Source of the DNA: Chthoniobacteraceae bacterium
Lineage (GTDB): Bacteria; Verrucomicrobiota; Verrucomicrobiia; Chthoniobacterales; Chthoniobacteraceae
Assembly: GCA_037190965.1 (NCBI GenBank)
Contig: JBBCKI010000050.1
Coordinates: 1-64,000 of the forward strand
Reading direction: 5' to 3'
Length of the DNA stretch: 64,000 nucleotides
The position numbers and the translations under genes are program-made. This document shows, piece after piece, positions 1 through 64,000 of this stretch (position 1 is its first letter; every line of letters starts with the position of its first letter). Under the pieces are notes generated by a model. It ran no database searches. It was not told the origin of the DNA and worked only from the letters and a program-made list of their open reading frames with translations.

Positions 1-79
1 GGGTACGGCGAGCTTCGACGAAAGTCATTTGCTGCCAGCGGATTGCGGCAGATCGCCCCGATCCATTGCCGTTTTTAGG
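1..79. repeat. Right half of a MITE-like element (family A), cut by the window edge
   Basis: GGGTACGGCGAGC..TCGACGAAAGTCA..GCCAGC..CAGATCGCCCCGATCCAT..GTTTTTAGG closely matches 41656-41817. Confidence 0.8.
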
Positions 80-110
80 TTGAAGGATTGCGACCACAAC
101 GCCGAAAATT

Positions 111-2351
111 TCAAGCTATCGAGGAAGCGGCTCCAGTAATACTGACCGACATTTTCCCCGCAGGGGCCATGATGATCGCCGTCTCGAGCGTTAGGGGGCC
201 GAAACTAACGGGACTCACCTTGACCTCGTCGCAGTCCAGCTTAGCTCCCCACAACCTTGCCTGAAGCCAGGGTATAAACTGCATACTGGAGGAAACGGTA
301 TGGTCCCAGTAGATTTTCGACGTGCGATAGCTTTCCGCCCATGCATTCAGGTATTGTGGATCACCAAACCGCATCGTACAGAACCCTAAGAACCGGGCTA
401 GCGTATCCTGATGCCACTGTGGTTCGCTAGGCAAAGGGGATCGCGTCTGGGAAAAGACGTCATGATACTCCCGGCCACCCCCCATGTCCTGAACGTAAGA
501 CCATCCCTTAATACCATTCCGCTCCCATCGCTCCGCTATTAGCCAATCGGCGAACTTTCGAACGGCCGTCAGGAAGGTCTCTTCCTCGGGAAAGATCTCA
601 AGATAGTCGATGACAGGATTCATTGCCAAGAGGCCCATCCAAGGCTTGGAGATATAGCCCGCAAACTGATGCACGCCAGCTCCCCCGCCTTGATCGCCGA
701 AGCTGCCGTTTTCGCGCTGTGACTGAACGACCATCAAACATCCTTCGTAAGCGATTGTTCGATAATAGTCCGCGCCAAAATAACGATAGAGCAGGAGCGC
801 GCCCCGAAGATAGCAGGCGTCTCGGCCGACGGCGAGCCGTGGCCATGAGTTGCGATTCCGAAAATGCGAGGAGAGCGTCACCGCCTCCGCCGCCTCGATA
901 AGATAGGGATCGCCCGTTTCCAGGTATGCTGCAATCGCTCCCTGAACCCGGCTCATCGGCAAAGCGGATGCCGGGGGGAGAAAGCCGGGAATGCGCACGG
1001 CCGTGGCGGCATGATCAATGCAGACATCCGTAAAGTAGTACGCCGAACGGATCGCTGCTTCGTAATCTGCAATCTCACCAGTTCGCCAAGCGGTCAGAAA
1101 CTGCCCATAGCTAATTTCTCCCTCCCATCCGGGCTCCCGCCCTTCACGACCTTTAAAAGTTCCCTGAACGGTTTCGAGCCGTGGCAGAGCGCCATCCTCA
1201 AAACCGCCGCGGATCTGGTATTTCTCCACCCATTGACGGCTCAGATCGATCGTGCGGTCATATTCGTTTGAAACGGGAAGAAGCGGCTCGGGCTGGAATT
1301 CTTCACAGAGGCCATACCACCAAGCCGGAGGCAGATAGCGAACCACCTTGGGGGAGCGATCGGACAGGCTGAACGAGAATCGTAGAGTCCGTGCCATTCC
1401 CGCCGGAAAATCCCGGTCCTCAGCCTGGAAAAGATACGGGGTACCCGTGGCGTCCAGGGTCCCCTGTCCACCATAAAGTTCCACGCCCATGTAGGGCTGC
1501 CAGACCGTAAAGCCGTTGGCTTTCTCCTGCCAAATGGCCCCCGGCTGTTCGCGCGTGGCCAGCCGGGCACACTCGGAAAGGTCGAAGCGAATACCCCCCC
1601 ATGTGGTTTCCCCCGGTTCCAAGCCGCCCGGCCATTCTTGGTCCTCCGGCCCCGGCGCGTCGAATTTAAACCCGATCACCGGAACCGTGTCGGGGAGCAG
1701 GCCGCCTTCATCGAAGAATTTGCTATTGATATGATGGGCAAACACCTCGCAAACACCATTCGCATAGAGGCGAATGTAGAGATGGCCGTTGAGCCAATGA
1801 TGCCTGTGAAAAAGAGAGTTGAGCCGGTTCTTGTCTTTGTAATCTTCCTCTTCGAGAACCACGTGCGGAATAGCTCCACCCATCTCGATCACCCTGCATT
1901 CCGGACTTTCGTGAATCACGGTGAGACGGCAAGCCTCCCACCAGTTCACTCTATTGCCCGTGCGCAAGCCCATGACAATCCCGAGGGAGCGCTCCCCATA
2001 TTGAAGCTGCAGGAGATGCTTTTCCCAATTGATCTCGAAGGGGGCGTTCTGCGCGAAGCATTCCATCTTCGCCGAGGGAGGAACGCCCGCGAAGGGAGGA
2101 TTCTGCGACTTTGTAAGGCGCAGTTGCTTCGGCGCTTCGGAGCCGCCATCCGCAAACAAAAGAAGGCGGCGGGGCTCTGAACTGCCCGGCCATCGGCCCA
2201 AGGGCAGGTTGGCCGTTGGGCGTCCCTCCAAGGAGAAGCGCAGGCCCGCCTGCCGGGGGCAGGGAAGCGAACTCACCCATAGGCCGGCTTCTGAATCGTC
2301 GCCCAGGCGGGCGAGCGTCATGTCGTCGAGCAATCGGGCGAAATCAATCAT
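111..2351 (-). CDS. Hypothetical 746-aa protein, probably with a C-terminal alpha/alpha-barrel (lyase/glycosidase-like, resembling PcRGLX/YetA-like proteins)
   Basis: Long ORF with no signal peptide; W/Y-rich helical repeats (AAYLETGDPYLIEAAE, LLYRYFGADYYR, QRENGSF); family assignment tentative. Confidence 0.55.
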   Translation of the reverse strand: MIDFARLLDDMTLARLGDDSEAGLWVSSLPCPRQAGLRFSLEGRPTANLPLGRWPGSSEPRRLLLFADGGSEAPKQLRLTKSQNPPFAGVPPSAKMECFAQNAPFEINWEKHLLQLQYGERSLGIVMGLRTGNRVNWWEACRLTVIHESPECRVIEMGGAIPHVVLEEEDYKDKNRLNSLFHRHHWLNGHLYIRLYANGVCEVFAHHINSKFFDEGGLLPDTVPVIGFKFDAPGPEDQEWPGGLEPGETTWGGIRFDLSECARLATREQPGAIWQEKANGFTVWQPYMGVELYGGQGTLDATGTPYLFQAEDRDFPAGMARTLRFSFSLSDRSPKVVRYLPPAWWYGLCEEFQPEPLLPVSNEYDRTIDLSRQWVEKYQIRGGFEDGALPRLETVQGTFKGREGREPGWEGEISYGQFLTAWRTGEIADYEAAIRSAYYFTDVCIDHAATAVRIPGFLPPASALPMSRVQGAIAAYLETGDPYLIEAAEAVTLSSHFRNRNSWPRLAVGRDACYLRGALLLYRYFGADYYRTIAYEGCLMVVQSQRENGSFGDQGGGAGVHQFAGYISKPWMGLLAMNPVIDYLEIFPEEETFLTAVRKFADWLIAERWERNGIKGWSYVQDMGGGREYHDVFSQTRSPLPSEPQWHQDTLARFLGFCTMRFGDPQYLNAWAESYRTSKIYWDHTVSSSMQFIPWLQARLWGAKLDCDEVKVSPVSFGPLTLETAIIMAPAGKMSVSITGAASSIA

Positions 2352-2396
2352 AAGTGTTAGCGAAGATACTTGTCGGTCCGAATGGAGGACGATGGG

Positions 2397-5300
2397 TTAT
2401 CGCTTCACGGCAGGCTTCTCCTGCTTCCCGGTTGCGGCATTCGGGGCTTGAATCAAACCGTCTGCTTCCGCAATCGCGCGGGGAACCAGCAAGGACGCCG
2501 GCGATTTCGCCCAAAGAAGCGGAACCGAGTAAAGAAGCGGGAAGTGAATTCCCTGGCTCCTCATACTCACTAGCGACCCATCTTCACCCGACTCTAACGG
2601 GATTCGGTGAATGCCGACTTCGCTAATGTCCACCGTCCGGGTTTCAATCAAGGCGGCACTCGGTAGTCCCTCGTGGAAGGTCAGCCGCTGGACGATCGGG
2701 GCGAAACATTCCAGATCCAGGCTTTTCGTTCCCTTGGGAATGTAGAACCAAGCGTCAGGTTGGGTCCCTGACCGAAGGTTGGTGTAAAAGGTTTGCGCGA
2801 ATTCACCCGAACACATTCCTTGAGCCTCGTCGTAATCCAGGGTGGTCAATTTCACGGCGTTGCCCCCTTGGCCAATGACAATCCGGTAGATTCCCTCATG
2901 GATAGCGGGGATACGCACCTCCAACCACTGCACAACAGTGCCGTTTGAAAGAGTTTTCGGCTGCGGGAATTGCGCGACCATGGAGGGATCGACCCAATCG
3001 TGCCACTCCCGGGTACCTGAATTCCAATAACTGATCTCATACGGAATCGCGGTGGAGTTCTTTTGCTGAGACGCGTCGGTCGGCCAGAAGAGCTTGAACC
3101 CAATCTCCTGCCCTGCCTTTTCGGCACGGGTCAAAAAGCCGATCGGGGTATGGGCTATTCCACTATAGGAGAGCGCGTTCTCCATCGGGTTGCCGACGAA
3201 TGCCGGAATGGTCACAAGATCGTTAAGATCAATCTCTGCCGCACGGCGGCCATTCTCCAAAACGGCATCGGCAAACTCCGTTACTTCAATGGGCTGCCAG
3301 TGCTCCAGGATGGTCTTCCACCACTTCTGCGTTTCTTCATGGGTATAGTGGGCCGGCCCTCCGGCAAAATTCGCCCCTGCAAGTTCGGGTACCAGGTGGT
3401 AGCCATCTCCTTTTTTGAAATAAACGATCTGCGCGGTCAGCATCGGGGTAATATACGACATCTGGCCTTTCCACATGAATTCCTTAAAAGCCATGGAATC
3501 GGGCGTGGCCTGACCGCTTTCAATTAGATAATAAAAATACCAAAACTGCTTGAGATCATCCAACCGCAGGCGAACAGCCTCGCTGGCACCGTCGAACTTA
3601 CGGTCCGCCGCGTCAAGCAGCCGAATCGCTTTGGCCCAATTTCGCGGCGAACTTAACTTGAAGTTCTCCGGAGACATGAAGTCATAGTAAACCTTCATCT
3701 CTTGCCAGACCGGTCCGAAGGCGCGCTGGAACCACTGGTCGCGGATACGGTCAAGTTCCTCCGAAGTTATGCGGGGATTCCAAAGCACTTTGCTGGAGAG
3801 ATAATAGAACAGACCCATCTTCCCGAAATTAAGGTCCGCCTCGCCCGAGAAAGCCCGAAAGCCCGCATCGTATTTCGGTTTGTAATCGTTGATCACGGCT
3901 TTGGCGAGAGTGGATCTGCCCGCGATCATGGAAGGCACATGGTCCCTGTATCGCGAGAAGCTCAGGATCTGGTAGTCAGCCAACGGTTCCCTCGGCAGGA
4001 GAATCCGGAAGGCGGAAGCGATGTCGGTATTGGTCTTGTAGCCAACCCATTTCCCGGTTCCGCGGTGCTTGGGATATCCGGCAACCATGAGCCGAATTCT
4101 TGGGTCGAGATTAAAGTTCGGGGGAACGTCGTGGTAGTTATAGCTGTATAGTGAGGCGCGGATCAGTTCCTTCTTGGACTTCCCCGTAGAGGTGGCGCGC
4201 TCGGCTTCCGGAAGCGAGTCGATCCATTTGTCGAACTCACGCAGCAGCCAGTTATTGAATCCAAAGACCGTATCGGACGGAGCGTTGGGGTCCCAAATCT
4301 CGTTCTCTTGTTTTAATCCCCGGAAGCCGTTCAGCTTGTAAGGCCGTCCAAAAGAAAGACCTTCGGCCTGAAGGTAATCGGGATACCAGTTTGGAAATGC
4401 GGCTAGCTGGCCCATTTCCGCCATTCCCCCGCCATCTGCGGGATCGGTGGGATAAACGAAAAAGTCGTCGGGATTCTTGTCGAAGCTGGCTTCGGCCATC
4501 CTCTTTACTTCATCGAAAATCATCTGCCGAACAAATGGCACCGAGAGATCGACGGTACGTTCGAAAAACGCGTTAGGAGCCCACTGAGTCCCGTTGGAAA
4601 GGAAGAACTTCCCTGCCTGCGGCCCCTCGGCATCATTATTGATCCAGAGATGATATTTATTTTCTTCCGAAGCGGCGGGGCGCTCTGAATCCGCACCGAT
4701 GGTTGCGTGAGAGACGAGCATCCCCTTTTCCGTTCCCTGCTCGCGCATCGCTGCGATGACTTTTTCACGAAAGAGTTGAAGCGCGTGGCCGGGAAAGTGG
4801 GGCATCGATTGCCCTGCCATGCGCGTGCCCACAAGCCATCGTTGAGCGCTGATTTCGACATTCTCGTCTGCGGGATCGGGCAATTCCATGTTCCGCATGC
4901 TCAAGGTGCCGGCTCCGCCATGCTGCCCACAGGTGAAATGGATATTGCGAATGTAAAAACCGGGGCGTCCTGACTCTTCCAGCAGGAAAGTCAGCGGCTT
5001 GCCGTGGTAGTCGGGAACATGCGTCCAGTTCGGGCCAACGCCGAGCGTCTCGTAACCGACGGACTCAAGCAGCGCCACCGCTCCGGCGAGCAGACCTTCG
5101 GTGGTATTGGCAACCACCAGAAGGCGCTTCGGTTCCGAGCGAATGAAGTATGCTTCCTTATCGTTGTAATCGTCTTCATCGGACCTCCGTAGCGCCTCCT
5201 TGACTGCCGGGTCGTCCTGAATTCCTTTCGAGGCGTGGCTGATCAAAGTAAACACAACGCCTTCTGAATCACCCTCGCCCTCTTGGATGGTAACTTCCTT

Positions 5301-5570
5301 TCCCGTCATCCGTTGAACGGCTTCCTGGAAGTACCAAGCCGCCGCCAGAATCGGTTTTGCGGGATTCGGCAAAGGACTGAACAGATGACGCTTCACATCA
5401 TCCCAACTGAACTCCTTGACTTGCTCATCTACGCCTGTCCCCCTGATGAACAAAGATGCCACTCTGCCGTCCGGCTTGGTCAATGAAAACGGAGCGGGTT
5501 CCGCGTTGAGCGTTCCGGCAACGAGGATGAGGGGCAAGAATAAGTTGAGGTGAATTTTGTTGGCAAACAT
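2397..5570 (-). CDS. Secreted divergent DUF4838-type protein (putative glycoside hydrolase-like), ~1057 aa
   Basis: Signal peptide MFANKIHLNLFLPLILVAGTLNA; N-terminal EAYFIRSEPKRLLVVAN..GLLAGAVALLESVG segment; YSYNYHDVPP and YYLSSKVLWNP..QRAFGP motifs. Confidence 0.65.
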   Translation of the reverse strand: MFANKIHLNLFLPLILVAGTLNAEPAPFSLTKPDGRVASLFIRGTGVDEQVKEFSWDDVKRHLFSPLPNPAKPILAAAWYFQEAVQRMTGKEVTIQEGEGDSEGVVFTLISHASKGIQDDPAVKEALRRSDEDDYNDKEAYFIRSEPKRLLVVANTTEGLLAGAVALLESVGYETLGVGPNWTHVPDYHGKPLTFLLEESGRPGFYIRNIHFTCGQHGGAGTLSMRNMELPDPADENVEISAQRWLVGTRMAGQSMPHFPGHALQLFREKVIAAMREQGTEKGMLVSHATIGADSERPAASEENKYHLWINNDAEGPQAGKFFLSNGTQWAPNAFFERTVDLSVPFVRQMIFDEVKRMAEASFDKNPDDFFVYPTDPADGGGMAEMGQLAAFPNWYPDYLQAEGLSFGRPYKLNGFRGLKQENEIWDPNAPSDTVFGFNNWLLREFDKWIDSLPEAERATSTGKSKKELIRASLYSYNYHDVPPNFNLDPRIRLMVAGYPKHRGTGKWVGYKTNTDIASAFRILLPREPLADYQILSFSRYRDHVPSMIAGRSTLAKAVINDYKPKYDAGFRAFSGEADLNFGKMGLFYYLSSKVLWNPRITSEELDRIRDQWFQRAFGPVWQEMKVYYDFMSPENFKLSSPRNWAKAIRLLDAADRKFDGASEAVRLRLDDLKQFWYFYYLIESGQATPDSMAFKEFMWKGQMSYITPMLTAQIVYFKKGDGYHLVPELAGANFAGGPAHYTHEETQKWWKTILEHWQPIEVTEFADAVLENGRRAAEIDLNDLVTIPAFVGNPMENALSYSGIAHTPIGFLTRAEKAGQEIGFKLFWPTDASQQKNSTAIPYEISYWNSGTREWHDWVDPSMVAQFPQPKTLSNGTVVQWLEVRIPAIHEGIYRIVIGQGGNAVKLTTLDYDEAQGMCSGEFAQTFYTNLRSGTQPDAWFYIPKGTKSLDLECFAPIVQRLTFHEGLPSAALIETRTVDISEVGIHRIPLESGEDGSLVSMRSQGIHFPLLYSVPLLWAKSPASLLVPRAIAEADGLIQAPNAATGKQEKPAVKR

Positions 5571-5901
5571 ACTAAGAGAAGAAGAAAATAGGTTACTTGC
5601 GGCAAGGCGTCCGCGCCCTTTTTCGAGGATATATTCGAATCCCCCGGTCCAAACCCGAGTTTCCGAAGCTGGCCGCCGCGATCTCGTGCAACTTTCTGAG
5701 TGTAAGTCTGGCTGCAAGCGGCGCCAGGAGTTCGTCTTATCGTAAAGATGCAGCGAACGTCTCCTTAGCTTGCTTTCGCATCAAGCTCCTGCGAACAATT
5801 GCGTTCGCTTCAAAATTAAAGTTTGGATTAAAGCGGTGCGACTTTCCCATTGAAGGGATTTTTAACTTCCTTCCAAACCGACTCTGACTGTCGAACCCAA
5901 C

Positions 5902-7557
5902 TCAGCAAGCGGTGCGCGAGCTCCGCCGGCGCTGACGCCAGAGGATACTCGCCAGCCCGACTCCCAGGATACCGATGGTGGAAGGCTCGGGAATCACGTT
6001 GGTCAGATAGATGTAGTTCGGACCAGATCCATCAATCTGTCCCCACTTCAGTTCGTCGTAAGAAAGCCAGGAGGGCGCGATGAGTTCCGTGATCTCAGGC
6101 GCTCCAGTGAAGCTGGCGGCATCGTATTGGAACAAGATCAGATTTCCACCGTAATTCCATCCCGTTCCGTCATAGTTTAGTTCCAATTTGAACTTATTGA
6201 GAGTAAACGATCCGGCCGTCATTCCGAGAATATGGACGAGAGGCGAGCTTTCATTACCCCAGGTGAAAGCCAAAGTCGAGTTTGCGCCGATAGCAACCGT
6301 GGTTGCCGTAAGACTAAACGTATCCAGATTAATCCTTGAGCCGCTTGTCAGCGTAAACTTGCCAGTATTAGCTACGCCCTGGACCGTTCTCAGATCATGT
6401 TTGAGAACAATATTGCCGGCCTGGCCCGTAGCTTCCCCTACTGTAAAATTGGTTGTGAGAGCCGTCCGAGCGATCCACACATCCTTTTGCGTGGCAATAC
6501 CTCCCGCGAAGATGATTCCGCCTGCGGCGCCGCCGCCATAGTCAATCGCGTTGTTCGTTCCGCCCTTGTCGGTGAAACTTCCGGCAACGATAAACTTGAT
6601 CCCATTGACCAGCTCAAGATAGGAACCGCTGCCGTTCGTTGCGGCATTATACGTCACGTTTCCTTGCACTCGATTCTCCTTCGACGCAAGATTGGTACTC
6701 AGCATCATCTTGATCGAATTCGTATTACTCGTCGAATTGCCCAGAATCAGATTACCCAAGGGGGAATCGTAGATGAGGTAATTGGTGGTCGTGCCCCCCG
6801 CTCCGAACGCGAGATCAAGGGTCGAGGTCGGGGAGAAGTCCCAGCGCCCTGCGAGCTTATTGCTGTTTGGACCAGTTGGCTGGACATAGTTTTGAGCAGT
6901 AACTCTAACGGTCACATTGTCCTCGACCTTCACTACCCCCTCACCCTGGAGCAGGTTTGAGATCTCGAAAACCCCATTTGCAGCCGCGCTGGAGTCCTTG
7001 ATGGTGTAATTTCGCGACTTAAGGATGTCGCCTCCAGCTGGCCCCGTGGAAAATTTATAACCGTTCAGGTCAATCAGCAGGCGGGCCGGATCTCCCGAGG
7101 TATTCTTAAATGAGGAGGGGGGAAGCTGTACGGTTGAGAGCGCAGTGTCGGTAACCGTCAGTGCGTTCCCCAGCTTCAACGTCGTGCTTCCGGTGGCTCC
7201 GGCATGCGACAACGTGAGGGAATCGAGACTTGTCGCCACGTTAGGCGTATTGAGAATGAGGTTTCCGTTCGTGCTGTTTTCAATGGTGACATACGCAAGA
7301 AGTCGGTCTCCAGAGGGGGGGATGAAGCTACGGGGGTAGATCCATGCGGGGGTCGACGCGGGAGGATTAGACGAAGTCCAGCCGGTACCATTCCAAGTTG
7401 AGGAAACCCAACTCGACGTGGCGCTCCAGTTGTATTCGCCATCGGTTCCGCCTCCCCAATCGGATTTTATATAGAGGGTAGCCGCTTGAGCGGTGGGGAT
7501 AGCCATTGCTCCAACGGCGATGAAACAGCAAACAGATACGCATTTTGTCATGTTCAT
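5902..7557 (-). CDS. PEP-CTERM sorting-domain surface protein
   Basis: Signal peptide; G/T/N/S-rich beta-type body; C-terminal IPEPST + TM helix + RQRRR. Confidence 0.92.
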   Translation of the reverse strand: MNMTKCVSVCCFIAVGAMAIPTAQAATLYIKSDWGGGTDGEYNWSATSSWVSSTWNGTGWTSSNPPASTPAWIYPRSFIPPSGDRLLAYVTIENSTNGNLILNTPNVATSLDSLTLSHAGATGSTTLKLGNALTVTDTALSTVQLPPSSFKNTSGDPARLLIDLNGYKFSTGPAGGDILKSRNYTIKDSSAAANGVFEISNLLQGEGVVKVEDNVTVRVTAQNYVQPTGPNSNKLAGRWDFSPTSTLDLAFGAGGTTTNYLIYDSPLGNLILGNSTSNTNSIKMMLSTNLASKENRVQGNVTYNAATNGSGSYLELVNGIKFIVAGSFTDKGGTNNAIDYGGGAAGGIIFAGGIATQKDVWIARTALTTNFTVGEATGQAGNIVLKHDLRTVQGVANTGKFTLTSGSRINLDTFSLTATTVAIGANSTLAFTWGNESSPLVHILGMTAGSFTLNKFKLELNYDGTGWNYGGNLILFQYDAASFTGAPEITELIAPSWLSYDELKWGQIDGSGPNYIYLTNVIPEPSTIGILGVGLASILWRQRRRSSRTAC

Positions 7558-7571
7558 TGAGGGTTAATAAC

Positions 7572-7606
7572 AGCGTATCTATTTTTTCAAAACTGTCTAC
7601 AGATTT
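7572..7606 (-). promoter_or_regulatory. Candidate sigma70 promoter of the PEP-CTERM gene with an overlapping palindrome
   Basis: TAGACA-N16-TACGCT on the minus strand; CTGT-CT-ACAG dyad (7593-7602) over the -35. Confidence 0.4.
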
Positions 7607-8177
7607 CTTGTTGACCTGAAAATCCATCGGCAAGAAACCACCACTCTAATCAAGCTGTAGCCTGTATTCCCCGCCATTGCTCCTAAGAAAAAATGAGCTC
7701 ATCTGACGCCCTGTTCGCGGCCTCCGCTAGGCTTCTTCCCGCACCCTGAGTTCGGGAATCTTATGGACCCAATAGAAGTTCTGGCACCGAGATCATCGTC
7801 GTCTGAATTGAACTGCGCCAACGGCTTGGGAGAACTGTCATTCCATCCGAGGGGACAAATGGCTCCCGCTACTGTGTACTCGGATTCGATGCTTGCTCTG
7901 CGACCTAGAGCGGCTTGCGCAGGGTCACGTGGATACCTCTTGTAAGAATTCCCGAACTGCGCGCGGCGGCGCTACGGGGTACAAAGTTCTCAGAACGGAG
8001 TCTATCAACGCCAATTATCTTGGCGACGCGTCCCCGCCCGGCCCGCTTTTGGCCCGGGAAGATGCGTCTCAACTATCTTCGATCGCGAAGTTTAAGCGGT
8101 AGCGACGCGGTGACTTCTGGGAGGCCCTCGGAGTTATCAATTTCCGGGAGCCCTCCAACAAAGCCATGAAGAGTCCC

Positions 8178-9326
8178 TTACTGCGGAATATCCATAGGGC
8201 AGGAACCGCTTCTCAATGATTCTGCCCCCAGGAAGCCCGTAGCAACGGCTATGCGGGCATCCCAGGCCGTGGCCCCAATTGTCGGTCCTCCTCTGAGGAA
8301 GGCCACAAAATCCTCCAACAGGAATGGGTCCGCACCGCCGTGTGAGCCTTCGGTGTAAGGAATGCGGAAAACTTCGTTGCCGTGCTCCTGATAGCCCATC
8401 CGACGATTCCACAGGTGGACGGTCGCCAGATGATCCGGGGTAGAATGATCTCCATAGTTCTCGATCCTGCCTTCCGTACCGATGATGGTGTAGTTGCGAT
8501 GGTCGTCTGGGGTGAAATGGCACTGCTGGTAGGAAGCCTGGACGCCATTGTCTAGTTGCATGAGAAGCATGCTGTGATCTTCGACGTCGATAATCGGACT
8601 CATCCCGGTCTGAGTCAGAGGTGGCCAGTTATTGCGGTCGAAGAAGCCGGGGCAACCTTCGTGCGGGGAGCGGCGGCTTTGAATTTGGTTATAGACACCA
8701 AGTTTTCCCATCCCCACCACACGGCTGGTATGGCCACCGGCGAGGTAGTGAATGACATCAATGTCGTGCGCTCCCTTTTGAAGTAACAAACTGGTGCTGT
8801 TCTTCCGTTCCGAATGCCAGCTCTTGAAATAGGCGTCGCCCCCGTAACTAATGAAGTGGCGGCACCAGATTGCTTCGACGCGACCAATCCGTCCCGCCGA
8901 AATCAGTTCGCGCATTTTCTGAATGACCGGGAAAAATCGCATATTGTGCCCGACATAAAGCTTCACCTTGTTCCTGGCTGCCGCAGCAAGGATGGCGTCG
9001 CATTCGTCAATGCTGATCGCCATCGGCTTTTCCAGAAATACGTGTTTCCCGGCATTCAGCGCAGCAATGGCGTGTTCCGCATGCAAATAATCGGGGGTAC
9101 AAACAAAAACGGCATGGATTGACGGATTTTCCAAGATCTCGCGGTAATTCGTAGTCCGGATCAACGCCTCTCCGCAGCAGTCATACCGTTCCAGGTTTTC
9201 CAGGTTCGGGGCGCAGACGGCGACGATTCTCAGCCCCGCTTCCGGACGATGGATCATGAGAGAAATGCGGCCTCTCCCGTGAGGGCCAAGAACCGCGAAG
9301 TTGATTTCTTGAAGAGAAGGAGTCAT
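8178..9326 (-). CDS. Gfo/Idh/MocA family NAD(P)-dependent oxidoreductase
   Basis: VCTPDYLH, HVFLEKPMA, GHNMRF and LLLQKGAHDID motifs. Confidence 0.92.
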   Translation of the reverse strand: MTPSLQEINFAVLGPHGRGRISLMIHRPEAGLRIVAVCAPNLENLERYDCCGEALIRTTNYREILENPSIHAVFVCTPDYLHAEHAIAALNAGKHVFLEKPMAISIDECDAILAAAARNKVKLYVGHNMRFFPVIQKMRELISAGRIGRVEAIWCRHFISYGGDAYFKSWHSERKNSTSLLLQKGAHDIDVIHYLAGGHTSRVVGMGKLGVYNQIQSRRSPHEGCPGFFDRNNWPPLTQTGMSPIIDVEDHSMLLMQLDNGVQASYQQCHFTPDDHRNYTIIGTEGRIENYGDHSTPDHLATVHLWNRRMGYQEHGNEVFRIPYTEGSHGGADPFLLEDFVAFLRGGPTIGATAWDARIAVATGFLGAESLRSGSCPMDIPQ

Positions 9327-9701
9327 CGATATTGATGGATATTAATAGGTTCTGTTCTTCGCGGCGAATGTCGAAATACATACGCGGCGATGGGAGTCTC
9401 GAACGAAGCTACGGCGGGGCGTGATCGCTAGTCAATTCGAAATATACCGCGAATAGCAGGAAGGGTGTTGAAAATTGCGATTTGCATTCCGGCGGATTGC
9501 CCGAACCGGGGGCACGCAATCGTCGGCGCTACCGACCCAAATTGAGCGCCGTGAACTTCGAATAATCTGCCAGGAACGGACCAGCGCGGATACCTCACAG
9601 ACGACAACTTCAAGAAAGACCGATCTTCTGCTACGGAGAAGGTCCATAATTCGCTGAAAATCAACGAGATGAGATAGCCGGCCTCGGAAAATCAAATTCC
9701 C

Positions 9702-9730
9702 TTTACAAAAAATAAATGCGCTTCTATTAT
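9702..9730 (+). promoter_or_regulatory. Sigma70-type promoter upstream of the DUF4838 gene
   Basis: TTTACA-N17-TATTAT. Confidence 0.55.
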
Positions 9731-9842
9731 CGAGGACAGTGAGGAGTTGAGAGGGGAATCCGCGTGAGTAGATCGGCCCTCCGGTCAGCCCTTTTGTTTC
9801 CATCTCATGGATCTCACTCGCCTTTTACAACCTTCCTCCAAA

Positions 9843-12167
9843 ATGAAGCCGGTACTTCCATCCCTTATCCTCTTTGCATTCTTCCCCACTATCTTCCCCG
9901 CGTCTGCCAATGTTAGTTTGGTTGAAGACGGCAAATCCCTAACAGCTATTTATGTCCCTTCCCGCGTGATGGAAGCGGATCAGGACCTCGCCAAAATTCC
10001 GGCGCTTTCGCCACAACGGTCTAGTGAACTCAATCGTCAGCGTCTGCGAGATTCGGTCAATGATTTGAAGAAGTATCTCGGCCAGATATCAGGCGCCGAG
10101 ATTGAAATCGTCTCTGGAGAGACCGCTGCCTTGCATGGGAAGACTGTCATCTTTATCGGTGAGTTGGCGGAAAGGAGATTCGGACCGGTGGGAAAATCCA
10201 CTCCCGGCGAGCAGGCGTTTCGGTACGTTGTCAACCCAAGCGGAATCGGCCTTTATGGCGAGTCAGACCTCGCTTCGAGCTATGCCATTTACGAGTTGCT
10301 CGATCGGCTCGGCTGCCGCTGGTACCTGCCCGGCGATTTGGGAGAAGTAATCCCGGACGCAAAATCCATTCATCTTGACGATACGGACCTCGCCCTGGGA
10401 CCAGGAACCCTGACGCGGGAAATCTGGCACGCCGATAATGCCTACCGTCGCCGCAACCGCCTGGGAGGAATGACGCTGGCAACCCATCACGCGCTGGAAG
10501 GATATCTGACAATGGAAGATCGCGCCCAACATCCGGATTATCGGGCCGAGTACAATGGAGAGCCATTGAAGCGCAGGCTCAAGTGGAGCAATCCCAGAGT
10601 AGTGAAAGCTGTTGCTGACAAAATCGAGGCAGACCTGGACAAGATTCCCCGTGCATCGATATCGCTATCGCCGGAGGATGGAGCCACTTTTGACAACTCA
10701 GAAGAGGAACGTCGCATGGACGCAGGAGATTTCGATTCCACCTTCCAGGAAGTTGCGATTACCGACCGATTGCTGGCGTTCTCCAATCAGATTGTTGAGC
10801 GCGTCACGAAGAAACATCCCGACGTGCTCTTTGGCTTGCTGGCGTACGTGCAATATACCCGGCCACCCCTTAGAGAAAGGCCGCATCCCAATCTGATCCC
10901 GCAGATCGCGCCGATCACCTATGATCGCGCACATCCGATCACGGATCAGGCCGCTCCCGGCAATAAGGAACTGGCCGCGATCCTCAAGGGATGGGCCAAA
11001 GTCGCACCGCGAATCTCCTATTATCCGTATGCCTATTTCCTCGCGGAGCTCTCCGCGCCATATCCGCTGATTAGGAAGTGGAGCAAGGATCTGCCGCTAT
11101 TCTACGAGAACAATTGTGTCTTCTGGCAGCCGGAGACTACCACCAATTTTGAAACCACGCTTCACGGTCTCTATCTTGGAAACCGCCTGGCATGGAACCC
11201 TAAACAAAAGCCTGAAGACATCATCAACGAGCTCAATGAGCGCTTCTACGGCCACGCAGGCCGGGAGATGGCGGCATACTGGGACTATATCGATCGCGTA
11301 TGGGTCGACACGCCGGAGTACACCGGCGGGGACTTCGGTTATCTGCTCCGCTTTACTCCGGAGGTCATGAAGAAGGCCCGCGAGCTGATGAACGCGGGGG
11401 TTGCTGCCTGCCGTTCTCCGATGGAATCCGAGAGGGTGGAGTTGGCAAACGCCTCCTTGCGCCAGTTCGAGAGCTACATGAAGTTGCGGGAAGACTATAG
11501 CGCCGGGAGATTTGTCAATCTGGCCACAGACAATGCGAATTACCGGCAGACCGCGCTTTCTCTTGCTAAGAAGTATAAACCCAATTTCGCCTTCTCCGCC
11601 GTTAGCTGGGCAAAAGATACGCACGCATTGGCGATGCACGATCTTTTCAAAGGGCCTAGTTACGAAGATGCTTCGCGCATTGCCAAGCAATTCGAGATTA
11701 TCACTCCCAAGCCGTTGACTTTCAAGTTCTGCGCCGATCGGAATCGCGAAAGCGGCAAACTAGGATGGCACCAGACCGCGTTCGATGATTCGGCTTGGAA
11801 GGAGACGAATCCCGCAGTTGAGACGTGGTCTTCGATCGGTCTCCACAGTTATTTCGGTTCCGTCGGCTATCGGACATCTCTCAACCTCCCGGTCACGGCA
11901 GCGGGTAAGAAGATCTTTCTCTGGTTTGGAGGCACCGACGGCACTGTCGAGGTGTTCGTCAATGGCAAACCAATCCAGTATATTGACTTGAAGACAGGTA
12001 AGGAGGTCGTTTTCTCGGGCTTCTGCCAGCCTGTCTCGTTCGATATCACCGAAGCGGTCAAAGGCGGGGAACAGAACATCGTGTTCGTTCGTTGCAACCG
12101 GGACTTCCTGAATGAAGTCGGCACCGGCGGACTGTTGGGGCCTGTGGTGATTTACCGAGAAAAATGA
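9843..12167 (+). CDS. Secreted DUF4838 domain protein with a C-terminal GH2-like sugar-binding beta-sandwich
   Basis: Signal peptide; YAIYELLDRLGCRWYLPG, ISLSPEDG, LAYVQYTRPP and LAWNP motifs; C-terminal LWFGGTDGTVEVFVNGK. Confidence 0.8.
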   Translation: MKPVLPSLILFAFFPTIFPASANVSLVEDGKSLTAIYVPSRVMEADQDLAKIPALSPQRSSELNRQRLRDSVNDLKKYLGQISGAEIEIVSGETAALHGKTVIFIGELAERRFGPVGKSTPGEQAFRYVVNPSGIGLYGESDLASSYAIYELLDRLGCRWYLPGDLGEVIPDAKSIHLDDTDLALGPGTLTREIWHADNAYRRRNRLGGMTLATHHALEGYLTMEDRAQHPDYRAEYNGEPLKRRLKWSNPRVVKAVADKIEADLDKIPRASISLSPEDGATFDNSEEERRMDAGDFDSTFQEVAITDRLLAFSNQIVERVTKKHPDVLFGLLAYVQYTRPPLRERPHPNLIPQIAPITYDRAHPITDQAAPGNKELAAILKGWAKVAPRISYYPYAYFLAELSAPYPLIRKWSKDLPLFYENNCVFWQPETTTNFETTLHGLYLGNRLAWNPKQKPEDIINELNERFYGHAGREMAAYWDYIDRVWVDTPEYTGGDFGYLLRFTPEVMKKARELMNAGVAACRSPMESERVELANASLRQFESYMKLREDYSAGRFVNLATDNANYRQTALSLAKKYKPNFAFSAVSWAKDTHALAMHDLFKGPSYEDASRIAKQFEIITPKPLTFKFCADRNRESGKLGWHQTAFDDSAWKETNPAVETWSSIGLHSYFGSVGYRTSLNLPVTAAGKKIFLWFGGTDGTVEVFVNGKPIQYIDLKTGKEVVFSGFCQPVSFDITEAVKGGEQNIVFVRCNRDFLNEVGTGGLLGPVVIYREK

Positions 12168-12412
12168 TCTGCGGGTTCTCCAGGATAAGGATTGTCAGGT
12201 CGATCGGCTGGGGCAGTCCGGGCCGCGGCGGCTCCTCGCAACGGCCCTCCTGGGACCGTTCGGCGGCAATTTCCCCTCTTGCGTGCGGTGAAAAGCAGCT
12301 AAATTCCATCAACAAATCCTCTCACCCTTTCCGTTCTCCGGCATTGCTTACAGGATCAACATCGCTGCGTATCGACTTGCGTGACGACTATGTCACACCG
12401 CTTTCAAGAAAC

Positions 12413-13459
12413 ATGCAAGGCCCCTCCCATGCAAAAGTCGTCAGCGAGCGGAAGCGCCCCTCCAAAAAGTTGGGCCTCTTTGCCAAACGATTGCTCTCGG
12501 GAGATGCCGGAAGAAGCAGTGGCTTTACGTTATTGGAACTGCTGGTTTCCATGGCGTTGGTTGTGATCGTCGCCGGCCTGAGCTTCTCCATAATGGCTGC
12601 GATCACCTCCGCATGGAGGGCCCACAAAACACGGGTTGGCGCTTTTGGAGACGCTCGCGTGGTATTCGAGACGCTGACCAATCGGCTGAGCCAGGCGACC
12701 TTGAATACCTACTGGGATTACGATAATCGAGGTGCACCGACACGGTATCTCCGGAAATCGGAGCTGCACTTCGTCCAGGGCCAGGCATCCTCGCTTATTC
12801 CCAATCTTTCCAACGCCGTCGGGCAGTGTGTATTCTTCTGTGCCCCTCTTGGTGTGAATGAAAGCGAGACGTCCCGGCCTCTTTTCAAGATGCTTTCAGC
12901 CTGCGGTTTTTACGTCCGCTTTGGAGTGGATCGAAATCGGCCTTTGTTCGTCGACCAAAGGCTTGCACATCGCTACCGCTTCCGGCTCTACCAATTTTTG
13001 GAACCGGGTGAGCGGCTGCGCATCTATGAAGCCGGCGTGCAGGGAACTTGGTACTCGGACGATCTTGCGGACTGGTCCTTCCCGATGGCTGAGAACGTTA
13101 TAGGATTGATCTTGCGCGTTCGCTATCCTGATGGAAGCGGAAACACGGAGACCTATAATTACAATTCGCGCGACGGGGTTGGATCGAATTCCCCTCCCAT
13201 CACGATGCACCAGCTGCCCCCTGTCATCTCCGTGACGCTCGTGGTGATCGACGAAAATACGGCCCTACGGCTTGCCGATAAATATGGAGACGCCATGCCT
13301 CCCATTCTGCCACCCACAAACGCCTTCACCTCCGACGGTCGGTATGAAGATGACCTCTCGGAATGGGAAGATAAGTTGAAACTCTTCACTACAAAAATCG
13401 ACTACAGAATCCTCACCGCAGAGGTCTACTTGCGGGGAACGAAGTGGAGTAGCCAATGA
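12413..13459 (+). CDS. Verru_Chthon cassette protein C (prepilin-type N-terminus, GspJ/PilW-like)
   Basis: G|FTLLELLVSM cleavage motif; LSQATLNTYWDY, YLRKSELHF and HQLPPVISVTLVVIDE; start uncertain (ORF open from 12164). Confidence 0.88.
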   Translation: MQGPSHAKVVSERKRPSKKLGLFAKRLLSGDAGRSSGFTLLELLVSMALVVIVAGLSFSIMAAITSAWRAHKTRVGAFGDARVVFETLTNRLSQATLNTYWDYDNRGAPTRYLRKSELHFVQGQASSLIPNLSNAVGQCVFFCAPLGVNESETSRPLFKMLSACGFYVRFGVDRNRPLFVDQRLAHRYRFRLYQFLEPGERLRIYEAGVQGTWYSDDLADWSFPMAENVIGLILRVRYPDGSGNTETYNYNSRDGVGSNSPPITMHQLPPVISVTLVVIDENTALRLADKYGDAMPPILPPTNAFTSDGRYEDDLSEWEDKLKLFTTKIDYRILTAEVYLRGTKWSSQ

Positions 13460-13478
13460 TATCTCAGTTCCCGTATCC

Positions 13479-13952
13479 ATGAATACAAAAAGGTTTTTAG
13501 CTGAGGAGTTTGAAACGCGGCTATCTCCCACCTGCCGAAATGAGGACGCGTTTTCATTGGTCGAAGTCGCCTTCGCCATCGCCATTTTGAGTTTTTCGCT
13601 GATGGCGATGATGAGTCTCGTTCCTGTGGCACTTAAGGCATCGAGAGACTCGATCGATAAAAACCTCGAAATTGAAATATTACAGGTGGTTCGCGCCAGT
13701 CTTCTGAATTCTCCTTACAGTAGCTTGGCTGACAGTGGCAGCTTTTTTTTTGATGCCGACGCCTCCCTGCTAGGCACCACGGAGCAAACGGAGGAAGTGC
13801 GCTTCAAGGTCGACTATGTTAATGAGGAATCGACAAATTTTCCGGCGGCGCAAACGGCTCTCGGTCTTAGAACATCCCGTCTACGGATCGAAAATGTGCT
13901 CACGAAACAGGTCCGGCAAGCTTCCCTGCATCTGCCTGATAATGGACTATGA
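13479..13952 (+). CDS. Verru_Chthon cassette protein B (GspI/PilV-like)
   Basis: A|FSLVEVAFAIAILSFSLMAMMSLVPVAL; short body with FFFDAD. Confidence 0.85.
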   Translation: MNTKRFLAEEFETRLSPTCRNEDAFSLVEVAFAIAILSFSLMAMMSLVPVALKASRDSIDKNLEIEILQVVRASLLNSPYSSLADSGSFFFDADASLLGTTEQTEEVRFKVDYVNEESTNFPAAQTALGLRTSRLRIENVLTKQVRQASLHLPDNGL

Positions 13953-14587
13953 GAGTTCTCCAGCCTGGCGATCACAGGATAGGTGAAGGGACGGTCCAAC
14001 CGTTACCCGCTCGCTCGGGATTTACGTTGCTCGAGATGCTCGTGGCGATTTCGATTATCATCATTCTGATCACCCTCGCCGTTAGAGGTATGGGAAACGT
14101 CCTTGATGGGAGACGCATGGAGGAAGCCGGTCGGATTGCCCTGGACGAGATTAATCTTGCAAGGCAACTCGCCGCCTCTCGGAACCTGAATGTCGAAGTT
14201 CGCTTTATAAAAAAGCCACGTAGCACGGCGGCGTCCGCAACGTACCACGCTCTGCAAAGGGGAATGATCGAAAAGGATGGAACCTTTACGCCGATAACGG
14301 GGATTACCGCCCTGCCTGACGGAATTATCTTTGCGCCAGAGGGCTATCTTTCCTCGATGATCGACGCTCTCCCAAAGCGGAACGATAGCTCGGGATACAC
14401 CTATACCTCGGTAGTCATCCGACCGACCGGCATGATCGAGCCACAGCCCGGACTGGCCTTGAATGTTCCCTGGTTTGTTACGGCGATTTATGAAAAGGAC
14501 ATCGGAAAAGGCGAAGAGAACATTTCCAATTTCGTGACTCTCCAAATCGACCCCTGGACTTCCCGTCCCGTCCTGTATCGCCCCTGA
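13949..14587 (+). CDS. Verru_Chthon cassette protein D (GspH/FimT-like)
   Basis: G|FTLLEMLVAI; LARQLAASRNLNVEVRF; C-terminal NFVTLQIDPWTSR..YRP; overlaps B by ATGA. Confidence 0.88.
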   Translation: MRVLQPGDHRIGEGTVQPLPARSGFTLLEMLVAISIIIILITLAVRGMGNVLDGRRMEEAGRIALDEINLARQLAASRNLNVEVRFIKKPRSTAASATYHALQRGMIEKDGTFTPITGITALPDGIIFAPEGYLSSMIDALPKRNDSSGYTYTSVVIRPTGMIEPQPGLALNVPWFVTAIYEKDIGKGEENISNFVTLQIDPWTSRPVLYRP

Positions 14588-14597
14588 TGCTTCTCCC

Positions 14598-17500
14598 ATG
14601 ACAGCCATACCCAATTTTTTACGCCCGGCCAGACGCCGCCGAGGAGCGGCGCTGATCATCGTCTTGAGTATTATCTTCCTCGCTTCGGCGCTTGTCGTGG
14701 CTTTCATGATGTCGGTTCGCAATGACCTCACCAGCGTCGTCTACTACAAAGCGGGAAAAGAGGCGTTCGGACTGGGAGAAACGGCTCCCAGCATCGTGAT
14801 GAGCCAAATCCGTGAGGCGACCCTCTCCGGGATCGACTCCGACGGCTTGGGAACCCATGCATGGGCGAGTCAACCTGGAGCGATCCGAGTCTGGGATGAC
14901 CAGCGCAACCTCGTTCAGATTTACAAGCTCTACTCCGCCGCCCAAATGAAGGAGACGAACATGGATTTCCTGGAGACCGAGATTCCCACGGATTGGGCCC
15001 AAAGGCCCAATGAATTCGTCAATTTAAACGAACCGGTGGCTAGTACCAGCGGGAGCAATGTATTCTGGCACTATCCGATTCTTCGCCCGGACGCCCTGGG
15101 AAATATTCCCGGACTCACTTCCTCCCAGACGGTTCCGCAGGGTTCTGTCGTCGGCGACCCACGGGTTTGTATGCCGGTTCGCTGGCTCTACGTAAGCAGC
15201 GATGGCAACTTGAGCGAGAGCATCCAGAGCGATTCGGTGGGACGCATTGCATTCTGGACCGACGATGAGACGTGCAAGGTAAATATCAATACCGCCTCCG
15301 CAACGGCTTCGAACACCAATGTGGAGAACTTTCCGCCATCAGGATCCGCCGCAGGCGCAGAGAACAAGCTGGGCTACAGTTACTGGAATATTCCCTACGG
15401 TGCGCTAACAGAGGACTACAACCTCGCTCGCGTGGGTCTTAGCGAGGGCGAGTTCCAGCGATACGGCGGGCATCCCGCCACTGTCAACCTGTTAACGGTG
15501 CTGGCAGGCACAGCATTTGACGCGCTGCCTGAGTCGGGCAAAAAGCAAACGCTTAAGAACGTGTTTTCTCTCTTTCCCGCTTATCGTTGGGGCGGATCTG
15601 AGAATAACCGGATCCCCTGGAGCTTGGATAGCGTCAAAATTTCGCTTACCGGGTCCAACCAAAAAAGCGAACGCCTCTACGCATCCGTCGATGAGCTTCG
15701 GTTCAAGGCAAGTTTCTCCGGCAACCATCGCGAAAAGAATACGCTGCCCGCCGGTACGGGCGATGAAGAAACCCGCTTGAGCGCTTGGCGCTTCCTTTTG
15801 ACAGCATCGAGCCGCGCGCCGGACCTCAATCTCTTCGGTCAGCCTCGAGTCGCCATTTGGCCTCTCAGCATTGAGGATAATGAACTTCACCGCACTCCGC
15901 AAGATACCCTTATTGCGTTTTGCTCAACCTATGGATCTTCAGCCGTCGCGGCAAAGAAGACCTACTATTTTACCCGCAAGGATCCCCTGAGCCAAACGGT
16001 GGACTGGGCGGAAATTCCGAGGAATCGAGCGCTTTTTGCTTATCTGCAACGGTTGACCTCACGAGACATTCCAGGTTTTGGCGGCAACTTTCTTGGCAAA
16101 TATGACAGCGGAGACGGGGTCGCTGGAGAACGCGACCAGATTCTCACGGAAATCTTCGATTACATCCGTTGCGTAAACCTCAACGAGGCCTCCAGGTCCA
16201 AACCAGCGGGATTCGTGAGCTACACTCCAACCGTTGACCCTCCGGACAGTGCAATCGTCAACATCAATGCATACTACAGTTGGAGCCTTGCTAATTATAT
16301 GAACTTCCGCGGTGCCGGTATGGTGCTGCCGATCTTGATCAACCAGGGAGGGATCACGACTCGCGGCGCAGGGCGTGTCCCGACGCTTTCGGAGGTTGGC
16401 TTGTTTGCCATGCAAGCCGCAAAGCCCACACCTCCCACCGAGCCGAGCGGAAAACTTCAGACGGCTTTATTTTTCGAAACCTTTTCGCCGATGCAAGGGT
16501 ACATGCCCTGGACGCCGCTCGATTTCCAACTTTCCGTGCAAACTGCAATGACGGTGGCGGGGGAACCCGTCTTTTTGAATGCCGATGCAGGAGCGAGCAC
16601 GACGCCATTTAACCGAACGATGACATCCCCCACGGGGCCTGATTATGGCAATCAACCTATTGGAGGAACCGATGGATTCGCCTGGATAACCGGAAGCAAC
16701 CTGAACACCTATCCCTTTGGAAGAAACGAAGCAAAGACCATCCCTGTTTCTATACCCCCATCGGGCGGATCATCCCCCGGAGTGGCAGTTTCACAAGCCG
16801 ACGTCATTATCGATTTGAAGATGGCCGGAGTTCTTTATCAGCATTGCGAAGTGGAATTTCCGGCAGCCAATCTTCCGATTCCCGACCCGTCGACGAAAAT
16901 GTATTTATCGAACCGCCGCACCATCGGGGGCATAAACTTCGAAAAGGAAGACGTGGTGCACAGCATTGTGCCGAAGGACGGTGACTACCGAATCATGTCC
17001 TACCTCCAGGATGTGCCCAAGGGCTTTTTCCGCAAGCATCCCGATTACGGAACAAGCAAGCATTTCGCCCATAGCTTTCGTTCACGCAGAAACTGGGGCC
17101 AGAAGGGTTCGACAATCAACGATGGAACCACCAACGGGGCGTTTACTTCAATCGCCCATACCGATGTCGATCTGGGATCAAGCGGTTATAATGCCTTCTG
17201 GACCGATCGACCCGATATCCCTCCTGATATTACCGACCTTATCGCCAAGGGCTGGACAGGCGATTGGAACAACGGAACCGGCGACTTTCCTGACGGCGCC
17301 TATCTAGGTAAACCCGACGACGGAATACGCAACGTCATTGCGTCGGGGCTTTACATTGGCACCGAGTTTAACTGGTACACAGGTGCGGGCTTCTTTTCCC
17401 CGACAGTCAAGATGCCCTCTGCGGTGATGTTTGGCTCTCTGCCGACTGGAGTGAAGCGGACGGAAGCCGCCTATCGGTCTGGCAACGACGCAAACGCCGC

Positions 17501-18257
17501 TCCATGGCGAACTTTGCTTTTCTGTAAAAATCCCGCGGCGGGAAATGCACACTATGGAGCCACTTCACCGCATGACAGTTTGCTCCTTGACCTTTTCACG
17601 ATGCCGGTCGTGGAGCCGTACGCAATCAGTGAGCCCTCCTCGACTGCAGGCCGCATCAACATGAACTACCAGATGCTTCCTTTTACTAATATTGAACGTT
17701 CCACCGCCCTTCATGCCCTGCTGAGCTCACAACGGATCACTGCCTATCCCGACTCTATTGCGGCCCTCCGGGGTGGACACCCTGACCCTGCTGTTATGGG
17801 CTCGATTCAGCAGAACACTACAAGAATCTATCATCCCATCGACATTGCCGAAACACTCAAACAGTTTTCGGACCGCTTTGCACAGGGTGAGCTTTTCCGT
17901 AGTCCGGCCGAAATGTGTTCACTCTGGCTCGTGCCCAATGGTGTCAACCTCTCCGGGACTCCCGCTTGGTGGACCTCGCATCGCGCCACTGGGAAAAATC
18001 TCAGGGAGCGCCCTTACGCGACGATCTATCCACTACTAACGACCAAATCAAACACCTACAGTGTTCACGTATGGGCTCAATCTTTGGTGCGGGGAACCAC
18101 GAAGGTGACTGGAGAATACCGGGGCTCCACAATGATCGAACGCTATATCGACCCAATGGACGAACGCCTTGGTGACACTTCATATGATCCGGATACCCAT
18201 TCCCTCGAGCCCCTTTACCGCTTTCGGGTATTGGAGGTAAAACGCTTTGCACCCTAG
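14598..18257 (+). CDS. Verru_Chthon cassette protein A (large GspK/PilX-like, 1219 aa)
   Basis: RRRG|AALIIVL with no Glu5; WASQPGAI, GRIAFWTDDETCKVNINTA, DLNLFGQPRVAIWP, EPYAISEP.STAGRINMNYQ and ERPYATIYPLLTTKSNTY blocks. Confidence 0.92.
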   Translation: MTAIPNFLRPARRRRGAALIIVLSIIFLASALVVAFMMSVRNDLTSVVYYKAGKEAFGLGETAPSIVMSQIREATLSGIDSDGLGTHAWASQPGAIRVWDDQRNLVQIYKLYSAAQMKETNMDFLETEIPTDWAQRPNEFVNLNEPVASTSGSNVFWHYPILRPDALGNIPGLTSSQTVPQGSVVGDPRVCMPVRWLYVSSDGNLSESIQSDSVGRIAFWTDDETCKVNINTASATASNTNVENFPPSGSAAGAENKLGYSYWNIPYGALTEDYNLARVGLSEGEFQRYGGHPATVNLLTVLAGTAFDALPESGKKQTLKNVFSLFPAYRWGGSENNRIPWSLDSVKISLTGSNQKSERLYASVDELRFKASFSGNHREKNTLPAGTGDEETRLSAWRFLLTASSRAPDLNLFGQPRVAIWPLSIEDNELHRTPQDTLIAFCSTYGSSAVAAKKTYYFTRKDPLSQTVDWAEIPRNRALFAYLQRLTSRDIPGFGGNFLGKYDSGDGVAGERDQILTEIFDYIRCVNLNEASRSKPAGFVSYTPTVDPPDSAIVNINAYYSWSLANYMNFRGAGMVLPILINQGGITTRGAGRVPTLSEVGLFAMQAAKPTPPTEPSGKLQTALFFETFSPMQGYMPWTPLDFQLSVQTAMTVAGEPVFLNADAGASTTPFNRTMTSPTGPDYGNQPIGGTDGFAWITGSNLNTYPFGRNEAKTIPVSIPPSGGSSPGVAVSQADVIIDLKMAGVLYQHCEVEFPAANLPIPDPSTKMYLSNRRTIGGINFEKEDVVHSIVPKDGDYRIMSYLQDVPKGFFRKHPDYGTSKHFAHSFRSRRNWGQKGSTINDGTTNGAFTSIAHTDVDLGSSGYNAFWTDRPDIPPDITDLIAKGWTGDWNNGTGDFPDGAYLGKPDDGIRNVIASGLYIGTEFNWYTGAGFFSPTVKMPSAVMFGSLPTGVKRTEAAYRSGNDANAAPWRTLLFCKNPAAGNAHYGATSPHDSLLLDLFTMPVVEPYAISEPSSTAGRINMNYQMLPFTNIERSTALHALLSSQRITAYPDSIAALRGGHPDPAVMGSIQQNTTRIYHPIDIAETLKQFSDRFAQGELFRSPAEMCSLWLVPNGVNLSGTPAWWTSHRATGKNLRERPYATIYPLLTTKSNTYSVHVWAQSLVRGTTKVTGEYRGSTMIERYIDPMDERLGDTSYDPDTHSLEPLYRFRVLEVKRFAP

Positions 18258-18275
18258 CCTGAAAGCGGTGTCCTA

Positions 18276-20276
18276 ATGAAGTATCATCTTAGATTTCAAA
18301 TCGTGCCCGGAGCGGATGTTGCCTCTCGGGCCAGTTCCCTAACCGCCTTTTGCCATAGATCCGGCGTGGAAGAGGTCGTATTATTCATTGCGGCGGAGGA
18401 ATGGAACAATGGATTGCTTTCCAAAAGCTCATGGGAAGAATGGAAAGCGTGTCTCCAATGCGCCAAGACTATCCTCGAAGGGTCGGGCTTAGCCGTCAGC
18501 CTCAATCCATGGATGACAATCCTGCATAGCGATCGGGGACGGCGCATGCCTTCCGAATTATCTCTGGAGCGGATGGTTTCGCCCAGCGGAGGGATCTCGA
18601 AAGCATGTGCTTCTTTCGGAGATGAGAAGTTTGTCACTTACATCCGGGAGATGTATCGCTCCTTCGCCGAACTCGGCTTCCGGGTCATATGGATCGAAGA
18701 TGATTTTCGTTATCACAACCACTATCCCCTCGATTGGGGCGGAGGTTTTGAAGACTGCATTCTCCAGGAGTTTTCCCGCAGGATAGGTCGCCCTGTCTCC
18801 CGGGAAGAAGTGGTGAAGAATATCCTCCTTCCGGGGCCTCCACACCCCTGGCGATCCCAATGGATGGAGCTTTGGTTTGATCTTCAGTGCGAAGTTGCAA
18901 AAGCGATGGCCGGCGCCGTGCGAGAGGGCGGCAAGGGACATTCAATTCTTGGTCTCATGTCGTCGTCGCCTTCCGCCCATAGCGTTGAGGGCAGGGACTG
19001 GAAACGTCTCTTCTCAGCACTGGAAATTAGTGGCCGACTTGTCCACCGGCCCAACTTCGCTCCGTACGAGGATACGCATTCACGTTTTCATTCGCTGTCT
19101 ATTCAGGCACTCGATCTTCAGAAGCGTTTCCGAAAGGATAGTTACGAAGTCGCCCCCGAAATTGAGAACATGCCATTCTCCAATTGGGCAAAGTCCGACC
19201 GACAAACCTGGATGGAGATGGCATTAACGGCTTTCTCAGGGGCGGATGCTGTGCTACTTGATCTCTTTTCATTCTGCGGCAACGACGTCGATGATGAGCC
19301 GCTCGTGGAAACATTGCTAATTCGTAGTCGGCCGGCGTTGGATTGGATCAGCAAAAGGTTTTCCAAAGACCTCAGAAGTGTAGGGGTTGAGGTCCTGTGG
19401 CGCGAAGACGCATCTCGCAAGGTCGAAACCAAGCAGGGTCGGAACATGCAGGAGCTGATCACCGATCCTTTTGCTGCCGGGCATTTCTTGCTCCGGTACG
19501 GCGTCCCTGTTTCACACGCTCATTCCCAAAAGGTGGCTGCGATCTTCGGCGACATCGCCTGGGCAATAGACGAGAGCGTGTTGCTGGCCCGACTGGACGG
19601 CGGTCTGCTTCTGGACGGTACCGCAGCTTGGATTTTGTATCGACGGGGATTTGGGGAAATGCTCGGCTTAAAGAATATCAGCATGATCTCGCGGGACAGT
19701 TCAAATTACTCCCTGGAGGCTTTTCGCGTTTCAATCGACCCATTCGGAGTCGGCCTAAAACTGAGTTGCAACTCCCAGCCTGGCATCGCCTCCGTCGAAC
19801 CTCAGAATGAAGCCATGGTGTGGAGCGACATTCTGCGTGCCGACGGGTCCCGGCTTTGTCCCGGTGCCTTGGGCTGGGATTTGCCGCAAGGGGGGCGCAT
19901 TGCGATACTGGCGGCAGCCAGCCCGAACATTCTTCCTCCATCTCATCCCCGGCAACTACTTACCCAAAGAATCATCCGTTATCTGGAAAAAGAAGAGCCG
20001 CGAATTATCGTAGCCATTGGCTCCCCCCATATTTACCCGATGCAGTTCGAGAACGGAGCAAATCGTTATTGGGTGCTCTTGAATGCGTCAACCGATCCCG
20101 CAATACCCGCCATCGACGGCTCTCTGCCGATAGATCCGACCATCAATCTCCTGAAGCCTTTGGAGTCTCCGGTCACATTGAAAAACGAGCTTCTTCCGTC
20201 GCCCTCGAAAGCGCGGATCTCGTGTCCGTTCGAGATTCCGCACATGGGCTTTGCCGTTTTTTCGTGGAGCATTTGA
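18276..20276 (+). CDS. Hypothetical glycoside hydrolase-like (TIM-barrel) protein
   Basis: 666 aa, 18 bp after cassette A; SLNPWMTILH, IWIEDDFRYHNH and APEIEN motifs; no signal peptide; function inferred. Confidence 0.55.
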   Translation: MKYHLRFQIVPGADVASRASSLTAFCHRSGVEEVVLFIAAEEWNNGLLSKSSWEEWKACLQCAKTILEGSGLAVSLNPWMTILHSDRGRRMPSELSLERMVSPSGGISKACASFGDEKFVTYIREMYRSFAELGFRVIWIEDDFRYHNHYPLDWGGGFEDCILQEFSRRIGRPVSREEVVKNILLPGPPHPWRSQWMELWFDLQCEVAKAMAGAVREGGKGHSILGLMSSSPSAHSVEGRDWKRLFSALEISGRLVHRPNFAPYEDTHSRFHSLSIQALDLQKRFRKDSYEVAPEIENMPFSNWAKSDRQTWMEMALTAFSGADAVLLDLFSFCGNDVDDEPLVETLLIRSRPALDWISKRFSKDLRSVGVEVLWREDASRKVETKQGRNMQELITDPFAAGHFLLRYGVPVSHAHSQKVAAIFGDIAWAIDESVLLARLDGGLLLDGTAAWILYRRGFGEMLGLKNISMISRDSSNYSLEAFRVSIDPFGVGLKLSCNSQPGIASVEPQNEAMVWSDILRADGSRLCPGALGWDLPQGGRIAILAAASPNILPPSHPRQLLTQRIIRYLEKEEPRIIVAIGSPHIYPMQFENGANRYWVLLNASTDPAIPAIDGSLPIDPTINLLKPLESPVTLKNELLPSPSKARISCPFEIPHMGFAVFSWSI

Positions 20277-20499
20277 GCATGTCGTCTGCTATCGAACAGA
20301 TGAACCGCCTGGGGAAAGATCGGGCGGATTTCGGAAGGACCCACCATCCAACTCCGCAAAGGCCTTCTTGGCTCGTTCGAGTTGCTTCGTCAGTTTGTCT
20401 AGTCCGGTTATTTTGATACTCAAATCTCTCGAATATCTTGCGTCACTTCGAACCTAAGGATGTACTAATTACCCAGCGACCGCTCTAAGTCTAGAGTCC

Positions 20500-20730
20500 C
20501 ATGCTGAAACCGTTAAACGGCTCATTCTTCTTTTGGAAGACGAGCGCTGCAGGCGGGGTTTTTCCCAAGAACCACTGGCAAAAGCCAGGGATAAGTCGAA
20601 CGGGCGTTCGTCACGTCGAGACGGTGATTTCAAGCCTACTCTTTATGCCTTGGTCAAGATGGCCGATGCCCTGAGCCTCGATCTGAGTTTTTTGATTCGG
20701 GAGGCCCAAAAGCAGTCCGATTTACCCTGA
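20500..20730 (+). pseudogene. XRE-family HTH regulator with compensating frameshifts
   Basis: ERCRRGFSQEPLAKA and GDFKPTLYALVKMADAL are in one frame; the recognition helix GISRTGVRHVE (20588-20620) is in another. Confidence 0.7.
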
Positions 20731-21017
20731 AGTGCTGCGGTGGTGTATTTATACGATGCATCGCACGAGCGGGGATATCTCTCAAGATGGGATGTCGATC
20801 GTTCGGCTCCTCTCCAGCAATCCCCGAATGTAGGGCATGAGACGTAAGTGACGGGAGCTATTTGGCAGCGCTGTCCTACAGGTGCGCATTTGCCCGACTT
20901 GGTCGAATAAATGCGGTGATATAGGCTTCAGCGGTGTTTCCAAATGCCGAATAAGGTGCTGAAGCCACTCGATTTTTCGTTTTGGACAATTCTGGAAAGA
21001 ATTGGATTCCCTTGGAC

Positions 21018-21041
21018 GTGTTCTCACTGGGTGTTCGCACT
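21018..21041. repeat. Direct repeat GTGTTC(T/G)CACT x2; candidate integrase arm-type sites
   Basis: Copies at 21018 and 21031, about 50 bp from the tRNA-Gly CCA end. Confidence 0.45.
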
Positions 21042-21091
21042 CGGTCAGAAATCGAGGCACGAAGCGACGTAAGTCGTTGGAAATCAGAAAC

Positions 21092-21165
21092 TGGAGCGGG
21101 TAGAGGGAATCGAACCCTCCTAGCCAGCTTGGAAGGCTGGAGCTTTACCACTAAGCTATACCCGC
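21092..21165 (-). tRNA. tRNA-Gly(TCC)
   Basis: GCGGGTA..CCAGC-CT-TCC-AA-GCTGG..GGTTCGATTCC..TACCCGC-T-CCA cloverleaf. Confidence 0.97.
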
Positions 21166-21277
21166 GTGGCCCGCTTGGAGAACGAGATCGATCCGCTGCG
21201 GGGGTGCCGCAGGGTCGATGCGAATTTGTTAGATCAAAGCCGGGACGGATGCAAGAGAAGTTTGTGGGGAATATTTC

Positions 21278-22645
21278 CTACACCGGGTCTTCACCCTCGA
21301 AGCCCACGGCGGGTCCGGAAGCTGCATTGGGGAGAGCTGAGGGAACCTCACCCGCCGCGCGGAAGGCGGAGATCAAATGCCCCTGCGCGTTTACGCGCAG
21401 AAACCGACCTCCCCAGCGAACAGGCAAAGGCAACCAGGCAAGCAGCCAAAAAATGGTTTCTGCGAGACTGGTGGCCAACGTGGAAACCGCGAAGGAAAGG
21501 ACCGGAGCGTCGACAAGAAATTGCAGCTGCTGGGCATTCCGGCGGGCAGTGACGATGCGAATGGTAAAGATGCTTGCAAAAAAGCTCCACCAAAGGAGAG
21601 ACATCGGCTGAAGTAAAACAGGGAGAAAGCTCCAGCTTACTCCGTGGGTAAAAACCATCGCAAAAGCTCCGGCGGGGTTGCAAATTCGGTAAGTGAAGGC
21701 GACCCGATGTTGATGAAAGACCCAGTCGAGCCAGCCGATCGGATCGGCATCGAGGGTCAAGACCTGCCGAGAGAGCCGGGTTGGCCGCCCCTTTTCCGCC
21801 AGCGCGGCTCCCAACCGGTTGTCCTCGGCCAACGTGGAGGAAAACGCTTCCCACCCTCCCACCGCGGCCACGTCATCCCGCCGAACGGCAATGCACGCCC
21901 CCAGCGCGAATCCAAGCCCTTCTGAATCCTGGAACTCGCCAGCCGTCTCACGCCCCCCCGGCTTTGAGGCACGGTTCGTCCCCCATTCCGCCGCCGCCAA
22001 GCCGGGCCATAAGGTCAGAAGGGTGGAAAGATGATCAAACTGTTGGGGGAAATTCGCCGCTCCGGTGAAGCGATACCCGGCCGTCAGCACTCCCTTCCCC
22101 ATCGCCGCCCATTCGGCGCGAAACGCGTCCATGAACCGGCGATCCGACAGGGCCTCGCTATCAGTGATGATCCAATGCTCCGGCCCCCTTTGCTGATCGC
22201 GGGAAAGCAGCATGAGCTTTTCGATTTTTGGATTTCGCGGCTCCAGGGACGCGGTAATCCCCTCTTCAGGAGTGCAGAGAAGCACGCTGGCGCGGACCCC
22301 CTCGGGAGCTTCTGCGCAGGCCGCCCTGCAAAGCGCAAAATCTTCGGGGGAATCAACCCCAAAAAAGACGCGGTCGCCGGAACGTGCGGAAAATACCAGC
22401 CGCCGTGCTTTATCATAAAGCCCCGGAACGCCTCTCTTAACGGGTCGCAAAAACGTGGCCGGAGGCGTTTCGTCCGACTGCCTCGGCGGCGTCGGCTCCG
22501 AAGAGGCGCGGCGGCCGATCAGCCGCGTCGTCATGATCCAGTAGCAAACCCCCGGCAAAGCCATCAGAGCCGAAGCAGCCGAAAGCCAGTCCGACCAACC
22601 AGGGCTTGTCACCGTCAACCAGGATGACCATGCTAAAAAAGTCAT
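21278..22645 (-). CDS. HpnI-like / ceramide glucosyltransferase-type glycosyltransferase (GT-A fold)
   Basis: TFLRPVKRG, NPKIEKL, IITDSE, ALGACIAVRR and LAEDNRLG motifs; N- and C-terminal TM segments. Confidence 0.8.
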   Translation of the reverse strand: MTFLAWSSWLTVTSPGWSDWLSAASALMALPGVCYWIMTTRLIGRRASSEPTPPRQSDETPPATFLRPVKRGVPGLYDKARRLVFSARSGDRVFFGVDSPEDFALCRAACAEAPEGVRASVLLCTPEEGITASLEPRNPKIEKLMLLSRDQQRGPEHWIITDSEALSDRRFMDAFRAEWAAMGKGVLTAGYRFTGAANFPQQFDHLSTLLTLWPGLAAAEWGTNRASKPGGRETAGEFQDSEGLGFALGACIAVRRDDVAAVGGWEAFSSTLAEDNRLGAALAEKGRPTRLSRQVLTLDADPIGWLDWVFHQHRVAFTYRICNPAGAFAMVFTHGVSWSFLPVLLQPMSLLWWSFFASIFTIRIVTARRNAQQLQFLVDAPVLSFAVSTLATSLAETIFWLLAWLPLPVRWGGRFLRVNAQGHLISAFRAAGEVPSALPNAASGPAVGFEGEDPV

Positions 22646-23441
22646 GAACGGGACGCAGGTTGCAACCAACTCCGCCAATCGGCAATGCCGGAAATGCTTA
22701 ATCATGACCGGCGACGATTTTGGCCTCAATTCGCGGGTAAATGAAGCCGTTGAGCAACTGCACCAGGCGGGAATCCTGACGCAAACGAGCCTGATGGTCA
22801 ATGAAGCCGGTGTCGACGAGGCGCTCCGGATCGCCAGGCGCAACCCGGGGCTCGTCGTCGGCCTGCATCTTGCGCTCTGCTGCGGGCGCGGCTCGAAAAA
22901 ATCTCCCCTCACCGACGCGCACGGGTGCTTTCTCCCCTCCCCCGCCCACGCGGGGCTTCGCTACGCATTCAAGCCCTCGCTTCGCCTCGCCCTTCGCGCG
23001 GAGATTGAGGCCCAGTTTTCGAAATTTGCCGCACTTGGGCTGCCGCCGGTTTACTGGGACGGCCATACGCATCTGCATCTGCACCCAACCGTGCTAGACC
23101 TGACACTTCCCGTGGCGGTCGCGACGGGGTTCCACGCCGTTCGCCTCGTGCGGGAGCCGGGCTGGGCAACGCTGCCCGTCGTCTTCCGAATGCTCAGCCG
23201 CGCTGCCCAGCCGAAGCTGAAAGAGCATGGAATCCGTTATGTGGATCGCGTTTTCGGACTCCGCCACACCGGGAAGGTCACCACACGGCTGCTGGAAAAC
23301 TGGTTAAGCGGGCTACCCGAAGGGTGGAGCGAAGTTTATTTCCACCCGGGGGCGGAACCGGCCCCCTTTGATAGCGACATGCTGCAGGAGTTGATCGAAC
23401 TGGAAGAAATCCGGCTTGGAACGGCTAGGGACTTGCAATAA
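22644..23441 (+). CDS. HpnK/YdjC-family carbohydrate deacetylase
   Basis: TGDDFG, VGLHL, DGHTHLHLHP and EVYFHPG motifs. Confidence 0.88.
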   Translation: MNGTQVATNSANRQCRKCLIMTGDDFGLNSRVNEAVEQLHQAGILTQTSLMVNEAGVDEALRIARRNPGLVVGLHLALCCGRGSKKSPLTDAHGCFLPSPAHAGLRYAFKPSLRLALRAEIEAQFSKFAALGLPPVYWDGHTHLHLHPTVLDLTLPVAVATGFHAVRLVREPGWATLPVVFRMLSRAAQPKLKEHGIRYVDRVFGLRHTGKVTTRLLENWLSGLPEGWSEVYFHPGAEPAPFDSDMLQELIELEEIRLGTARDLQ

Positions 23442-23445
23442 TCCC

Positions 23446-24264
23446 TCACACGACCACAAACCTCGGACTGACCTCGGTTTGAGATGCGCAATAGACCTCC
23501 ACCCCATCCCCCCTGTTGCCTTCATCGGCAGCCCCGGCATCTCGCAGTTGCGCCCGGACGGTCTCCACCGCCAGATCGACGGTATTGCAATCCCGGCTTA
23601 AGTGCCCGAGCACGGCGCGATTGAGCCCATGCTCCAGCAGCTCGGTGAGCACCCCGGCGGCGGCGGCGTTGGAGAGATGCCCGTGGCGCGACATGATTCG
23701 CTGTTTGACCGCCCAGGGGCGGCGGGTATCGTTCTGCAGCAGTTTGTCGTCGTAGTTCGTTTCGATTACCAGCGTGCTGACACCGCGCACGCGTTCTTTT
23801 GCCAGCTTGGTGCAGTGCCCAAGATCCGTCAAAAAACCCAGCGAGCGTTCGCCGTGATGAAAGACAAACCCGACCGGGTCCACAGCATCGTGCGGAACGG
23901 AAAATGCCTGGATACCGATGTCTTTGATGTGAAACTCGGTGCCTGACTGGAACTGTCGCACGTCGCCATGCGCCGACAATTCTTCCTTGCGGAGCACCTC
24001 CGCCGTGAGCCTGGTGCAGTACACCGGCAGGGCATTCTGTTTGCAAAAGACGCGAAGCCCGGCCACGTGATCACAATGCTCATGGGTAAGCAGGATGCCA
24101 TCGAGCATCTCGGGCGTCACCCCAAGGGCGGCGAGCCGGGTGGTGATCTGCCGCGCGCTCAACCCGGCGTCCACCAACAGGCGCCCTGTGGCCGACTCCA
24201 CGAGGGCGCAATTGCCCGCGCTGCCGCTGCCAAGAATGGTGACGCTGAATTTGCCGGAAATCAC
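23446..24264 (-). CDS. MBL-fold metallo-hydrolase (YycJ/WalJ-like)
   Basis: LGSGSAGN, THEHCDH, VPHDA, TDLG, GHLSN and LGHLS motifs; GTG start inferred. Confidence 0.88.
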   Translation of the reverse strand: MISGKFSVTILGSGSAGNCALVESATGRLLVDAGLSARQITTRLAALGVTPEMLDGILLTHEHCDHVAGLRVFCKQNALPVYCTRLTAEVLRKEELSAHGDVRQFQSGTEFHIKDIGIQAFSVPHDAVDPVGFVFHHGERSLGFLTDLGHCTKLAKERVRGVSTLVIETNYDDKLLQNDTRRPWAVKQRIMSRHGHLSNAAAAGVLTELLEHGLNRAVLGHLSRDCNTVDLAVETVRAQLRDAGAADEGNRGDGVEVYCASQTEVSPRFVVV

Positions 24265-24271
24265 CGGGCCA

Positions 24272-24310
24272 TTGAACGCGAAATCCAACGGGGGTGCGAG
24301 TGGAATTGTA
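24272..24310 (-). promoter_or_regulatory. Shared upstream motif, copy 1
   Basis: TACAATTCCACTCGC..TTGGATTTCGCGTTCAA; 29/39 identical to the lysA copy. Confidence 0.6.
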
Positions 24311-24396
24311 GGACGAGGCGCGCCAACATTGCGATTCCCGGCCGGCAAGCAATGCCTCGGGCTCCCGCGATGGCTAGGCGATCGTTGGCGAAGAGT

Positions 24397-25242
24397 TCAA
24401 GTGGCATCGGAGCCCTGTCGCTCCAGATCCCCAATCCAATCCTCCAACATGGCAGCCACCTCCCGATCCTCGCTTTGAAAGAGATAGAGCAGATTGGCCA
24501 ACATCCGTCGGAAGATGACCCGTGCCGAAGCCGGTCGAAAAAAGGCGGGATCGGCCTTGAGATTCTGGCGCATCAGAATGTCCGCGCAATCGGCGGGCGT
24601 CACCACTTTCCCGCAGGCAAACGGATCGAGAAGCGCGTTCTCCACACGGACGAGAAAATGCCCGGGGAAACTGACCCCCTCGATCGAAAGTCCCGCCCGA
24701 GCCGCGGTAAAAAGATAAACCAACGCGAGAGAAATCGGGATCCCCAGACGCGACTTGACCACCTCGGGCAGCAAAGAATTGCAGACCTGGTAATAATTGT
24801 CGGCGTTGCCGCGAAAGCCGAGTTCGCCGCCAAAGAAATCCCCCAACAGCTTCACCCGTTCGTCGGTGGTCATCGCCAAGGGCAGGCGGCGTGCCAGCGT
24901 TTCGCCCCAGACATCAAGCTGTTGCCGAGCGCTCTCCACCTCCGCCCCCGGCGCGATCACGCGCGCGAGGAGAAAGGTCGCATATTCCAATGCATCGAGC
25001 TCTCCCCGATCGGGAAAGTCGCGGCACAGACCGGTGAGTTCCTCGCGCGCTTCCTTTGCATCAATGGCGTGCAAAATGTCGTTCACATGCCGGGCGACGC
25101 TGCCTTCGTCGGCCGACAAAAGATCAAGCAGGCTGGGAACCGCCTCGCGTCCATGCGAAGCCAGCTGCGCTTTGACGAGTTCGACGGTGTGGGCGTCGTC
25201 GTCACGGAGCAGGCGGATGATCGCGTTGCGCTGAGCAAACAT
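24397..25242 (-). CDS. SirB1-family transglutaminase-like protein
   Basis: LGFRGNADNYY..NS, GIPISL, FPGHFL and RMLANL motifs. Confidence 0.85.
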   Translation of the reverse strand: MFAQRNAIIRLLRDDDAHTVELVKAQLASHGREAVPSLLDLLSADEGSVARHVNDILHAIDAKEAREELTGLCRDFPDRGELDALEYATFLLARVIAPGAEVESARQQLDVWGETLARRLPLAMTTDERVKLLGDFFGGELGFRGNADNYYQVCNSLLPEVVKSRLGIPISLALVYLFTAARAGLSIEGVSFPGHFLVRVENALLDPFACGKVVTPADCADILMRQNLKADPAFFRPASARVIFRRMLANLLYLFQSEDREVAAMLEDWIGDLERQGSDAT

Positions 25243-25360
25243 GCCGTCACGATAGCCGGTTCCCTATTCTCCGCAACAGGCAGTACGAAAAACCGAACAG
25301 CACAGGGAACTCCCGCACCCGATCTTGTGACTGCTCTGCCGCTTTGATAACATGCGCGGC

Positions 25361-25972
25361 ATGCCCCCGCGATTCCTGAGATTTTCGAGGCTTCTCCCGC
25401 TCATCCTTGTTTGCGCATCGTCCCTCTGCCATGCCGCTCCGTGGCGTTTTGATCCCGGCAAACTGGTGACGCTGGCGCGCAATCAGGTTGGTGTGACCGT
25501 GGGATATGATCCCGCCTATCGAGTGCTTGCCTATCCCGGAGGAGACGTCCCGATGGAAACCGGCGTCTGCTGTGATGTCGTCATCCGAGCTCTTCGCGGG
25601 CTCTCCATCGATCTCCAGGAGGAGGTTCATAAGGACATGGCCGTAAATTTCAGAAAATACCCGAACCTCTGGAATCTTTCCAAGCCGGACAAAAATATCG
25701 ACCATCGACGGGTTCCGAACCTGATGACGTTTTTCAAAAGACGCGGCTGCGAACTGTCGCCATCAATGGAGCCCGGCAACTACCTTCCCGGCGACCTGGT
25801 GACATGCCTGGTCGGAGGCAGACTCCCTCACATCTTCGTGATTTCCGACCGCAGGACCGCCGAGGGGATTCCGCTGGGGATCCACAACATCGGCCGCGGC
25901 GCGCAGGAGGAAGATATTCTCTTCAGGTATAAAATCACCGGCCACTATCGACTGGCGGCAGTGGTGCCCTAA
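25361..25972 (+). CDS. DUF1287 (YijF-like) secreted protein
   Basis: YDPAY..YPGGDVP..GVCCDVVIRA, DKNIDHRRVPNL and HNIGRG motifs; signal peptide. Confidence 0.9.
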   Translation: MPPRFLRFSRLLPLILVCASSLCHAAPWRFDPGKLVTLARNQVGVTVGYDPAYRVLAYPGGDVPMETGVCCDVVIRALRGLSIDLQEEVHKDMAVNFRKYPNLWNLSKPDKNIDHRRVPNLMTFFKRRGCELSPSMEPGNYLPGDLVTCLVGGRLPHIFVISDRRTAEGIPLGIHNIGRGAQEEDILFRYKITGHYRLAAVVP

Positions 25973-25999
25973 ATGGCCCTGAATGTCGATTAGTCGCGA

Positions 26000-28024
26000 C
26001 TAGTCATCAATATTCCCCAGCGCTGCTTTCATTGCCGCAAAGCGCGACTTCGCGGCAGGCGCTTCAACCGGGGTGTTGAGCAGCACCTGCAGGTTCACAT
26101 GCTCGATAAGCGCGGGATCAAGCTCGCGAATGAACGAGCTATGCGTGCACGGCACCGTCCCGCCGTAACGGAAGCGGCTGTGGCAGTGGGTCATCGTCAG
26201 GGTCTGCTGGGCGCGGGTGATGCCGACGTAGAGCAGCCGCCGTTCTTCGTCGAGCGTTCCTTCCACCTTGGATCGGTCGTGCGGCAGAATTCCTTCCTCC
26301 AGGCCGACGAGGTAGCAATGCGGGAACTCAAGGCCCTTTGCGGCGTGCAATGTGATGAGCATGACCCCGGAACCTTTTTCCTCATCCTTTTTATCTTCCT
26401 CGCGTTCCTGTCTCAGCGCCATCGAGTCGAGATACCCGCGTAGCCCCTCGGTTGAGTTCTGCTGGAATCGGTCGAACCCCTCCAGGATCTCCCGGACGTT
26501 GGTTTCCCGCGCGAGCGCTTCCTCAGCGGTTTTGCATGATTTGCGGAGATCTTCGTAGTAGTTGGTCTCCTCAATGATCGTGCGCAGGACCGCGCACTGA
26601 TCGACCAGCGGCGTGTTGAGCTGTGTCTCCCAGTGGTCAAGCTGGGCGGCGAACTCCCCGATGGCATTGATGGCGCGGGTCTGGAGGACGTCGCGCAACT
26701 CCGGCATCTGCAAGGCCTGGAAAAGGCTGCACCCTTTTTGCACGCTCAATTCCAGCGCCCTCTCCACCGTTGTTTCGCTGATTCCGCGCGGCGGGGTGTT
26801 GATGATGCGCAGCAGGCTGACGTCATCGTCGGCATTCAAGATGCACGAAGCATAGGCAAGCACATCCTTCACCTCGCGCCGGTCGAAGAAGCTTTTGCCG
26901 CCCACCAGCTTGTAGGGAATCTGAAGCGCCCGCAGGCTTTCCTCCAGCAGGCGGGACTGCGCGTTCATCCGGAAGAGAATGGCGAAGCTCTCGTAGGGGA
27001 GACTATCGGCCGCCGCCCGGGTATGGATCTCCCGCGCGATGAACTCCGCCTCCTCGCGATCATTCGGGGCCACTACAATGCGGATCTTCTCCCCATCGCC
27101 TTTCGCGCTCCAGAGCGACTTGGCGCGGCGGCGCGGGTTGTTTTTGATCAGCGTGTTGGCGGAGTTAAGGATCGTATTGGTGCTTCGGTAGTTCTGCTCC
27201 AGCTTGACCACCGTGGGGTTGGCGAAGTGCGCCTCGAACTCCAGAATGTTGGAGACCTCCGCCCCGCGCCAGCCGTAGATCGATTGATCGTCGTCGCCCA
27301 CCACCGCGATGTTGGGCTGCAAGCCGTCGTCGCGCTTGGCCAGATAACTAGCCATGTCGAGTTGGAGACGGTTGGTGTCCTGAAACTCGTCGATCATGAT
27401 GTAGCGGAAGCGGTTCTGCCACTTCACCCGCACATCGGCGTGCTCGCCAAGGAGCTTGACTGTGAGGAGCAGCAGATCGTCGAAGTCAACGGCGTTAAGG
27501 TTTTTGAGTTCCTTCTGGTAGCGGGCAAATACCGCGCCGAGGAGCGTCTGCTCATCCTTGGGGGCGCTGGAGCCGTTATTTTTCGCCTTGCTGATGAGGG
27601 ACTTCGCCGCGTTGGGCTCCAGCTTTTCGTCCTTGGCGGCTGTCTTGGTGATGATCTTCTTGATCAGGCCGGTCTGGTCGCCCTCATCATAAATTGTAAA
27701 ATTCTTTTTATATCCAAGCTTCTCGATATCGGAGCGGAGAATTCGGACGCAAAGCGCGTGGAAGGTACACATCGTCACTTTCTTGGCGACCTCCGGCTCC
27801 ACCATCCCGGCCAGACGCTCCCTCATTTCGTTTGCGGCCTTGTTGGTAAACGTCACCGCGAGGATCGACTCCGGCGAGATATTGTTGGCCAACATGTAGG
27901 CGATTCGAGCCGTGATCACGCGCGTCTTCCCCGTGCCCGCCCCCGCCAGAATGAGCAGCGGCCCCTCGGTGGTGGTGGCGGCCAGGCGTTGGGGGTCGTT
28001 GAGATCGAAGAAGCGGAATGACAT
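26000..28024 (-). CDS. UvrD/Rep/PcrA ATP-dependent DNA helicase
   Basis: AGAGTGKT, TFTNKAA, DEFQD, VGDDDQSIYGWRGA, TLHAAKGLEF and EERRLLYVGITRA motifs. Confidence 0.95.
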   Translation of the reverse strand: MSFRFFDLNDPQRLAATTTEGPLLILAGAGTGKTRVITARIAYMLANNISPESILAVTFTNKAANEMRERLAGMVEPEVAKKVTMCTFHALCVRILRSDIEKLGYKKNFTIYDEGDQTGLIKKIITKTAAKDEKLEPNAAKSLISKAKNNGSSAPKDEQTLLGAVFARYQKELKNLNAVDFDDLLLLTVKLLGEHADVRVKWQNRFRYIMIDEFQDTNRLQLDMASYLAKRDDGLQPNIAVVGDDDQSIYGWRGAEVSNILEFEAHFANPTVVKLEQNYRSTNTILNSANTLIKNNPRRRAKSLWSAKGDGEKIRIVVAPNDREEAEFIAREIHTRAAADSLPYESFAILFRMNAQSRLLEESLRALQIPYKLVGGKSFFDRREVKDVLAYASCILNADDDVSLLRIINTPPRGISETTVERALELSVQKGCSLFQALQMPELRDVLQTRAINAIGEFAAQLDHWETQLNTPLVDQCAVLRTIIEETNYYEDLRKSCKTAEEALARETNVREILEGFDRFQQNSTEGLRGYLDSMALRQEREEDKKDEEKGSGVMLITLHAAKGLEFPHCYLVGLEEGILPHDRSKVEGTLDEERRLLYVGITRAQQTLTMTHCHSRFRYGGTVPCTHSSFIRELDPALIEHVNLQVLLNTPVEAPAAKSRFAAMKAALGNIDD

Positions 28025-28061
28025 GAAGGAGAAGCGGGGCGGGATTTTTGGACGCGGGATT

Positions 28062-28106
28062 TTTAACCTGAATTCCGACGTTGGAGCGAGCGGAATTGTG
28101 CAAGAG
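28062..28106 (-). promoter_or_regulatory. Shared upstream motif, copy 2
   Basis: CTCTTGCACAATTCCGCTCGCTCCAACGTCGGAATTCAGGTTAAA; 38/45 identical to the lysA copy. Confidence 0.7.
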
Positions 28107-28142
28107 CCCTGAAGCGAATTGGCCAGTGGAGATGGGCAAGTT

Positions 28143-28285
28143 GGTCCGCTCGCGCCGCGAGCGCGGGCTGGGTTTACGACCGCGTTTGACACCAATTCCC
28201 CCAGGACGGGCTGCTGGGATCGGGATGGGACCTTCACGAAGCCACGGGGGCCGAACCCCGCGCTCGACGGCGCGAGCGGGCTACC
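28143..28285. repeat. REPIN (inverted REP pair, left REP degenerate)
   Basis: Ends in CCCGCGCTCGACGGCGCGAGCGGGCTACC; interior homologous to 62526-62673. Confidence 0.85.
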
Positions 28286-28350
28286 GGTGCTACCGCACCA
28301 TTCTCGTTTCAAGAGGTGACGCAAGACCTTTCCGGGTTGAATGGAAATCG

Positions 28351-28545
28351 CTAATTATTGCTGAAGTAATGCCGCTCGGCTTCCTCCCAGTCGCTCGCTT
28401 CACTTCCTGGCTGATGATTACCCCGGCGGATCAACCAGATTTCGTGAGCCTCTTGCCGGATCATCTCAAGCTGATATTCGGAGATTTCCTCGCGCGTCTG
28501 GCTCTGGACGGGGTGCTCCGATTGCCTGTGCTGCTCCTGTTCCAC
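28351..28545 (-). CDS. DUF2934-like small protein
   Basis: IRQEAHEIW..G...G....DWEEAE motif; GTG start inferred. Confidence 0.7.
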   Translation of the reverse strand: MEQEQHRQSEHPVQSQTREEISEYQLEMIRQEAHEIWLIRRGNHQPGSEASDWEEAERHYFSNN

Positions 28546-28587
28546 ATTCAAAAATTCGGAGTTCGAACAGGAAGCGCGCGCCCCCAT

Positions 28588-29307
28588 TCACTCTGAAGCA
28601 GTTCGACTTGGCAGGGATGCGAGCGCTTCCCGAACCTGCGGGTAGAGCGTCATTGTCCACGCGGGAAGAGAGAGCCCGGGAGGCAGTTCGTGCCGCCGGA
28701 AATCGACCGGGCTCAGAATCACCTTCACCTTGGAAATCCCGGTCAACGCCACAAGAACGAAAAGATCCTCGGCGGCTTCATCCCCCATCGCAAGACAGCC
28801 AATCGAAACATTCTTGCCATGGATCATAATGTCGCCACCTAGATTCGTCCGCCCTTCCTCGACCCCCCTCGCCCGGTCGAAATCATTCGGGTAGCTCACC
28901 TTCATGGAGAGATGATACGCGCTGTTGGGGTTGAGGTATTCGATCCCGTAAAGCCCTTCGGGGACCTGCCCGTCGCCCTCCTTCAACTTCGGCCCCAAAG
29001 TCCCGCTGGCGCGGTGAACCGGGTAGGCACGGATGAAGCGGAGCTTTCCTTCCGGCCCTGCGGCGTAGACTTCCAACACCTCCTCCTGCTTGAACCCGGC
29101 AAACACCAATCGCGCGGGCGGATATGGAACTCCGACACGTTTGAAATCGGGGGCGAGCCGCCTCTCCACCACCGGCGAGAATTGCTGCAACCGGCTCTCG
29201 ATCGTCTCGGAGCCACTGGAACGGTATCGGAGGATCGCTTTTTTGAGTATCCATCCGAAGAGAGCGGTGACGGCAAAAAGAGCGAGAGTTTGAAGAATAC
29301 GGCGCAT
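28588..29307 (-). CDS. L,D-transpeptidase family protein (YafK/DpaA-like)
   Basis: GPKLKEGDGQVPEG, YHLSMKVSYPN and IMIHGKNVSIGC (His/Cys) motifs; N-terminal TM. Confidence 0.9.
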   Translation of the reverse strand: MRRILQTLALFAVTALFGWILKKAILRYRSSGSETIESRLQQFSPVVERRLAPDFKRVGVPYPPARLVFAGFKQEEVLEVYAAGPEGKLRFIRAYPVHRASGTLGPKLKEGDGQVPEGLYGIEYLNPNSAYHLSMKVSYPNDFDRARGVEEGRTNLGGDIMIHGKNVSIGCLAMGDEAAEDLFVLVALTGISKVKVILSPVDFRRHELPPGLSLPAWTMTLYPQVREALASLPSRTASE

Positions 29308-29348
29308 CGATCGTGCAGCGAGAATAACACTTTTCTCTGCCGGGCCGC

Positions 29349-29386
29349 AAAATAAAGAGCCGCTCCCCGATTTCCCGGAGAGCGGC
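29349..29386 (-). terminator. Intrinsic terminator after rnpB
   Basis: GCCGCTCTCCGG-GAAA-TCGGGGAGCGGC followed by TCTTTATTTT. Confidence 0.8.
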
Positions 29387-29393
29387 CCGTAAG

Positions 29394-29792
29394 CGGACGG
29401 CTATAAGCCGAATTTTGTCGGGCCCGCGTTGCCGTGGGCCGGATGACCATTTATCTCACGCTGCTTTCGCAGCGAGCCGGTTGACCCGGTGCGACTATTA
29501 CCCGGGAATCCGCCGGAGATTGCTCCCCGACTCGGGCAGGCGGCCCATTTCCCTGTTTTGTCTTGCACCGCATGGGGTTTTTCGTGCCCCGGAGCTTGCG
29601 CGCCGGGCGGTGAGCTTTTACCTCGCCTTTTCACCCTTACCGGAGTTGCCTCCGGCGGTCTGTTTTCTGTGACACTTTCCGTCGCCGCAGGCTTTCGCCC
29701 AACGACTCCCGCGCGTTCTACGCGGCATGCTGCCTTGTGGTGTTCGGACTTTCCTCCAACGGGTTTCCCCGCCGGCGGTCACCCGCCGTCCG
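29394..29792 (-). ncRNA. rnpB: RNase P RNA
   Basis: GAGGAAAGTCCG, AGTGTCACAGAAA, GGGTGAAAAGG and ACAAAATTCGGCTTATA conserved blocks; complementary CGGACGG/CCGTCCG ends. Confidence 0.97.
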
Positions 29793-29823
29793 AGGGAGAA
29801 TGTAACCCTGAGGCAGCTTCAAG

Positions 29824-30846
29824 TCACGCGCGGTTTTGCCAATTCGCGACGGTCACCTCGCCGCCGGAGATCCTCACAGCCGTTCCGTCCTCCCGCCGCA
29901 CTCGCAGACTGCCGTCAGGTTCCAGCCCCTCGGCGATGCCATGAAAAGCCTCTGCGGGACCCGCAATCTCCACCCATTGGCCCAACAAACAGCTCCGCGT
30001 TTCGGCCTCGGCCACCAGCGAGGAAAAACCGTCGCCTTCCTCTTCGTCAAGCCGGTCGTAGAGCGTGTCGAGATGACGCAACAGTGCGGTGGCCACCTCC
30101 TGCCGATCCAGCGGCGGGACCTCTTCTCCCCCCGCCGCGAGACGCAGCGAAGTCGCCCGGCCCGCGAGTTCTTCGGGAAAATCGGCGGCCGTCTGGTTGA
30201 CATTCACGCCGATGCCGACAATCGCAAAATTCCCCGAAGAATCCGCCGCGCTTTCGATCAGGATGCCAACCGCCTTGCGGCCGGAAAGGTAGACGTCGTT
30301 GGGCCATTTGATGGCGGCGCGGCATCCCGGAAGCACCTCCTCCAGGCCGCGCGCCACCCCGAGCGCCGCCCAGGTGGTAAGCCTCGACCATCCCGCCATT
30401 GAAAGCGCGGGACGCAATAGCAACGAAAACCAAAGCCCCTTGCGCGCGGCGGAATCCCATCGTCGCCCGAGGCGTCCGCGCCCGGCGGTCTGACGCTCCG
30501 CAAAGACAACCAGCCCCTCGGGAGTTCCGGCACGGGCCAGCCGGGCGGCGACGTCGTTGGTCGAGCCGGTTTCCTCGAAGACCAGGATCTCCCGGGCGAT
30601 CTTCAACGGCGCCCCGTTGCGGGAGAGCAGGCCGCTTAGATCGTCGGCGATCAGCCGGTCGGGAACGCCGCTCATCCGATAGCCGAGATGCGGGACCAGC
30701 TCGATCTCGTAACCGGCCCCGCGAAGAATCGCAATCCGTGCTTCCAGTTCATCGGGGGTGAGTCCCGCCTGCGTGGCAAGTTCGGACACCGACAGGGAGA
30801 GAGCTGCCGTGCGCAAAGCGCGCAGGATTTTTGCGTCGGCGGTCAA
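29824..30846 (-). CDS. birA: Biotin-[acetyl-CoA-carboxylase] ligase with N-terminal HTH
   Basis: STND, QTAGRGRLGRRW, KWPND, KAVGIL and GIGVN motifs; TTG start. Confidence 0.93.
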   Translation of the reverse strand: MTADAKILRALRTAALSLSVSELATQAGLTPDELEARIAILRGAGYEIELVPHLGYRMSGVPDRLIADDLSGLLSRNGAPLKIAREILVFEETGSTNDVAARLARAGTPEGLVVFAERQTAGRGRLGRRWDSAARKGLWFSLLLRPALSMAGWSRLTTWAALGVARGLEEVLPGCRAAIKWPNDVYLSGRKAVGILIESAADSSGNFAIVGIGVNVNQTAADFPEELAGRATSLRLAAGGEEVPPLDRQEVATALLRHLDTLYDRLDEEEGDGFSSLVAEAETRSCLLGQWVEIAGPAEAFHGIAEGLEPDGSLRVRREDGTAVRISGGEVTVANWQNRA

Positions 30847-30847
30847 A

Positions 30848-31720
30848 TCAGGCGGACGGTTTCAGCTCCAGAGAAAAATCGAGCGCGCGCGCCGAATGGG
30901 TCAACGCGCCCACGGAGATGAAATCGACCCCCGTTTGCGCAATGGCCGACACGGTTTCGAGATTCACCCCGCCGCTGGCTTCCAGAGCCACCCTCCCCGC
31001 CGAAAGGCTTACCGCTTCGCGCAGTTCCTCAAGAGTCATATTATCGAGGAGGATCACATCGACCCCCTCCAGCGTCAGGAACCCTCTCACCTGCTCCAGC
31101 GTATCGGCCTCCAGTTCCACCCGAACGCCAGGCCGCTCCGCGCGCAAGCGCGCGATGGCGTTCCGCATGAAATGGAGATCGCCCCTGGCCGCAAGGTGAT
31201 TGTCCTTCACCATCGCCATGTCGTAGAGACCAAACCGGTGGTTGACGCCGCCGCCCGCCAGAACCGCAGCCTTTTCCAAAGCGCGCAGGCCGGGGGTGGT
31301 CTTGCGGGTATCGAGGATCCGTGCCGGGGCGTCGCCGACAAGATCGACAAACTTCCGCGTGAGCGTCGCCACGCCGGAAAGCCGCTGGATAAAATTGAGC
31401 GCGACACGCTCTGCCGTCAAAATGGACCGAACCGCCCCGGAAACGGTGAGCACCGCATCGCCCGGGGCCAGAAAATCCCCTTCCTGCCGCAGGATTTCCA
31501 CCCGGAGGGAAGGATCGACGCGCCGGAAAACCTCGGCGGCCACATTGCCCCCCGCCAGAACGCCGGGCTCCTTGGAGATGATTCGCCCGGCGCTTTGCTG
31601 GGCGGGATCGACGAAATACTCGCAGGTGACATCGCCTGGACCGACATCTTCGGCCAGAGCCATGGTGATGGCGCGATCGACGAATTCCTGATGGGCGGCG
31701 GAGTAAGGAGCGGCAGGCAC
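30848..31720 (-). CDS. nadC: Nicotinate-nucleotide diphosphorylase (carboxylating)
   Basis: ALAED.GPGDVT, DTRKTTPG, HRFGL, KDNH, LLDNM and EASGG motifs. Confidence 0.96.
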   Translation of the reverse strand: MPAAPYSAAHQEFVDRAITMALAEDVGPGDVTCEYFVDPAQQSAGRIISKEPGVLAGGNVAAEVFRRVDPSLRVEILRQEGDFLAPGDAVLTVSGAVRSILTAERVALNFIQRLSGVATLTRKFVDLVGDAPARILDTRKTTPGLRALEKAAVLAGGGVNHRFGLYDMAMVKDNHLAARGDLHFMRNAIARLRAERPGVRVELEADTLEQVRGFLTLEGVDVILLDNMTLEELREAVSLSAGRVALEASGGVNLETVSAIAQTGVDFISVGALTHSARALDFSLELKPSA

Positions 31721-31981
31721 GGTATGCTCACTATTTCGGACGCGGCGTTTTCGCAAGCCTTTGCTCCCGATGGGTTGACCTGGACAAAAAAAATGATCCG
31801 GGCCGCGCACTGCAATCGACAAGAAAAGCCGAAATCCCCCTAAGGACATCCGTGCCGATCGCGTGCGCTAACCCGGATCAACCCCCTAACGGAAATATCA
31901 GACAGGGCTCCATGGAAGACGTTCGAAAAAAGCTGAAAAAAATTTTCTTCATCTCCGGGCGGCACGGGATAGCTTGAGGGA

Positions 31982-32983
31982 ATGCTGGTTAAGACCATTG
32001 CCGTACTCACAAGCGGGGGCGACTCACCGGGGATGAACCCTGCGGTGCGCGCCGTCGCGCGGACCGCGCTCCGCAAAGGAATTCGCGTTTTCGGATTTTT
32101 CAACGGATATCAGGGGATTCTCGACGACGATCTCATGGAATTGACCAACCGGTCGTTGGCTGGGACGCTCGAACGAGGCGGCACCTTCCTACAATCGAGC
32201 CGTTGCCGGGCGTTTTACACAGCGGAAGGTCGGGCTTTGGCCGCGCGCAAGCTGGGAGATCATCACGTGGACGCATTGGTGGTCGTCGGCGGTGACGGTT
32301 CGCTCAAAGGGGCTTACGAACTCAACAAGCTCGGGGTCCCGGTGATCGGGCTCCCGGGCACCATCGACAACGATATTTACGGGACTGAGACCGGCATCGG
32401 CGTCGACACCACCTCCAACACCATCGTGGACATGATCGACAAGATCAAAGACACCGCCCGATCTCACCGGCGCTGTTTTCTGATCGAGGTGATGGGCCGC
32501 AACTCCGGCTATCTGGCGCTGACCACGGCGATCACCACCGGGGCGGAGGTCGCCGTTATCCCGGAGTTCCGCTACAACATGCCGCGCATCCTGGAAATGC
32601 TGGCGAGCCGCTACCGGAACCGGCTCAACGACTCCATCATCATCCTCGCAGAGGGAGTTTGCGACGCCGAAACGTTCATCCAGCGGATGCAGGAAGCCGG
32701 GGGCGATCAACTCAAGCAGGAGGTCCGCAAGACCGTGCTCGGGTATGTCCAGCGCGGCGGCAGCCCCTCAAGCGCGGATCGCCTGCTGGCAAGCCAGATG
32801 GGCGAGTTTGCCGTGCTCGCGCTTTTACAGGGAGAACGGAACGCGCTCGTCGGCCTCAATCGCGGGCGGCTCTCCCTTGTCGATCTCGAAAAAGTCTGCA
32901 CCACCAAGAAACAGCTCCCGACCGATAAAATTCGCCTCGCGCGGCATCTTGGCGTGGAGATCGGCGATCCAGTCGAGACGTAA
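31982..32983 (+). CDS. pfkA: 6-phosphofructokinase
   Basis: TSGGDSPGMN, GGDGS, PGTIDND, EVMGR and LGYVQRGG motifs. Confidence 0.95.
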   Translation: MLVKTIAVLTSGGDSPGMNPAVRAVARTALRKGIRVFGFFNGYQGILDDDLMELTNRSLAGTLERGGTFLQSSRCRAFYTAEGRALAARKLGDHHVDALVVVGGDGSLKGAYELNKLGVPVIGLPGTIDNDIYGTETGIGVDTTSNTIVDMIDKIKDTARSHRRCFLIEVMGRNSGYLALTTAITTGAEVAVIPEFRYNMPRILEMLASRYRNRLNDSIIILAEGVCDAETFIQRMQEAGGDQLKQEVRKTVLGYVQRGGSPSSADRLLASQMGEFAVLALLQGERNALVGLNRGRLSLVDLEKVCTTKKQLPTDKIRLARHLGVEIGDPVET

Positions 32984-33005
32984 GCGAGCCATCTTCTCTT
33001 CGCCC

Positions 33006-34760
33006 ATGAGCACCATGACCAAGGACGACATCGCCAGTATTCTGGAAGCCGTAGCCCGGCTTCTGGAAATGAAGGGCGAGAATCTTTTCAAGGTGCGGGC
33101 CTACCAGAATGCTGCCCGCGCGGTTGAGACCTACGCGGGCAATCTGGAGCGAGCAGCGAACGAGGGGACCCTCACCGACATTCCCGGGATCGGCAAATCG
33201 GTGGCGGACAAAATCACCGAGCTTTTCGAGACCGGCGCGCTCGCCTACTACGAGGAGTTGAAGGCGCTCTTCCCAGCTGGCCTGTTCGAGTTGTTTGAAC
33301 TGCAGGGCCTCGGGGCAAAGAAAGTCCGGGTTCTCCATGAAAAACTCGCCATCGCCTCGCTGGCCGACCTGGAGGCCGCTTGCGACGACGGGCGGGTGGC
33401 CGCTCTGGCCGGGTTTGGCGAAAAAACAGCAACGAACCTGAAGCAGGCCATCGAGCAACGCCAGAGCCACGTGGGGAGTTTTCTGCTGGGTGATGTGGCT
33501 GCTTCGGCGGAACAGCTCTATGATGATCTCCGCGATCACCCCGATGTGTTGCAGGCGGCGATTGCGGGCAGCTACCGACGTCGCAAGGAAGTGGTGCACG
33601 ATCTCGATTTTCTGGCTGCCTCCATCGCGCCCGAACGGGTGATGAACTTTTTCATCACACACCCACTGGTGGAGAGCGTGATCGCCCAGGGCCCGACAAA
33701 ATCGTCCGTCCGCCTCAAGGGCGGTCCACAGGCCGACCTCCGCGTCGTGACGGGGGAGCAATTCCCCTTCGCTCTCAACTACTTCACCGGGAGCAAGGAG
33801 CACAACATCGTCATGCGCGGCAAGGCGCTCCAGCACGGCTGGACGCTCAATGAGTACCGCCTTGGCCCCGTGGAGGGAGGCCGGACGCCCGCAAAACCGG
33901 TCCCCATCATTCACGAGGAGCGCGATCTCTATCGGGCGCTGGGGCTCGACTACATCGAGCCGGAGCTTCGGGAGAATCTTGGGGAATTCGAGGCGGCGGA
34001 AACGCACACCCTCCCCAAGCTGGTGGAACTGGCCAATCTGCGCGGCACCTTTCACAACCACACCACCGCGAGCGATGGCCGCAGCACGCTGGAAGAGATG
34101 GCGGAAGCAGCTCAGGAGCTTGGGCTGGAATACCTCGGGATCGCCGATCACTCGAAGAGCTCCTTTCAAGCCCACGGGCTCTCCGAAAAGCAACTGCTCG
34201 AACAGGGCCGGGAGATCGCGCGGCTCAACAAAGGGTACGACGGATTCAAACTCTTTGCGGGGACGGAGTGCGACATCCTCAAGGACGGTTCACTCGATTT
34301 TTCCGACGAAGTGCTGGCGAGCCTCGATTACGTGGTCGCCAGCGTCCACGCGGTCTTTACGCTTCCGGAAGCCGAGATGACCAAACGGATCATCGCGGCG
34401 ATCTCCAATCCGCATGTCACCATGCTGGGGCATCTTACGGGGAGGCTGCTTCTCTCCCGGAAGCCGTACGCGCTCGACATCCCCGCCGTCATTGAGGCGG
34501 CGGCGGAGACAGGGACGATCATCGAACTCAATGCCAACCCGCACCGTCTGGAACTGGACTGGCATTGGTGGCCGCTTGCCAAGGAAAAGGGAGTCCGCTG
34601 CGCGATCAACCCCGACGCGCACCATACCTCGGGCCTCCAGTACCTCTGGTTTGGCGTCGCCGCCGCCCGCAAGGGATGGCTTACCCGGCATGACGTCATC
34701 AACTGTCTGCCGCTTGGAAAAATCGAGGCGGTTCTCGCAGCAAAGCGGAAGAAGAAATAG
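33006..34760 (+). CDS. polX: DNA polymerase X with C-terminal PHP domain
   Basis: HhH motifs; GSYRRRKEVVHDLD; YFTGSKEHN; PHP motifs HNHTTASDG, DHS and DAH. Confidence 0.93.
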   Translation: MSTMTKDDIASILEAVARLLEMKGENLFKVRAYQNAARAVETYAGNLERAANEGTLTDIPGIGKSVADKITELFETGALAYYEELKALFPAGLFELFELQGLGAKKVRVLHEKLAIASLADLEAACDDGRVAALAGFGEKTATNLKQAIEQRQSHVGSFLLGDVAASAEQLYDDLRDHPDVLQAAIAGSYRRRKEVVHDLDFLAASIAPERVMNFFITHPLVESVIAQGPTKSSVRLKGGPQADLRVVTGEQFPFALNYFTGSKEHNIVMRGKALQHGWTLNEYRLGPVEGGRTPAKPVPIIHEERDLYRALGLDYIEPELRENLGEFEAAETHTLPKLVELANLRGTFHNHTTASDGRSTLEEMAEAAQELGLEYLGIADHSKSSFQAHGLSEKQLLEQGREIARLNKGYDGFKLFAGTECDILKDGSLDFSDEVLASLDYVVASVHAVFTLPEAEMTKRIIAAISNPHVTMLGHLTGRLLLSRKPYALDIPAVIEAAAETGTIIELNANPHRLELDWHWWPLAKEKGVRCAINPDAHHTSGLQYLWFGVAAARKGWLTRHDVINCLPLGKIEAVLAAKRKKK

Positions 34761-34811
34761 AGGGCCTTTGGCCCTGGGCTGCGCCGCCGGCCATGCTTGG
34801 TCGAAAAACAC

Positions 34812-34837
34812 CACGGCCCCTTGCCGTGTCTTTTTTT
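34812..34837 (+). terminator. Intrinsic terminator after polX
   Basis: CACGGC-CCCTT-GCCGTG followed by TC and T7. Confidence 0.7.
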
Positions 34838-34942
34838 ATCCATTTTTAATCCCCCGTCAGAAGGGGGAAATTTCCTTGGCCTCCAGGAATTTTTGAAAAT
34901 TTTTCAGAGAAAAAACAGTCCTCTGAACTCGCGGAAAACCGC

Positions 34943-34959
34943 CTGGCACGATGGATGCT
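34943..34959 (+). promoter_or_regulatory. Sigma54 (-24/-12) promoter of amtB
   Basis: CTGGCACGATGGATGCT with exact GG-N10-GC spacing. Confidence 0.8.
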
Positions 34960-34974
34960 AAAGCGGCCCCGCGT

Positions 34975-36447
34975 ATGAAACCATTCCTTCTGCGGCTTGC
35001 GTGCGCTGGCGTGCTGGCCGTTTCGCTCACCCACCAACCCGCTCTTGCGGAAGAGACCAAACCGGCCCCCTCGCCCACGCTGGAACAACGTGTGGCCGGG
35101 CTCGAAGCCTATCTGAACAATACCGACCCCTCAGCCCCTCTGGCCGATGCGGAGGGAAATGTTCCGGAAGGCTTGAAGACCCCCTCGGTCGGGGTTGCCG
35201 GCCCGGGCCATAACGCCTGGATGATGACCTCCGCCGCGCTCGTTCTTTTCATGACGCTCCCCGGCCTGGCTCTCTTCTATGGCGGCCTGGTGCGCCGGAA
35301 AAACATCCTCTCCGTGCTCGCCCAGTGTCTCGGCATCACGGCGCTGGTCACGGTGCTCTGGTGGGCCTTCGGGTACACGATGGTGTTTGGCCCGGGAGGC
35401 AATCCTTTCTTCGGCGGATCGGGGTATGCCTTTCTCAAGGGAGTGACCTCCGAGCCCAATACGGCGATTGCTCCCTGGGTTTCGCATAACGTCTTCGCCA
35501 TGTTCCAGATGATGTTTGCCATCATCACTCCCGCGCTCATCATTGGCGCCATCGCCGAACGGATGCGCTTTGTGGCGGTGCTTGGGTTCACGGCACTCTG
35601 GATGGTCCTGGTCTATTTCCCCATGGCGCACATGATCTGGGGCGGAAACGGCTTTATGAACGGGATCGGCAATTCCGACGCGGTGATCAAGGCGATCGAC
35701 TTCGCGGGAGGAACCGTCGTTCACATGTCATCGGGTTGGAGCGCCCTGGCGCTCTGCATCATCCTCGGCAAGCGCGACGGCTTCGGCAAAGAGTCCTTTG
35801 CCCCGCATAATCTCGTGCTCTGCATGGTCGGTACGGGAATCCTCTGGGTTGGCTGGTATGGGTTCAACGCCGGTAGCGCCCTCTCCGCCGACGGGGTTGC
35901 CGCCAACGCGTTCATGACAACCACTCTCGCAACCGCGGTCGCCGCCGGTGTGTGGGGTTTGATGGAGTTCTTCACCCGCGGCAAGGCGAGCGTGCTCGGC
36001 TTCTGCTCGGGCGTGGTGGCCGGGCTGGTGGTGATCACCCCCGCCGCCGGTTTTGTGAATTCGACCGGAGCAGTCATCATGGGAGTCCTCGCGGGCGTCA
36101 TTCCGTTCTTCGCCGTCGTCAAACTCAAAGGCTGGATCGGCTATGACGACTCCCTGGACACCTTCGGCATCCACGGCGTAGGGGGCACCCTCGGCGCTCT
36201 CCTGACCGGTTTCCTCGCGACTCCCGAGGTCAATGGCGCCCTCGACAACAATCTGAAAGAGATTGTCGGAAAAACCCTTTGGCTTGAGCAATTGAAGGCG
36301 ATAGGCTTCACTATCGTACTGGCCGTCGTAGCCACGGTCATTATTGCCTATATCCTCAAAGCTGTGACCACCCTCCGCACAACACCCGAAGTTGAAACCG
36401 CCGGGCTTGACGTTGCGGAACACGGGGAGGAAGGCTATATCCTTTAG
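34975..36447 (+). CDS. amtB: Ammonium transporter
   Basis: MTLPGLALFYGG, FQMMFA, DFAGGTVVH, GWYGFNAGS and DDSLDTFGIHG motifs; signal peptide. Confidence 0.96.
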   Translation: MKPFLLRLACAGVLAVSLTHQPALAEETKPAPSPTLEQRVAGLEAYLNNTDPSAPLADAEGNVPEGLKTPSVGVAGPGHNAWMMTSAALVLFMTLPGLALFYGGLVRRKNILSVLAQCLGITALVTVLWWAFGYTMVFGPGGNPFFGGSGYAFLKGVTSEPNTAIAPWVSHNVFAMFQMMFAIITPALIIGAIAERMRFVAVLGFTALWMVLVYFPMAHMIWGGNGFMNGIGNSDAVIKAIDFAGGTVVHMSSGWSALALCIILGKRDGFGKESFAPHNLVLCMVGTGILWVGWYGFNAGSALSADGVAANAFMTTTLATAVAAGVWGLMEFFTRGKASVLGFCSGVVAGLVVITPAAGFVNSTGAVIMGVLAGVIPFFAVVKLKGWIGYDDSLDTFGIHGVGGTLGALLTGFLATPEVNGALDNNLKEIVGKTLWLEQLKAIGFTIVLAVVATVIIAYILKAVTTLRTTPEVETAGLDVAEHGEEGYIL

Positions 36448-36830
<383 letters not shown>

Positions 36831-36831
<1 letters not shown>

Positions 36832-36994
36832 GGAATCGCTGATTAAATGGAGCATGACGAAAGCGCAGGCAGTTTGGATGGATTTCCAAAGTCGTTTTTC
36901 CGCAGCCTGTCTGAAGACAGGTGAGGAAAAATCGGGTTGGAAAGACGCCAAAATGACAAGCTTGCGGCATAGCTCGCTTTAATCAGTGGTTTCC
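36831..36994. mobile_element. 164-bp MITE-like rod-shaped element (family B) with IS5-like TIRs
   Basis: TIRs GGGAATCGCTGATTAAA / TTTAATCAGTGGTTTCC (14/17 match), flanked by TA on each side; interior self-complementary. Confidence 0.75.
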
Positions 36995-37136
36995 TAACCA
37001 AAGTCAGATTCCGTTGGATGTTCCAGGCGGCCAGGGTGAAAGCCCTGGCCGTCTTGCTGTTTGCAAACCCTGCACGGTTCTTCGCCGTTTTCAGTGGAAT
37101 CCAACGGCGGCAGCCATGTTTTGGTGCGGCAGCACC

Positions 37137-37282
37137 GGTAGCCCGCTCGCGCCGTCGAGCGCGGGTATCGGTTCCCATAGCTTCATGAGGGCCGCATCCC
37201 GGGTACCAACAGCCCGTCCTGCGGGATGGGCGTCAAACGCGACTCTTCACCCATTCCGCGCTCTCGGCGAGAGCGGGCTACC
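37137..37282. repeat. REPIN
   Basis: GGTAGCCCGCTCGCGCCGTCGAGCGCGGG ... CCGCGCTCTCGGCGAGAGCGGGCTACC. Confidence 0.92.
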
Positions 37283-37369
37283 TTGTGCTATCTTGCGCTC
37301 TCGCACAAAACGGCAAACGCCCGTGAGCGACTAATCGCATCACGGGCGCTTACAAGGTGCGTTATATGA

Positions 37370-38716
37370 TCAAATCAAATCGCCGAGGCGTTGCGTCCCG
37401 GGATTGAGCGGGATGAGGTCATCGACCTGCACAGGCAGGCCGCTCTTGATCGACTGGTTCGCGGCGATGCCGATGAGCGCGGAGGCAGCTCCCTGCTCGT
37501 GACCGGCAGAGCGGGCATAGGGGTCCTGCGGGGCGTTGTCGGAAAAGATCTGCTCCTGAATAAGCCTGTCTCCGCCACCGTGGCCGCCTTCGCAGGAGGG
37601 AATCTCCACCATGTAAGGCTTCCCGAATAGCGGCAACACTTTCAGGCTCCGGCTCCCACCCGCCTGCTCTTTGGCAAGCTGGCTGTCGGACTGCCCGGAG
37701 ATCACGTGAGTCCGGTGCATCTCCTCGTACTCGATCCGACCGCGATCTCCGGTGATGCTGGCGCGGAAGCCTTCTTCGAGGCAGAACGCGTTGAGGCTGT
37801 AGTTGAGCATCACGCCGTCGCGGTAGCGGACGAGCACCGACATGGAGTCTTCGATGTCGATCCCTTCGCGGAAGACGTTGCGGTCGCGGATATAGCCGGT
37901 TTCGGCCTCGGCATCGCGGTAGATCGCCTTGCCACCCTCGGTGCCATCGAGATTGAAGTAAAAGGGATCGGACTCCTTCGCGGGCGAATCGGTGTAGCGT
38001 TCGTACTCCGTCAGAGCCTTGTCGCCACGGGCAATGGCATTCTCCTTCCCGTAGAAAACGAGGTCGCCCATGCAATAGACCGTTTGGGGAATCCCGTCGA
38101 CCCACCAGTTGACGAGATCGAAGTGGTGCGTCGATTTATGCACAAGAAGGCCGCCGGAGCTGGCCTTGTTGCTGTGCCAGCGGCGGAAATAGTCAGCCCC
38201 GTGGCTGGTATCGAGCAGGTACTCCATCTTCACGTGCTTGACCTTGCCGATCGCGCCGTTCTGGATGAGCTCGCGGACTTTCGTGACGCCCGGGCTCCAA
38301 CGAAGGTTGAAGGTGACGCGGACCTTGCCGCTCGTTCGCTCGATCGCTTCAAAAATGGCGCGGCACTTCTCGTCGTCAACCGTGATCGGTTTTTCGCAAA
38401 CCACGTCGCACCCTTTGTCCAGGCTGCGGATGACGTATTCGTGATGGACGGAATCCATCGTGCAAACGATCACGACATCGGGCTTCATCTCGTCGATCAT
38501 GCGATCGAAGTCGGCGGCGGCGTAGGTGCGAATCTCCCCGGTGTACCCATACTCCTGCGCCAGCCGGTTGCGATGGTAATCCATGCGCACCTGGCTCAGG
38601 TCGCAAAGCGCGAGAAGTTCGCAGTGATCCGCGTAATCCCGGATGATCGGATCAATGAACATCGGGATTCGCCCGCCGGTGCCCACCGCGACAAATTTTT
38701 TCTTTTTATGAGACAT
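37370..38716 (-). CDS. Gfo/Idh/MocA oxidoreductase (YteT-like)
   Basis: VGTGGR, CEKP, HGADYFRRWH, LLVHKSTHHFD and GHGGGD motifs. Confidence 0.92.
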   Translation of the reverse strand: MSHKKKKFVAVGTGGRIPMFIDPIIRDYADHCELLALCDLSQVRMDYHRNRLAQEYGYTGEIRTYAAADFDRMIDEMKPDVVIVCTMDSVHHEYVIRSLDKGCDVVCEKPITVDDEKCRAIFEAIERTSGKVRVTFNLRWSPGVTKVRELIQNGAIGKVKHVKMEYLLDTSHGADYFRRWHSNKASSGGLLVHKSTHHFDLVNWWVDGIPQTVYCMGDLVFYGKENAIARGDKALTEYERYTDSPAKESDPFYFNLDGTEGGKAIYRDAEAETGYIRDRNVFREGIDIEDSMSVLVRYRDGVMLNYSLNAFCLEEGFRASITGDRGRIEYEEMHRTHVISGQSDSQLAKEQAGGSRSLKVLPLFGKPYMVEIPSCEGGHGGGDRLIQEQIFSDNAPQDPYARSAGHEQGAASALIGIAANQSIKSGLPVQVDDLIPLNPGTQRLGDLI

Positions 38717-38793
38717 AGACCAGTAAAAGACCAATAGAGGACCGAAAAAAGACCCAGCCGCATCGGCATCGTGTCGAGCAGGCTGCTTTTTGG

Positions 38794-38822
38794 GTTTTAT
38801 GAGAAAGCGTGCCCCGGGTCAA
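38794..38822 (-). promoter_or_regulatory. Sigma70-type promoter of the oxidoreductase
   Basis: TTGACC-N17-TAAAAC. Confidence 0.5.
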
Positions 38823-38887
38823 CGGGATTAGGAGAAAATTTGCCAACTGCCACGTGGCAATTCAACGCGCACGAGCCTTCCACCCGC

Positions 38888-39637
38888 CTACGGCCTGGCG
38901 GGTAATTTCAGCAAATCGTCGCTGATCTGAAAAACATCGCCCTTCTCCCAAGCATCCGCGCCAGGGGCGATTTCTCCCGGTTTGATGTTCTTCTGGCGGT
39001 CGGCCCGTATCTTGGCAGAGTCGATTTTGAGATCCTTGTCACGCTGCTCGACCATCTTTGGATCGGCCTGCCCGTCGGCTGTAAAGCCCATCATCAGTTT
39101 CGGCAGGCCAAGCGGGAGCTTATCGCCGCGATCGACCTGCCAGGTGTGCCATGTCTTCCCGTAAGTGGTGACGAGCTTCTGCATCAACTCCCGTTCCGCG
39201 ACGGCCGGAATGCCCGGTGCGACAAGCTGGCCGCTCATGACTTCGTACCGATGTGAGTGCCAAAGTTTTTTCTCCTCCTCCGGGAGCTGTTTGAAGAGCG
39301 CCTCGGAGATAATGTATTCGATGCCGATGAGACGGGCGTTCTTTCCCTCGGAGTCGTAGATGACGCACTGGAGCACGTCCTCATTCAAATGGGAACAATA
39401 GTGCTCGGCACGCAATTGCCGCTTCATGTCACCGTTGTAGAAATGAAAACCGCAGACATGCCCATGGATCGCGGCGGTCGGCGATTTCTCCTGCAAAAGT
39501 TCGGCTCCGGCCTCGAGCGTTTTGGTTTTGCCGGTCTTTTCTCCACCGGGAACAGGTGGCTCCTTCTCCTGCGCGAAGAGCGGTGAAACCAGCAATGAAA
39601 GGGAAATCAGGTGAAAAATAGCGGCGCTTCTTTTCAT
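38888..39637 (-). CDS. OBAP/DUF1264 family protein, secreted
   Basis: GFHFY, HYCSH, QCVIYD, LIGIEYII, LWHSH.YEV and TYGKTWHTWQ motifs; signal peptide. Confidence 0.9.
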   Translation of the reverse strand: MKRSAAIFHLISLSLLVSPLFAQEKEPPVPGGEKTGKTKTLEAGAELLQEKSPTAAIHGHVCGFHFYNGDMKRQLRAEHYCSHLNEDVLQCVIYDSEGKNARLIGIEYIISEALFKQLPEEEKKLWHSHRYEVMSGQLVAPGIPAVAERELMQKLVTTYGKTWHTWQVDRGDKLPLGLPKLMMGFTADGQADPKMVEQRDKDLKIDSAKIRADRQKNIKPGEIAPGADAWEKGDVFQISDDLLKLPARP

Positions 39638-39800
39638 GAAGAAGCAATCGTCCCCTGATGCAAATCCACGTGGATCGGCACAAACACCCAAAAAGGGTTC
39701 GAGCCAAGGTCACCAAGCTCGCCAAGGGTCAGAATTTTCTGATTTTGGCGGACTTCGCGTCCTTGGCGCGAGATATTCCTGCTTCCGGTTTTTCGGAAAA

Positions 39801-40739
39801 TCAGTGCATTTCCGCCCCGACTTTGCCCAGACCGCCGCGGAAGAAATTGAACTGAACGTTGGGGTGATCCGCAAGAAGCGACATCGGACAGGAGCTGTCC
39901 GCGATTCCCTTGGAGATCATCAACGTCGTCAAGCGCATGCCGAAGGGGCTATCATGCATCCCGGCCTGCCAGATCGAAACGCGATCGGCCTTCCAGGTCT
40001 CAACCGGGCCGACGGTTGCCGCCACCGTTGGAACGCTGGAGACATCGCCGCCGCCGGAAGTACGGGCGTTCTGGATGATCGTCACCGGATGCAGCTTCAC
40101 CACGCGGGTCTTCAGCTTGCGGTATTCCTCGGGAGTGGGAGGCGCGTCCTTGTACGCGCCGGTGCGCGGGAGAGGATCGTTGAAAGCCCAGTGCTTGATC
40201 TCCCCCTGCCCGCCCTGCATGACGGCGCAGCGGATGGAATCGAACGAGTTGCTGTAAGCATCGAGATCGCTGCCGGTTGGGAAGTGCATGTTGCACTCAT
40301 CGAGGCGGAACTTCTCGTCCATCCGGTTAAAGCAAAGCTCCTTGTCGGCTTTGGAGAAAGAGAGCGGGTGCGATGTGTCCACGGCCACGCCGTTCTCGAC
40401 CCATTCATCCATGCCCCAGAAGTGGGCGCCCTTCTTCTTCAGGTCGAGCCCGAGCGAATTGACGATTCGGGCGACGAGCGGAAGTTGCTCCGTCGGCCCG
40501 ATGGGGCCACAGATCCCAACCGGGTTGTCCGGGGTGGATTGCTGCCAGGCTTCGATGTATTCCAGCGCCTCCGCGCAATAGAAGTCTTCCAGCGTATCGT
40601 AGAAAACGATCTTGAACCCTGGACGCTGGAGGCCCCGGATTGCGTTTTCGTCCAGTTTCGCCGCGTCGCGCAGCAGTTCAGGATCGAGCGTGGTGTAATC
40701 CCACCAATCGGGAGCGAGTTTGCTAAGAGGACGTGCCAT
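39801..40739 (-). CDS. Glucosamine-6-phosphate isomerase/deaminase (NagB)-like protein, divergent
   Basis: [29 protein letters not shown] and [11 protein letters not shown] motifs. Confidence 0.75.
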
Positions 40740-40761
40740 GGTTTTAGGAGGTCTTGGGAGG

Positions 40762-41529
40762 TTAGTGTTTCGCAGGAATGCAGCGGGAGCCGAGGAGTTC
40801 GGCGAGAGGATCAAAATCAGCCGCGCAGAAGCCAAGGTGGTTATGGCGGAGGAAGGCTTCCGCATGGGAGAACCGGCCCGACATCTCTCCCATCTCGCGG
40901 GAGAGCCGCTCCATCTCTTCGAGATAGGCGTCCATTCCCTGGCTGGCGTCGAGCCACTCTTTCTGGGAACGATGACAGGCAAGGAGTTCGCGCTTCTTCG
41001 GAATCATCTCCCCCACATCCACATAGCAATCCGGGGAGAGCAATCTCCCCAGGCCGTCGCGAAGGCCATGCGGCATGGCGTGATAGACTCTCACCGGCTT
41101 GCTGAAGACGGGCCGCACGGGTTCAGTGACGTAATTCACCATTCCCCGGCCGAACGCCGCCATGACAACGAGGCGGCAGACATTTTGGTGGTCTTCCATG
41201 TAATCGGTCGGCGCGTGGGTGAAGATGAGGTCGGGCGCAACTTCCCTGACCACTGCGGAGACCCGTGCCAGTGAGGGGGCATCGTAAAACACCCCGAGGT
41301 CGTCGAACAACGCCGGGTGAATCGTTCCTCCCGCCAGACAGGCCGCCTCGGCGGCTTCCTTGCGGCGGATCTCGATAATCTCCTCGCGGGAGTATTTCTC
41401 CGTCCCGCAATAGCCGTTGGCCAGGTTCCAAAAATGAATCGTGCACCCCGCTTCCTTCAAGCGAAGAAGGGTGCCCGCGATCATGAATTCAATGTCATCG
41501 GGGTGCGCAACGGCGGCCAGAACGTTCAT
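40762..41529 (-). CDS. PIG-L/LmbE family deacetylase
   Basis: AHPDDIE, R..EA, DYMEDH, CHRSQ and AEAF motifs. Confidence 0.9.
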
Positions 41530-41572
41530 AGGGAATTGACGAGATGTGAGCGGATTTAATCAAAACGATCAA

Positions 41573-41817
41573 GCCTAAAACTGTGGTGGGAGGGGATGAG
41601 CTGGCGTAAGATGCCGAACCGAGATGACTTGAGGAGAGGCTTGGCGTACCTCAATGGGTACGGTGAGCCCTCGACGAAAGTCACTCGCGGCCAGCAGACC
41701 GCTTTACCGCGGTCAGCGGTTTACTTCATACGGAGCGAAGCGAAGTCTCTACGCAGAGCCCGTGCTACTGCACGGTATCTTACGTCAGATCGCCCCGATC
41801 CATCACAGTTTTTAGGC
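41573..41817. mobile_element. 245-bp MITE-like element (family A), complete copy
   Basis: ~40-bp imperfect TIRs GCCTAAAACTGTGGTGG..GCTGGCGTAAGAT / ATCTTACGTCAGAT..CCATCACAGTTTTTAGGC; CAA on both flanks; related copies at 1-79 and 62478-62506. Confidence 0.8.
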
Positions 41818-41822
41818 CAAGT

Positions 41823-42533
41823 TCAATATTTCCACCTTCCCGTGGGACTTGCCAGCGTGGGGAGTTCGTGGGTCATGTATTGGCTGCGGCCCGTAGCCCC
41901 CCACATCTTGATCCCGGTCGCCGCCCGGAACTTCTGGCTCATGCTCTCGCCGGTATGGCAGCCCCAGCTTTTGACGAAGGCGTCGCGCGTAAAGATCCCC
42001 CGGTTCAACCTGGAGAGATCGTTTTCGTGCAACCAGACTTTCGAAGAGCTGTCGATGACGTTGGCGTAGTCGAACAGGAAACACGCCTTGTTGGAGTGCC
42101 CGAAATACTCGAAGTTTGCGATCTTGACCTGATTGCGGGGCTTGCCGCTATTGAAGTAATTGATGACCTCATCCGTCCGGTTGAAGAACTTCAGATCGAT
42201 GCCGTAGGCATCCTTCACGGAAACGATGTTGGCAATAAGATCCTGCCCCTCCTGCTTGGACCGGGTGACGTATCCGGGGCGGTAGACCATCCAGGTGATC
42301 TGCGAAGGGGGCACACCCTCTGCCTGCAACTGCTGAATGCGAATTCTGGCCGCCCGGATGAAGTTCATCCACCAGAGATCATGCGGCTGCGATTTCCACT
42401 TCTCCCACTTCATCAATGCCGGGCCACCGCTGATAATCAGATACTCCCTGTTCGCGCCCGGAGGCGCGGCGGCGGCAAAGCCGGAGGAGACCGTCAAAAA
42501 CAGACAGAAGGCGAGGGCGAGGAGCTGTTTCAT
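41823..42533 (-). CDS. Secreted hypothetical protein, possible His-Cys (caspase-like fold) peptidase
   Basis: Signal peptide; FEYFGHSN and VKSWGCHTG motifs. Confidence 0.6.
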   Translation of the reverse strand: MKQLLALAFCLFLTVSSGFAAAAPPGANREYLIISGGPALMKWEKWKSQPHDLWWMNFIRAARIRIQQLQAEGVPPSQITWMVYRPGYVTRSKQEGQDLIANIVSVKDAYGIDLKFFNRTDEVINYFNSGKPRNQVKIANFEYFGHSNKACFLFDYANVIDSSSKVWLHENDLSRLNRGIFTRDAFVKSWGCHTGESMSQKFRAATGIKMWGATGRSQYMTHELPTLASPTGRWKY

Positions 42534-42554
42534 GGGAGAGAGGAAGAGACAACG

Positions 42555-43877
42555 TTATTCTTTGGCGGGCCTGGGCTCTCCCTGCGCGCAACGCGGGAGG
42601 GCCTCGCCGTGGATCAGATCATGCAGAGTCTGGCGGGAGCGGATCACTTCGGCGTGGCTGCCGCTGACGAGAATTTCCGCGGGAAGTGGCCGGGAGTTGT
42701 AATTGCTGGCCATTGTGAACCCGTAGGCTCCCGCGCTCATGAGCGCGATGAGATCGCCCTCTTTGAGCGGAGGAAGCTCGCGGTCTTGCGCGAAGAAGTC
42801 ACCGCTTTCGCAAACCGGCCCCACGATGTCGACCTTCTCCCGCTTTGAATCGGCGGCCTCGTGCACCGGGACAATCTCGTGATAGCTCTCGTAAAGCGCG
42901 GGGCGGATGAGATCGTTCATGCCCGCGTCGACAATCGCGAATTTCTTGCGCCCTCCTTTTTTCACGTAGAGCACGCGGGTGAGAAGTACCCCGGCGTTGC
43001 CGACCATATAGCGGCCCGGCTCGAAAAGGATCTTGATCCCCAGCTCCTTGAGCGTCGGCACAACAGCCTCCGCATAAGCTTCGACGGTAAGGCGGCCCTC
43101 GGCGTTCTCCTCCCACCATTGGGAGGAACCGGAGGCAAGCGAGGGATCGTAAACGATCCCGATGCCGCCGCCGATGGAGAAATATTCGATGCCGTAACGC
43201 TCCTTCAGGTCGCTGACCAGCGGGGCCATTTTCTTCACCGCCTCGGCAAAAGGGCCGACTTTGGTGATCTGCGAGCCGATGTGCATCTGCACGCCACGGA
43301 TGCTGATATTGGACATCTTGGAGGCCGCTTCATAGACAGCCGCCACGCGGTCGAAGGCGATGCCGAACTTGTTCTCGCTCTTGCCGGTGGAGATGTATTT
43401 GTGCGTGTCGGCATCGACATCCGGGTTCACGCGCAGGGAAATCGGCGCACGGTGGTTGACGCTCGCGGCGACGTGATTGATGTAGGCCAGTTCGCTCTCG
43501 CTCTCGATGTTGAAGGCGAGGATGCCCTGCTGGAGCGCGTATTTGATCTCCGCCTCGGTCTTGCCGACGCCCGCGAAGGTGCATTGCTCGGGCTTTCCTC
43601 CCGCTTTCTGCACACGGTAGAGTTCGCCGGCTGAGACGATGTCAAAACCCGACCGCTCTCCGGCGAGCAGGCTCAGGATGCCGATGTTCGAGTTGGCTTT
43701 GACCGCGTAGCAGATCAGGTGTGGGATGTCCACGAAGGCCTGATCGAGCCGACGATAATGGTCGAGGATCGTATTGGCCGAATAAACGTAAGTCGGGGTC
43801 CCGGATTCAGCGGCGATTTGAGCCAGATCCGCGTTTTCACAAAACAACTTTCCTTTTTTGTACTCGAACGAATGCAT
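42555..43877 (-). CDS. lysA: Diaminopimelate decarboxylase
   Basis: YAVKANSN, HIGSQI, EPGR, GPVCESGD and GAYG.TMASNYN motifs. Confidence 0.96.
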   Translation of the reverse strand: MHSFEYKKGKLFCENADLAQIAAESGTPTYVYSANTILDHYRRLDQAFVDIPHLICYAVKANSNIGILSLLAGERSGFDIVSAGELYRVQKAGGKPEQCTFAGVGKTEAEIKYALQQGILAFNIESESELAYINHVAASVNHRAPISLRVNPDVDADTHKYISTGKSENKFGIAFDRVAAVYEAASKMSNISIRGVQMHIGSQITKVGPFAEAVKKMAPLVSDLKERYGIEYFSIGGGIGIVYDPSLASGSSQWWEENAEGRLTVEAYAEAVVPTLKELGIKILFEPGRYMVGNAGVLLTRVLYVKKGGRKKFAIVDAGMNDLIRPALYESYHEIVPVHEAADSKREKVDIVGPVCESGDFFAQDRELPPLKEGDLIALMSAGAYGFTMASNYNSRPLPAEILVSGSHAEVIRSRQTLHDLIHGEALPRCAQGEPRPAKE

Positions 43878-43887
43878 CTCCAAGTAC

Positions 43888-43932
43888 TTTAGCCTGAAAT
43901 CCGATTTTGGCGCGAGTGGAATTGTACAAGAG
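43888..43932 (-). promoter_or_regulatory. Shared upstream motif, copy 3
   Basis: CTCTTGTACAATTCCACTCGCGCCAAAATCGGATTTCAGGCTAAA, ending 10 bp before the lysA ATG. Confidence 0.7.
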
Positions 43933-43955
43933 GCGCGGCTCAAGACCGCGACAGA

Positions 43956-44888
43956 TCAGTTCAAGATCTTTCTCGCGCGCGCGGCATCCAGCGCGATCTG
44001 CTCCTTCAGGGCGTCGAGATTGGGGAACTTCTGTTCCGTCCGGAGAAACTGCCTGAAGACAACCTCCACGTCGCGCCCGTAAAGGTCTTCGTCAAAATCG
44101 AAGAGATGCAACTCGAGGTGGCGTTCGCTGTGTTCGTGAACCGTCGGTCTGACTCCGATGTTCACCACGCCGGGATGACGACTCCGTTTTTCGCCCTGAA
44201 TGAATGCTTCGACGGCGTAAACGCCGTTGGGCGGGAATTGCTCGTTGTGCGCGCTCAGGTTGGCCGTCGGGAAACCGAGGGTTCGGCCAAGGTGATCCCC
44301 GTGCTTGACGGTGCCGAGGATGGAGAAAGGCCGCCCGAGGAGGCGCTCCACTTTTGCAAGCTCGCCTGCCTCCACCGTGGCGCGCACCAGTGTGCTGCTG
44401 ACGATTTCTCCGTCGACTTCCACCGCCGGGAGGCCGACTTCGTCGAAACCTAAGTCATCGCCCATCGCTTTAAGGAGATCGAGGTTCCCGGCGCGGCCTT
44501 TGCCGAAGGACCAGGTATGCCCCACGCAGATCTCCCGCAGCGGCCGACAGGCGGCGTTCAGTTCGTTGACAAATCGCTCGGGCGGCGTCGCGGCAAATTC
44601 CTCCGTGAAGGGAATCACCAGAAGATGCGAGACGCCGAGCGCGGCCAGCAACGCGGTTTTGTGAACCGTGGAGGTAAGCAGACGCGGAGCCTGCCCGGGC
44701 CGAAGCACCCGCATCGGGTGAGGATCAAACGTCACCACCACGGCGGAACCGCCCGCCTTCGCCGCATCCTCACTGGCCCTGCGGATCACCGCCTGATGCC
44801 CGAGGTGCACGCCATCGAACACGCCGATGGCCAGGAAAACCGGCCCGGGGACGGTGGCCAACTCGGCAATGGAGCGAAGGATCTGCAT
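43956..44888 (-). CDS. ribF: Riboflavin kinase/FAD synthetase
   Basis: IGVFDGVHLGH, SST, GRTLGFPTAN and NIGVRPT motifs. Confidence 0.96.
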   Translation of the reverse strand: MQILRSIAELATVPGPVFLAIGVFDGVHLGHQAVIRRASEDAAKAGGSAVVVTFDPHPMRVLRPGQAPRLLTSTVHKTALLAALGVSHLLVIPFTEEFAATPPERFVNELNAACRPLREICVGHTWSFGKGRAGNLDLLKAMGDDLGFDEVGLPAVEVDGEIVSSTLVRATVEAGELAKVERLLGRPFSILGTVKHGDHLGRTLGFPTANLSAHNEQFPPNGVYAVEAFIQGEKRSRHPGVVNIGVRPTVHEHSERHLELHLFDFDEDLYGRDVEVVFRQFLRTEQKFPNLDALKEQIALDAARARKILN

Positions 44889-44908
44889 GGGCAAACCGAA
44901 GAGGTTGA

Positions 44909-45628
44909 CTATGCGCCGCGCATCCGGGAAACGGTAGGCAAACTCAAAATTTTTGCCGTGATTTCGGAAGCCGGTTTGTCGCGAAGATCGTCCACCGTCA
45001 CGGCGTGCTCCAGGGTGAATCGGCCCGACTTGGTCCGGCGCAGCGCCTTGAGATGCGCTCCGCAGCCGAGATCATTGCCGATGTCGTAGGCGTAGGTGCG
45101 AACATAGAAACCTTTGCTGCAAACGACGCGGAATTCGACTTCTGGCAGGGCCACCTTCTTGATTTCGTGGGCGAAGATGTGGACGAAGCGGGGCTCGCGC
45201 TCCACCGTTTTCCCCTGCCGGGCCAGCTTATAGAGCGGCACTCCTTCCTTTTTGATGGCGGAAACCATCGGCGGCATCTGGTAGAAATCACCGTCGAACT
45301 TGGCAAAAGCGGCCTCCAACCGTTCAGGGGCGATCTCGGGCACGGGCTTGGTTTCGAGCACCTGTCCGTCGGCATCCTGGCTGTCGGTGGTGACGCCGAG
45401 CGTCATCGTTCCGACGTATTCTTTGTCTTCGCTCATCAGGAGATCCTGAATCTTGGTGCCGCGCCCGATCACGACGATCAAAAGGCCGGTGGCAAGGGGG
45501 TCAAGCGTGCCGCAGTGGCCTACTTTTTTGGTATTGAGCTTGCGGCGGACCATCGCGACAACATCGTGCGAGGTCATGCCGGGGGCTTTGTCGATCAGGA
45601 GAACGCCATCAAGGCTGGGTGCGTGCAT
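44909..45628 (-). CDS. truB: tRNA pseudouridine(55) synthase
   Basis: DKAPGMTSHD, GHCGTLDPLATG and CSKGFYVR motifs. Confidence 0.96.
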   Translation of the reverse strand: MHAPSLDGVLLIDKAPGMTSHDVVAMVRRKLNTKKVGHCGTLDPLATGLLIVVIGRGTKIQDLLMSEDKEYVGTMTLGVTTDSQDADGQVLETKPVPEIAPERLEAAFAKFDGDFYQMPPMVSAIKKEGVPLYKLARQGKTVEREPRFVHIFAHEIKKVALPEVEFRVVCSKGFYVRTYAYDIGNDLGCGAHLKALRRTKSGRFTLEHAVTVDDLRDKPASEITAKILSLPTVSRMRGA

Positions 45629-45744
45629 CAGAGCGGTTTTAATTTAGATGGATAAAATAAGTTGCGAGCCGCCGTGACTTAGTGCGCGGCCCTTCAAGCA
45701 AAGCGGCTGTATTTCCAAGACTGCCCGAGTCAATCGAAACCGTT

Positions 45745-46728
45745 CTAAGACAGTTGAATCGCATTGCAGATGGCGTCGAGCACTTTGGCTTCGACAACGG
45801 CGAGCGAACCCGGAACGCGGGCTCCCGCCGCGAGAGTGTGACCGCCGCCCCCAAACTGACCGCAGATTTTGCAGACATCGTGACGGGGATCTTTGGAGCG
45901 CATTGAAACGCGGACTTTGCCGTCCGTCAGTTCCTCAAAGAAGACGGCGACCAATACCCCTTCGACGGCGCGAATCGTGTCGATCAGCCCCTCATTGTCC
46001 TCCGGGGTCACGCCGAGTCGCCGGGCGGTCTCCGCAGAGAGAGCGAAACTGGCCACGCGATCATCGCAGGTCCATTTCGTCACGTTGAGCATTTCAGTAA
46101 GCAACTCCAGCCGACGCCGAGGGTAAGTCTGGTAAAGAAGCTCGGAAAGTTTGCCGATGTTCACGCCCGCCTTTACCAGGTCCGCCGCGATTTCCAGCGT
46201 GCGGGCGGTGGTGTTGGAGTACTGGAATGAACCGGTATCCGTGGAGATGGCGGCGAAAAGATTCTCCGCGATGGCCGGAGTCATCGGGAGCCCTTCGGAG
46301 GCGATCAGTTCGTGCACGATCTGCCCCGCGGCTGGCGCGGAAGGGTCGATATAGGCGAGATCACCGTAGCGGTTGTTGGAAACGTGGTGATCGATATTAA
46401 TCCAGACCTTCACCGAGCCGATGGAGTCCAGGCAACTTCCCAGGCGGTCCCGAGCGGCAGTATCGATCGCGATGGCGACGTCGAAGTCGCGCTTTTCCCC
46501 GGCAGGCGGGAAGGCGATCAGTTCAGACCCGGGCAGGAACGAAAGCTTCTCGAGCGGGCCGTCGTGATTCCAGACAACCACCTCTTTGCCGAGTTCCTTC
46601 AGGCAGAGCGCCATGGCGACGGCGCAGCCGACGGCGTCGCCATCGGGGCGCACATGGCTCATGACGACAAACCGCTGGTGCTCGCGCAGGACGGCGGCGA
46701 TGCGGGAGAAAGGAGGATTAGCGTCCAT
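45745..46728 (-). CDS. nrnA: DHH/DHHA1 phosphoesterase (NrnA-like)
   Basis: HVRPDGDA, IDHH, TDTGSF and GGGGH motifs. Confidence 0.9.
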   Translation of the reverse strand: MDANPPFSRIAAVLREHQRFVVMSHVRPDGDAVGCAVAMALCLKELGKEVVVWNHDGPLEKLSFLPGSELIAFPPAGEKRDFDVAIAIDTAARDRLGSCLDSIGSVKVWINIDHHVSNNRYGDLAYIDPSAPAAGQIVHELIASEGLPMTPAIAENLFAAISTDTGSFQYSNTTARTLEIAADLVKAGVNIGKLSELLYQTYPRRRLELLTEMLNVTKWTCDDRVASFALSAETARRLGVTPEDNEGLIDTIRAVEGVLVAVFFEELTDGKVRVSMRSKDPRHDVCKICGQFGGGGHTLAAGARVPGSLAVVEAKVLDAICNAIQLS

Positions 46729-47107
46729 CGGGGGGATTATTGGATTCGCCTTCCCTCTCTTCACCTTCGGGGGGCAAGTTCAGGCTTTGGAGAATGTCGA
46801 TGATGCGCGTGCCGCGTTCGATCGTTTCATCGAGCTTGAAGTGAAGCTGCGGGGTGAACTTCAAAACCACCCGGCGCGACAGGAGCGCCTGGAGTTCCTT
46901 GCGGTGATCGTGGAGCTTCGCCAAGACGGCCTTTGCCGCCGCCGCATCGCCCCCGAAGACGCTCACATAAACGTGGGCGTGCTTGAGGTCGGGGGTGACA
47001 TCGACGCTCTGGATCGTGACAAGCTGTTCAAACGTCAACTCGCGACCGATGAGGTCGCTGAGTTCGCGCTTCATCAACTCCCTGACTCGTTCAAGACGAT
47101 GCTTCAT
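46718..47107 (-). CDS. rbfA: Ribosome-binding factor A
   Basis: RLERV, VDVTPDLKHAHVYVS and PQLHFKLD motifs; operon context. Confidence 0.95.
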   Translation of the reverse strand: MKHRLERVRELMKRELSDLIGRELTFEQLVTIQSVDVTPDLKHAHVYVSVFGGDAAAAKAVLAKLHDHRKELQALLSRRVVLKFTPQLHFKLDETIERGTRIIDILQSLNLPPEGEEREGESNNPPDGR

Positions 47108-47217
47108 AACTAATTGCTCTAATTGGGCCAACCTGCCGGATCAGCAGGGACCGGGCATGGGATGGCGGGCGGCCGCACCCTTGGGGAGACCGCCCATCCC
47201 TTCTGATTCTCTGCGGC

Positions 47218-49404
47218 TTAGAGCTGCTGCTTGAATTTTTCGAGCTGGTAACACTCGATGATGTCGCCCGGCTCGTACTCGTTGAAATCGCCCAGTTTGA
47301 TACCGCATTCCAAACCGGTGCGGACCTCCTTGACGTCGTCCTGGAAACGGCGAAGCGTCGCGAGGCCTCCGTCGTAAATCGGCTGGCGGCGGCGCAGAAC
47401 ACGAGCCCGTGCGGTGCGCAGGATGCGCCCATCGGTGACGGCGCAACCGGCCACAACTCCCTTGGTAAGCTCGAACACCTGCTTGACCTCGGCATGGCCG
47501 ATGACCGTTTCGCGAAGTTCCGGATCCAGGAGACCCGCCATCGCTTCTTTGATCTGGTCGAGCAATTCGTAAATGATCGAGTAGAGCTTGATCTGGACGA
47601 CTTCCCGCTTGGCCGTGTTGGCGGCGGTGTTCTCCACCTTCACCCCGAAGCCGACAATGACGGCGTTGGAGGCGCTGGCGAGCAACACGTCGGATTCCGT
47701 GATCGGCCCGACGGCGGAGTGGATGATGTCGAGGTTTACCTTCTTCGACTCGATCTGGTTGAGCGAGGCGACCAAAGCTTCCAGCGAGCCCTGCACGTCG
47801 GTTTTCACGACGATGCGGAGCGCCTTCTTGGCATCGGCGGCCATGCTGGCGAAGAGGTTCTCCAGCGTGGTACGGCCACGGGGCGCGGCGAGTTTCGAGG
47901 TACGGAGATCCGCAAGACGCTCGTCGCTCAAGGCTTTGGCGGCCTTCTCGGTCGCCATGACCAGAAGCTCGTCGCCCGCGTTCGGCAACCCGGCGAAGCC
48001 GAGCACCTGCACTGGCGTGGAGGGTCCCGCCTCTTTCACATTCTTGCCTTTGTCGTCGATCAGGTTTTTGACCTTGCCGGAGAAATTGCCGCAAATGAAG
48101 GCATCGCCGACTTTGAGCGTTCCCATCCTGACAAGCACCGTGGCGGTCGGCCCACGGCCTGCTTCCACCTGTGCTTCGATGACGTAGCCGCGAGGAGGCA
48201 CCGTGGGGCTGGCTTTGAGCTCAAGAATTTCCGCCTGGAGGAGAATCATCTCCAGCAGGTTGTCAACGCCGGTTCCCTTCGTGGCCGAGACCGGGCAAAC
48301 GATGGTCTCACCGCCCCAATCTTCGGGCTGGAGACCGCGCTCCTGGAGTTGGCCTTTCACGCGATCGAGATTCGCGGCAGGAAGGTCGATCTTGTTGACC
48401 GCGACAATGATCGGCACTTTGGCCGCCTTGGCGTGGTTGAGCGCTTCCACCGTCTGAGGCATGATGCCGTCATCGGCCGCGACGACGAGAACGACGATGT
48501 CGGTCACGTTCGCGCCACGGGCGCGCATCGCGGTAAACGCGGCGTGCCCCGGGGTGTCGAGGAAGGTAATCTGGTTGCCGTTGTAATCGACGGAGTACGC
48601 CCCGATGTGCTGGGTGATGCCGCCGGCTTCGCCCTTGGCCACCCGCGCCTTGCGGATGTAATCCATGAGGGAGGTCTTGCCGTGGTCGACGTGACCCATG
48701 AAAGTGACAATCGGCGCGCGGGCCTTCAGCTCATCCTTCTTGGGAGGAGGTGGCGGTTTGGGCGCTTCGATGACGACTTCCGGCTTGTGGACGCCGCCGC
48801 CGCGCTCGCGCTTCTCTTTCTCGAAGACGAACCCGTGGCGTTTGCAAAGATTGGAGGCGACTTCAGGCTCGATCGTGTCGTTGATCGCCTTGAAGATGTT
48901 CAGCTCCATCAGCTCGGAAATGAGCTGGAAAGGTTTCAGGCCGAGTTGGGAGGCGAGCTCCTTGACGATGATCGGCGGCTTGATGTGGATGATCTTCTCG
49001 TCGCTCTTGGGCTCTTCGACCTCGGGGGCGACTTCCGCGACCGTTGGCGTTTCGGCCACGGGCTCGATCACTTCTTCGGGCTGGACGGGCTCGGGGATCT
49101 CTTCCACCGGCGCGGGAGGCGGCTCGGGCGCGAGAATTTTGGAGATCGGCGGGAGCGCGGATCTTCCCGTGGAAACCACCCGACGGCGCACCGGCTTCTC
49201 CTTGTCAATCAGGGAGACGGTTTCCTGAGGAGGCGCAGGGGTGGGCTTCGGGGCAGGAGCCGCTGCAGCCCCTCCCTCTTTGGAATCTTTAGGATCTTTG
49301 GGATTTCTAGGGGCCGAGGCGGCAGAGCGCGCGCCCGGACCTTCCGGTTTCCGGCCCGCAGGGCGCCTTGTGCCTTGTGAATTTGATGATGCTCGGGTTG
49401 CCAT
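47218..49404 (-). CDS. infB: Translation initiation factor IF-2
   Basis: [19 protein letters not shown] and ECGI motifs. Confidence 0.98.
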
Positions 49405-49439
49405 TCTTAAATTTTGGAAAGAGTCCTGCGTTCATGGCT

Positions 49440-50702
49440 TCATCGTGTGGAAGCCGCTTTTTCATGTTCGGCGCGGGCGGCATCGAAGATCGCCTGAGCC
49501 TGTTCGAGATCAACGCCGGTAACGTCCGCAATGTCCTGCGGTTCCGCGCTGACGATGACTTCGACACTGTTCATCCCCGCCGTAATCAACTGACGGGCGA
49601 TGGATTCGTCGATCTTGAGCGAGGCCGCAAGCGAATTGGCTGCCTTCGTCACGGTCTGCGCGAATGCCTCCTTCGCTGTTTCGTCCTTCTCGATATTGAT
49701 GTCCCACCCCATCAACCGCGAGGTCAACCGGGCGTTCTGGCCACGCTTGCCGATGGCCAGGGAGAGCTGGTCCTCGTCCACGCGGATCTGGATGGCGTGC
49801 CGGGCTTCGTCGAGGGTGACGTTCTTGACCTTCGCGGGCTTGAGCGCCTCCAGCACGAACTCCTTGGGGTCCGCGCTCCAGCGGATGATGTCCACCTTTT
49901 CGTTGTTAAGCTCGCGAACGATGTTCTTTACCCGCGACCCCTTCATACCGACGCAGGCTCCCACCGGGTCCACCTTATCGTTGGCGCTGAAGACGGCGAT
50001 CTTCGTCCGGTAACCCGCCTCGCGGGCGATGCTCCGGATCTCGACGGTCTGGTCGGCAATTTCGCTGACCTCCATCTCGAAGAGACGGCGGACAAAATTC
50101 GGGTGGCTGCGCGAAAGGATGATCTCTGGCCCGCGGGAGCCGTTCTCCACGGCTACGACATAGGCGCGGACGCGGTCGCCGACGTTGTAGTCCTCCGTCT
50201 GCACACGCTCGCGGGAAGGCATGACGGCCTCGAAACGGCCAAGATCGACGATGACGTCGGAGCGTTCGAACCGGCGGACAGTGCCGCTGACGATCTCTCC
50301 GGCGCGATCCTTGAACTCGTCGTAGACCATTTCCTTCTCGGCCTGGCGGATGCGCTGCATCATCGCCTGCTTGGCGGTCTGCGCGGCAATACGCCCGAAG
50401 TTCCGGGGCGTTACCTCGACTTCCACCACCTCGCCGAGCGTGATGTTCGGTTTGATGACGCGAGCCTTGGCGATGGAAATTTCGTCATGGCTGTTCTCGA
50501 CCGTTTCGACAACGACCAAACTGGCGAGGGCACGGATCTCCCCCGTCTTGCCATCGATATCGATGCGCAATTCGCGCGCAGGCCCAATCGCCTTTTTGGA
50601 CGCGGAAAGGAGGGCGTTCTGCACGGCCTCGATCAGCACTTCACGCTTGATGCCTTTCTCACGCTCAAAATAGTCCAACCCTGAAATGAGATCGCTGTTC
50701 AT
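49440..50702 (-). CDS. nusA: Transcription termination factor NusA
   Basis: FGRIAAQTAKQ, AREAGYRTKIAV and AIGKRGQNARL motifs. Confidence 0.97.
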   Translation of the reverse strand: MNSDLISGLDYFEREKGIKREVLIEAVQNALLSASKKAIGPARELRIDIDGKTGEIRALASLVVVETVENSHDEISIAKARVIKPNITLGEVVEVEVTPRNFGRIAAQTAKQAMMQRIRQAEKEMVYDEFKDRAGEIVSGTVRRFERSDVIVDLGRFEAVMPSRERVQTEDYNVGDRVRAYVVAVENGSRGPEIILSRSHPNFVRRLFEMEVSEIADQTVEIRSIAREAGYRTKIAVFSANDKVDPVGACVGMKGSRVKNIVRELNNEKVDIIRWSADPKEFVLEALKPAKVKNVTLDEARHAIQIRVDEDQLSLAIGKRGQNARLTSRLMGWDINIEKDETAKEAFAQTVTKAANSLAASLKIDESIARQLITAGMNSVEVIVSAEPQDIADVTGVDLEQAQAIFDAARAEHEKAASTR

Positions 50703-50725
50703 AAAAATCCGGCGTTTCCGGAGAC

Positions 50726-50752
50726 AAAAAAGAGTGGGGTTTAAGCCCACTC
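50726..50752 (-). promoter_or_regulatory. nusA-operon leader terminator (rimP-leader-like)
   Basis: GAGTGGG-CTTAAAC-CCCACTC followed by T6, between the promoter and the nusA start. Confidence 0.75.
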
Positions 50753-50773
50753 GCGCTTCGGACAACCTGTAAA

Positions 50774-50802
50774 CCTTACGACCGGGCGCAGGAAGCGTCA
50801 AG
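50774..50802 (-). promoter_or_regulatory. Sigma70 promoter of the nusA operon
   Basis: TTGACG-N17-TAAGGT. Confidence 0.75.
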
Positions 50803-51067
50803 CGGAGAGATTCCCCCTAAAGACGATCACGCGGTCGAATTCGCGGCAATCCGCTGAGAATTCGGCCAATCTGGCGTAACCGATTAAAGGGGGGAACCTC
50901 CGGGAGACGCATCGCCCGGTTCGTTAGGCGTTTGCACCTTCGACCAAATCCCGGACGTTGTCAAATTCTTCCGGGAATTCTGATAAAAGCTCTGGCGCAA
51001 CCTTCGGCGCCAGAGCGATTTACGTTACAAGGTGCTGCCGCACCCTCGAGCCCTGGGAGAAAACCCC

Positions 51068-52906
51068 TTACAGCGCGCTGGGCAGATTCGCCCCGTCTGC
51101 GGCGCTCGGCATGGCTCCCACGGAGTCAATGATAACATCCTTGTAGGTCATGCCGCCCGGGATCATCGGGAGAACGTGCTCGGTGTAGGGTACCATGACG
51201 TCGAGGACGTAGACCTCCTTGGAGTCGAGCATCCGCTGGATCGCTCCGGCGAGGTCTTTCTTGTGGATGACCCGTTCGCAGGTCACGCCGAAGCCCGCGC
51301 ACATGGCGATATAGTCCGGGTAGATTCTCTGGAGATCCTGGGGATCCCCCAGGAAGGTGTGGGCGCGATTGCTCCCGTACTTGAGATCTTCCCACTGCAC
51401 CACCATGCCGAGGTGCTGGTTGTTGAGGATGATCGCCTTGGCCGCGATCTTCTCGACGTGCGCGCAGGCCAGCTCTTGAACGTTCATCAGGAACGAGCCG
51501 TCACCGTCGATGTCGATGACTTCGAGATCCGGGCGGGCGACCTTCGCGCCCATGGCGGCCGGGTAGCCGAAGCCCATCGTGCCGAGACCGGCCGAAGTCA
51601 GAAATGTGCGGGGATTGCGGAAATTGTAGTGCTGCCCGGCCCACATCTGGTGCTGGCCGACGCCGGTGGTGATGATCGCGTTCCCCTCGGTCATTTTGTC
51701 GAGAAGCTCGATCACGTACTGCGGCTGAATGACGTCGTCGGTGTCCTTGTAGGAGAGCGGGAATTTTTCCTTCCACGCGGCGATCTTCTCGTACCAGGCC
51801 GGGAAGGCGGTGAACCCGCTCTTCACGCGCTCCTTGCCGGCGCATGCCAGCAGTTCGTTGAGGCGGCCGAGGGCGTATTTCACATCGCTCTGGATCGGCA
51901 GACGGACGACCTTGTTCTTGTTGATCTCCGAGTTGTCGATGTCGATATGGACGATGGTGCCGTGCTCGCAGAATTTCTCGATCTTGCCGGTCACGCGGTC
52001 GTCAAAACGGACGCCGATGGCCAGAAGCAGGTCAGCCTCGTTCACGGCATTGTTGGCATACACGGTGCCGTGCATCCCGAGCCATTTGAGGGAGAGAGGG
52101 TGCGTTTCCGGGAACGCGCCAATGCCCATGAGGGTGGTGGCGACCGGAATGCCGGTGCGCTCGACAAATTCCATCAGTTCCGGCGAAGCCTCGCCCGAGA
52201 TGATGCCGCCGCCGCAGTAGATCATCGGCGCCTTGGCGGAGCCAAGCATTCCGATCAATTCATTGAGGGCGACATCGTCGGCCTTGGGAGCCGGGTTGTA
52301 GCCAGGGAGATCGACGCTCTTCGGGAAAATCGGCTGCGTCTTGCCTTCCTGGACGTTCTTGGGCATGTCGATCAAGACCGGGCCGGGACGGCCGCTCTGG
52401 GCGATGTAAAACGCCTCTTTGACGATCCGGGGGATGTCGTTGACGTCGAGCACCAGATAGTTGTGCTTCACGACCGGCAGCGTCATGCCGAACACGTCGG
52501 TCTCCTGAAACGCTCCCTTGCCGATCATCCAGGTCGGCACCTGCCCGGTGATCGCCACCAGCGGCACGGAGTCGAGGTAGGCATCGGCAATGCCGGTAAT
52601 CAAATTGGTGGCCCCGGGGCCGGAGGTCGCCATCACCACGCCGGCCTTGCCGGTGGTCCGGGCATACCCTTCCGCAGCAAAGACACCCCCCTGCTCATGG
52701 CGGGGAAGGATGGTGCGGATCTGGCTGGAGCGGGTCAACGCCTGGTGAATCGGCATGCTCGCGCCGCCGGGATAAGCGAAAATCGTATCCACGCCTTCGC
52801 GCTCCAGACACTTTACAAGAATCTCCGCACCGCTCATGACTTCGCCGCGTTCGGGCAGCGAATTCGGGGCTTCAGTCGGGGACGGATTGGAAATCTGCGT
52901 ACTCAT
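51068..52906 (-). CDS. ilvB: Acetolactate synthase large subunit
   Basis: [34 protein letters not shown] and [11 protein letters not shown] motifs. Confidence 0.96.
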
Positions 52907-52957
52907 ATTAGATCAAAGGGTCGCACAACCTAGAGAGCCTTCCCTGACAGATCAAGC

Positions 52958-53677
52958 ATGGAATCCTTGCTCGAAATGGGGGGTCTGGTTCACAATGATT
53001 CCGTTTTGCAGGAACCCCGCTTTGTCCAGACCCTTTTCGGAGCGATCGCCCGCCGCTACGATCTTGCCAACCGCCTTCTGAGCGGAGGGCTCGATATCTT
53101 CTGGCGACGCCGCGCGGCGCGGTTGGTGCGGAGTTGGAACCCCGGAAACCTCCTTGACCTCGCGACGGGGAGCGGCGACGTGGCCCTGACCCTGCGCAAG
53201 TATTGCCCGGACACCCGGATCATCGGAGCGGATTTCTGCGTCCCGATGCTTCAGGAGGCGCGGCGCAAAGGATTTGTGGACGTCATCGCGGCGGACGGGA
53301 TGGCCCTCCCCTTTCCTGCCGACAGTTTTGACGTGGTGACGATCGCCTTCGGCCTGCGCAACATGGCGTCCTATCCAGGCGCGCTGGAAGAAATGCGGCG
53401 TGTATTGCGGCCCGGGGGTCATGTGCTCATTCTCGACTTTTCCGTGCCGCCCCCTCCCCTACGGTGGATCTACCGGCCTTACCTGCATTATATCCTCCCC
53501 AGGATCGCGGGCCTGCTCACCGGAGAAATGGCGGCCTATCAATATCTGGGCGAGTCGATCGAAAAATTCCCCTCGGGGGAAGCGATGAAGGAATTACTCC
53601 GGTGCGCCGGATTCCACGATCCGAAAGCTGAGCCGTTAAGTGGCGGCATCGTCTCGCTTTATACGGCAAAGGCCTAA
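52958..53677 (+). CDS. UbiE/MenG-family C-methyltransferase
   Basis: YDLANRLLSGG, LDLATGSGD, AFGLRN, RVLRPGG and YLGESI motifs; real start may be the TTG near 53006. Confidence 0.9.
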   Translation: MESLLEMGGLVHNDSVLQEPRFVQTLFGAIARRYDLANRLLSGGLDIFWRRRAARLVRSWNPGNLLDLATGSGDVALTLRKYCPDTRIIGADFCVPMLQEARRKGFVDVIAADGMALPFPADSFDVVTIAFGLRNMASYPGALEEMRRVLRPGGHVLILDFSVPPPPLRWIYRPYLHYILPRIAGLLTGEMAAYQYLGESIEKFPSGEAMKELLRCAGFHDPKAEPLSGGIVSLYTAKA

Positions 53678-53914
53678 CCCCCGTCCATCTCCCGGAAAAA
53701 ATTGGGGAGGGTCTTTGAGTCAATGCCCCAAAAGTCTTACGCGACCCGCGTTTCCGGACAGAAGGTCGGACTCAAGGCGTTGGAAACCTTACGCGAACGA
53801 GGTTAAGTCGGATTCGGGGCTTGCCAGACCCCAAAATGGGTGACTTATAGCTCGACTGTCTTTAAACACCGTCAAATTCCAAGAACCTGAACGGAATCCA
53901 AGGTAACATTAAAT

Positions 53915-54775
53915 ATGACAAAATTTCACGTCCGACTCAGGAACGGTCAATCCGACGTTTATGACGAAGATCAGGTAAAGACAATGCATCGAAAGGGGTT
54001 GTTTGATGATGACACTCCCTGCCGGACAGAAGAAATGACGGATTGGAAGCCACTTCGGCAGATGTTGCCGCAGCTCGCCAACGCCGATCCTCTTCCCCCT
54101 CCCCTCCCCCTTCCCCGGTCCAAGAAACAAAGCAACTATGCATTCAGGAGAAGCCCCAAAAGGCTGACCCAGAGCCTCAAAGTCATGCTATGGATCCTTC
54201 TCGGCACTCTCATCGTCAATTTGGCCAGTGATTTCCAGCAGTTGAGTCTGGCGAAAAGCGGGAGCATCACGACCGAGGCGGCTACCGCCAACGACGCAAG
54301 ACAACGGATGATGGCCTTTCTCTATCTGGGGGCATTCATTCCTACCGGCATCCTATTTTTAAGGTGGATTCACCGCGCCACCCTCAATTGCCGCGGCTTT
54401 ACCAGTGGCATGAATTTCACGCCGGGATGGTCTATCGGATTTTACTTCATCCCGTTCATGAACCTGTTCAAACCGTATCAAGCCATGAAGGAGATATGGC
54501 AAGTCAGCAGAGATCCCTTTAGCTGGCAGGTCCAAGCCACACCCTTTATTCTAAAAGCTTGGTGGACGCTCTGGATTTCTTCTGCACTCCTTACTCGAAT
54601 TTCGCTACGGATGAAAGGAAGAGTGACTTCTCCGGATACCCTTGTCGATGCCACGATCGTTTCCATTACATCATCTCTTGTCGATATCCTGCTGATCATC
54701 GTGGCCGTGACCATGATCTCCCGTATTTCCAAGATGCAGGAAAAGCTGACACAAACGGCTGACTTTGAGAATTAG
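53915..54775 (+). CDS. DUF4328 membrane protein with N-terminal GYF_2-like domain
   Basis: EEMTDWKPL, Pro-rich linker, FLRWIHRA..N, TPGWSIGFYFIPFMNLFKPYQAMKEIW and WWTLW motifs. Confidence 0.8.
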   Translation: MTKFHVRLRNGQSDVYDEDQVKTMHRKGLFDDDTPCRTEEMTDWKPLRQMLPQLANADPLPPPLPLPRSKKQSNYAFRRSPKRLTQSLKVMLWILLGTLIVNLASDFQQLSLAKSGSITTEAATANDARQRMMAFLYLGAFIPTGILFLRWIHRATLNCRGFTSGMNFTPGWSIGFYFIPFMNLFKPYQAMKEIWQVSRDPFSWQVQATPFILKAWWTLWISSALLTRISLRMKGRVTSPDTLVDATIVSITSSLVDILLIIVAVTMISRISKMQEKLTQTADFEN

Positions 54776-54806
54776 CGCGATTTGAATCGCTCCGTCAGCA
54801 GGGTCT

Positions 54807-55667
54807 CTAATCCGGCTCGATGTGTACCAGCGCGTCGCGGATGGCCGAGTTGAACTCCCGCAAGCGATCCTTGACGGCATGGGCGATGGTGTGACCTTCG
54901 CGAACGCTCAGGCTCCCGCTCACGCGGACGTGGATATCCACATAATATTCCATGCCCATTTTACGGACGAAGCATTTATCGAGAGTCTTCACCCCGGGCA
55001 CTTCGAGCGCCGCCGACCGGATGGCTTCGCTGAATGCTTTGGGAGGCGCGGTATCCATCACCTCATGCAGTGCGGGAATCATCAGCCGCACGCCGTTGAA
55101 CGCGATCAGCCCGCACGCGAAGAGCGCGGCGTAATCGTCGGCGGTTTCGAATCCCGGGCCGCCGATCAGCGCCACGGAGATCCCGATGAACGCGGAGGCG
55201 GAGGTGATCGCATCGGAACGGTGATGCCAGGCGTCGGCCTTGAGGGCGGTGCTCTCCCCGGCTTTCTGTTCCACGAAACGGAAAAGGCCTTCCTTCACAA
55301 TGATCACAAACACCAGCACCGCAAGGGTAAACGGCTTGGGAGTGTGATGGGGCGTCATGATTTCCCGAATGCTCTCGATGGCCAGACCGACGGCGGCGCC
55401 GATGACGATCAAGGCGACGAGCGCGGCGGCGATCGGCTCCGCTTTGCCATGGCCGTAGGGGTGGCGCTCGTCGGCTGGTTTCCCGGCAAATTTCAGCCCG
55501 CTCCAGATCACGAGGGAACCGCCGATATCGAGGATCGATTCCACGCCGTCCGCGATCAAGGCATAGGCGTTCCCAATGACCCCGGCCCCGATCTTGATCA
55601 CGGCCAGCGCCGCATTGACGAAAATTCCCAACAACGCAAGGCGTTGGCCGGATTTGGTAGCGGACAT
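54807..55667 (-). CDS. Cation diffusion facilitator transporter (FieF-like)
   Basis: ALIADGVES, PADERHPYGHGKAE, ADAWHHRSD and VHIEP motifs. Confidence 0.92.
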   Translation of the reverse strand: MSATKSGQRLALLGIFVNAALAVIKIGAGVIGNAYALIADGVESILDIGGSLVIWSGLKFAGKPADERHPYGHGKAEPIAAALVALIVIGAAVGLAIESIREIMTPHHTPKPFTLAVLVFVIIVKEGLFRFVEQKAGESTALKADAWHHRSDAITSASAFIGISVALIGGPGFETADDYAALFACGLIAFNGVRLMIPALHEVMDTAPPKAFSEAIRSAALEVPGVKTLDKCFVRKMGMEYYVDIHVRVSGSLSVREGHTIAHAVKDRLREFNSAIRDALVHIEPD

Positions 55668-55795
55668 TCCGGAGAAATTCGCGGGTCGGAGAATGGTGGT
55701 CAAGCCTGCGTTTTTTCCTCAATCCGTGCCGGGGGAATCCGGCATTGACCCGCCGTGCGGCAAGACGCACCCTAGCGGAAACTCGAAACCTTCTT

Positions 55796-56791
55796 ATGCC
55801 TACCGCCGCGATCTATTCCCGCCACGGAAACCCTTTGGAGGTCCTGGAAACCGTCACCGCCGAGCTTTCCGCGCCCGGCCCCGGCGAAGCCCTGGTTTCC
55901 GGCATTCTCGCCCCGATCAACCCGGCCGATCTCAACGCCATCGAGGGGACCTACCCGACGCGTCAGCAACCGCCCGCCACCCCGGGCGTGGAGGGGGCGG
56001 GGGTCGTGACCGCCGTCGGGCCGGGAGTGGAAGCGAGCAGCGGCATCGCTCCGGGTGTCACGGTTCTCCTCCCGCACGGGTACGGCACCTGGCGGGAAGC
56101 GGGCGTCCTCAAGGCGGATCAGTTGACGCCCGTGCCGCAGGATGTTCCGTTCCGAGAAGCGGCGATGCTCAAGATCAACCCCGCGACCGCGTGGCGGATG
56201 TTGCATGATTTCGGGCCCCAGGAGGAGGGTGGCTGGGTGATCCAGAATGCGGCAAACTCGGCGGTGGGCCGTCATGTGATCGCCATCGCGCGGGAGCTTG
56301 GCCTCAAGACCGTCAACGTCGTGCGCAGAGCGGAGCTGATTGGGGAACTGACCGGGATTGGAGCCGATGCGGTGATTCTGGAGAACGACGCCACGAAAGA
56401 GAATATCGCCGAAGTAACCCAGGGCGCGCCGATTTCCCTCGCGCTCAACGCGGTGGGTGGGGAGAGCGCCATGCGGCTGGCCAGCGCGCTAGCGCCGGGC
56501 GGCGTGATGGTGACGTATGGGGCCATGAGCCGTCAGGCGCTCAAGATTCCCGCCGGGCAATTGATTTTCAAAGACCTGCAATTCCGGGGATTCTGGGTCT
56601 CGCGCTGGTACGAACAGGCCGACCCGGCTGACCGGCAGGCGATGTTTTTGCGGTTGTTCGATCTGGCGAGGCTGGGTGTCATTCATACACCGGTGGAACG
56701 GGTCTACCCGGTGGCTGAGGTGCGGGAAGCGGCTGCCCGGGCGATGGAGGGCGAGCGGAGCGGGAAGATTTTGCTGGGGACGGAGCGGTAG
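55796..56791 (+). CDS. MDR-family 2-enoyl thioester reductase (ETR/MECR-like)
   Basis: APINPADLNAIEGTY, INPATAWRML, QNAANSAVG, NAVGG and TYGAMS motifs. Confidence 0.88.
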   Translation: MPTAAIYSRHGNPLEVLETVTAELSAPGPGEALVSGILAPINPADLNAIEGTYPTRQQPPATPGVEGAGVVTAVGPGVEASSGIAPGVTVLLPHGYGTWREAGVLKADQLTPVPQDVPFREAAMLKINPATAWRMLHDFGPQEEGGWVIQNAANSAVGRHVIAIARELGLKTVNVVRRAELIGELTGIGADAVILENDATKENIAEVTQGAPISLALNAVGGESAMRLASALAPGGVMVTYGAMSRQALKIPAGQLIFKDLQFRGFWVSRWYEQADPADRQAMFLRLFDLARLGVIHTPVERVYPVAEVREAAARAMEGERSGKILLGTER

Positions 56792-56813
56792 GGGGCTAAG
56801 GGCGGAGCGGGGT

Positions 56814-56846
56814 CGATACCCGCGCTCTCGGCGAGAGCGTGCTACC
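56814..56846. repeat. Single REP at the RAYT 3' end
   Basis: Minus strand GGTAGCACGCTCTCGCCGAGAGCGCGGGTATCG; its TAG is the RAYT stop codon. Confidence 0.9.
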
Positions 56847-57288
56847 TTTGGGCTTCGGACAGGACGTAGGGCCAATCTTCGGCGGTGATCACTAGGCCCG
56901 CCCTCACCGGGTTTTCGAGAATGTAGGCGGCCTTGTGCTCGAAACTTTCGTTTCCGCGAAGGCGATGATCGAAGAAGTTGGACTGCCATTCCACTCCGCA
57001 TTGAGCAGAAGTCCAACGCTTCCAAGCGGCCACGGTTTTCTGGATAAGCCGCTCCTGTGGAAACGAAAGCAACGCGTGACAGTGGTCGGGCATCAGCAGA
57101 AACAAATGCGGATACCAGTGTCCCAATTCCTCCCGATACCTTACCGATTCCAACACCAACCGGCTGATCTTGGGCTGCGCCAATTGATTCCTTCCACGAA
57201 CCGCGCAACAAATCGTCACGAACCAGACCTCCCGAGCGGGGTCAATCCAAGGGGGTGCCTCATGCACTAACGGTCTGCGGATGGCCAT
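56842..57288 (-). CDS. REP-associated tyrosine transposase (RAYT, HUH Y1)
   Basis: WFVTIC, LMPDHCH (HUH), WQSNFFDH and YILENPVRAGL..DWPY motifs; flanked by REPs. Confidence 0.93.
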   Translation of the reverse strand: MAIRRPLVHEAPPWIDPAREVWFVTICCAVRGRNQLAQPKISRLVLESVRYREELGHWYPHLFLLMPDHCHALLSFPQERLIQKTVAAWKRWTSAQCGVEWQSNFFDHRLRGNESFEHKAAYILENPVRAGLVITAEDWPYVLSEAQR

Positions 57289-57329
57289 GGAGCTATCCTG
57301 TACCAACCCGCTTCAGATACACAACGCCT

Positions 57330-57477
57330 GGTAGCACGCTCTCGCCGAGAGCGCGGGTATCGGCTCCCGAGGCTCGTTCAGCCTCACGTCCCAACAAACA
57401 CCGATCGCGTCCGGCGGGGATGAACGTCAAACGCGCCACCACCTCAATTCCCGCGCTCTCGGCGAGAGCGTGCTACC
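57330..57477. repeat. REPIN upstream of RAYT
   Basis: GGTAGCACGCTCTCGCCGAGAGCGCGGG ... CCCGCGCTCTCGGCGAGAGCGTGCTACC. Confidence 0.92.
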
Positions 57478-57539
57478 TTTAGTCCTCATTTTTCCGGTTT
57501 TGCTTTTTTCACGGCGACCGCTACGCTGCCGATTCGCCG

Positions 57540-58259
57540 ATGGACAAAGACTACAAAGTGAAGCTCGAAGTATTCGAGGGGCCTCTCGATCTCCTGCTCT
57601 ATTTGATCAAGCGGGACGAGATCGACATTTACGACATCCCGATCGAGCACATCACCAAACAGTACCTGGAGTATCTCGATGCCTTCAAGGTTCTCGACAT
57701 CGACATCGCGGGGGAATTCGTGGTGATGGCAGCCAACCTGATTTACATCAAAAGCCGCAGCCTGCTTCCTCCCGCGCAGCAACCGCCAGAGGAAGGGGTG
57801 GAGGAGGAAGATCCGCGCTTCGAACTCGTCCGCCAGCTTCTCGAATACAAAAAATTCAAAGACGCCGCCGCCCACCTCGGCGAGCGCGAGGCGGTGCAAA
57901 GCTCCATTTATGGCCGCATTCCGGAAGCTCCCGAGGCTCCGGCGGAACGCCCGATGGCGGAAGTCAGCATTTTCGACCTGATCAACGCCTTCCAGAAGGT
58001 GCTAAAGCGGGTCACGAAGACCGAGGATCTCCGCGAGATTTTCGAGGAGAACTTCACCGTTTCAGACAAGATCGAGTTCGTGCTCAAGATGACGGGCTCC
58101 GGCGTGCCGCTGAAGTTCACCGAACTCTTCACCGACTCCGTCTCCCGCGCGGAGATCGTCGTGACCTTCCTCGCCCTGCTGGAACTGATCCGGCTCAAGC
58201 AGATCCGGGTGATCCAGCCGGAACCGTTTGCGGAAATTGAACTCAACCGCGTGATCTGA
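57540..58259 (+). CDS. scpA: Segregation and condensation protein A
   Basis: FEGPLDLLLYLI, KSRSLLP and VVTFLALLEL motifs. Confidence 0.96.
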   Translation: MDKDYKVKLEVFEGPLDLLLYLIKRDEIDIYDIPIEHITKQYLEYLDAFKVLDIDIAGEFVVMAANLIYIKSRSLLPPAQQPPEEGVEEEDPRFELVRQLLEYKKFKDAAAHLGEREAVQSSIYGRIPEAPEAPAERPMAEVSIFDLINAFQKVLKRVTKTEDLREIFEENFTVSDKIEFVLKMTGSGVPLKFTELFTDSVSRAEIVVTFLALLELIRLKQIRVIQPEPFAEIELNRVI

Positions 58260-58265
58260 CCGCCC

Positions 58266-59078
58266 ATGCTGCTAAAGGAAGTCATCGAGGCGCTGATTTT
58301 CGCCTCTCAAAAGCCGCTCTCCCTCAAGGAAATCGTCGCCGCGCTCAAAGCCGCGCTCGACGATACCGATGAGGATGAGGCTGTCCGCGCTCTCGCCAAA
58401 ACCAAGGAGCCGGAAGTAGCCGCCCTGCTGGAAGAACTCAAGATCGAGTATATCCAGAGCAACCGCGCGTTTCAGCTCGCGGAACAGGCGAGCGGTTGGG
58501 CCATCGTCACGAAACCGGAGTACGGCCTTTGGGTTCGCCAGCTTTATCCCGAGAGCAAACCGACCCGCCTGAGCGGACCCGCGCTTGAAACGCTTGCGAT
58601 CATCGCCTATCGACAGCCAATCACCCGCGCCGATATCGAGGCCGTGCGTGGCGTCGCGGTGGACGGCGTGATGCAGAGCCTCCTCGACCGGAGCCTCGTC
58701 CGCATCGCCGGACGCGCGGAGATCCCCGGCCGCCCGCTGCTCTATGAAACCACGCAAGTCTTCATGGAGCACTTTGGCCTGCGGACCCTGGGCGAACTCC
58801 CCAACAGCGACGAACTGCGGCGGGTAAGTCTCCCGGCTGCGCCTGCTGAAGAGGAGAAGAAGGGAAAGAAGAAGACCGGAGAGCGGAAAGCGGAAACCGA
58901 AGAGCCCCCGGAAGCGGCGAAAGCCGCAGAGCCGGAACCGTCTCAAACTCCTGAACCGGAACCGGAGCAATCAGCACCCGAACCGGAGCAATTGACATCC
59001 GAGCCGGAGCCGCCCGCGGAGGAACCAGCCTCCCCCGATCAACCTGAAGCTCAAGAGGAAACCAGCCAACTTGGCTGA
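58266..59078 (+). CDS. scpB: Segregation and condensation protein B
   Basis: IEALIFAS, ETLAIIAYRQPITRADIEAVRGV and GRPLLYETT motifs; E/P-rich tail. Confidence 0.96.
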   Translation: MLLKEVIEALIFASQKPLSLKEIVAALKAALDDTDEDEAVRALAKTKEPEVAALLEELKIEYIQSNRAFQLAEQASGWAIVTKPEYGLWVRQLYPESKPTRLSGPALETLAIIAYRQPITRADIEAVRGVAVDGVMQSLLDRSLVRIAGRAEIPGRPLLYETTQVFMEHFGLRTLGELPNSDELRRVSLPAAPAEEEKKGKKKTGERKAETEEPPEAAKAAEPEPSQTPEPEPEQSAPEPEQLTSEPEPPAEEPASPDQPEAQEETSQLG

Positions 59079-59113
59079 CGCCCGGCGCAATCCGGTTTAT
59101 AGAATCAGATCCC

Positions 59114-60184
59114 ATGCCGCTGACCGAAGTCCGAAAAAAAATCGACGCCCTCGACGCCAAGCTCCTTGAGCTGCTCAACCAACGCGCCGACCTCGTCCAT
59201 GAGGTAGGCGAGATCAAGCGGCAAAACGGCGGGGCCATCTTTGCGCCTGACCGTGAGGAGGCGCTGCTTCGCTCTCTCGTCTCGCGCAACACGGAAATCG
59301 GAGGGCGACTCCCCGCCTCCGCCATCCGGGCCATTTACCGGGAGATCATGTCGGCCTCCTACGCGCTCGAAAAAGGGCTGGTGATCGCTTACCTCGGCCC
59401 AGCGGGGACTTACACTCACGAAGCGGCGCGCATGAAATTCGGCGCGAGCGTGGAGTATGATTCGCAGTCGAGCATCTCGGAAGTCTTCAATGCCGTCGCG
59501 CGGGGCAAGGCCGATTTCGGCGTGGTCCCCATCGAGAACTCCACCGAGGGTGCCGTGACCCACACGCTCGACGAGTTTATGGACACGGATCTAAAGATCT
59601 GCGCGCAGTTGCTCCTGAAGATCGACCATAACCTGATCGCGCGCGGTCCCCGCGAGAAGATTCACAAGATCTATTCGCACCCGCAGTCACTCGGGCAATG
59701 CCGCCAGTGGCTTCGGAGCCATTTCCCGTCCGTGGAGCTGGTGGAAGCCGCCAGCAATACCCGCGCCGTGCAGCTTGCCGCCGAGGAACCGGGGGCGGCC
59801 GCCATCGCGGGACGCATGGCCGCGGAGCTCTACGAGATGCCCATTGTGGAAGCCTCCATCCAGGACAACGCCAATAATACGACGCGCTTCCTGGTAATCG
59901 GCCCTCATTCCTGCCCGCCCACCGGGAATGACAAGACTTCCCTCATGTTTACCGTGCGCGACAAGAGCGGGGCGCTCTTCGCCGCGCTGGAGCCGTTCAA
60001 CCGGTTGGGCATCTCGATGAGCAAGATCGAAAGCCGCCCCTCCAAAAAGAAAGCGTGGGAATATTTCTTCTTCGTCGATCTGGAAGGTCACGCCGAGGAA
60101 CCCACCCTCGCGGGCGCGCTTGCCGACCTGGAAAGATGCGCCACGCGGGTCAAGATTCTCGGGAGTTACCCGAAGATTCCGTAA
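59114..60184 (+). CDS. pheA: Chorismate mutase/prephenate dehydratase
   Basis: RKKIDALD, YLGPAGT, PIENSTEG, NTTRF, ESRP and LGSYP motifs. Confidence 0.95.
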   Translation: MPLTEVRKKIDALDAKLLELLNQRADLVHEVGEIKRQNGGAIFAPDREEALLRSLVSRNTEIGGRLPASAIRAIYREIMSASYALEKGLVIAYLGPAGTYTHEAARMKFGASVEYDSQSSISEVFNAVARGKADFGVVPIENSTEGAVTHTLDEFMDTDLKICAQLLLKIDHNLIARGPREKIHKIYSHPQSLGQCRQWLRSHFPSVELVEAASNTRAVQLAAEEPGAAAIAGRMAAELYEMPIVEASIQDNANNTTRFLVIGPHSCPPTGNDKTSLMFTVRDKSGALFAALEPFNRLGISMSKIESRPSKKKAWEYFFFVDLEGHAEEPTLAGALADLERCATRVKILGSYPKIP

Positions 60185-60270
60185 TTTGCCGTTTGCATTT
60201 TTTTTGGAATCCGGGCAGATTCGCCCACTCTTCCACGGGAAACCCTGGAAAAGACGTGGAAAAAGGCAAC

Positions 60271-60354
60271 GCTCACGTGGCGGAATGGCAGACGCGTACG
60301 ACTCAGAATCGTATGGGGAAACCCGTGGAGGTTCAACTCCTCTCGTGAGCACCA
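60271..60354 (+). tRNA. tRNA-Leu(CAG)
   Basis: GCTCACG..TACGA-CT-CAG-AA-TCGTA, variable arm GGG-GAAA-CCC, GGTTCAACTCC, CGTGAGC-A-CCA. Confidence 0.96.
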
Positions 60355-60451
60355 CTTCTTTACGGATCAAGTTCGATTCCAAAGAATAAAGAGCCTCCGG
60401 TTGCGCTGGAGGCGGGAACCTGCAAATCTCCTTGCAACCAAATCGCCCCAC

Positions 60452-61753
60452 GTGAAATCGCCTTTCAGCCTGTTCCTCGCCCTTCGGTATCTTAAACCGA
60501 AGCGGACCTTCGTCAGCGTCATTACGCTCATCTCGATCATCGGCGTGATGCTGGGGATTACGGTTCTGATCCTCGTCATCTCGGTCATGACCGGGTTCGA
60601 CCTTGAACTGCGTAAGAAAGTGCTCGGTTTCGACCCCCATATCCTGGTGAGGACGGTGGACGGCGAGGTGCGCGACTGGCAGGAGCTGATCAAGGCCATC
60701 GACGGGACTCCCGAGGTGGAAGCCTCGGCGCCCTTCGTTCAGGGGCCGGTGATCATCGAATTCAATACGCTCCGGCGCGCCCCGACGATCCGGGGGATCG
60801 ACCCGGAGATGGAACGGAAAGTCACGCACGTCGATCAGTTCATCAAAGGGGCCGACGGCGAACCGATTGCGCTCGATCTTTCAGGGGACTCCACCGTGAT
60901 CGGGGCGGATCTCGCGCGGAGCATTGGCGTCAAGGTAGGCGACAAGGTCACCATCTACTCGCCGGGCAATGTCGGCGAGGTACTCGAAGCCATCAAAAAG
61001 GCCGAGGATGACCCGAAGGAGTTGGAGCACATCAAGACGCTGGTTCTTCCCAAGGAGTTGACGGTGACCGGTCTTTTCGAGAGCGGCCGTTATATCTACG
61101 ATGCCCAGTTTCTCCTCGTTCCCCTGCATATCGCGCAGGAACTCTACAATCTCGACGCGGAGGACACGCTCCACGGCATCTCCGTGAAGACGATCGACGC
61201 CAATCGCGCCGGGCCAATTCGCAACGCCATGCTCGGCAACACCCCGCCGGGAACTATCGCGGAAACGTGGGAGGAGATGAACCGCAGCTTCTTCGACGCC
61301 ATTGCGATGGAGCGCAACGTGATGTTCTTCCTGCTGATGTTCATCATCATTGTCGCGGCCTTCGGAATTATGAACACGCTGATCACCGTGACCGTCCAGA
61401 AAACGCGCGAGATCGGCATCATGAAAGCGTTGGGAGCCTCGACGGGGCAAATCGTCTGGGTGTTTCTCGGACAGGGAATGATCGTCGGGTTCTTCGGCAA
61501 TGCGGCAGGGCTCGCGCTGGGGATGACGCTCATCAAATACCGCAACGAGTTCAAGGACTGGCTGGCGGAACGACTCGGCATCGAGGTCTTCCCGGCGGAT
61601 GTTTACCAGTTCTCCCGGATTCCCGCTGAAGTGGTGCCGCACGACGTGGCGATCATCTGCGTCAGTGCATTTTTCATCTGCTCGCTGGCCGCGTTGATTC
61701 CGGCGTACTTCGCCGCGAGGCTCGATCCGGTCAAGGCGCTACGACAGGAGTAG
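60452..61753 (+). CDS. LolC/E-family lipoprotein-releasing ABC permease
   Basis: ALRYL, VISVMTGF, KTREIGIMKALGA and AARLDPVKALR motifs; GTG start inferred. Confidence 0.9.
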   Translation: MKSPFSLFLALRYLKPKRTFVSVITLISIIGVMLGITVLILVISVMTGFDLELRKKVLGFDPHILVRTVDGEVRDWQELIKAIDGTPEVEASAPFVQGPVIIEFNTLRRAPTIRGIDPEMERKVTHVDQFIKGADGEPIALDLSGDSTVIGADLARSIGVKVGDKVTIYSPGNVGEVLEAIKKAEDDPKELEHIKTLVLPKELTVTGLFESGRYIYDAQFLLVPLHIAQELYNLDAEDTLHGISVKTIDANRAGPIRNAMLGNTPPGTIAETWEEMNRSFFDAIAMERNVMFFLLMFIIIVAAFGIMNTLITVTVQKTREIGIMKALGASTGQIVWVFLGQGMIVGFFGNAAGLALGMTLIKYRNEFKDWLAERLGIEVFPADVYQFSRIPAEVVPHDVAIICVSAFFICSLAALIPAYFAARLDPVKALRQE

Positions 61754-61775
61754 GGCAGCGGCCCGATTCCTTTCA

Positions 61776-62477
61776 GTGCCCCAGCTTCACCCTCAACCCT
61801 CCACCCGCATTTTCCTGGTTCGCCACGGAACCACGGTGCTTTCGGCGGAAGATCGTTTTGCAGGGGCAACCGACGTGATGCTCTCCGAGGAAGGCCGCGA
61901 ACAGACGCGCCGACTGGCCGAGCGGCTTAAAAGCGTTCCCATCGCGGCGGTCTATGCCTCGCCGCTTACGCGCACCATGGAAACGGCCTCCATTCTCGCC
62001 GCCCCCCATGGCATGGAAGTGCAACCCCGCGACGGCCTGCGCGAGATTTCCCACGGGCATTGGGAACGCCTCACCCGGCGGGAAGTCGACAAACTTTACC
62101 CTGCGGAGGCGGCGGCCTGGGAGGAAGACCCCTACACCTACGCGCCACCGGAGGGCGAAAGCGGACTTGCCGTCACAGCGCGTTCGCTGCCGGTGTTGAT
62201 TGAAATCGTGCGAAGCCACCCCGGCGGGCAGGTTTTGGTCGTTTCGCACAAGGCCACCATCCGCCTGCTGCTCAGTTCCCTGCTCGGGTTCGATCCGCGC
62301 CGCTACCGCGATCACCTCGACCAAAGCCCCGCCGCGTTAAACGTCGTCGATTTCAAAGACACCGTGCATGCCCGGCTCACCCTCTTCAACGACACCTCGC
62401 ACTACGAAGCCGCGATCCCCGGTGCTCCAAAGGCGCGTCTCTCCCGGTGGTGGGATGAGGGTGCTGGCGAAGGCTAG
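61776..62477 (+). CDS. Histidine phosphatase family protein
   Basis: LVRHG, SPLTR, GES, VSH and FNDTSH motifs. Confidence 0.9.
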   Translation: MPQLHPQPSTRIFLVRHGTTVLSAEDRFAGATDVMLSEEGREQTRRLAERLKSVPIAAVYASPLTRTMETASILAAPHGMEVQPRDGLREISHGHWERLTRREVDKLYPAEAAAWEEDPYTYAPPEGESGLAVTARSLPVLIEIVRSHPGGQVLVVSHKATIRLLLSSLLGFDPRRYRDHLDQSPAALNVVDFKDTVHARLTLFNDTSHYEAAIPGAPKARLSRWWDEGAGEG

Positions 62478-62506
62478 GTGATGGGAAGGGATGAGCTGCC
62501 GCAGGA
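62478..62506. repeat. Left-arm fragment of MITE family A
   Basis: 24/29 identical to 41583-41611. Confidence 0.6.
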
Positions 62507-62525
62507 GAGCCTTCAGTGGAAGACT

Positions 62526-62673
62526 GGTAGCCCGCTCGCGCCGTCGAGCGCGGGATGGGTGAAGGAGTCGCGTTTGACGCCCATCCCCGCAAGACGGGCT
62601 GCTAGTATGGGGATGCGCCCTTCATGAAGCCACGGGAGCCGATACCCGCGCTCGACGGCGCGAGCGGGCTACC
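62526..62673. repeat. REPIN
   Basis: Perfect inverted 29-bp REPs GGTAGCCCGCTCGCGCCGTCGAGCGCGGG. Confidence 0.93.
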
Positions 62674-62726
62674 GGTGCGGCCGCACCGGCTTCCACATCG
62701 AGCGGTTGGCTTTAGGCTAATTTAGG

Positions 62727-63671
62727 CTAAGGCAGCGTCGCTCTTAGCAGGGTGGTTCCCGGCTTGGTCGGAACGAGCATGCGATCCTCAAGGTTGGCGG
62801 GAACGAGGAAAAAAAAGCCGGGTCCAAACTCGCGGCCTCCGCATTGAAGCGCTCCGGTGAGCGGCGTGACGATGGCGAATTCTCCTGCGGGAACCGCTTC
62901 CTTGGGGGTTTCCAGAGCCCAGTGTTCGAGGCGGAAATACTCGCATCCGACGAGGGGATCGCTCCCTGAAGGCTGGAACTGCGGAGCGAAATCGTCGAAA
63001 TCGATCGATTTCATCGACTCCTCGATATGGAGATCGCGCGGCTTGCCGTCGAGGCCGGTGCGGTTCCAGTCGAACACGCGATAGGTGGTGTCGCTGTTCT
63101 GCTGCACCTCCACGATGACATTGCCCGCGCCGATGGCGTGGACCCGTCCGCTGGGGATGAAAATACAATCCCCCGTGCGGGTGGGCATGCGGTGGAGGAG
63201 ATTCGCGACATTCCCTTCCGCGAGGGCGTGCGCAAATTCCAAGCGGGTGGTTCCGGGGCGCAGCCCGGCAAAAATATCGGCCTCGGATTCCGCCCAGGCG
63301 ACATACCACATCTCCGTTTTCGGCTCGCCCTTCAGCGCTGGAGCCACCGCTGCCGGCGGGTGGACCTGCACGGAGAGGCGTTCTTCGGCATCGAGCAGTT
63401 TTACCAACAGCGGGAACCGGGAACCCAGCGCGGCGTGACGGCTCCCGAAGAGAACGGTCCGGTAATCGTTCCAAAGCTCATTGAGCGTCTTCCCCCGGAG
63501 CGGCCCGGTATGAACGACGCTTTGAGCTTCCTCGCGGTCCACCAACTCCCAGGATTCGCCAATTCGTACTCCCACGGGAAGTTTCTTCCCAAAAAGCATC
63601 TCCAGGCGGCGGCCGCCCCAGACGCGCTCCATAAACAAGGGTTCGAAAACAATCGGTTCAGTAAGTTTCAT
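62727..63671 (-). CDS. manA: Type I phosphomannose isomerase
   Basis: VWGG, GESWE, LSVQVHP, KTEMWY, HAIG and EVQQNSDTTYRVFDW motifs. Confidence 0.9.
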   Translation of the reverse strand: MKLTEPIVFEPLFMERVWGGRRLEMLFGKKLPVGVRIGESWELVDREEAQSVVHTGPLRGKTLNELWNDYRTVLFGSRHAALGSRFPLLVKLLDAEERLSVQVHPPAAVAPALKGEPKTEMWYVAWAESEADIFAGLRPGTTRLEFAHALAEGNVANLLHRMPTRTGDCIFIPSGRVHAIGAGNVIVEVQQNSDTTYRVFDWNRTGLDGKPRDLHIEESMKSIDFDDFAPQFQPSGSDPLVGCEYFRLEHWALETPKEAVPAGEFAIVTPLTGALQCGGREFGPGFFFLVPANLEDRMLVPTKPGTTLLRATLP

Positions 63672-63795
63672 CGCCAGCCGTAATCTACGGGAAAAAAGGG
63701 CCACGGCGCAAGCGATCGGTGCGGGCACAAAGCCCTGTGGCGCAAAGCGATTCTGCAATCTTGAAAGCTGAGGGGCGGCGGCTACACTCCCCCGA

Positions 63796-64000
63796 ATGCC
63801 TCGCGCTTCCGAAAGTCGCCTATTCCACGAAGTCACCGGCCTGATCTTACTCGGGCTGGGGACTTTGCTATTTTTGGCGCTGATTTCCTACGAGGCCAGG
63901 GATGTCCCGAGTTGGTTTCCCCTGGCCTATGGTACGGCAACGAATGCCACGGTTCATAACTTTGCCGGACAGGTGGGCGCCATCATCGCCTGTCTTTTCT
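63796..64000 (+). CDS. ftsK: Probable FtsK DNA translocase, N-terminal 4TM region (partial)
   Basis: MPRASESRLFHEVTGLILLGLGTLLFLALISY...DVPSW...NFAGQVGA; runs off the window end; absent from the ORF track. Confidence 0.7.
   Translation, partial: MPRASESRLFHEVTGLILLGLGTLLFLALISYEARDVPSWFPLAYGTATNATVHNFAGQVGAIIACLF

Follow-up and report, generated by a model that had tools for sequence, protein, structure and literature searches.

The window, i.e. the whole 64,000-nucleotide stretch analysed here, derives from an assembly representing a 97% complete genome, and its left end carries a Verru_Chthon cassette surrounded by carbohydrate-type genes (Table 1). Four adjacent same-strand genes in the order C-B-D-A (12413-18257) lie between a DUF4838 gene and a predicted TIM-barrel gene, an arrangement described in an earlier note on this DNA and borne out by open reading frames and profile matches; all ten genes listed there were found on the strands given. 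The TIM-barrel gene indeed begins 18 nt past the stop of A, D overlaps B by 4 nt, and the other gaps from C through to the 666-aa gene measure 10-19 nt. Position 1 is the contig end, placing the locus further left beyond reach, and no regulator gene was found within 1-20 kb, with the left border of the locus missing; at the sister locus on contig C24, LacI- and GntR-type regulators are present. In agreement with the earlier note, genes for a TonB receptor, for SusC/D or for an ABC transporter are absent from 1-20.3 kb.

Table 1. Features at the cassette locus, with window coordinates.
Feature	Position	Strand	Basis
746-aa protein, PcRGLX/YetA-like or GH127-like	111-2351	-	language-model features, score 0.96
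~1057-aa protein, remote DUF4838 relative	2397-5570 (ORF to 5717)	-	own DUF4838 profile
551-aa PEP-CTERM protein with signal peptide	5902-7557	-	PF07589 and TIGR02595 pass
Gfo/Idh/MocA oxidoreductase	8178-9326	-	PF01408, PF02894, PF22725 pass
DUF4838 protein with signal peptide (likely start 9843)	9807-12167	+	PF16126, 146 bits
Cassette protein C, GspJ-like position	12413-13459	+	TIGR02599, PF07963, prepilin motif; start from gene call
Cassette protein B, GspI-like size	13479-13952	+	TIGR02598, prepilin motif
Cassette protein D, GspH/FimT-like	13949-14587	+	TIGR02596, prepilin motif
Cassette protein A, 1219 aa, predicted giant GspK/XcpX-type cap	14598-18257	+	TIGR02600
Variable beta-rich insert of A, residues 533-882	16194-17243	+	lowest identity across homologues
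666-aa protein, predicted GH42/GH164-like TIM barrel, no signal peptide	18276-20276	+	structure model
Short remnant, XRE-type helix-turn-helix-like	20570-20730	+	six-frame reading
tRNA-Gly(TCC)	21092-21165	-	3' end toward low-GC island; GC step there

The cassette proteins C (259.4 bits on TIGR02599, cut-off 256.5), D (88.2 bits on TIGR02596, cut-off 70) and A (782 bits on TIGR02600, cut-off 332) exceed the cut-offs of their models, and B stays below its own (43.7 bits on TIGR02598, E 3e-11, cut-off 51.4), this model being its best match and its position the expected one. Prepilin starts of the form G/A-F-x-x-x-E are found on C, B and D, PF07963 is matched on C and D and weakly on B, and these three small prepilins give weak GspH/I/J matches, for D to GspH at E 1e-5. 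Protein A begins RRRRGAALIIVL, a GspK/PilX-type N-terminus without the glutamate. The cassette agrees with the NCBIfam A-D set (TIGR02600, TIGR02598, TIGR02599, TIGR02596) in comprising four adjacent same-strand genes and in occurring in many copies per genome; these models are names without function, which are here tied to a predicted GspK fold and to glycan loci. Nine further complete cassettes of this genome score below the TIGR02600 cut-off for A.

The predicted model of A (pLDDT 90.5, pTM 0.92) aligns with XcpX (5vtm_X; Z 11.8, rmsd 4.1, 245 residues aligned) and GspK (3ci0_K; Z 11.4, rmsd 3.4, 253/280 aligned), the next match reaching only Z 4.8; Foldseek returned nothing at E<=0.001. 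Based on this model, A is predicted to adopt a GspK/XcpX pilus-cap fold, and the cassette has the look of a tip set for a pilus or pseudopilus. It resembles the type II secretion (T2SS) tip GspH-I-J-K (ETEC GspIJK, 3CI0; P. aeruginosa XcpVWX, 5VTM), which is required for secreting folded periplasmic proteins, in its prepilin N-termini, the K-type start lacking glutamate and the predicted cap. However, the T2SS cap comprises ~300 aa, whereas A is four times larger and holds a 350-residue variable insert. Similarly, GspH-I-J-K are encoded with gspC-M, whereas the cassette lies outside any gsp operon, in ~14 copies, with no T2SS machine genes between positions 1 and 20 kb. Conservation across A is lowest in the insert (identity 0.20 versus 0.35-0.48, in the distant homologue group), which within the whole model yielded just weak beta-sandwich matches (Z<=4.2) and a weak match to Amuc_1102 (Z 3.5); structure comparison of the whole model identified no known carbohydrate-binding fold in A. 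We consider the insert a candidate specificity domain.

The companion genes point to carbohydrate metabolism through their predicted activities, with a DUF4838 protein bearing a GH2-type domain, a GH42/GH164-like fold and a Gfo/Idh/MocA oxidoreductase side by side. Of the two DUF4838 genes claimed earlier, the one next to the cassette passes Pfam, and its C-terminus, a GH2-type sugar-binding-like domain, matches GH2 enzymes (E 7e-6). The other has no match to PF16126 at E<=0.01 and is a remote relative only, as detected at E 2e-21 when 13 DUF4838 proteins from the same genome served as profile; it has a signal peptide and hydrophobic N-terminus, and a 55% paralogue in the sister locus on C29. 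The gene previously termed alpha-barrel lyase-like is present as well. Its 746-aa product has no Pfam match, PDB match or signal peptide, resembles PcRGLX/YetA and GH127 proteins in a language-model search, has paralogues (52-54%) on C24 and C2, and is likely a cytoplasmic glycan enzyme. The 666-aa protein is predicted to have GH42/GH164 architecture, i.e. a TIM barrel with accessory domains, since its model (pLDDT 92.7) matches these families over the whole chain (Foldseek TM 0.63-0.64, E ~1e-18) at 9-14% identity; no family match was found at sequence level (Pfam, PDB profile), no paralogue in the genome and no counterpart in the sister loci. The Gfo/Idh/MocA and PEP-CTERM genes, placed on the other strand by the earlier note, both pass their profiles. 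Among 7997 candidates the PEP-CTERM protein has 4 matches at E<=1e-8, and it aligns with the PEP-CTERM proteins of 6 sister loci nowhere outside the tail; it is predicted to be a fast-evolving, locus-specific surface protein.

The claim that the cassette recurs in many copies holds for this genome, which encodes ~14 complete cassettes and 28 single prepilins. Among 165 non-cassette genes at 16 other cassette loci, 21 match GH, CE, BNR or DUF4838 families, compared to 3 of 125 genes drawn from 20 random windows (Fisher p 0.001), and the counts rise to 39/165 versus 4/125 (p 5e-7) when Gfo, LacI/GntR-type regulators and sodium symporters are included. Four of the 16 loci (L031, L039, L040, L045) show no strict CAZyme match. 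The genome has 15 DUF4838 genes; 13 of them have a cassette or single prepilin no more than 10 kb away and the remaining two are at contig ends, and for 12 of the 15 such a pilin module is found within 5 kb (p 3e-6 against the low-GC3 background). Near cassettes alone, the association is weaker against this background (4/15, p 0.035; at 10 kb 5/15, p 0.066), with single prepilins being the partner in 8/15 cases and cassettes in 5/15. The enrichment anticipated by the earlier note is thus seen here, but DUF4838 genes pair more often with single prepilins, and the cassette-only link is marginal once GC3 is matched. Sister loci retain the companion set in shuffled order, as seen in two genomes, and at L070 enzyme and PEP-CTERM genes are interleaved among the cassette genes. 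Judged by sequence identity, tip and enzymes do not strictly co-vary: at L068 A is 63% identical but DUF4838 43%, whereas at C29 the values are 46% and 61%. The window and five sister loci each encode one PEP-CTERM protein, mutually unrelated, and a PEP-CTERM gene lies no more than ~120 bp from many single prepilins. Such pairs also adjoin HemS with a haem-type ABC transporter, and Fur with CobW, which are uptake-type loci.

Conventional import receptors are scarce. The whole assembly gives one TonB barrel match, two plug matches and no SusD (PF07980) match; the earlier note named a SusC-like transporter just left of the window as counter-evidence, and the assembly contains no SusC/D partner, the plug matches lying mid-contig elsewhere (C62, C45). 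The host is a soil-type bacterium, almost without standard outer-membrane importers. Regarding the shared machine that the earlier note postulated, a MUL2-type set and retraction ATPases are encoded elsewhere in the genome: Amuc_1098/1099/1100-family genes on C18 and four PilT-family genes, all over cut-off. None of the window genes matches the Amuc_1098-1102 families. Two ordinary T2SS operons (C13, C52) each possess their own small, normal-sized GspK-like gene, and several GspD/GspE/GspF-like genes and an exosortase are also found.

Across the family, the glycan link holds in this genome but many distant cassettes stand outside a glycan context, often with housekeeping or giant PEP-CTERM genes around them. 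In a scan without matched control, to which 105 further selected genes did not belong, 8 of 120 neighbour genes of distant cassettes were CAZyme-like, in 6/15 loci; L109/L110 adjoin dnaN, Rrf2 and an encapsulin, and L078/L111 adjoin giant PATR/PEP-CTERM genes with no CAZyme match, as do L124 and L143 by motif. DUF4838-like genes occur in 5/78 related loci and in none of three pilin-rich genomes tested, and two DUF4838 genes of other genomes sit in polysaccharide-synthesis loci. Among 41 genomes from another family of the class, the median of plug matches per Mb is 1.7 in five pilin-rich genomes and 7.7 in the remaining 36 (p 6e-4), where pilin counts are first-look candidate numbers and kin are not independent; once the five are left out, the correlation disappears (rho -0.08), and many A-like candidates also occur in G096 and G057, which have 18 and 10 plug matches. 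In the pilin-rich G099, CAZyme-like genes make up 21 of the 50 genes flanking giant K-like genes, compared to 0 of 39 control genes.

Based on these data, we propose, with a probability of roughly 0.45, that the four cassette genes build a locus-specific, A-capped tip on a shared retractile type IV-like pilus for glycan capture. B, C, D and A would be matured by prepilin peptidase and assemble in the manner of GspI/J/H/K, after which the tip would prime a filament. The machine for this would be encoded elsewhere in the genome, the most plausible candidate being the MUL2-type set on C18 together with PilB/PilC on C3 and PilT on C56/C68. This machine is favoured because both ordinary T2SS operons own a small GspK. 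The A insert would then bind the glycan, aided by the PEP-CTERM surface protein of the locus, and retraction would bring it through the secretin into the periplasm, where the two DUF4838-type proteins would cut it, prior to complete breakdown in the cytoplasm by the signal-less 746-aa, 666-aa and Gfo proteins. The tip would thereby stand in for SusC/D, to which it is unrelated. This replacement, already suggested in the earlier note, is favoured by the predicted GspK fold, the enrichment, the lack of SusC/D and the shared machine, but the association is weaker family-wide and export explains the same gene order. More tentatively, many Verrucomicrobiota may import glycans and other large nutrients via one retractile MUL2-type pilus with dozens of interchangeable locus-encoded tips; each tip would be a giant-GspK cassette or a single prepilin, paired with a surface protein of the PEP-CTERM kind.

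The polysaccharide utilisation locus of Bacteroidota is defined by SusC/SusD. The present locus shares with it the clustered glycan enzymes and sugar oxidoreductases, and other cassette loci the LacI/GntR regulators and symporters, but it has no tandem susC/susD and no TonB transporter. In the same phylum, Akkermansia MUL loci mediate mucin transport and processing, and MUL2 (Amuc_1098-1102) is likewise a pilus-type system tied to glycan attachment and uptake (PMC13174399); however, MUL2 forms a single core locus encoding machine parts, whereas cassettes recur as tip sets specific to their loci. In Planctomycetes, dextran is described to bind pili-like fibres (PMC5394234), and such fibres have been proposed to bind and import polysaccharide as a 'fishing rod' (PMC5394234, PMC12078418). 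The passages considered here assign no genes to the fibres, whereas the present work provides candidate genes. Verrucomicrobiota are major glycan degraders with an uptake mechanism termed largely understudied (PMC13174399), and the locus offers concrete candidates, namely a catalogued four-gene family without function (predicted pilus tips), the variable insert of A and a shared machine that includes retraction ATPases. Our analysis adds a controlled enrichment test, shows that this genome also encodes a MUL2-type machine and contrasts TonB with pilin content in a second family. A multi-tip pilus, if true, would represent a TonB-independent counterpart of SusC/D and explain selfish polysaccharide uptake in receptor-poor Verrucomicrobiota.

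The main rival, which we regard as unlikely, is that a cargo-specific type II secretion tip exports the PEP-CTERM protein of the locus and/or the signal-peptide DUF4838-type enzymes, with fragments entering via porins or another route. The GspK fold predicted for A suits secretion equally well; A is nearest to T2SS GspK/XcpX, not to a type IV pilus adhesin, and the unrelated PEP-CTERM proteins of the sister loci, the giant PATR/PEP-CTERM neighbours of distant cassettes, the prepilin-PEP-CTERM pairs and the Gsp-like genes with exosortase all fit export. However, the two T2SS operons already hold normal-sized GspK-like genes, and the PEP-CTERM motif occurs in just 12/43 long related loci. Export also leaves the outer-membrane crossing of haem-size or oligomer cargo unexplained in a genome with two plug matches, and does not account for the TonB-receptor scarcity of pilin-rich genomes. 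It is improbable, too, that the tip is a substrate-specific adhesin tethering the cell to glycan particles, with surface enzymes nearby and nothing pulled through the secretin. Such a role agrees with the variable insert on a conserved cap, with the giant adhesin-like neighbours at some loci and with MUL2 being described as mediating attachment to glycan particles (PMC13174399), but the haem-ABC and Fur/CobW loci share the pilin and PEP-CTERM pairing with no obvious need for attachment, and the outer-membrane entry route stays unexplained. Import by a retractile pilus, export and attachment predict different outcomes for deletion mutants, making the question directly testable.

That cassettes and glycan genes merely gather in mobile low-GC islands without shared function is very improbable: the island beside tRNA-Gly, the low GC3 of many cassettes, the marginal GC3-matched cassette-only test and the 666-aa gene missing from sister loci would fit, but the companion set is kept and interleaved in shuffled sister loci of two genomes, the C-B-D-A-666 aa genes are tightly spaced, the GC3-matched test for all pilin modules is significant (p 3e-6, above) and G099 shows the same pattern. 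The locus itself is a low-GC island, with GC 0.53-0.57 left of tRNA-Gly(TCC) and ~0.60 right of it and with its genes between the 4th and 12th genome percentile in GC3, and the tRNA gene is likely its right border. The short remnant between the 666-aa gene and the tRNA, which is reminiscent of XRE-type helix-turn-helix genes, has an 81% DNA match to C4:17426-17538.

We propose that the Verru_Chthon cassette would act as a tip, specific to its locus, for a retractile pilus shared between cassettes: the tip would capture glycan, and the pilus would then carry the captured glycan to the periplasm. We regard this as the most economical reading and give it a probability of roughly 45%; it would account for the multiplicity of cassettes, the variable insert of protein A, the carbohydrate enrichment and the scarcity of receptors, as well as for pairs of pilin and PEP-CTERM genes beside haem-ABC and Fur/CobW genes. 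Roles may differ between cassettes. That the cassette is a pilus-tip gene set inside a glycan island is well supported, its function being predicted.

The window opens contig C50 of a genome that is 97% complete at 4.21 Mb, and ten genes were called between positions 111 and 20276 (see table). As the earlier note had claimed, the four prepilin-like genes are indeed embedded in a glycan locus, C-B-D-A lying among DUF4838, GH42/GH164-like and Gfo genes. Gaps of just 19, -4, 10 and 18 nt along C-B-D-A and the 666-aa gene suggest a single transcript; the DUF4838 gene ends 245 nt before cassette C. GC is 0.53-0.57 in this region versus ~0.60 past the tRNA-Gly gene; by GC3, the nine island genes measured rank in the 4th-12th percentile of the genome. 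The region is an island, the left end of which is missing at a repeat at the contig start; this 80-nt repeat, which recurs with 80-92% identity on some ten other contigs, is probably the cause of the assembly break. The visible part of the island contains no integrase, and C50 no further att-like duplicate of the tRNA-Gly end. Elsewhere in the genome, at G000:C4:65547-73007 (L031, L149), the tRNA-Gly 3' end occurs in two partial copies around integrase, SUKH and RHS-repeat genes, a segment immediately following another cassette. The HpnI-like and HpnK-like genes, both below cut-off, lie in normal-GC DNA just beyond the island.

Features of the window, with positions on contig C50
Feature	Position	Strand
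80-nt repeat	1-86	
746-aa protein	111-2351	minus
1057-aa protein	2397-5570	minus
PEP-CTERM protein	5902-7557	minus
Gfo/Idh/MocA enzyme	8178-9326	minus
DUF4838 protein	9807-12167	plus
Cassette C	12413-13459	plus
Cassette B	13479-13952	plus
Cassette D	13949-14587	plus
Cassette A	14598-18257	plus
666-aa protein	18276-20276	plus
tRNA-Gly	21092-21165	
HpnI-like glycosyltransferase and HpnK-like deacetylase genes	21278-23441	
tRNA-Leu(CAG)	60271-60354	

NCBIfam cut-offs are passed by A, C and D, with B slightly below. The model of A (residues 23-1219, built from a 62-sequence alignment; pLDDT 90.5, pTM 0.92) was placed by a wide structural search of 48,161 chains alone, as Foldseek returned nothing at E<=0.001 and sequence searches of the PDB nothing significant. 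Two clear rows emerged, the T2SS pseudopilus cap subunits XcpX (Z 11.8, rmsd 4.1, 245 aligned) and GspK (Z 11.4, rmsd 3.4, 253/280 aligned), far ahead of the third, the competence pilin ComZ (Z 4.8), and A is therefore predicted to be a GspK-type cap with a core built from both chain ends. Residues 533-882 form a beta-rich insert in the model with weak structural matches (Z<=4.2), no known lectin or CBM fold being listed for it in the wide search with the insert within the A model. It is the least conserved region of A, with an identity of 0.20 in the distant group versus 0.35-0.48 elsewhere in the protein. The three smaller proteins, B, C and D, begin with prepilin motifs and match GspI/J/H weakly; we infer from T2SS precedent that they may assemble as a tip. 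SusC/D and T2SS systems serve as the background for comparison; we class the cassette as a member of neither, and rather as a variation on the known minor-pilin tip complexes. Alternatively, the cassette may be a cargo-specific secretion device exporting the PEP-CTERM protein or the enzymes of its locus, which fits the GspK fold of A and the giant-adhesin loci and which we nevertheless consider rather unlikely.

A carrier for the proposed capturing tip could be any of several pilus or secretion machines, as the genome encodes more than one: among 39 proteins scanned for machine parts, ordinary gsp operons with small GspK-like genes were found on C13 and C52, Amuc_1098, Amuc_1099 and Amuc_1100 family genes above cut-off on C18, and two PilB/GspE-like ATPases with a PilC/GspF-like gene on C3. 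Genome-wide there are five secretin matches, five assembly ATPases, four PilT-family genes above cut-off and one exosortase. De novo gene calls (3400 genes) combined with a prepilin motif scan yielded 82 prepilin-like genes, comprising cassette genes (14 complete cassettes and 3 truncated by contig ends, with five A genes passing TIGR02600), 28 single prepilins and ordinary T2SS/T4P pilins. Receptors are few, with one TonB barrel match, two plug matches, both mid-contig on contigs other than C50, and no SusD match in the genome. The single prepilins (for example L147, L151, L153, L165 and L169) are ~200-290 aa long, and an H-x(7-12)-D/N-G tail is present in most; a PEP-CTERM gene often adjoins them, and they occur in glycan, haem-ABC and Fur/CobW loci (122/127 selected neighbours scanned).

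MUL1 and MUL2 of Akkermansia mediate mucin transport and processing, MUL2 (Amuc_1098-1102) being a type IV-like pilus locus with lower conservation in Chthoniobacterales (PMC13174399). Further papers describe pili-like fibres bound by dextran (PMC5394234), a 'fishing rod' hypothesis (PMC12078418) and Akkermansia PilQ and PEP-CTERM proteins (PMC4960237), and in the accessible text of the paper defining PEP-CTERM the word 'cassette' is absent (PMC1569441). Our searches, with thin coverage of subscription papers and supplements, found no literature naming the Verru_Chthon cassette, a published link being possible, and, within the same limited coverage, none joining Verrucomicrobiota pili and prepilins to PULs, or minor pilins to uptake and TonB. 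Attachment without import would fit the description of MUL2, and we hold it to be improbable.

Capture and import of glycan by the tip agrees with the gene neighbourhoods of this genome. Seventeen stretches surrounding the 16 other cassette loci contain 165 non-cassette genes of >=60 aa, and all of these were compared with 125 control genes, taken from 20 random 8-kb windows that keep a distance of >=10 kb from every cassette. GH, CE, BNR and DUF4838 matches, families sorted by eye once the match lists had been seen, make up 21/165 neighbours versus 3/125 controls (p 0.001), and 39/165 versus 4/125 (p 5e-7) with Gfo, LacI/GntR-type regulators and sodium symporters added; genes sharing a locus are not independent in these p values, cassette neighbours have GC3 below most control windows, and counted genes at three loci (L036, L041 and L047) lie partly 8-16 kb from the cassette. 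Four of the cassette loci have no strict carbohydrate match. Chance co-location of cassette and glycan genes is poorly supported and highly improbable. Of the DUF4838 genes above cut-off, 15 in all, five have a cassette no more than 10 kb away, eight have a single prepilin no more than 5 kb away, and the remaining two sit at contig ends; against a low-GC3, length-matched background, 12/15 lie near any pilin module (p 3e-6). Six of 43 Gfo genes have a cassette within 5 kb (p 0.006). The genome-wide enrichment near CAZyme/DUF4838 genes anticipated in the earlier note thus holds here for the carbohydrate families, whereas for DUF4838 and cassettes alone it is marginal against the same background (p 0.035 within 5 kb and 0.066 within 10 kb).

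The carbohydrate activities of the island enzymes are putative. The model of the 666-aa protein (pLDDT 92.7) matches GH42 and GH164 at TM 0.63-0.64 (identity 9-14%), and the protein is therefore likely a glycosidase, its family unnamed. PDB sequence searches with this and the 746-aa protein gave nothing significant; the latter falls near PcRGLX/YetA and GH127-like proteins by language-model features only. Since named close relatives of the 666-aa protein (46-47%) belong to Latescibacterota, Lentisphaerae, Omnitrophica and other phyla, and the gene is absent from sister loci, it is likely a later arrival in the operon. At its C-terminus the DUF4838 protein carries a GH2-type sugar-binding-like domain. 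The 1057-aa gene, taken in the earlier note as a second, minus-strand DUF4838 gene, was rejected as a literal member, a search with a profile derived from the genome's DUF4838 proteins making the product a remote DUF4838 relative. By N-terminal hydrophobicity, both DUF4838-type proteins and the PEP-CTERM protein, which is almost without relatives, are exported, and the 746-aa, 666-aa and Gfo proteins are not. The DUF4838 family is not purely catabolic, as copies at L180 and L181 sit within polysaccharide-synthesis clusters (O-antigen ligase, Wzz, epimerases).

The same A subfamily occurs on C24 and C29 of this genome and at three loci in one Chthoniobacteraceae genome. These sister loci hold DUF4838 genes, a PEP-CTERM gene and a gene of the 1057-aa or 746-aa type in shuffled order, their PEP-CTERM proteins barely aligning with one another, and at L070 companion genes are interleaved with cassette genes. 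There, a PcRGLX-like gene between C and B (L070:17307-20069) has an open frame continuous into pilin B, to be explained by a fusion or by an internal start. Tip and enzyme similarity are uncoupled (A 63% and DUF4838 43% at L068; 46% and 61% on C29). Related loci, 78 from the best 80 of 674 matches, are, where titled, all Verrucomicrobiota or unassigned, the closest being Chthoniobacterales. A DUF4838-like gene is present in 5 of these 78, all in the closest group, a count from noisy greedy ORF calls, the loci being later re-called with a trained model. From 225 distant neighbours selected at 27 loci, the first 120, from 15 loci, were scanned: 8/120, across 6 loci, are CAZyme-like and 5 are sulfatases, the remainder including housekeeping and giant PATR/PEP-CTERM genes. 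Given these two counts the glycan link is not family-wide.

In a second family of the class, 41 genomes were drawn evenly, with prepilin-type N-termini counted as first-look TIGR02599 candidates and three plug counts standing at at least 94. The five genomes with >=5 candidates per Mb have a median of 1.7 plugs per Mb versus 7.7 in the other 36 (p 6e-4), at a threshold set after the data were seen and with one genus common to two of the five; the Spearman correlation is -0.36, and -0.08 once these five are left out. Counter-examples come from a hand-picked 34-genome comparison, biased by choice and serving this purpose only: A-like candidates are numerous in G096 and G057, which nonetheless have 18 and 10 plugs. 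Another genome, G124 (7.4 Mb), has 273 first-look candidates and 16 plug matches. No TonB receptor was found beside DUF4838 loci of receptor-rich genomes among 19 genes scanned from three loci. In G099, one of the five pilin-rich genomes, a weak A-type start opens 17 long frames. Around its A-like loci (seven fetched, one dropped for size), 21/50 neighbour genes are CAZyme-like versus 0/39 in seven evenly spaced control windows. Its loci L182-L188 hold giant K-like genes, similar to A at the N-terminus only and mostly without adjacent B/C/D; they lie in dense CAZyme clusters, each accompanied by a partner of ~250 aa.
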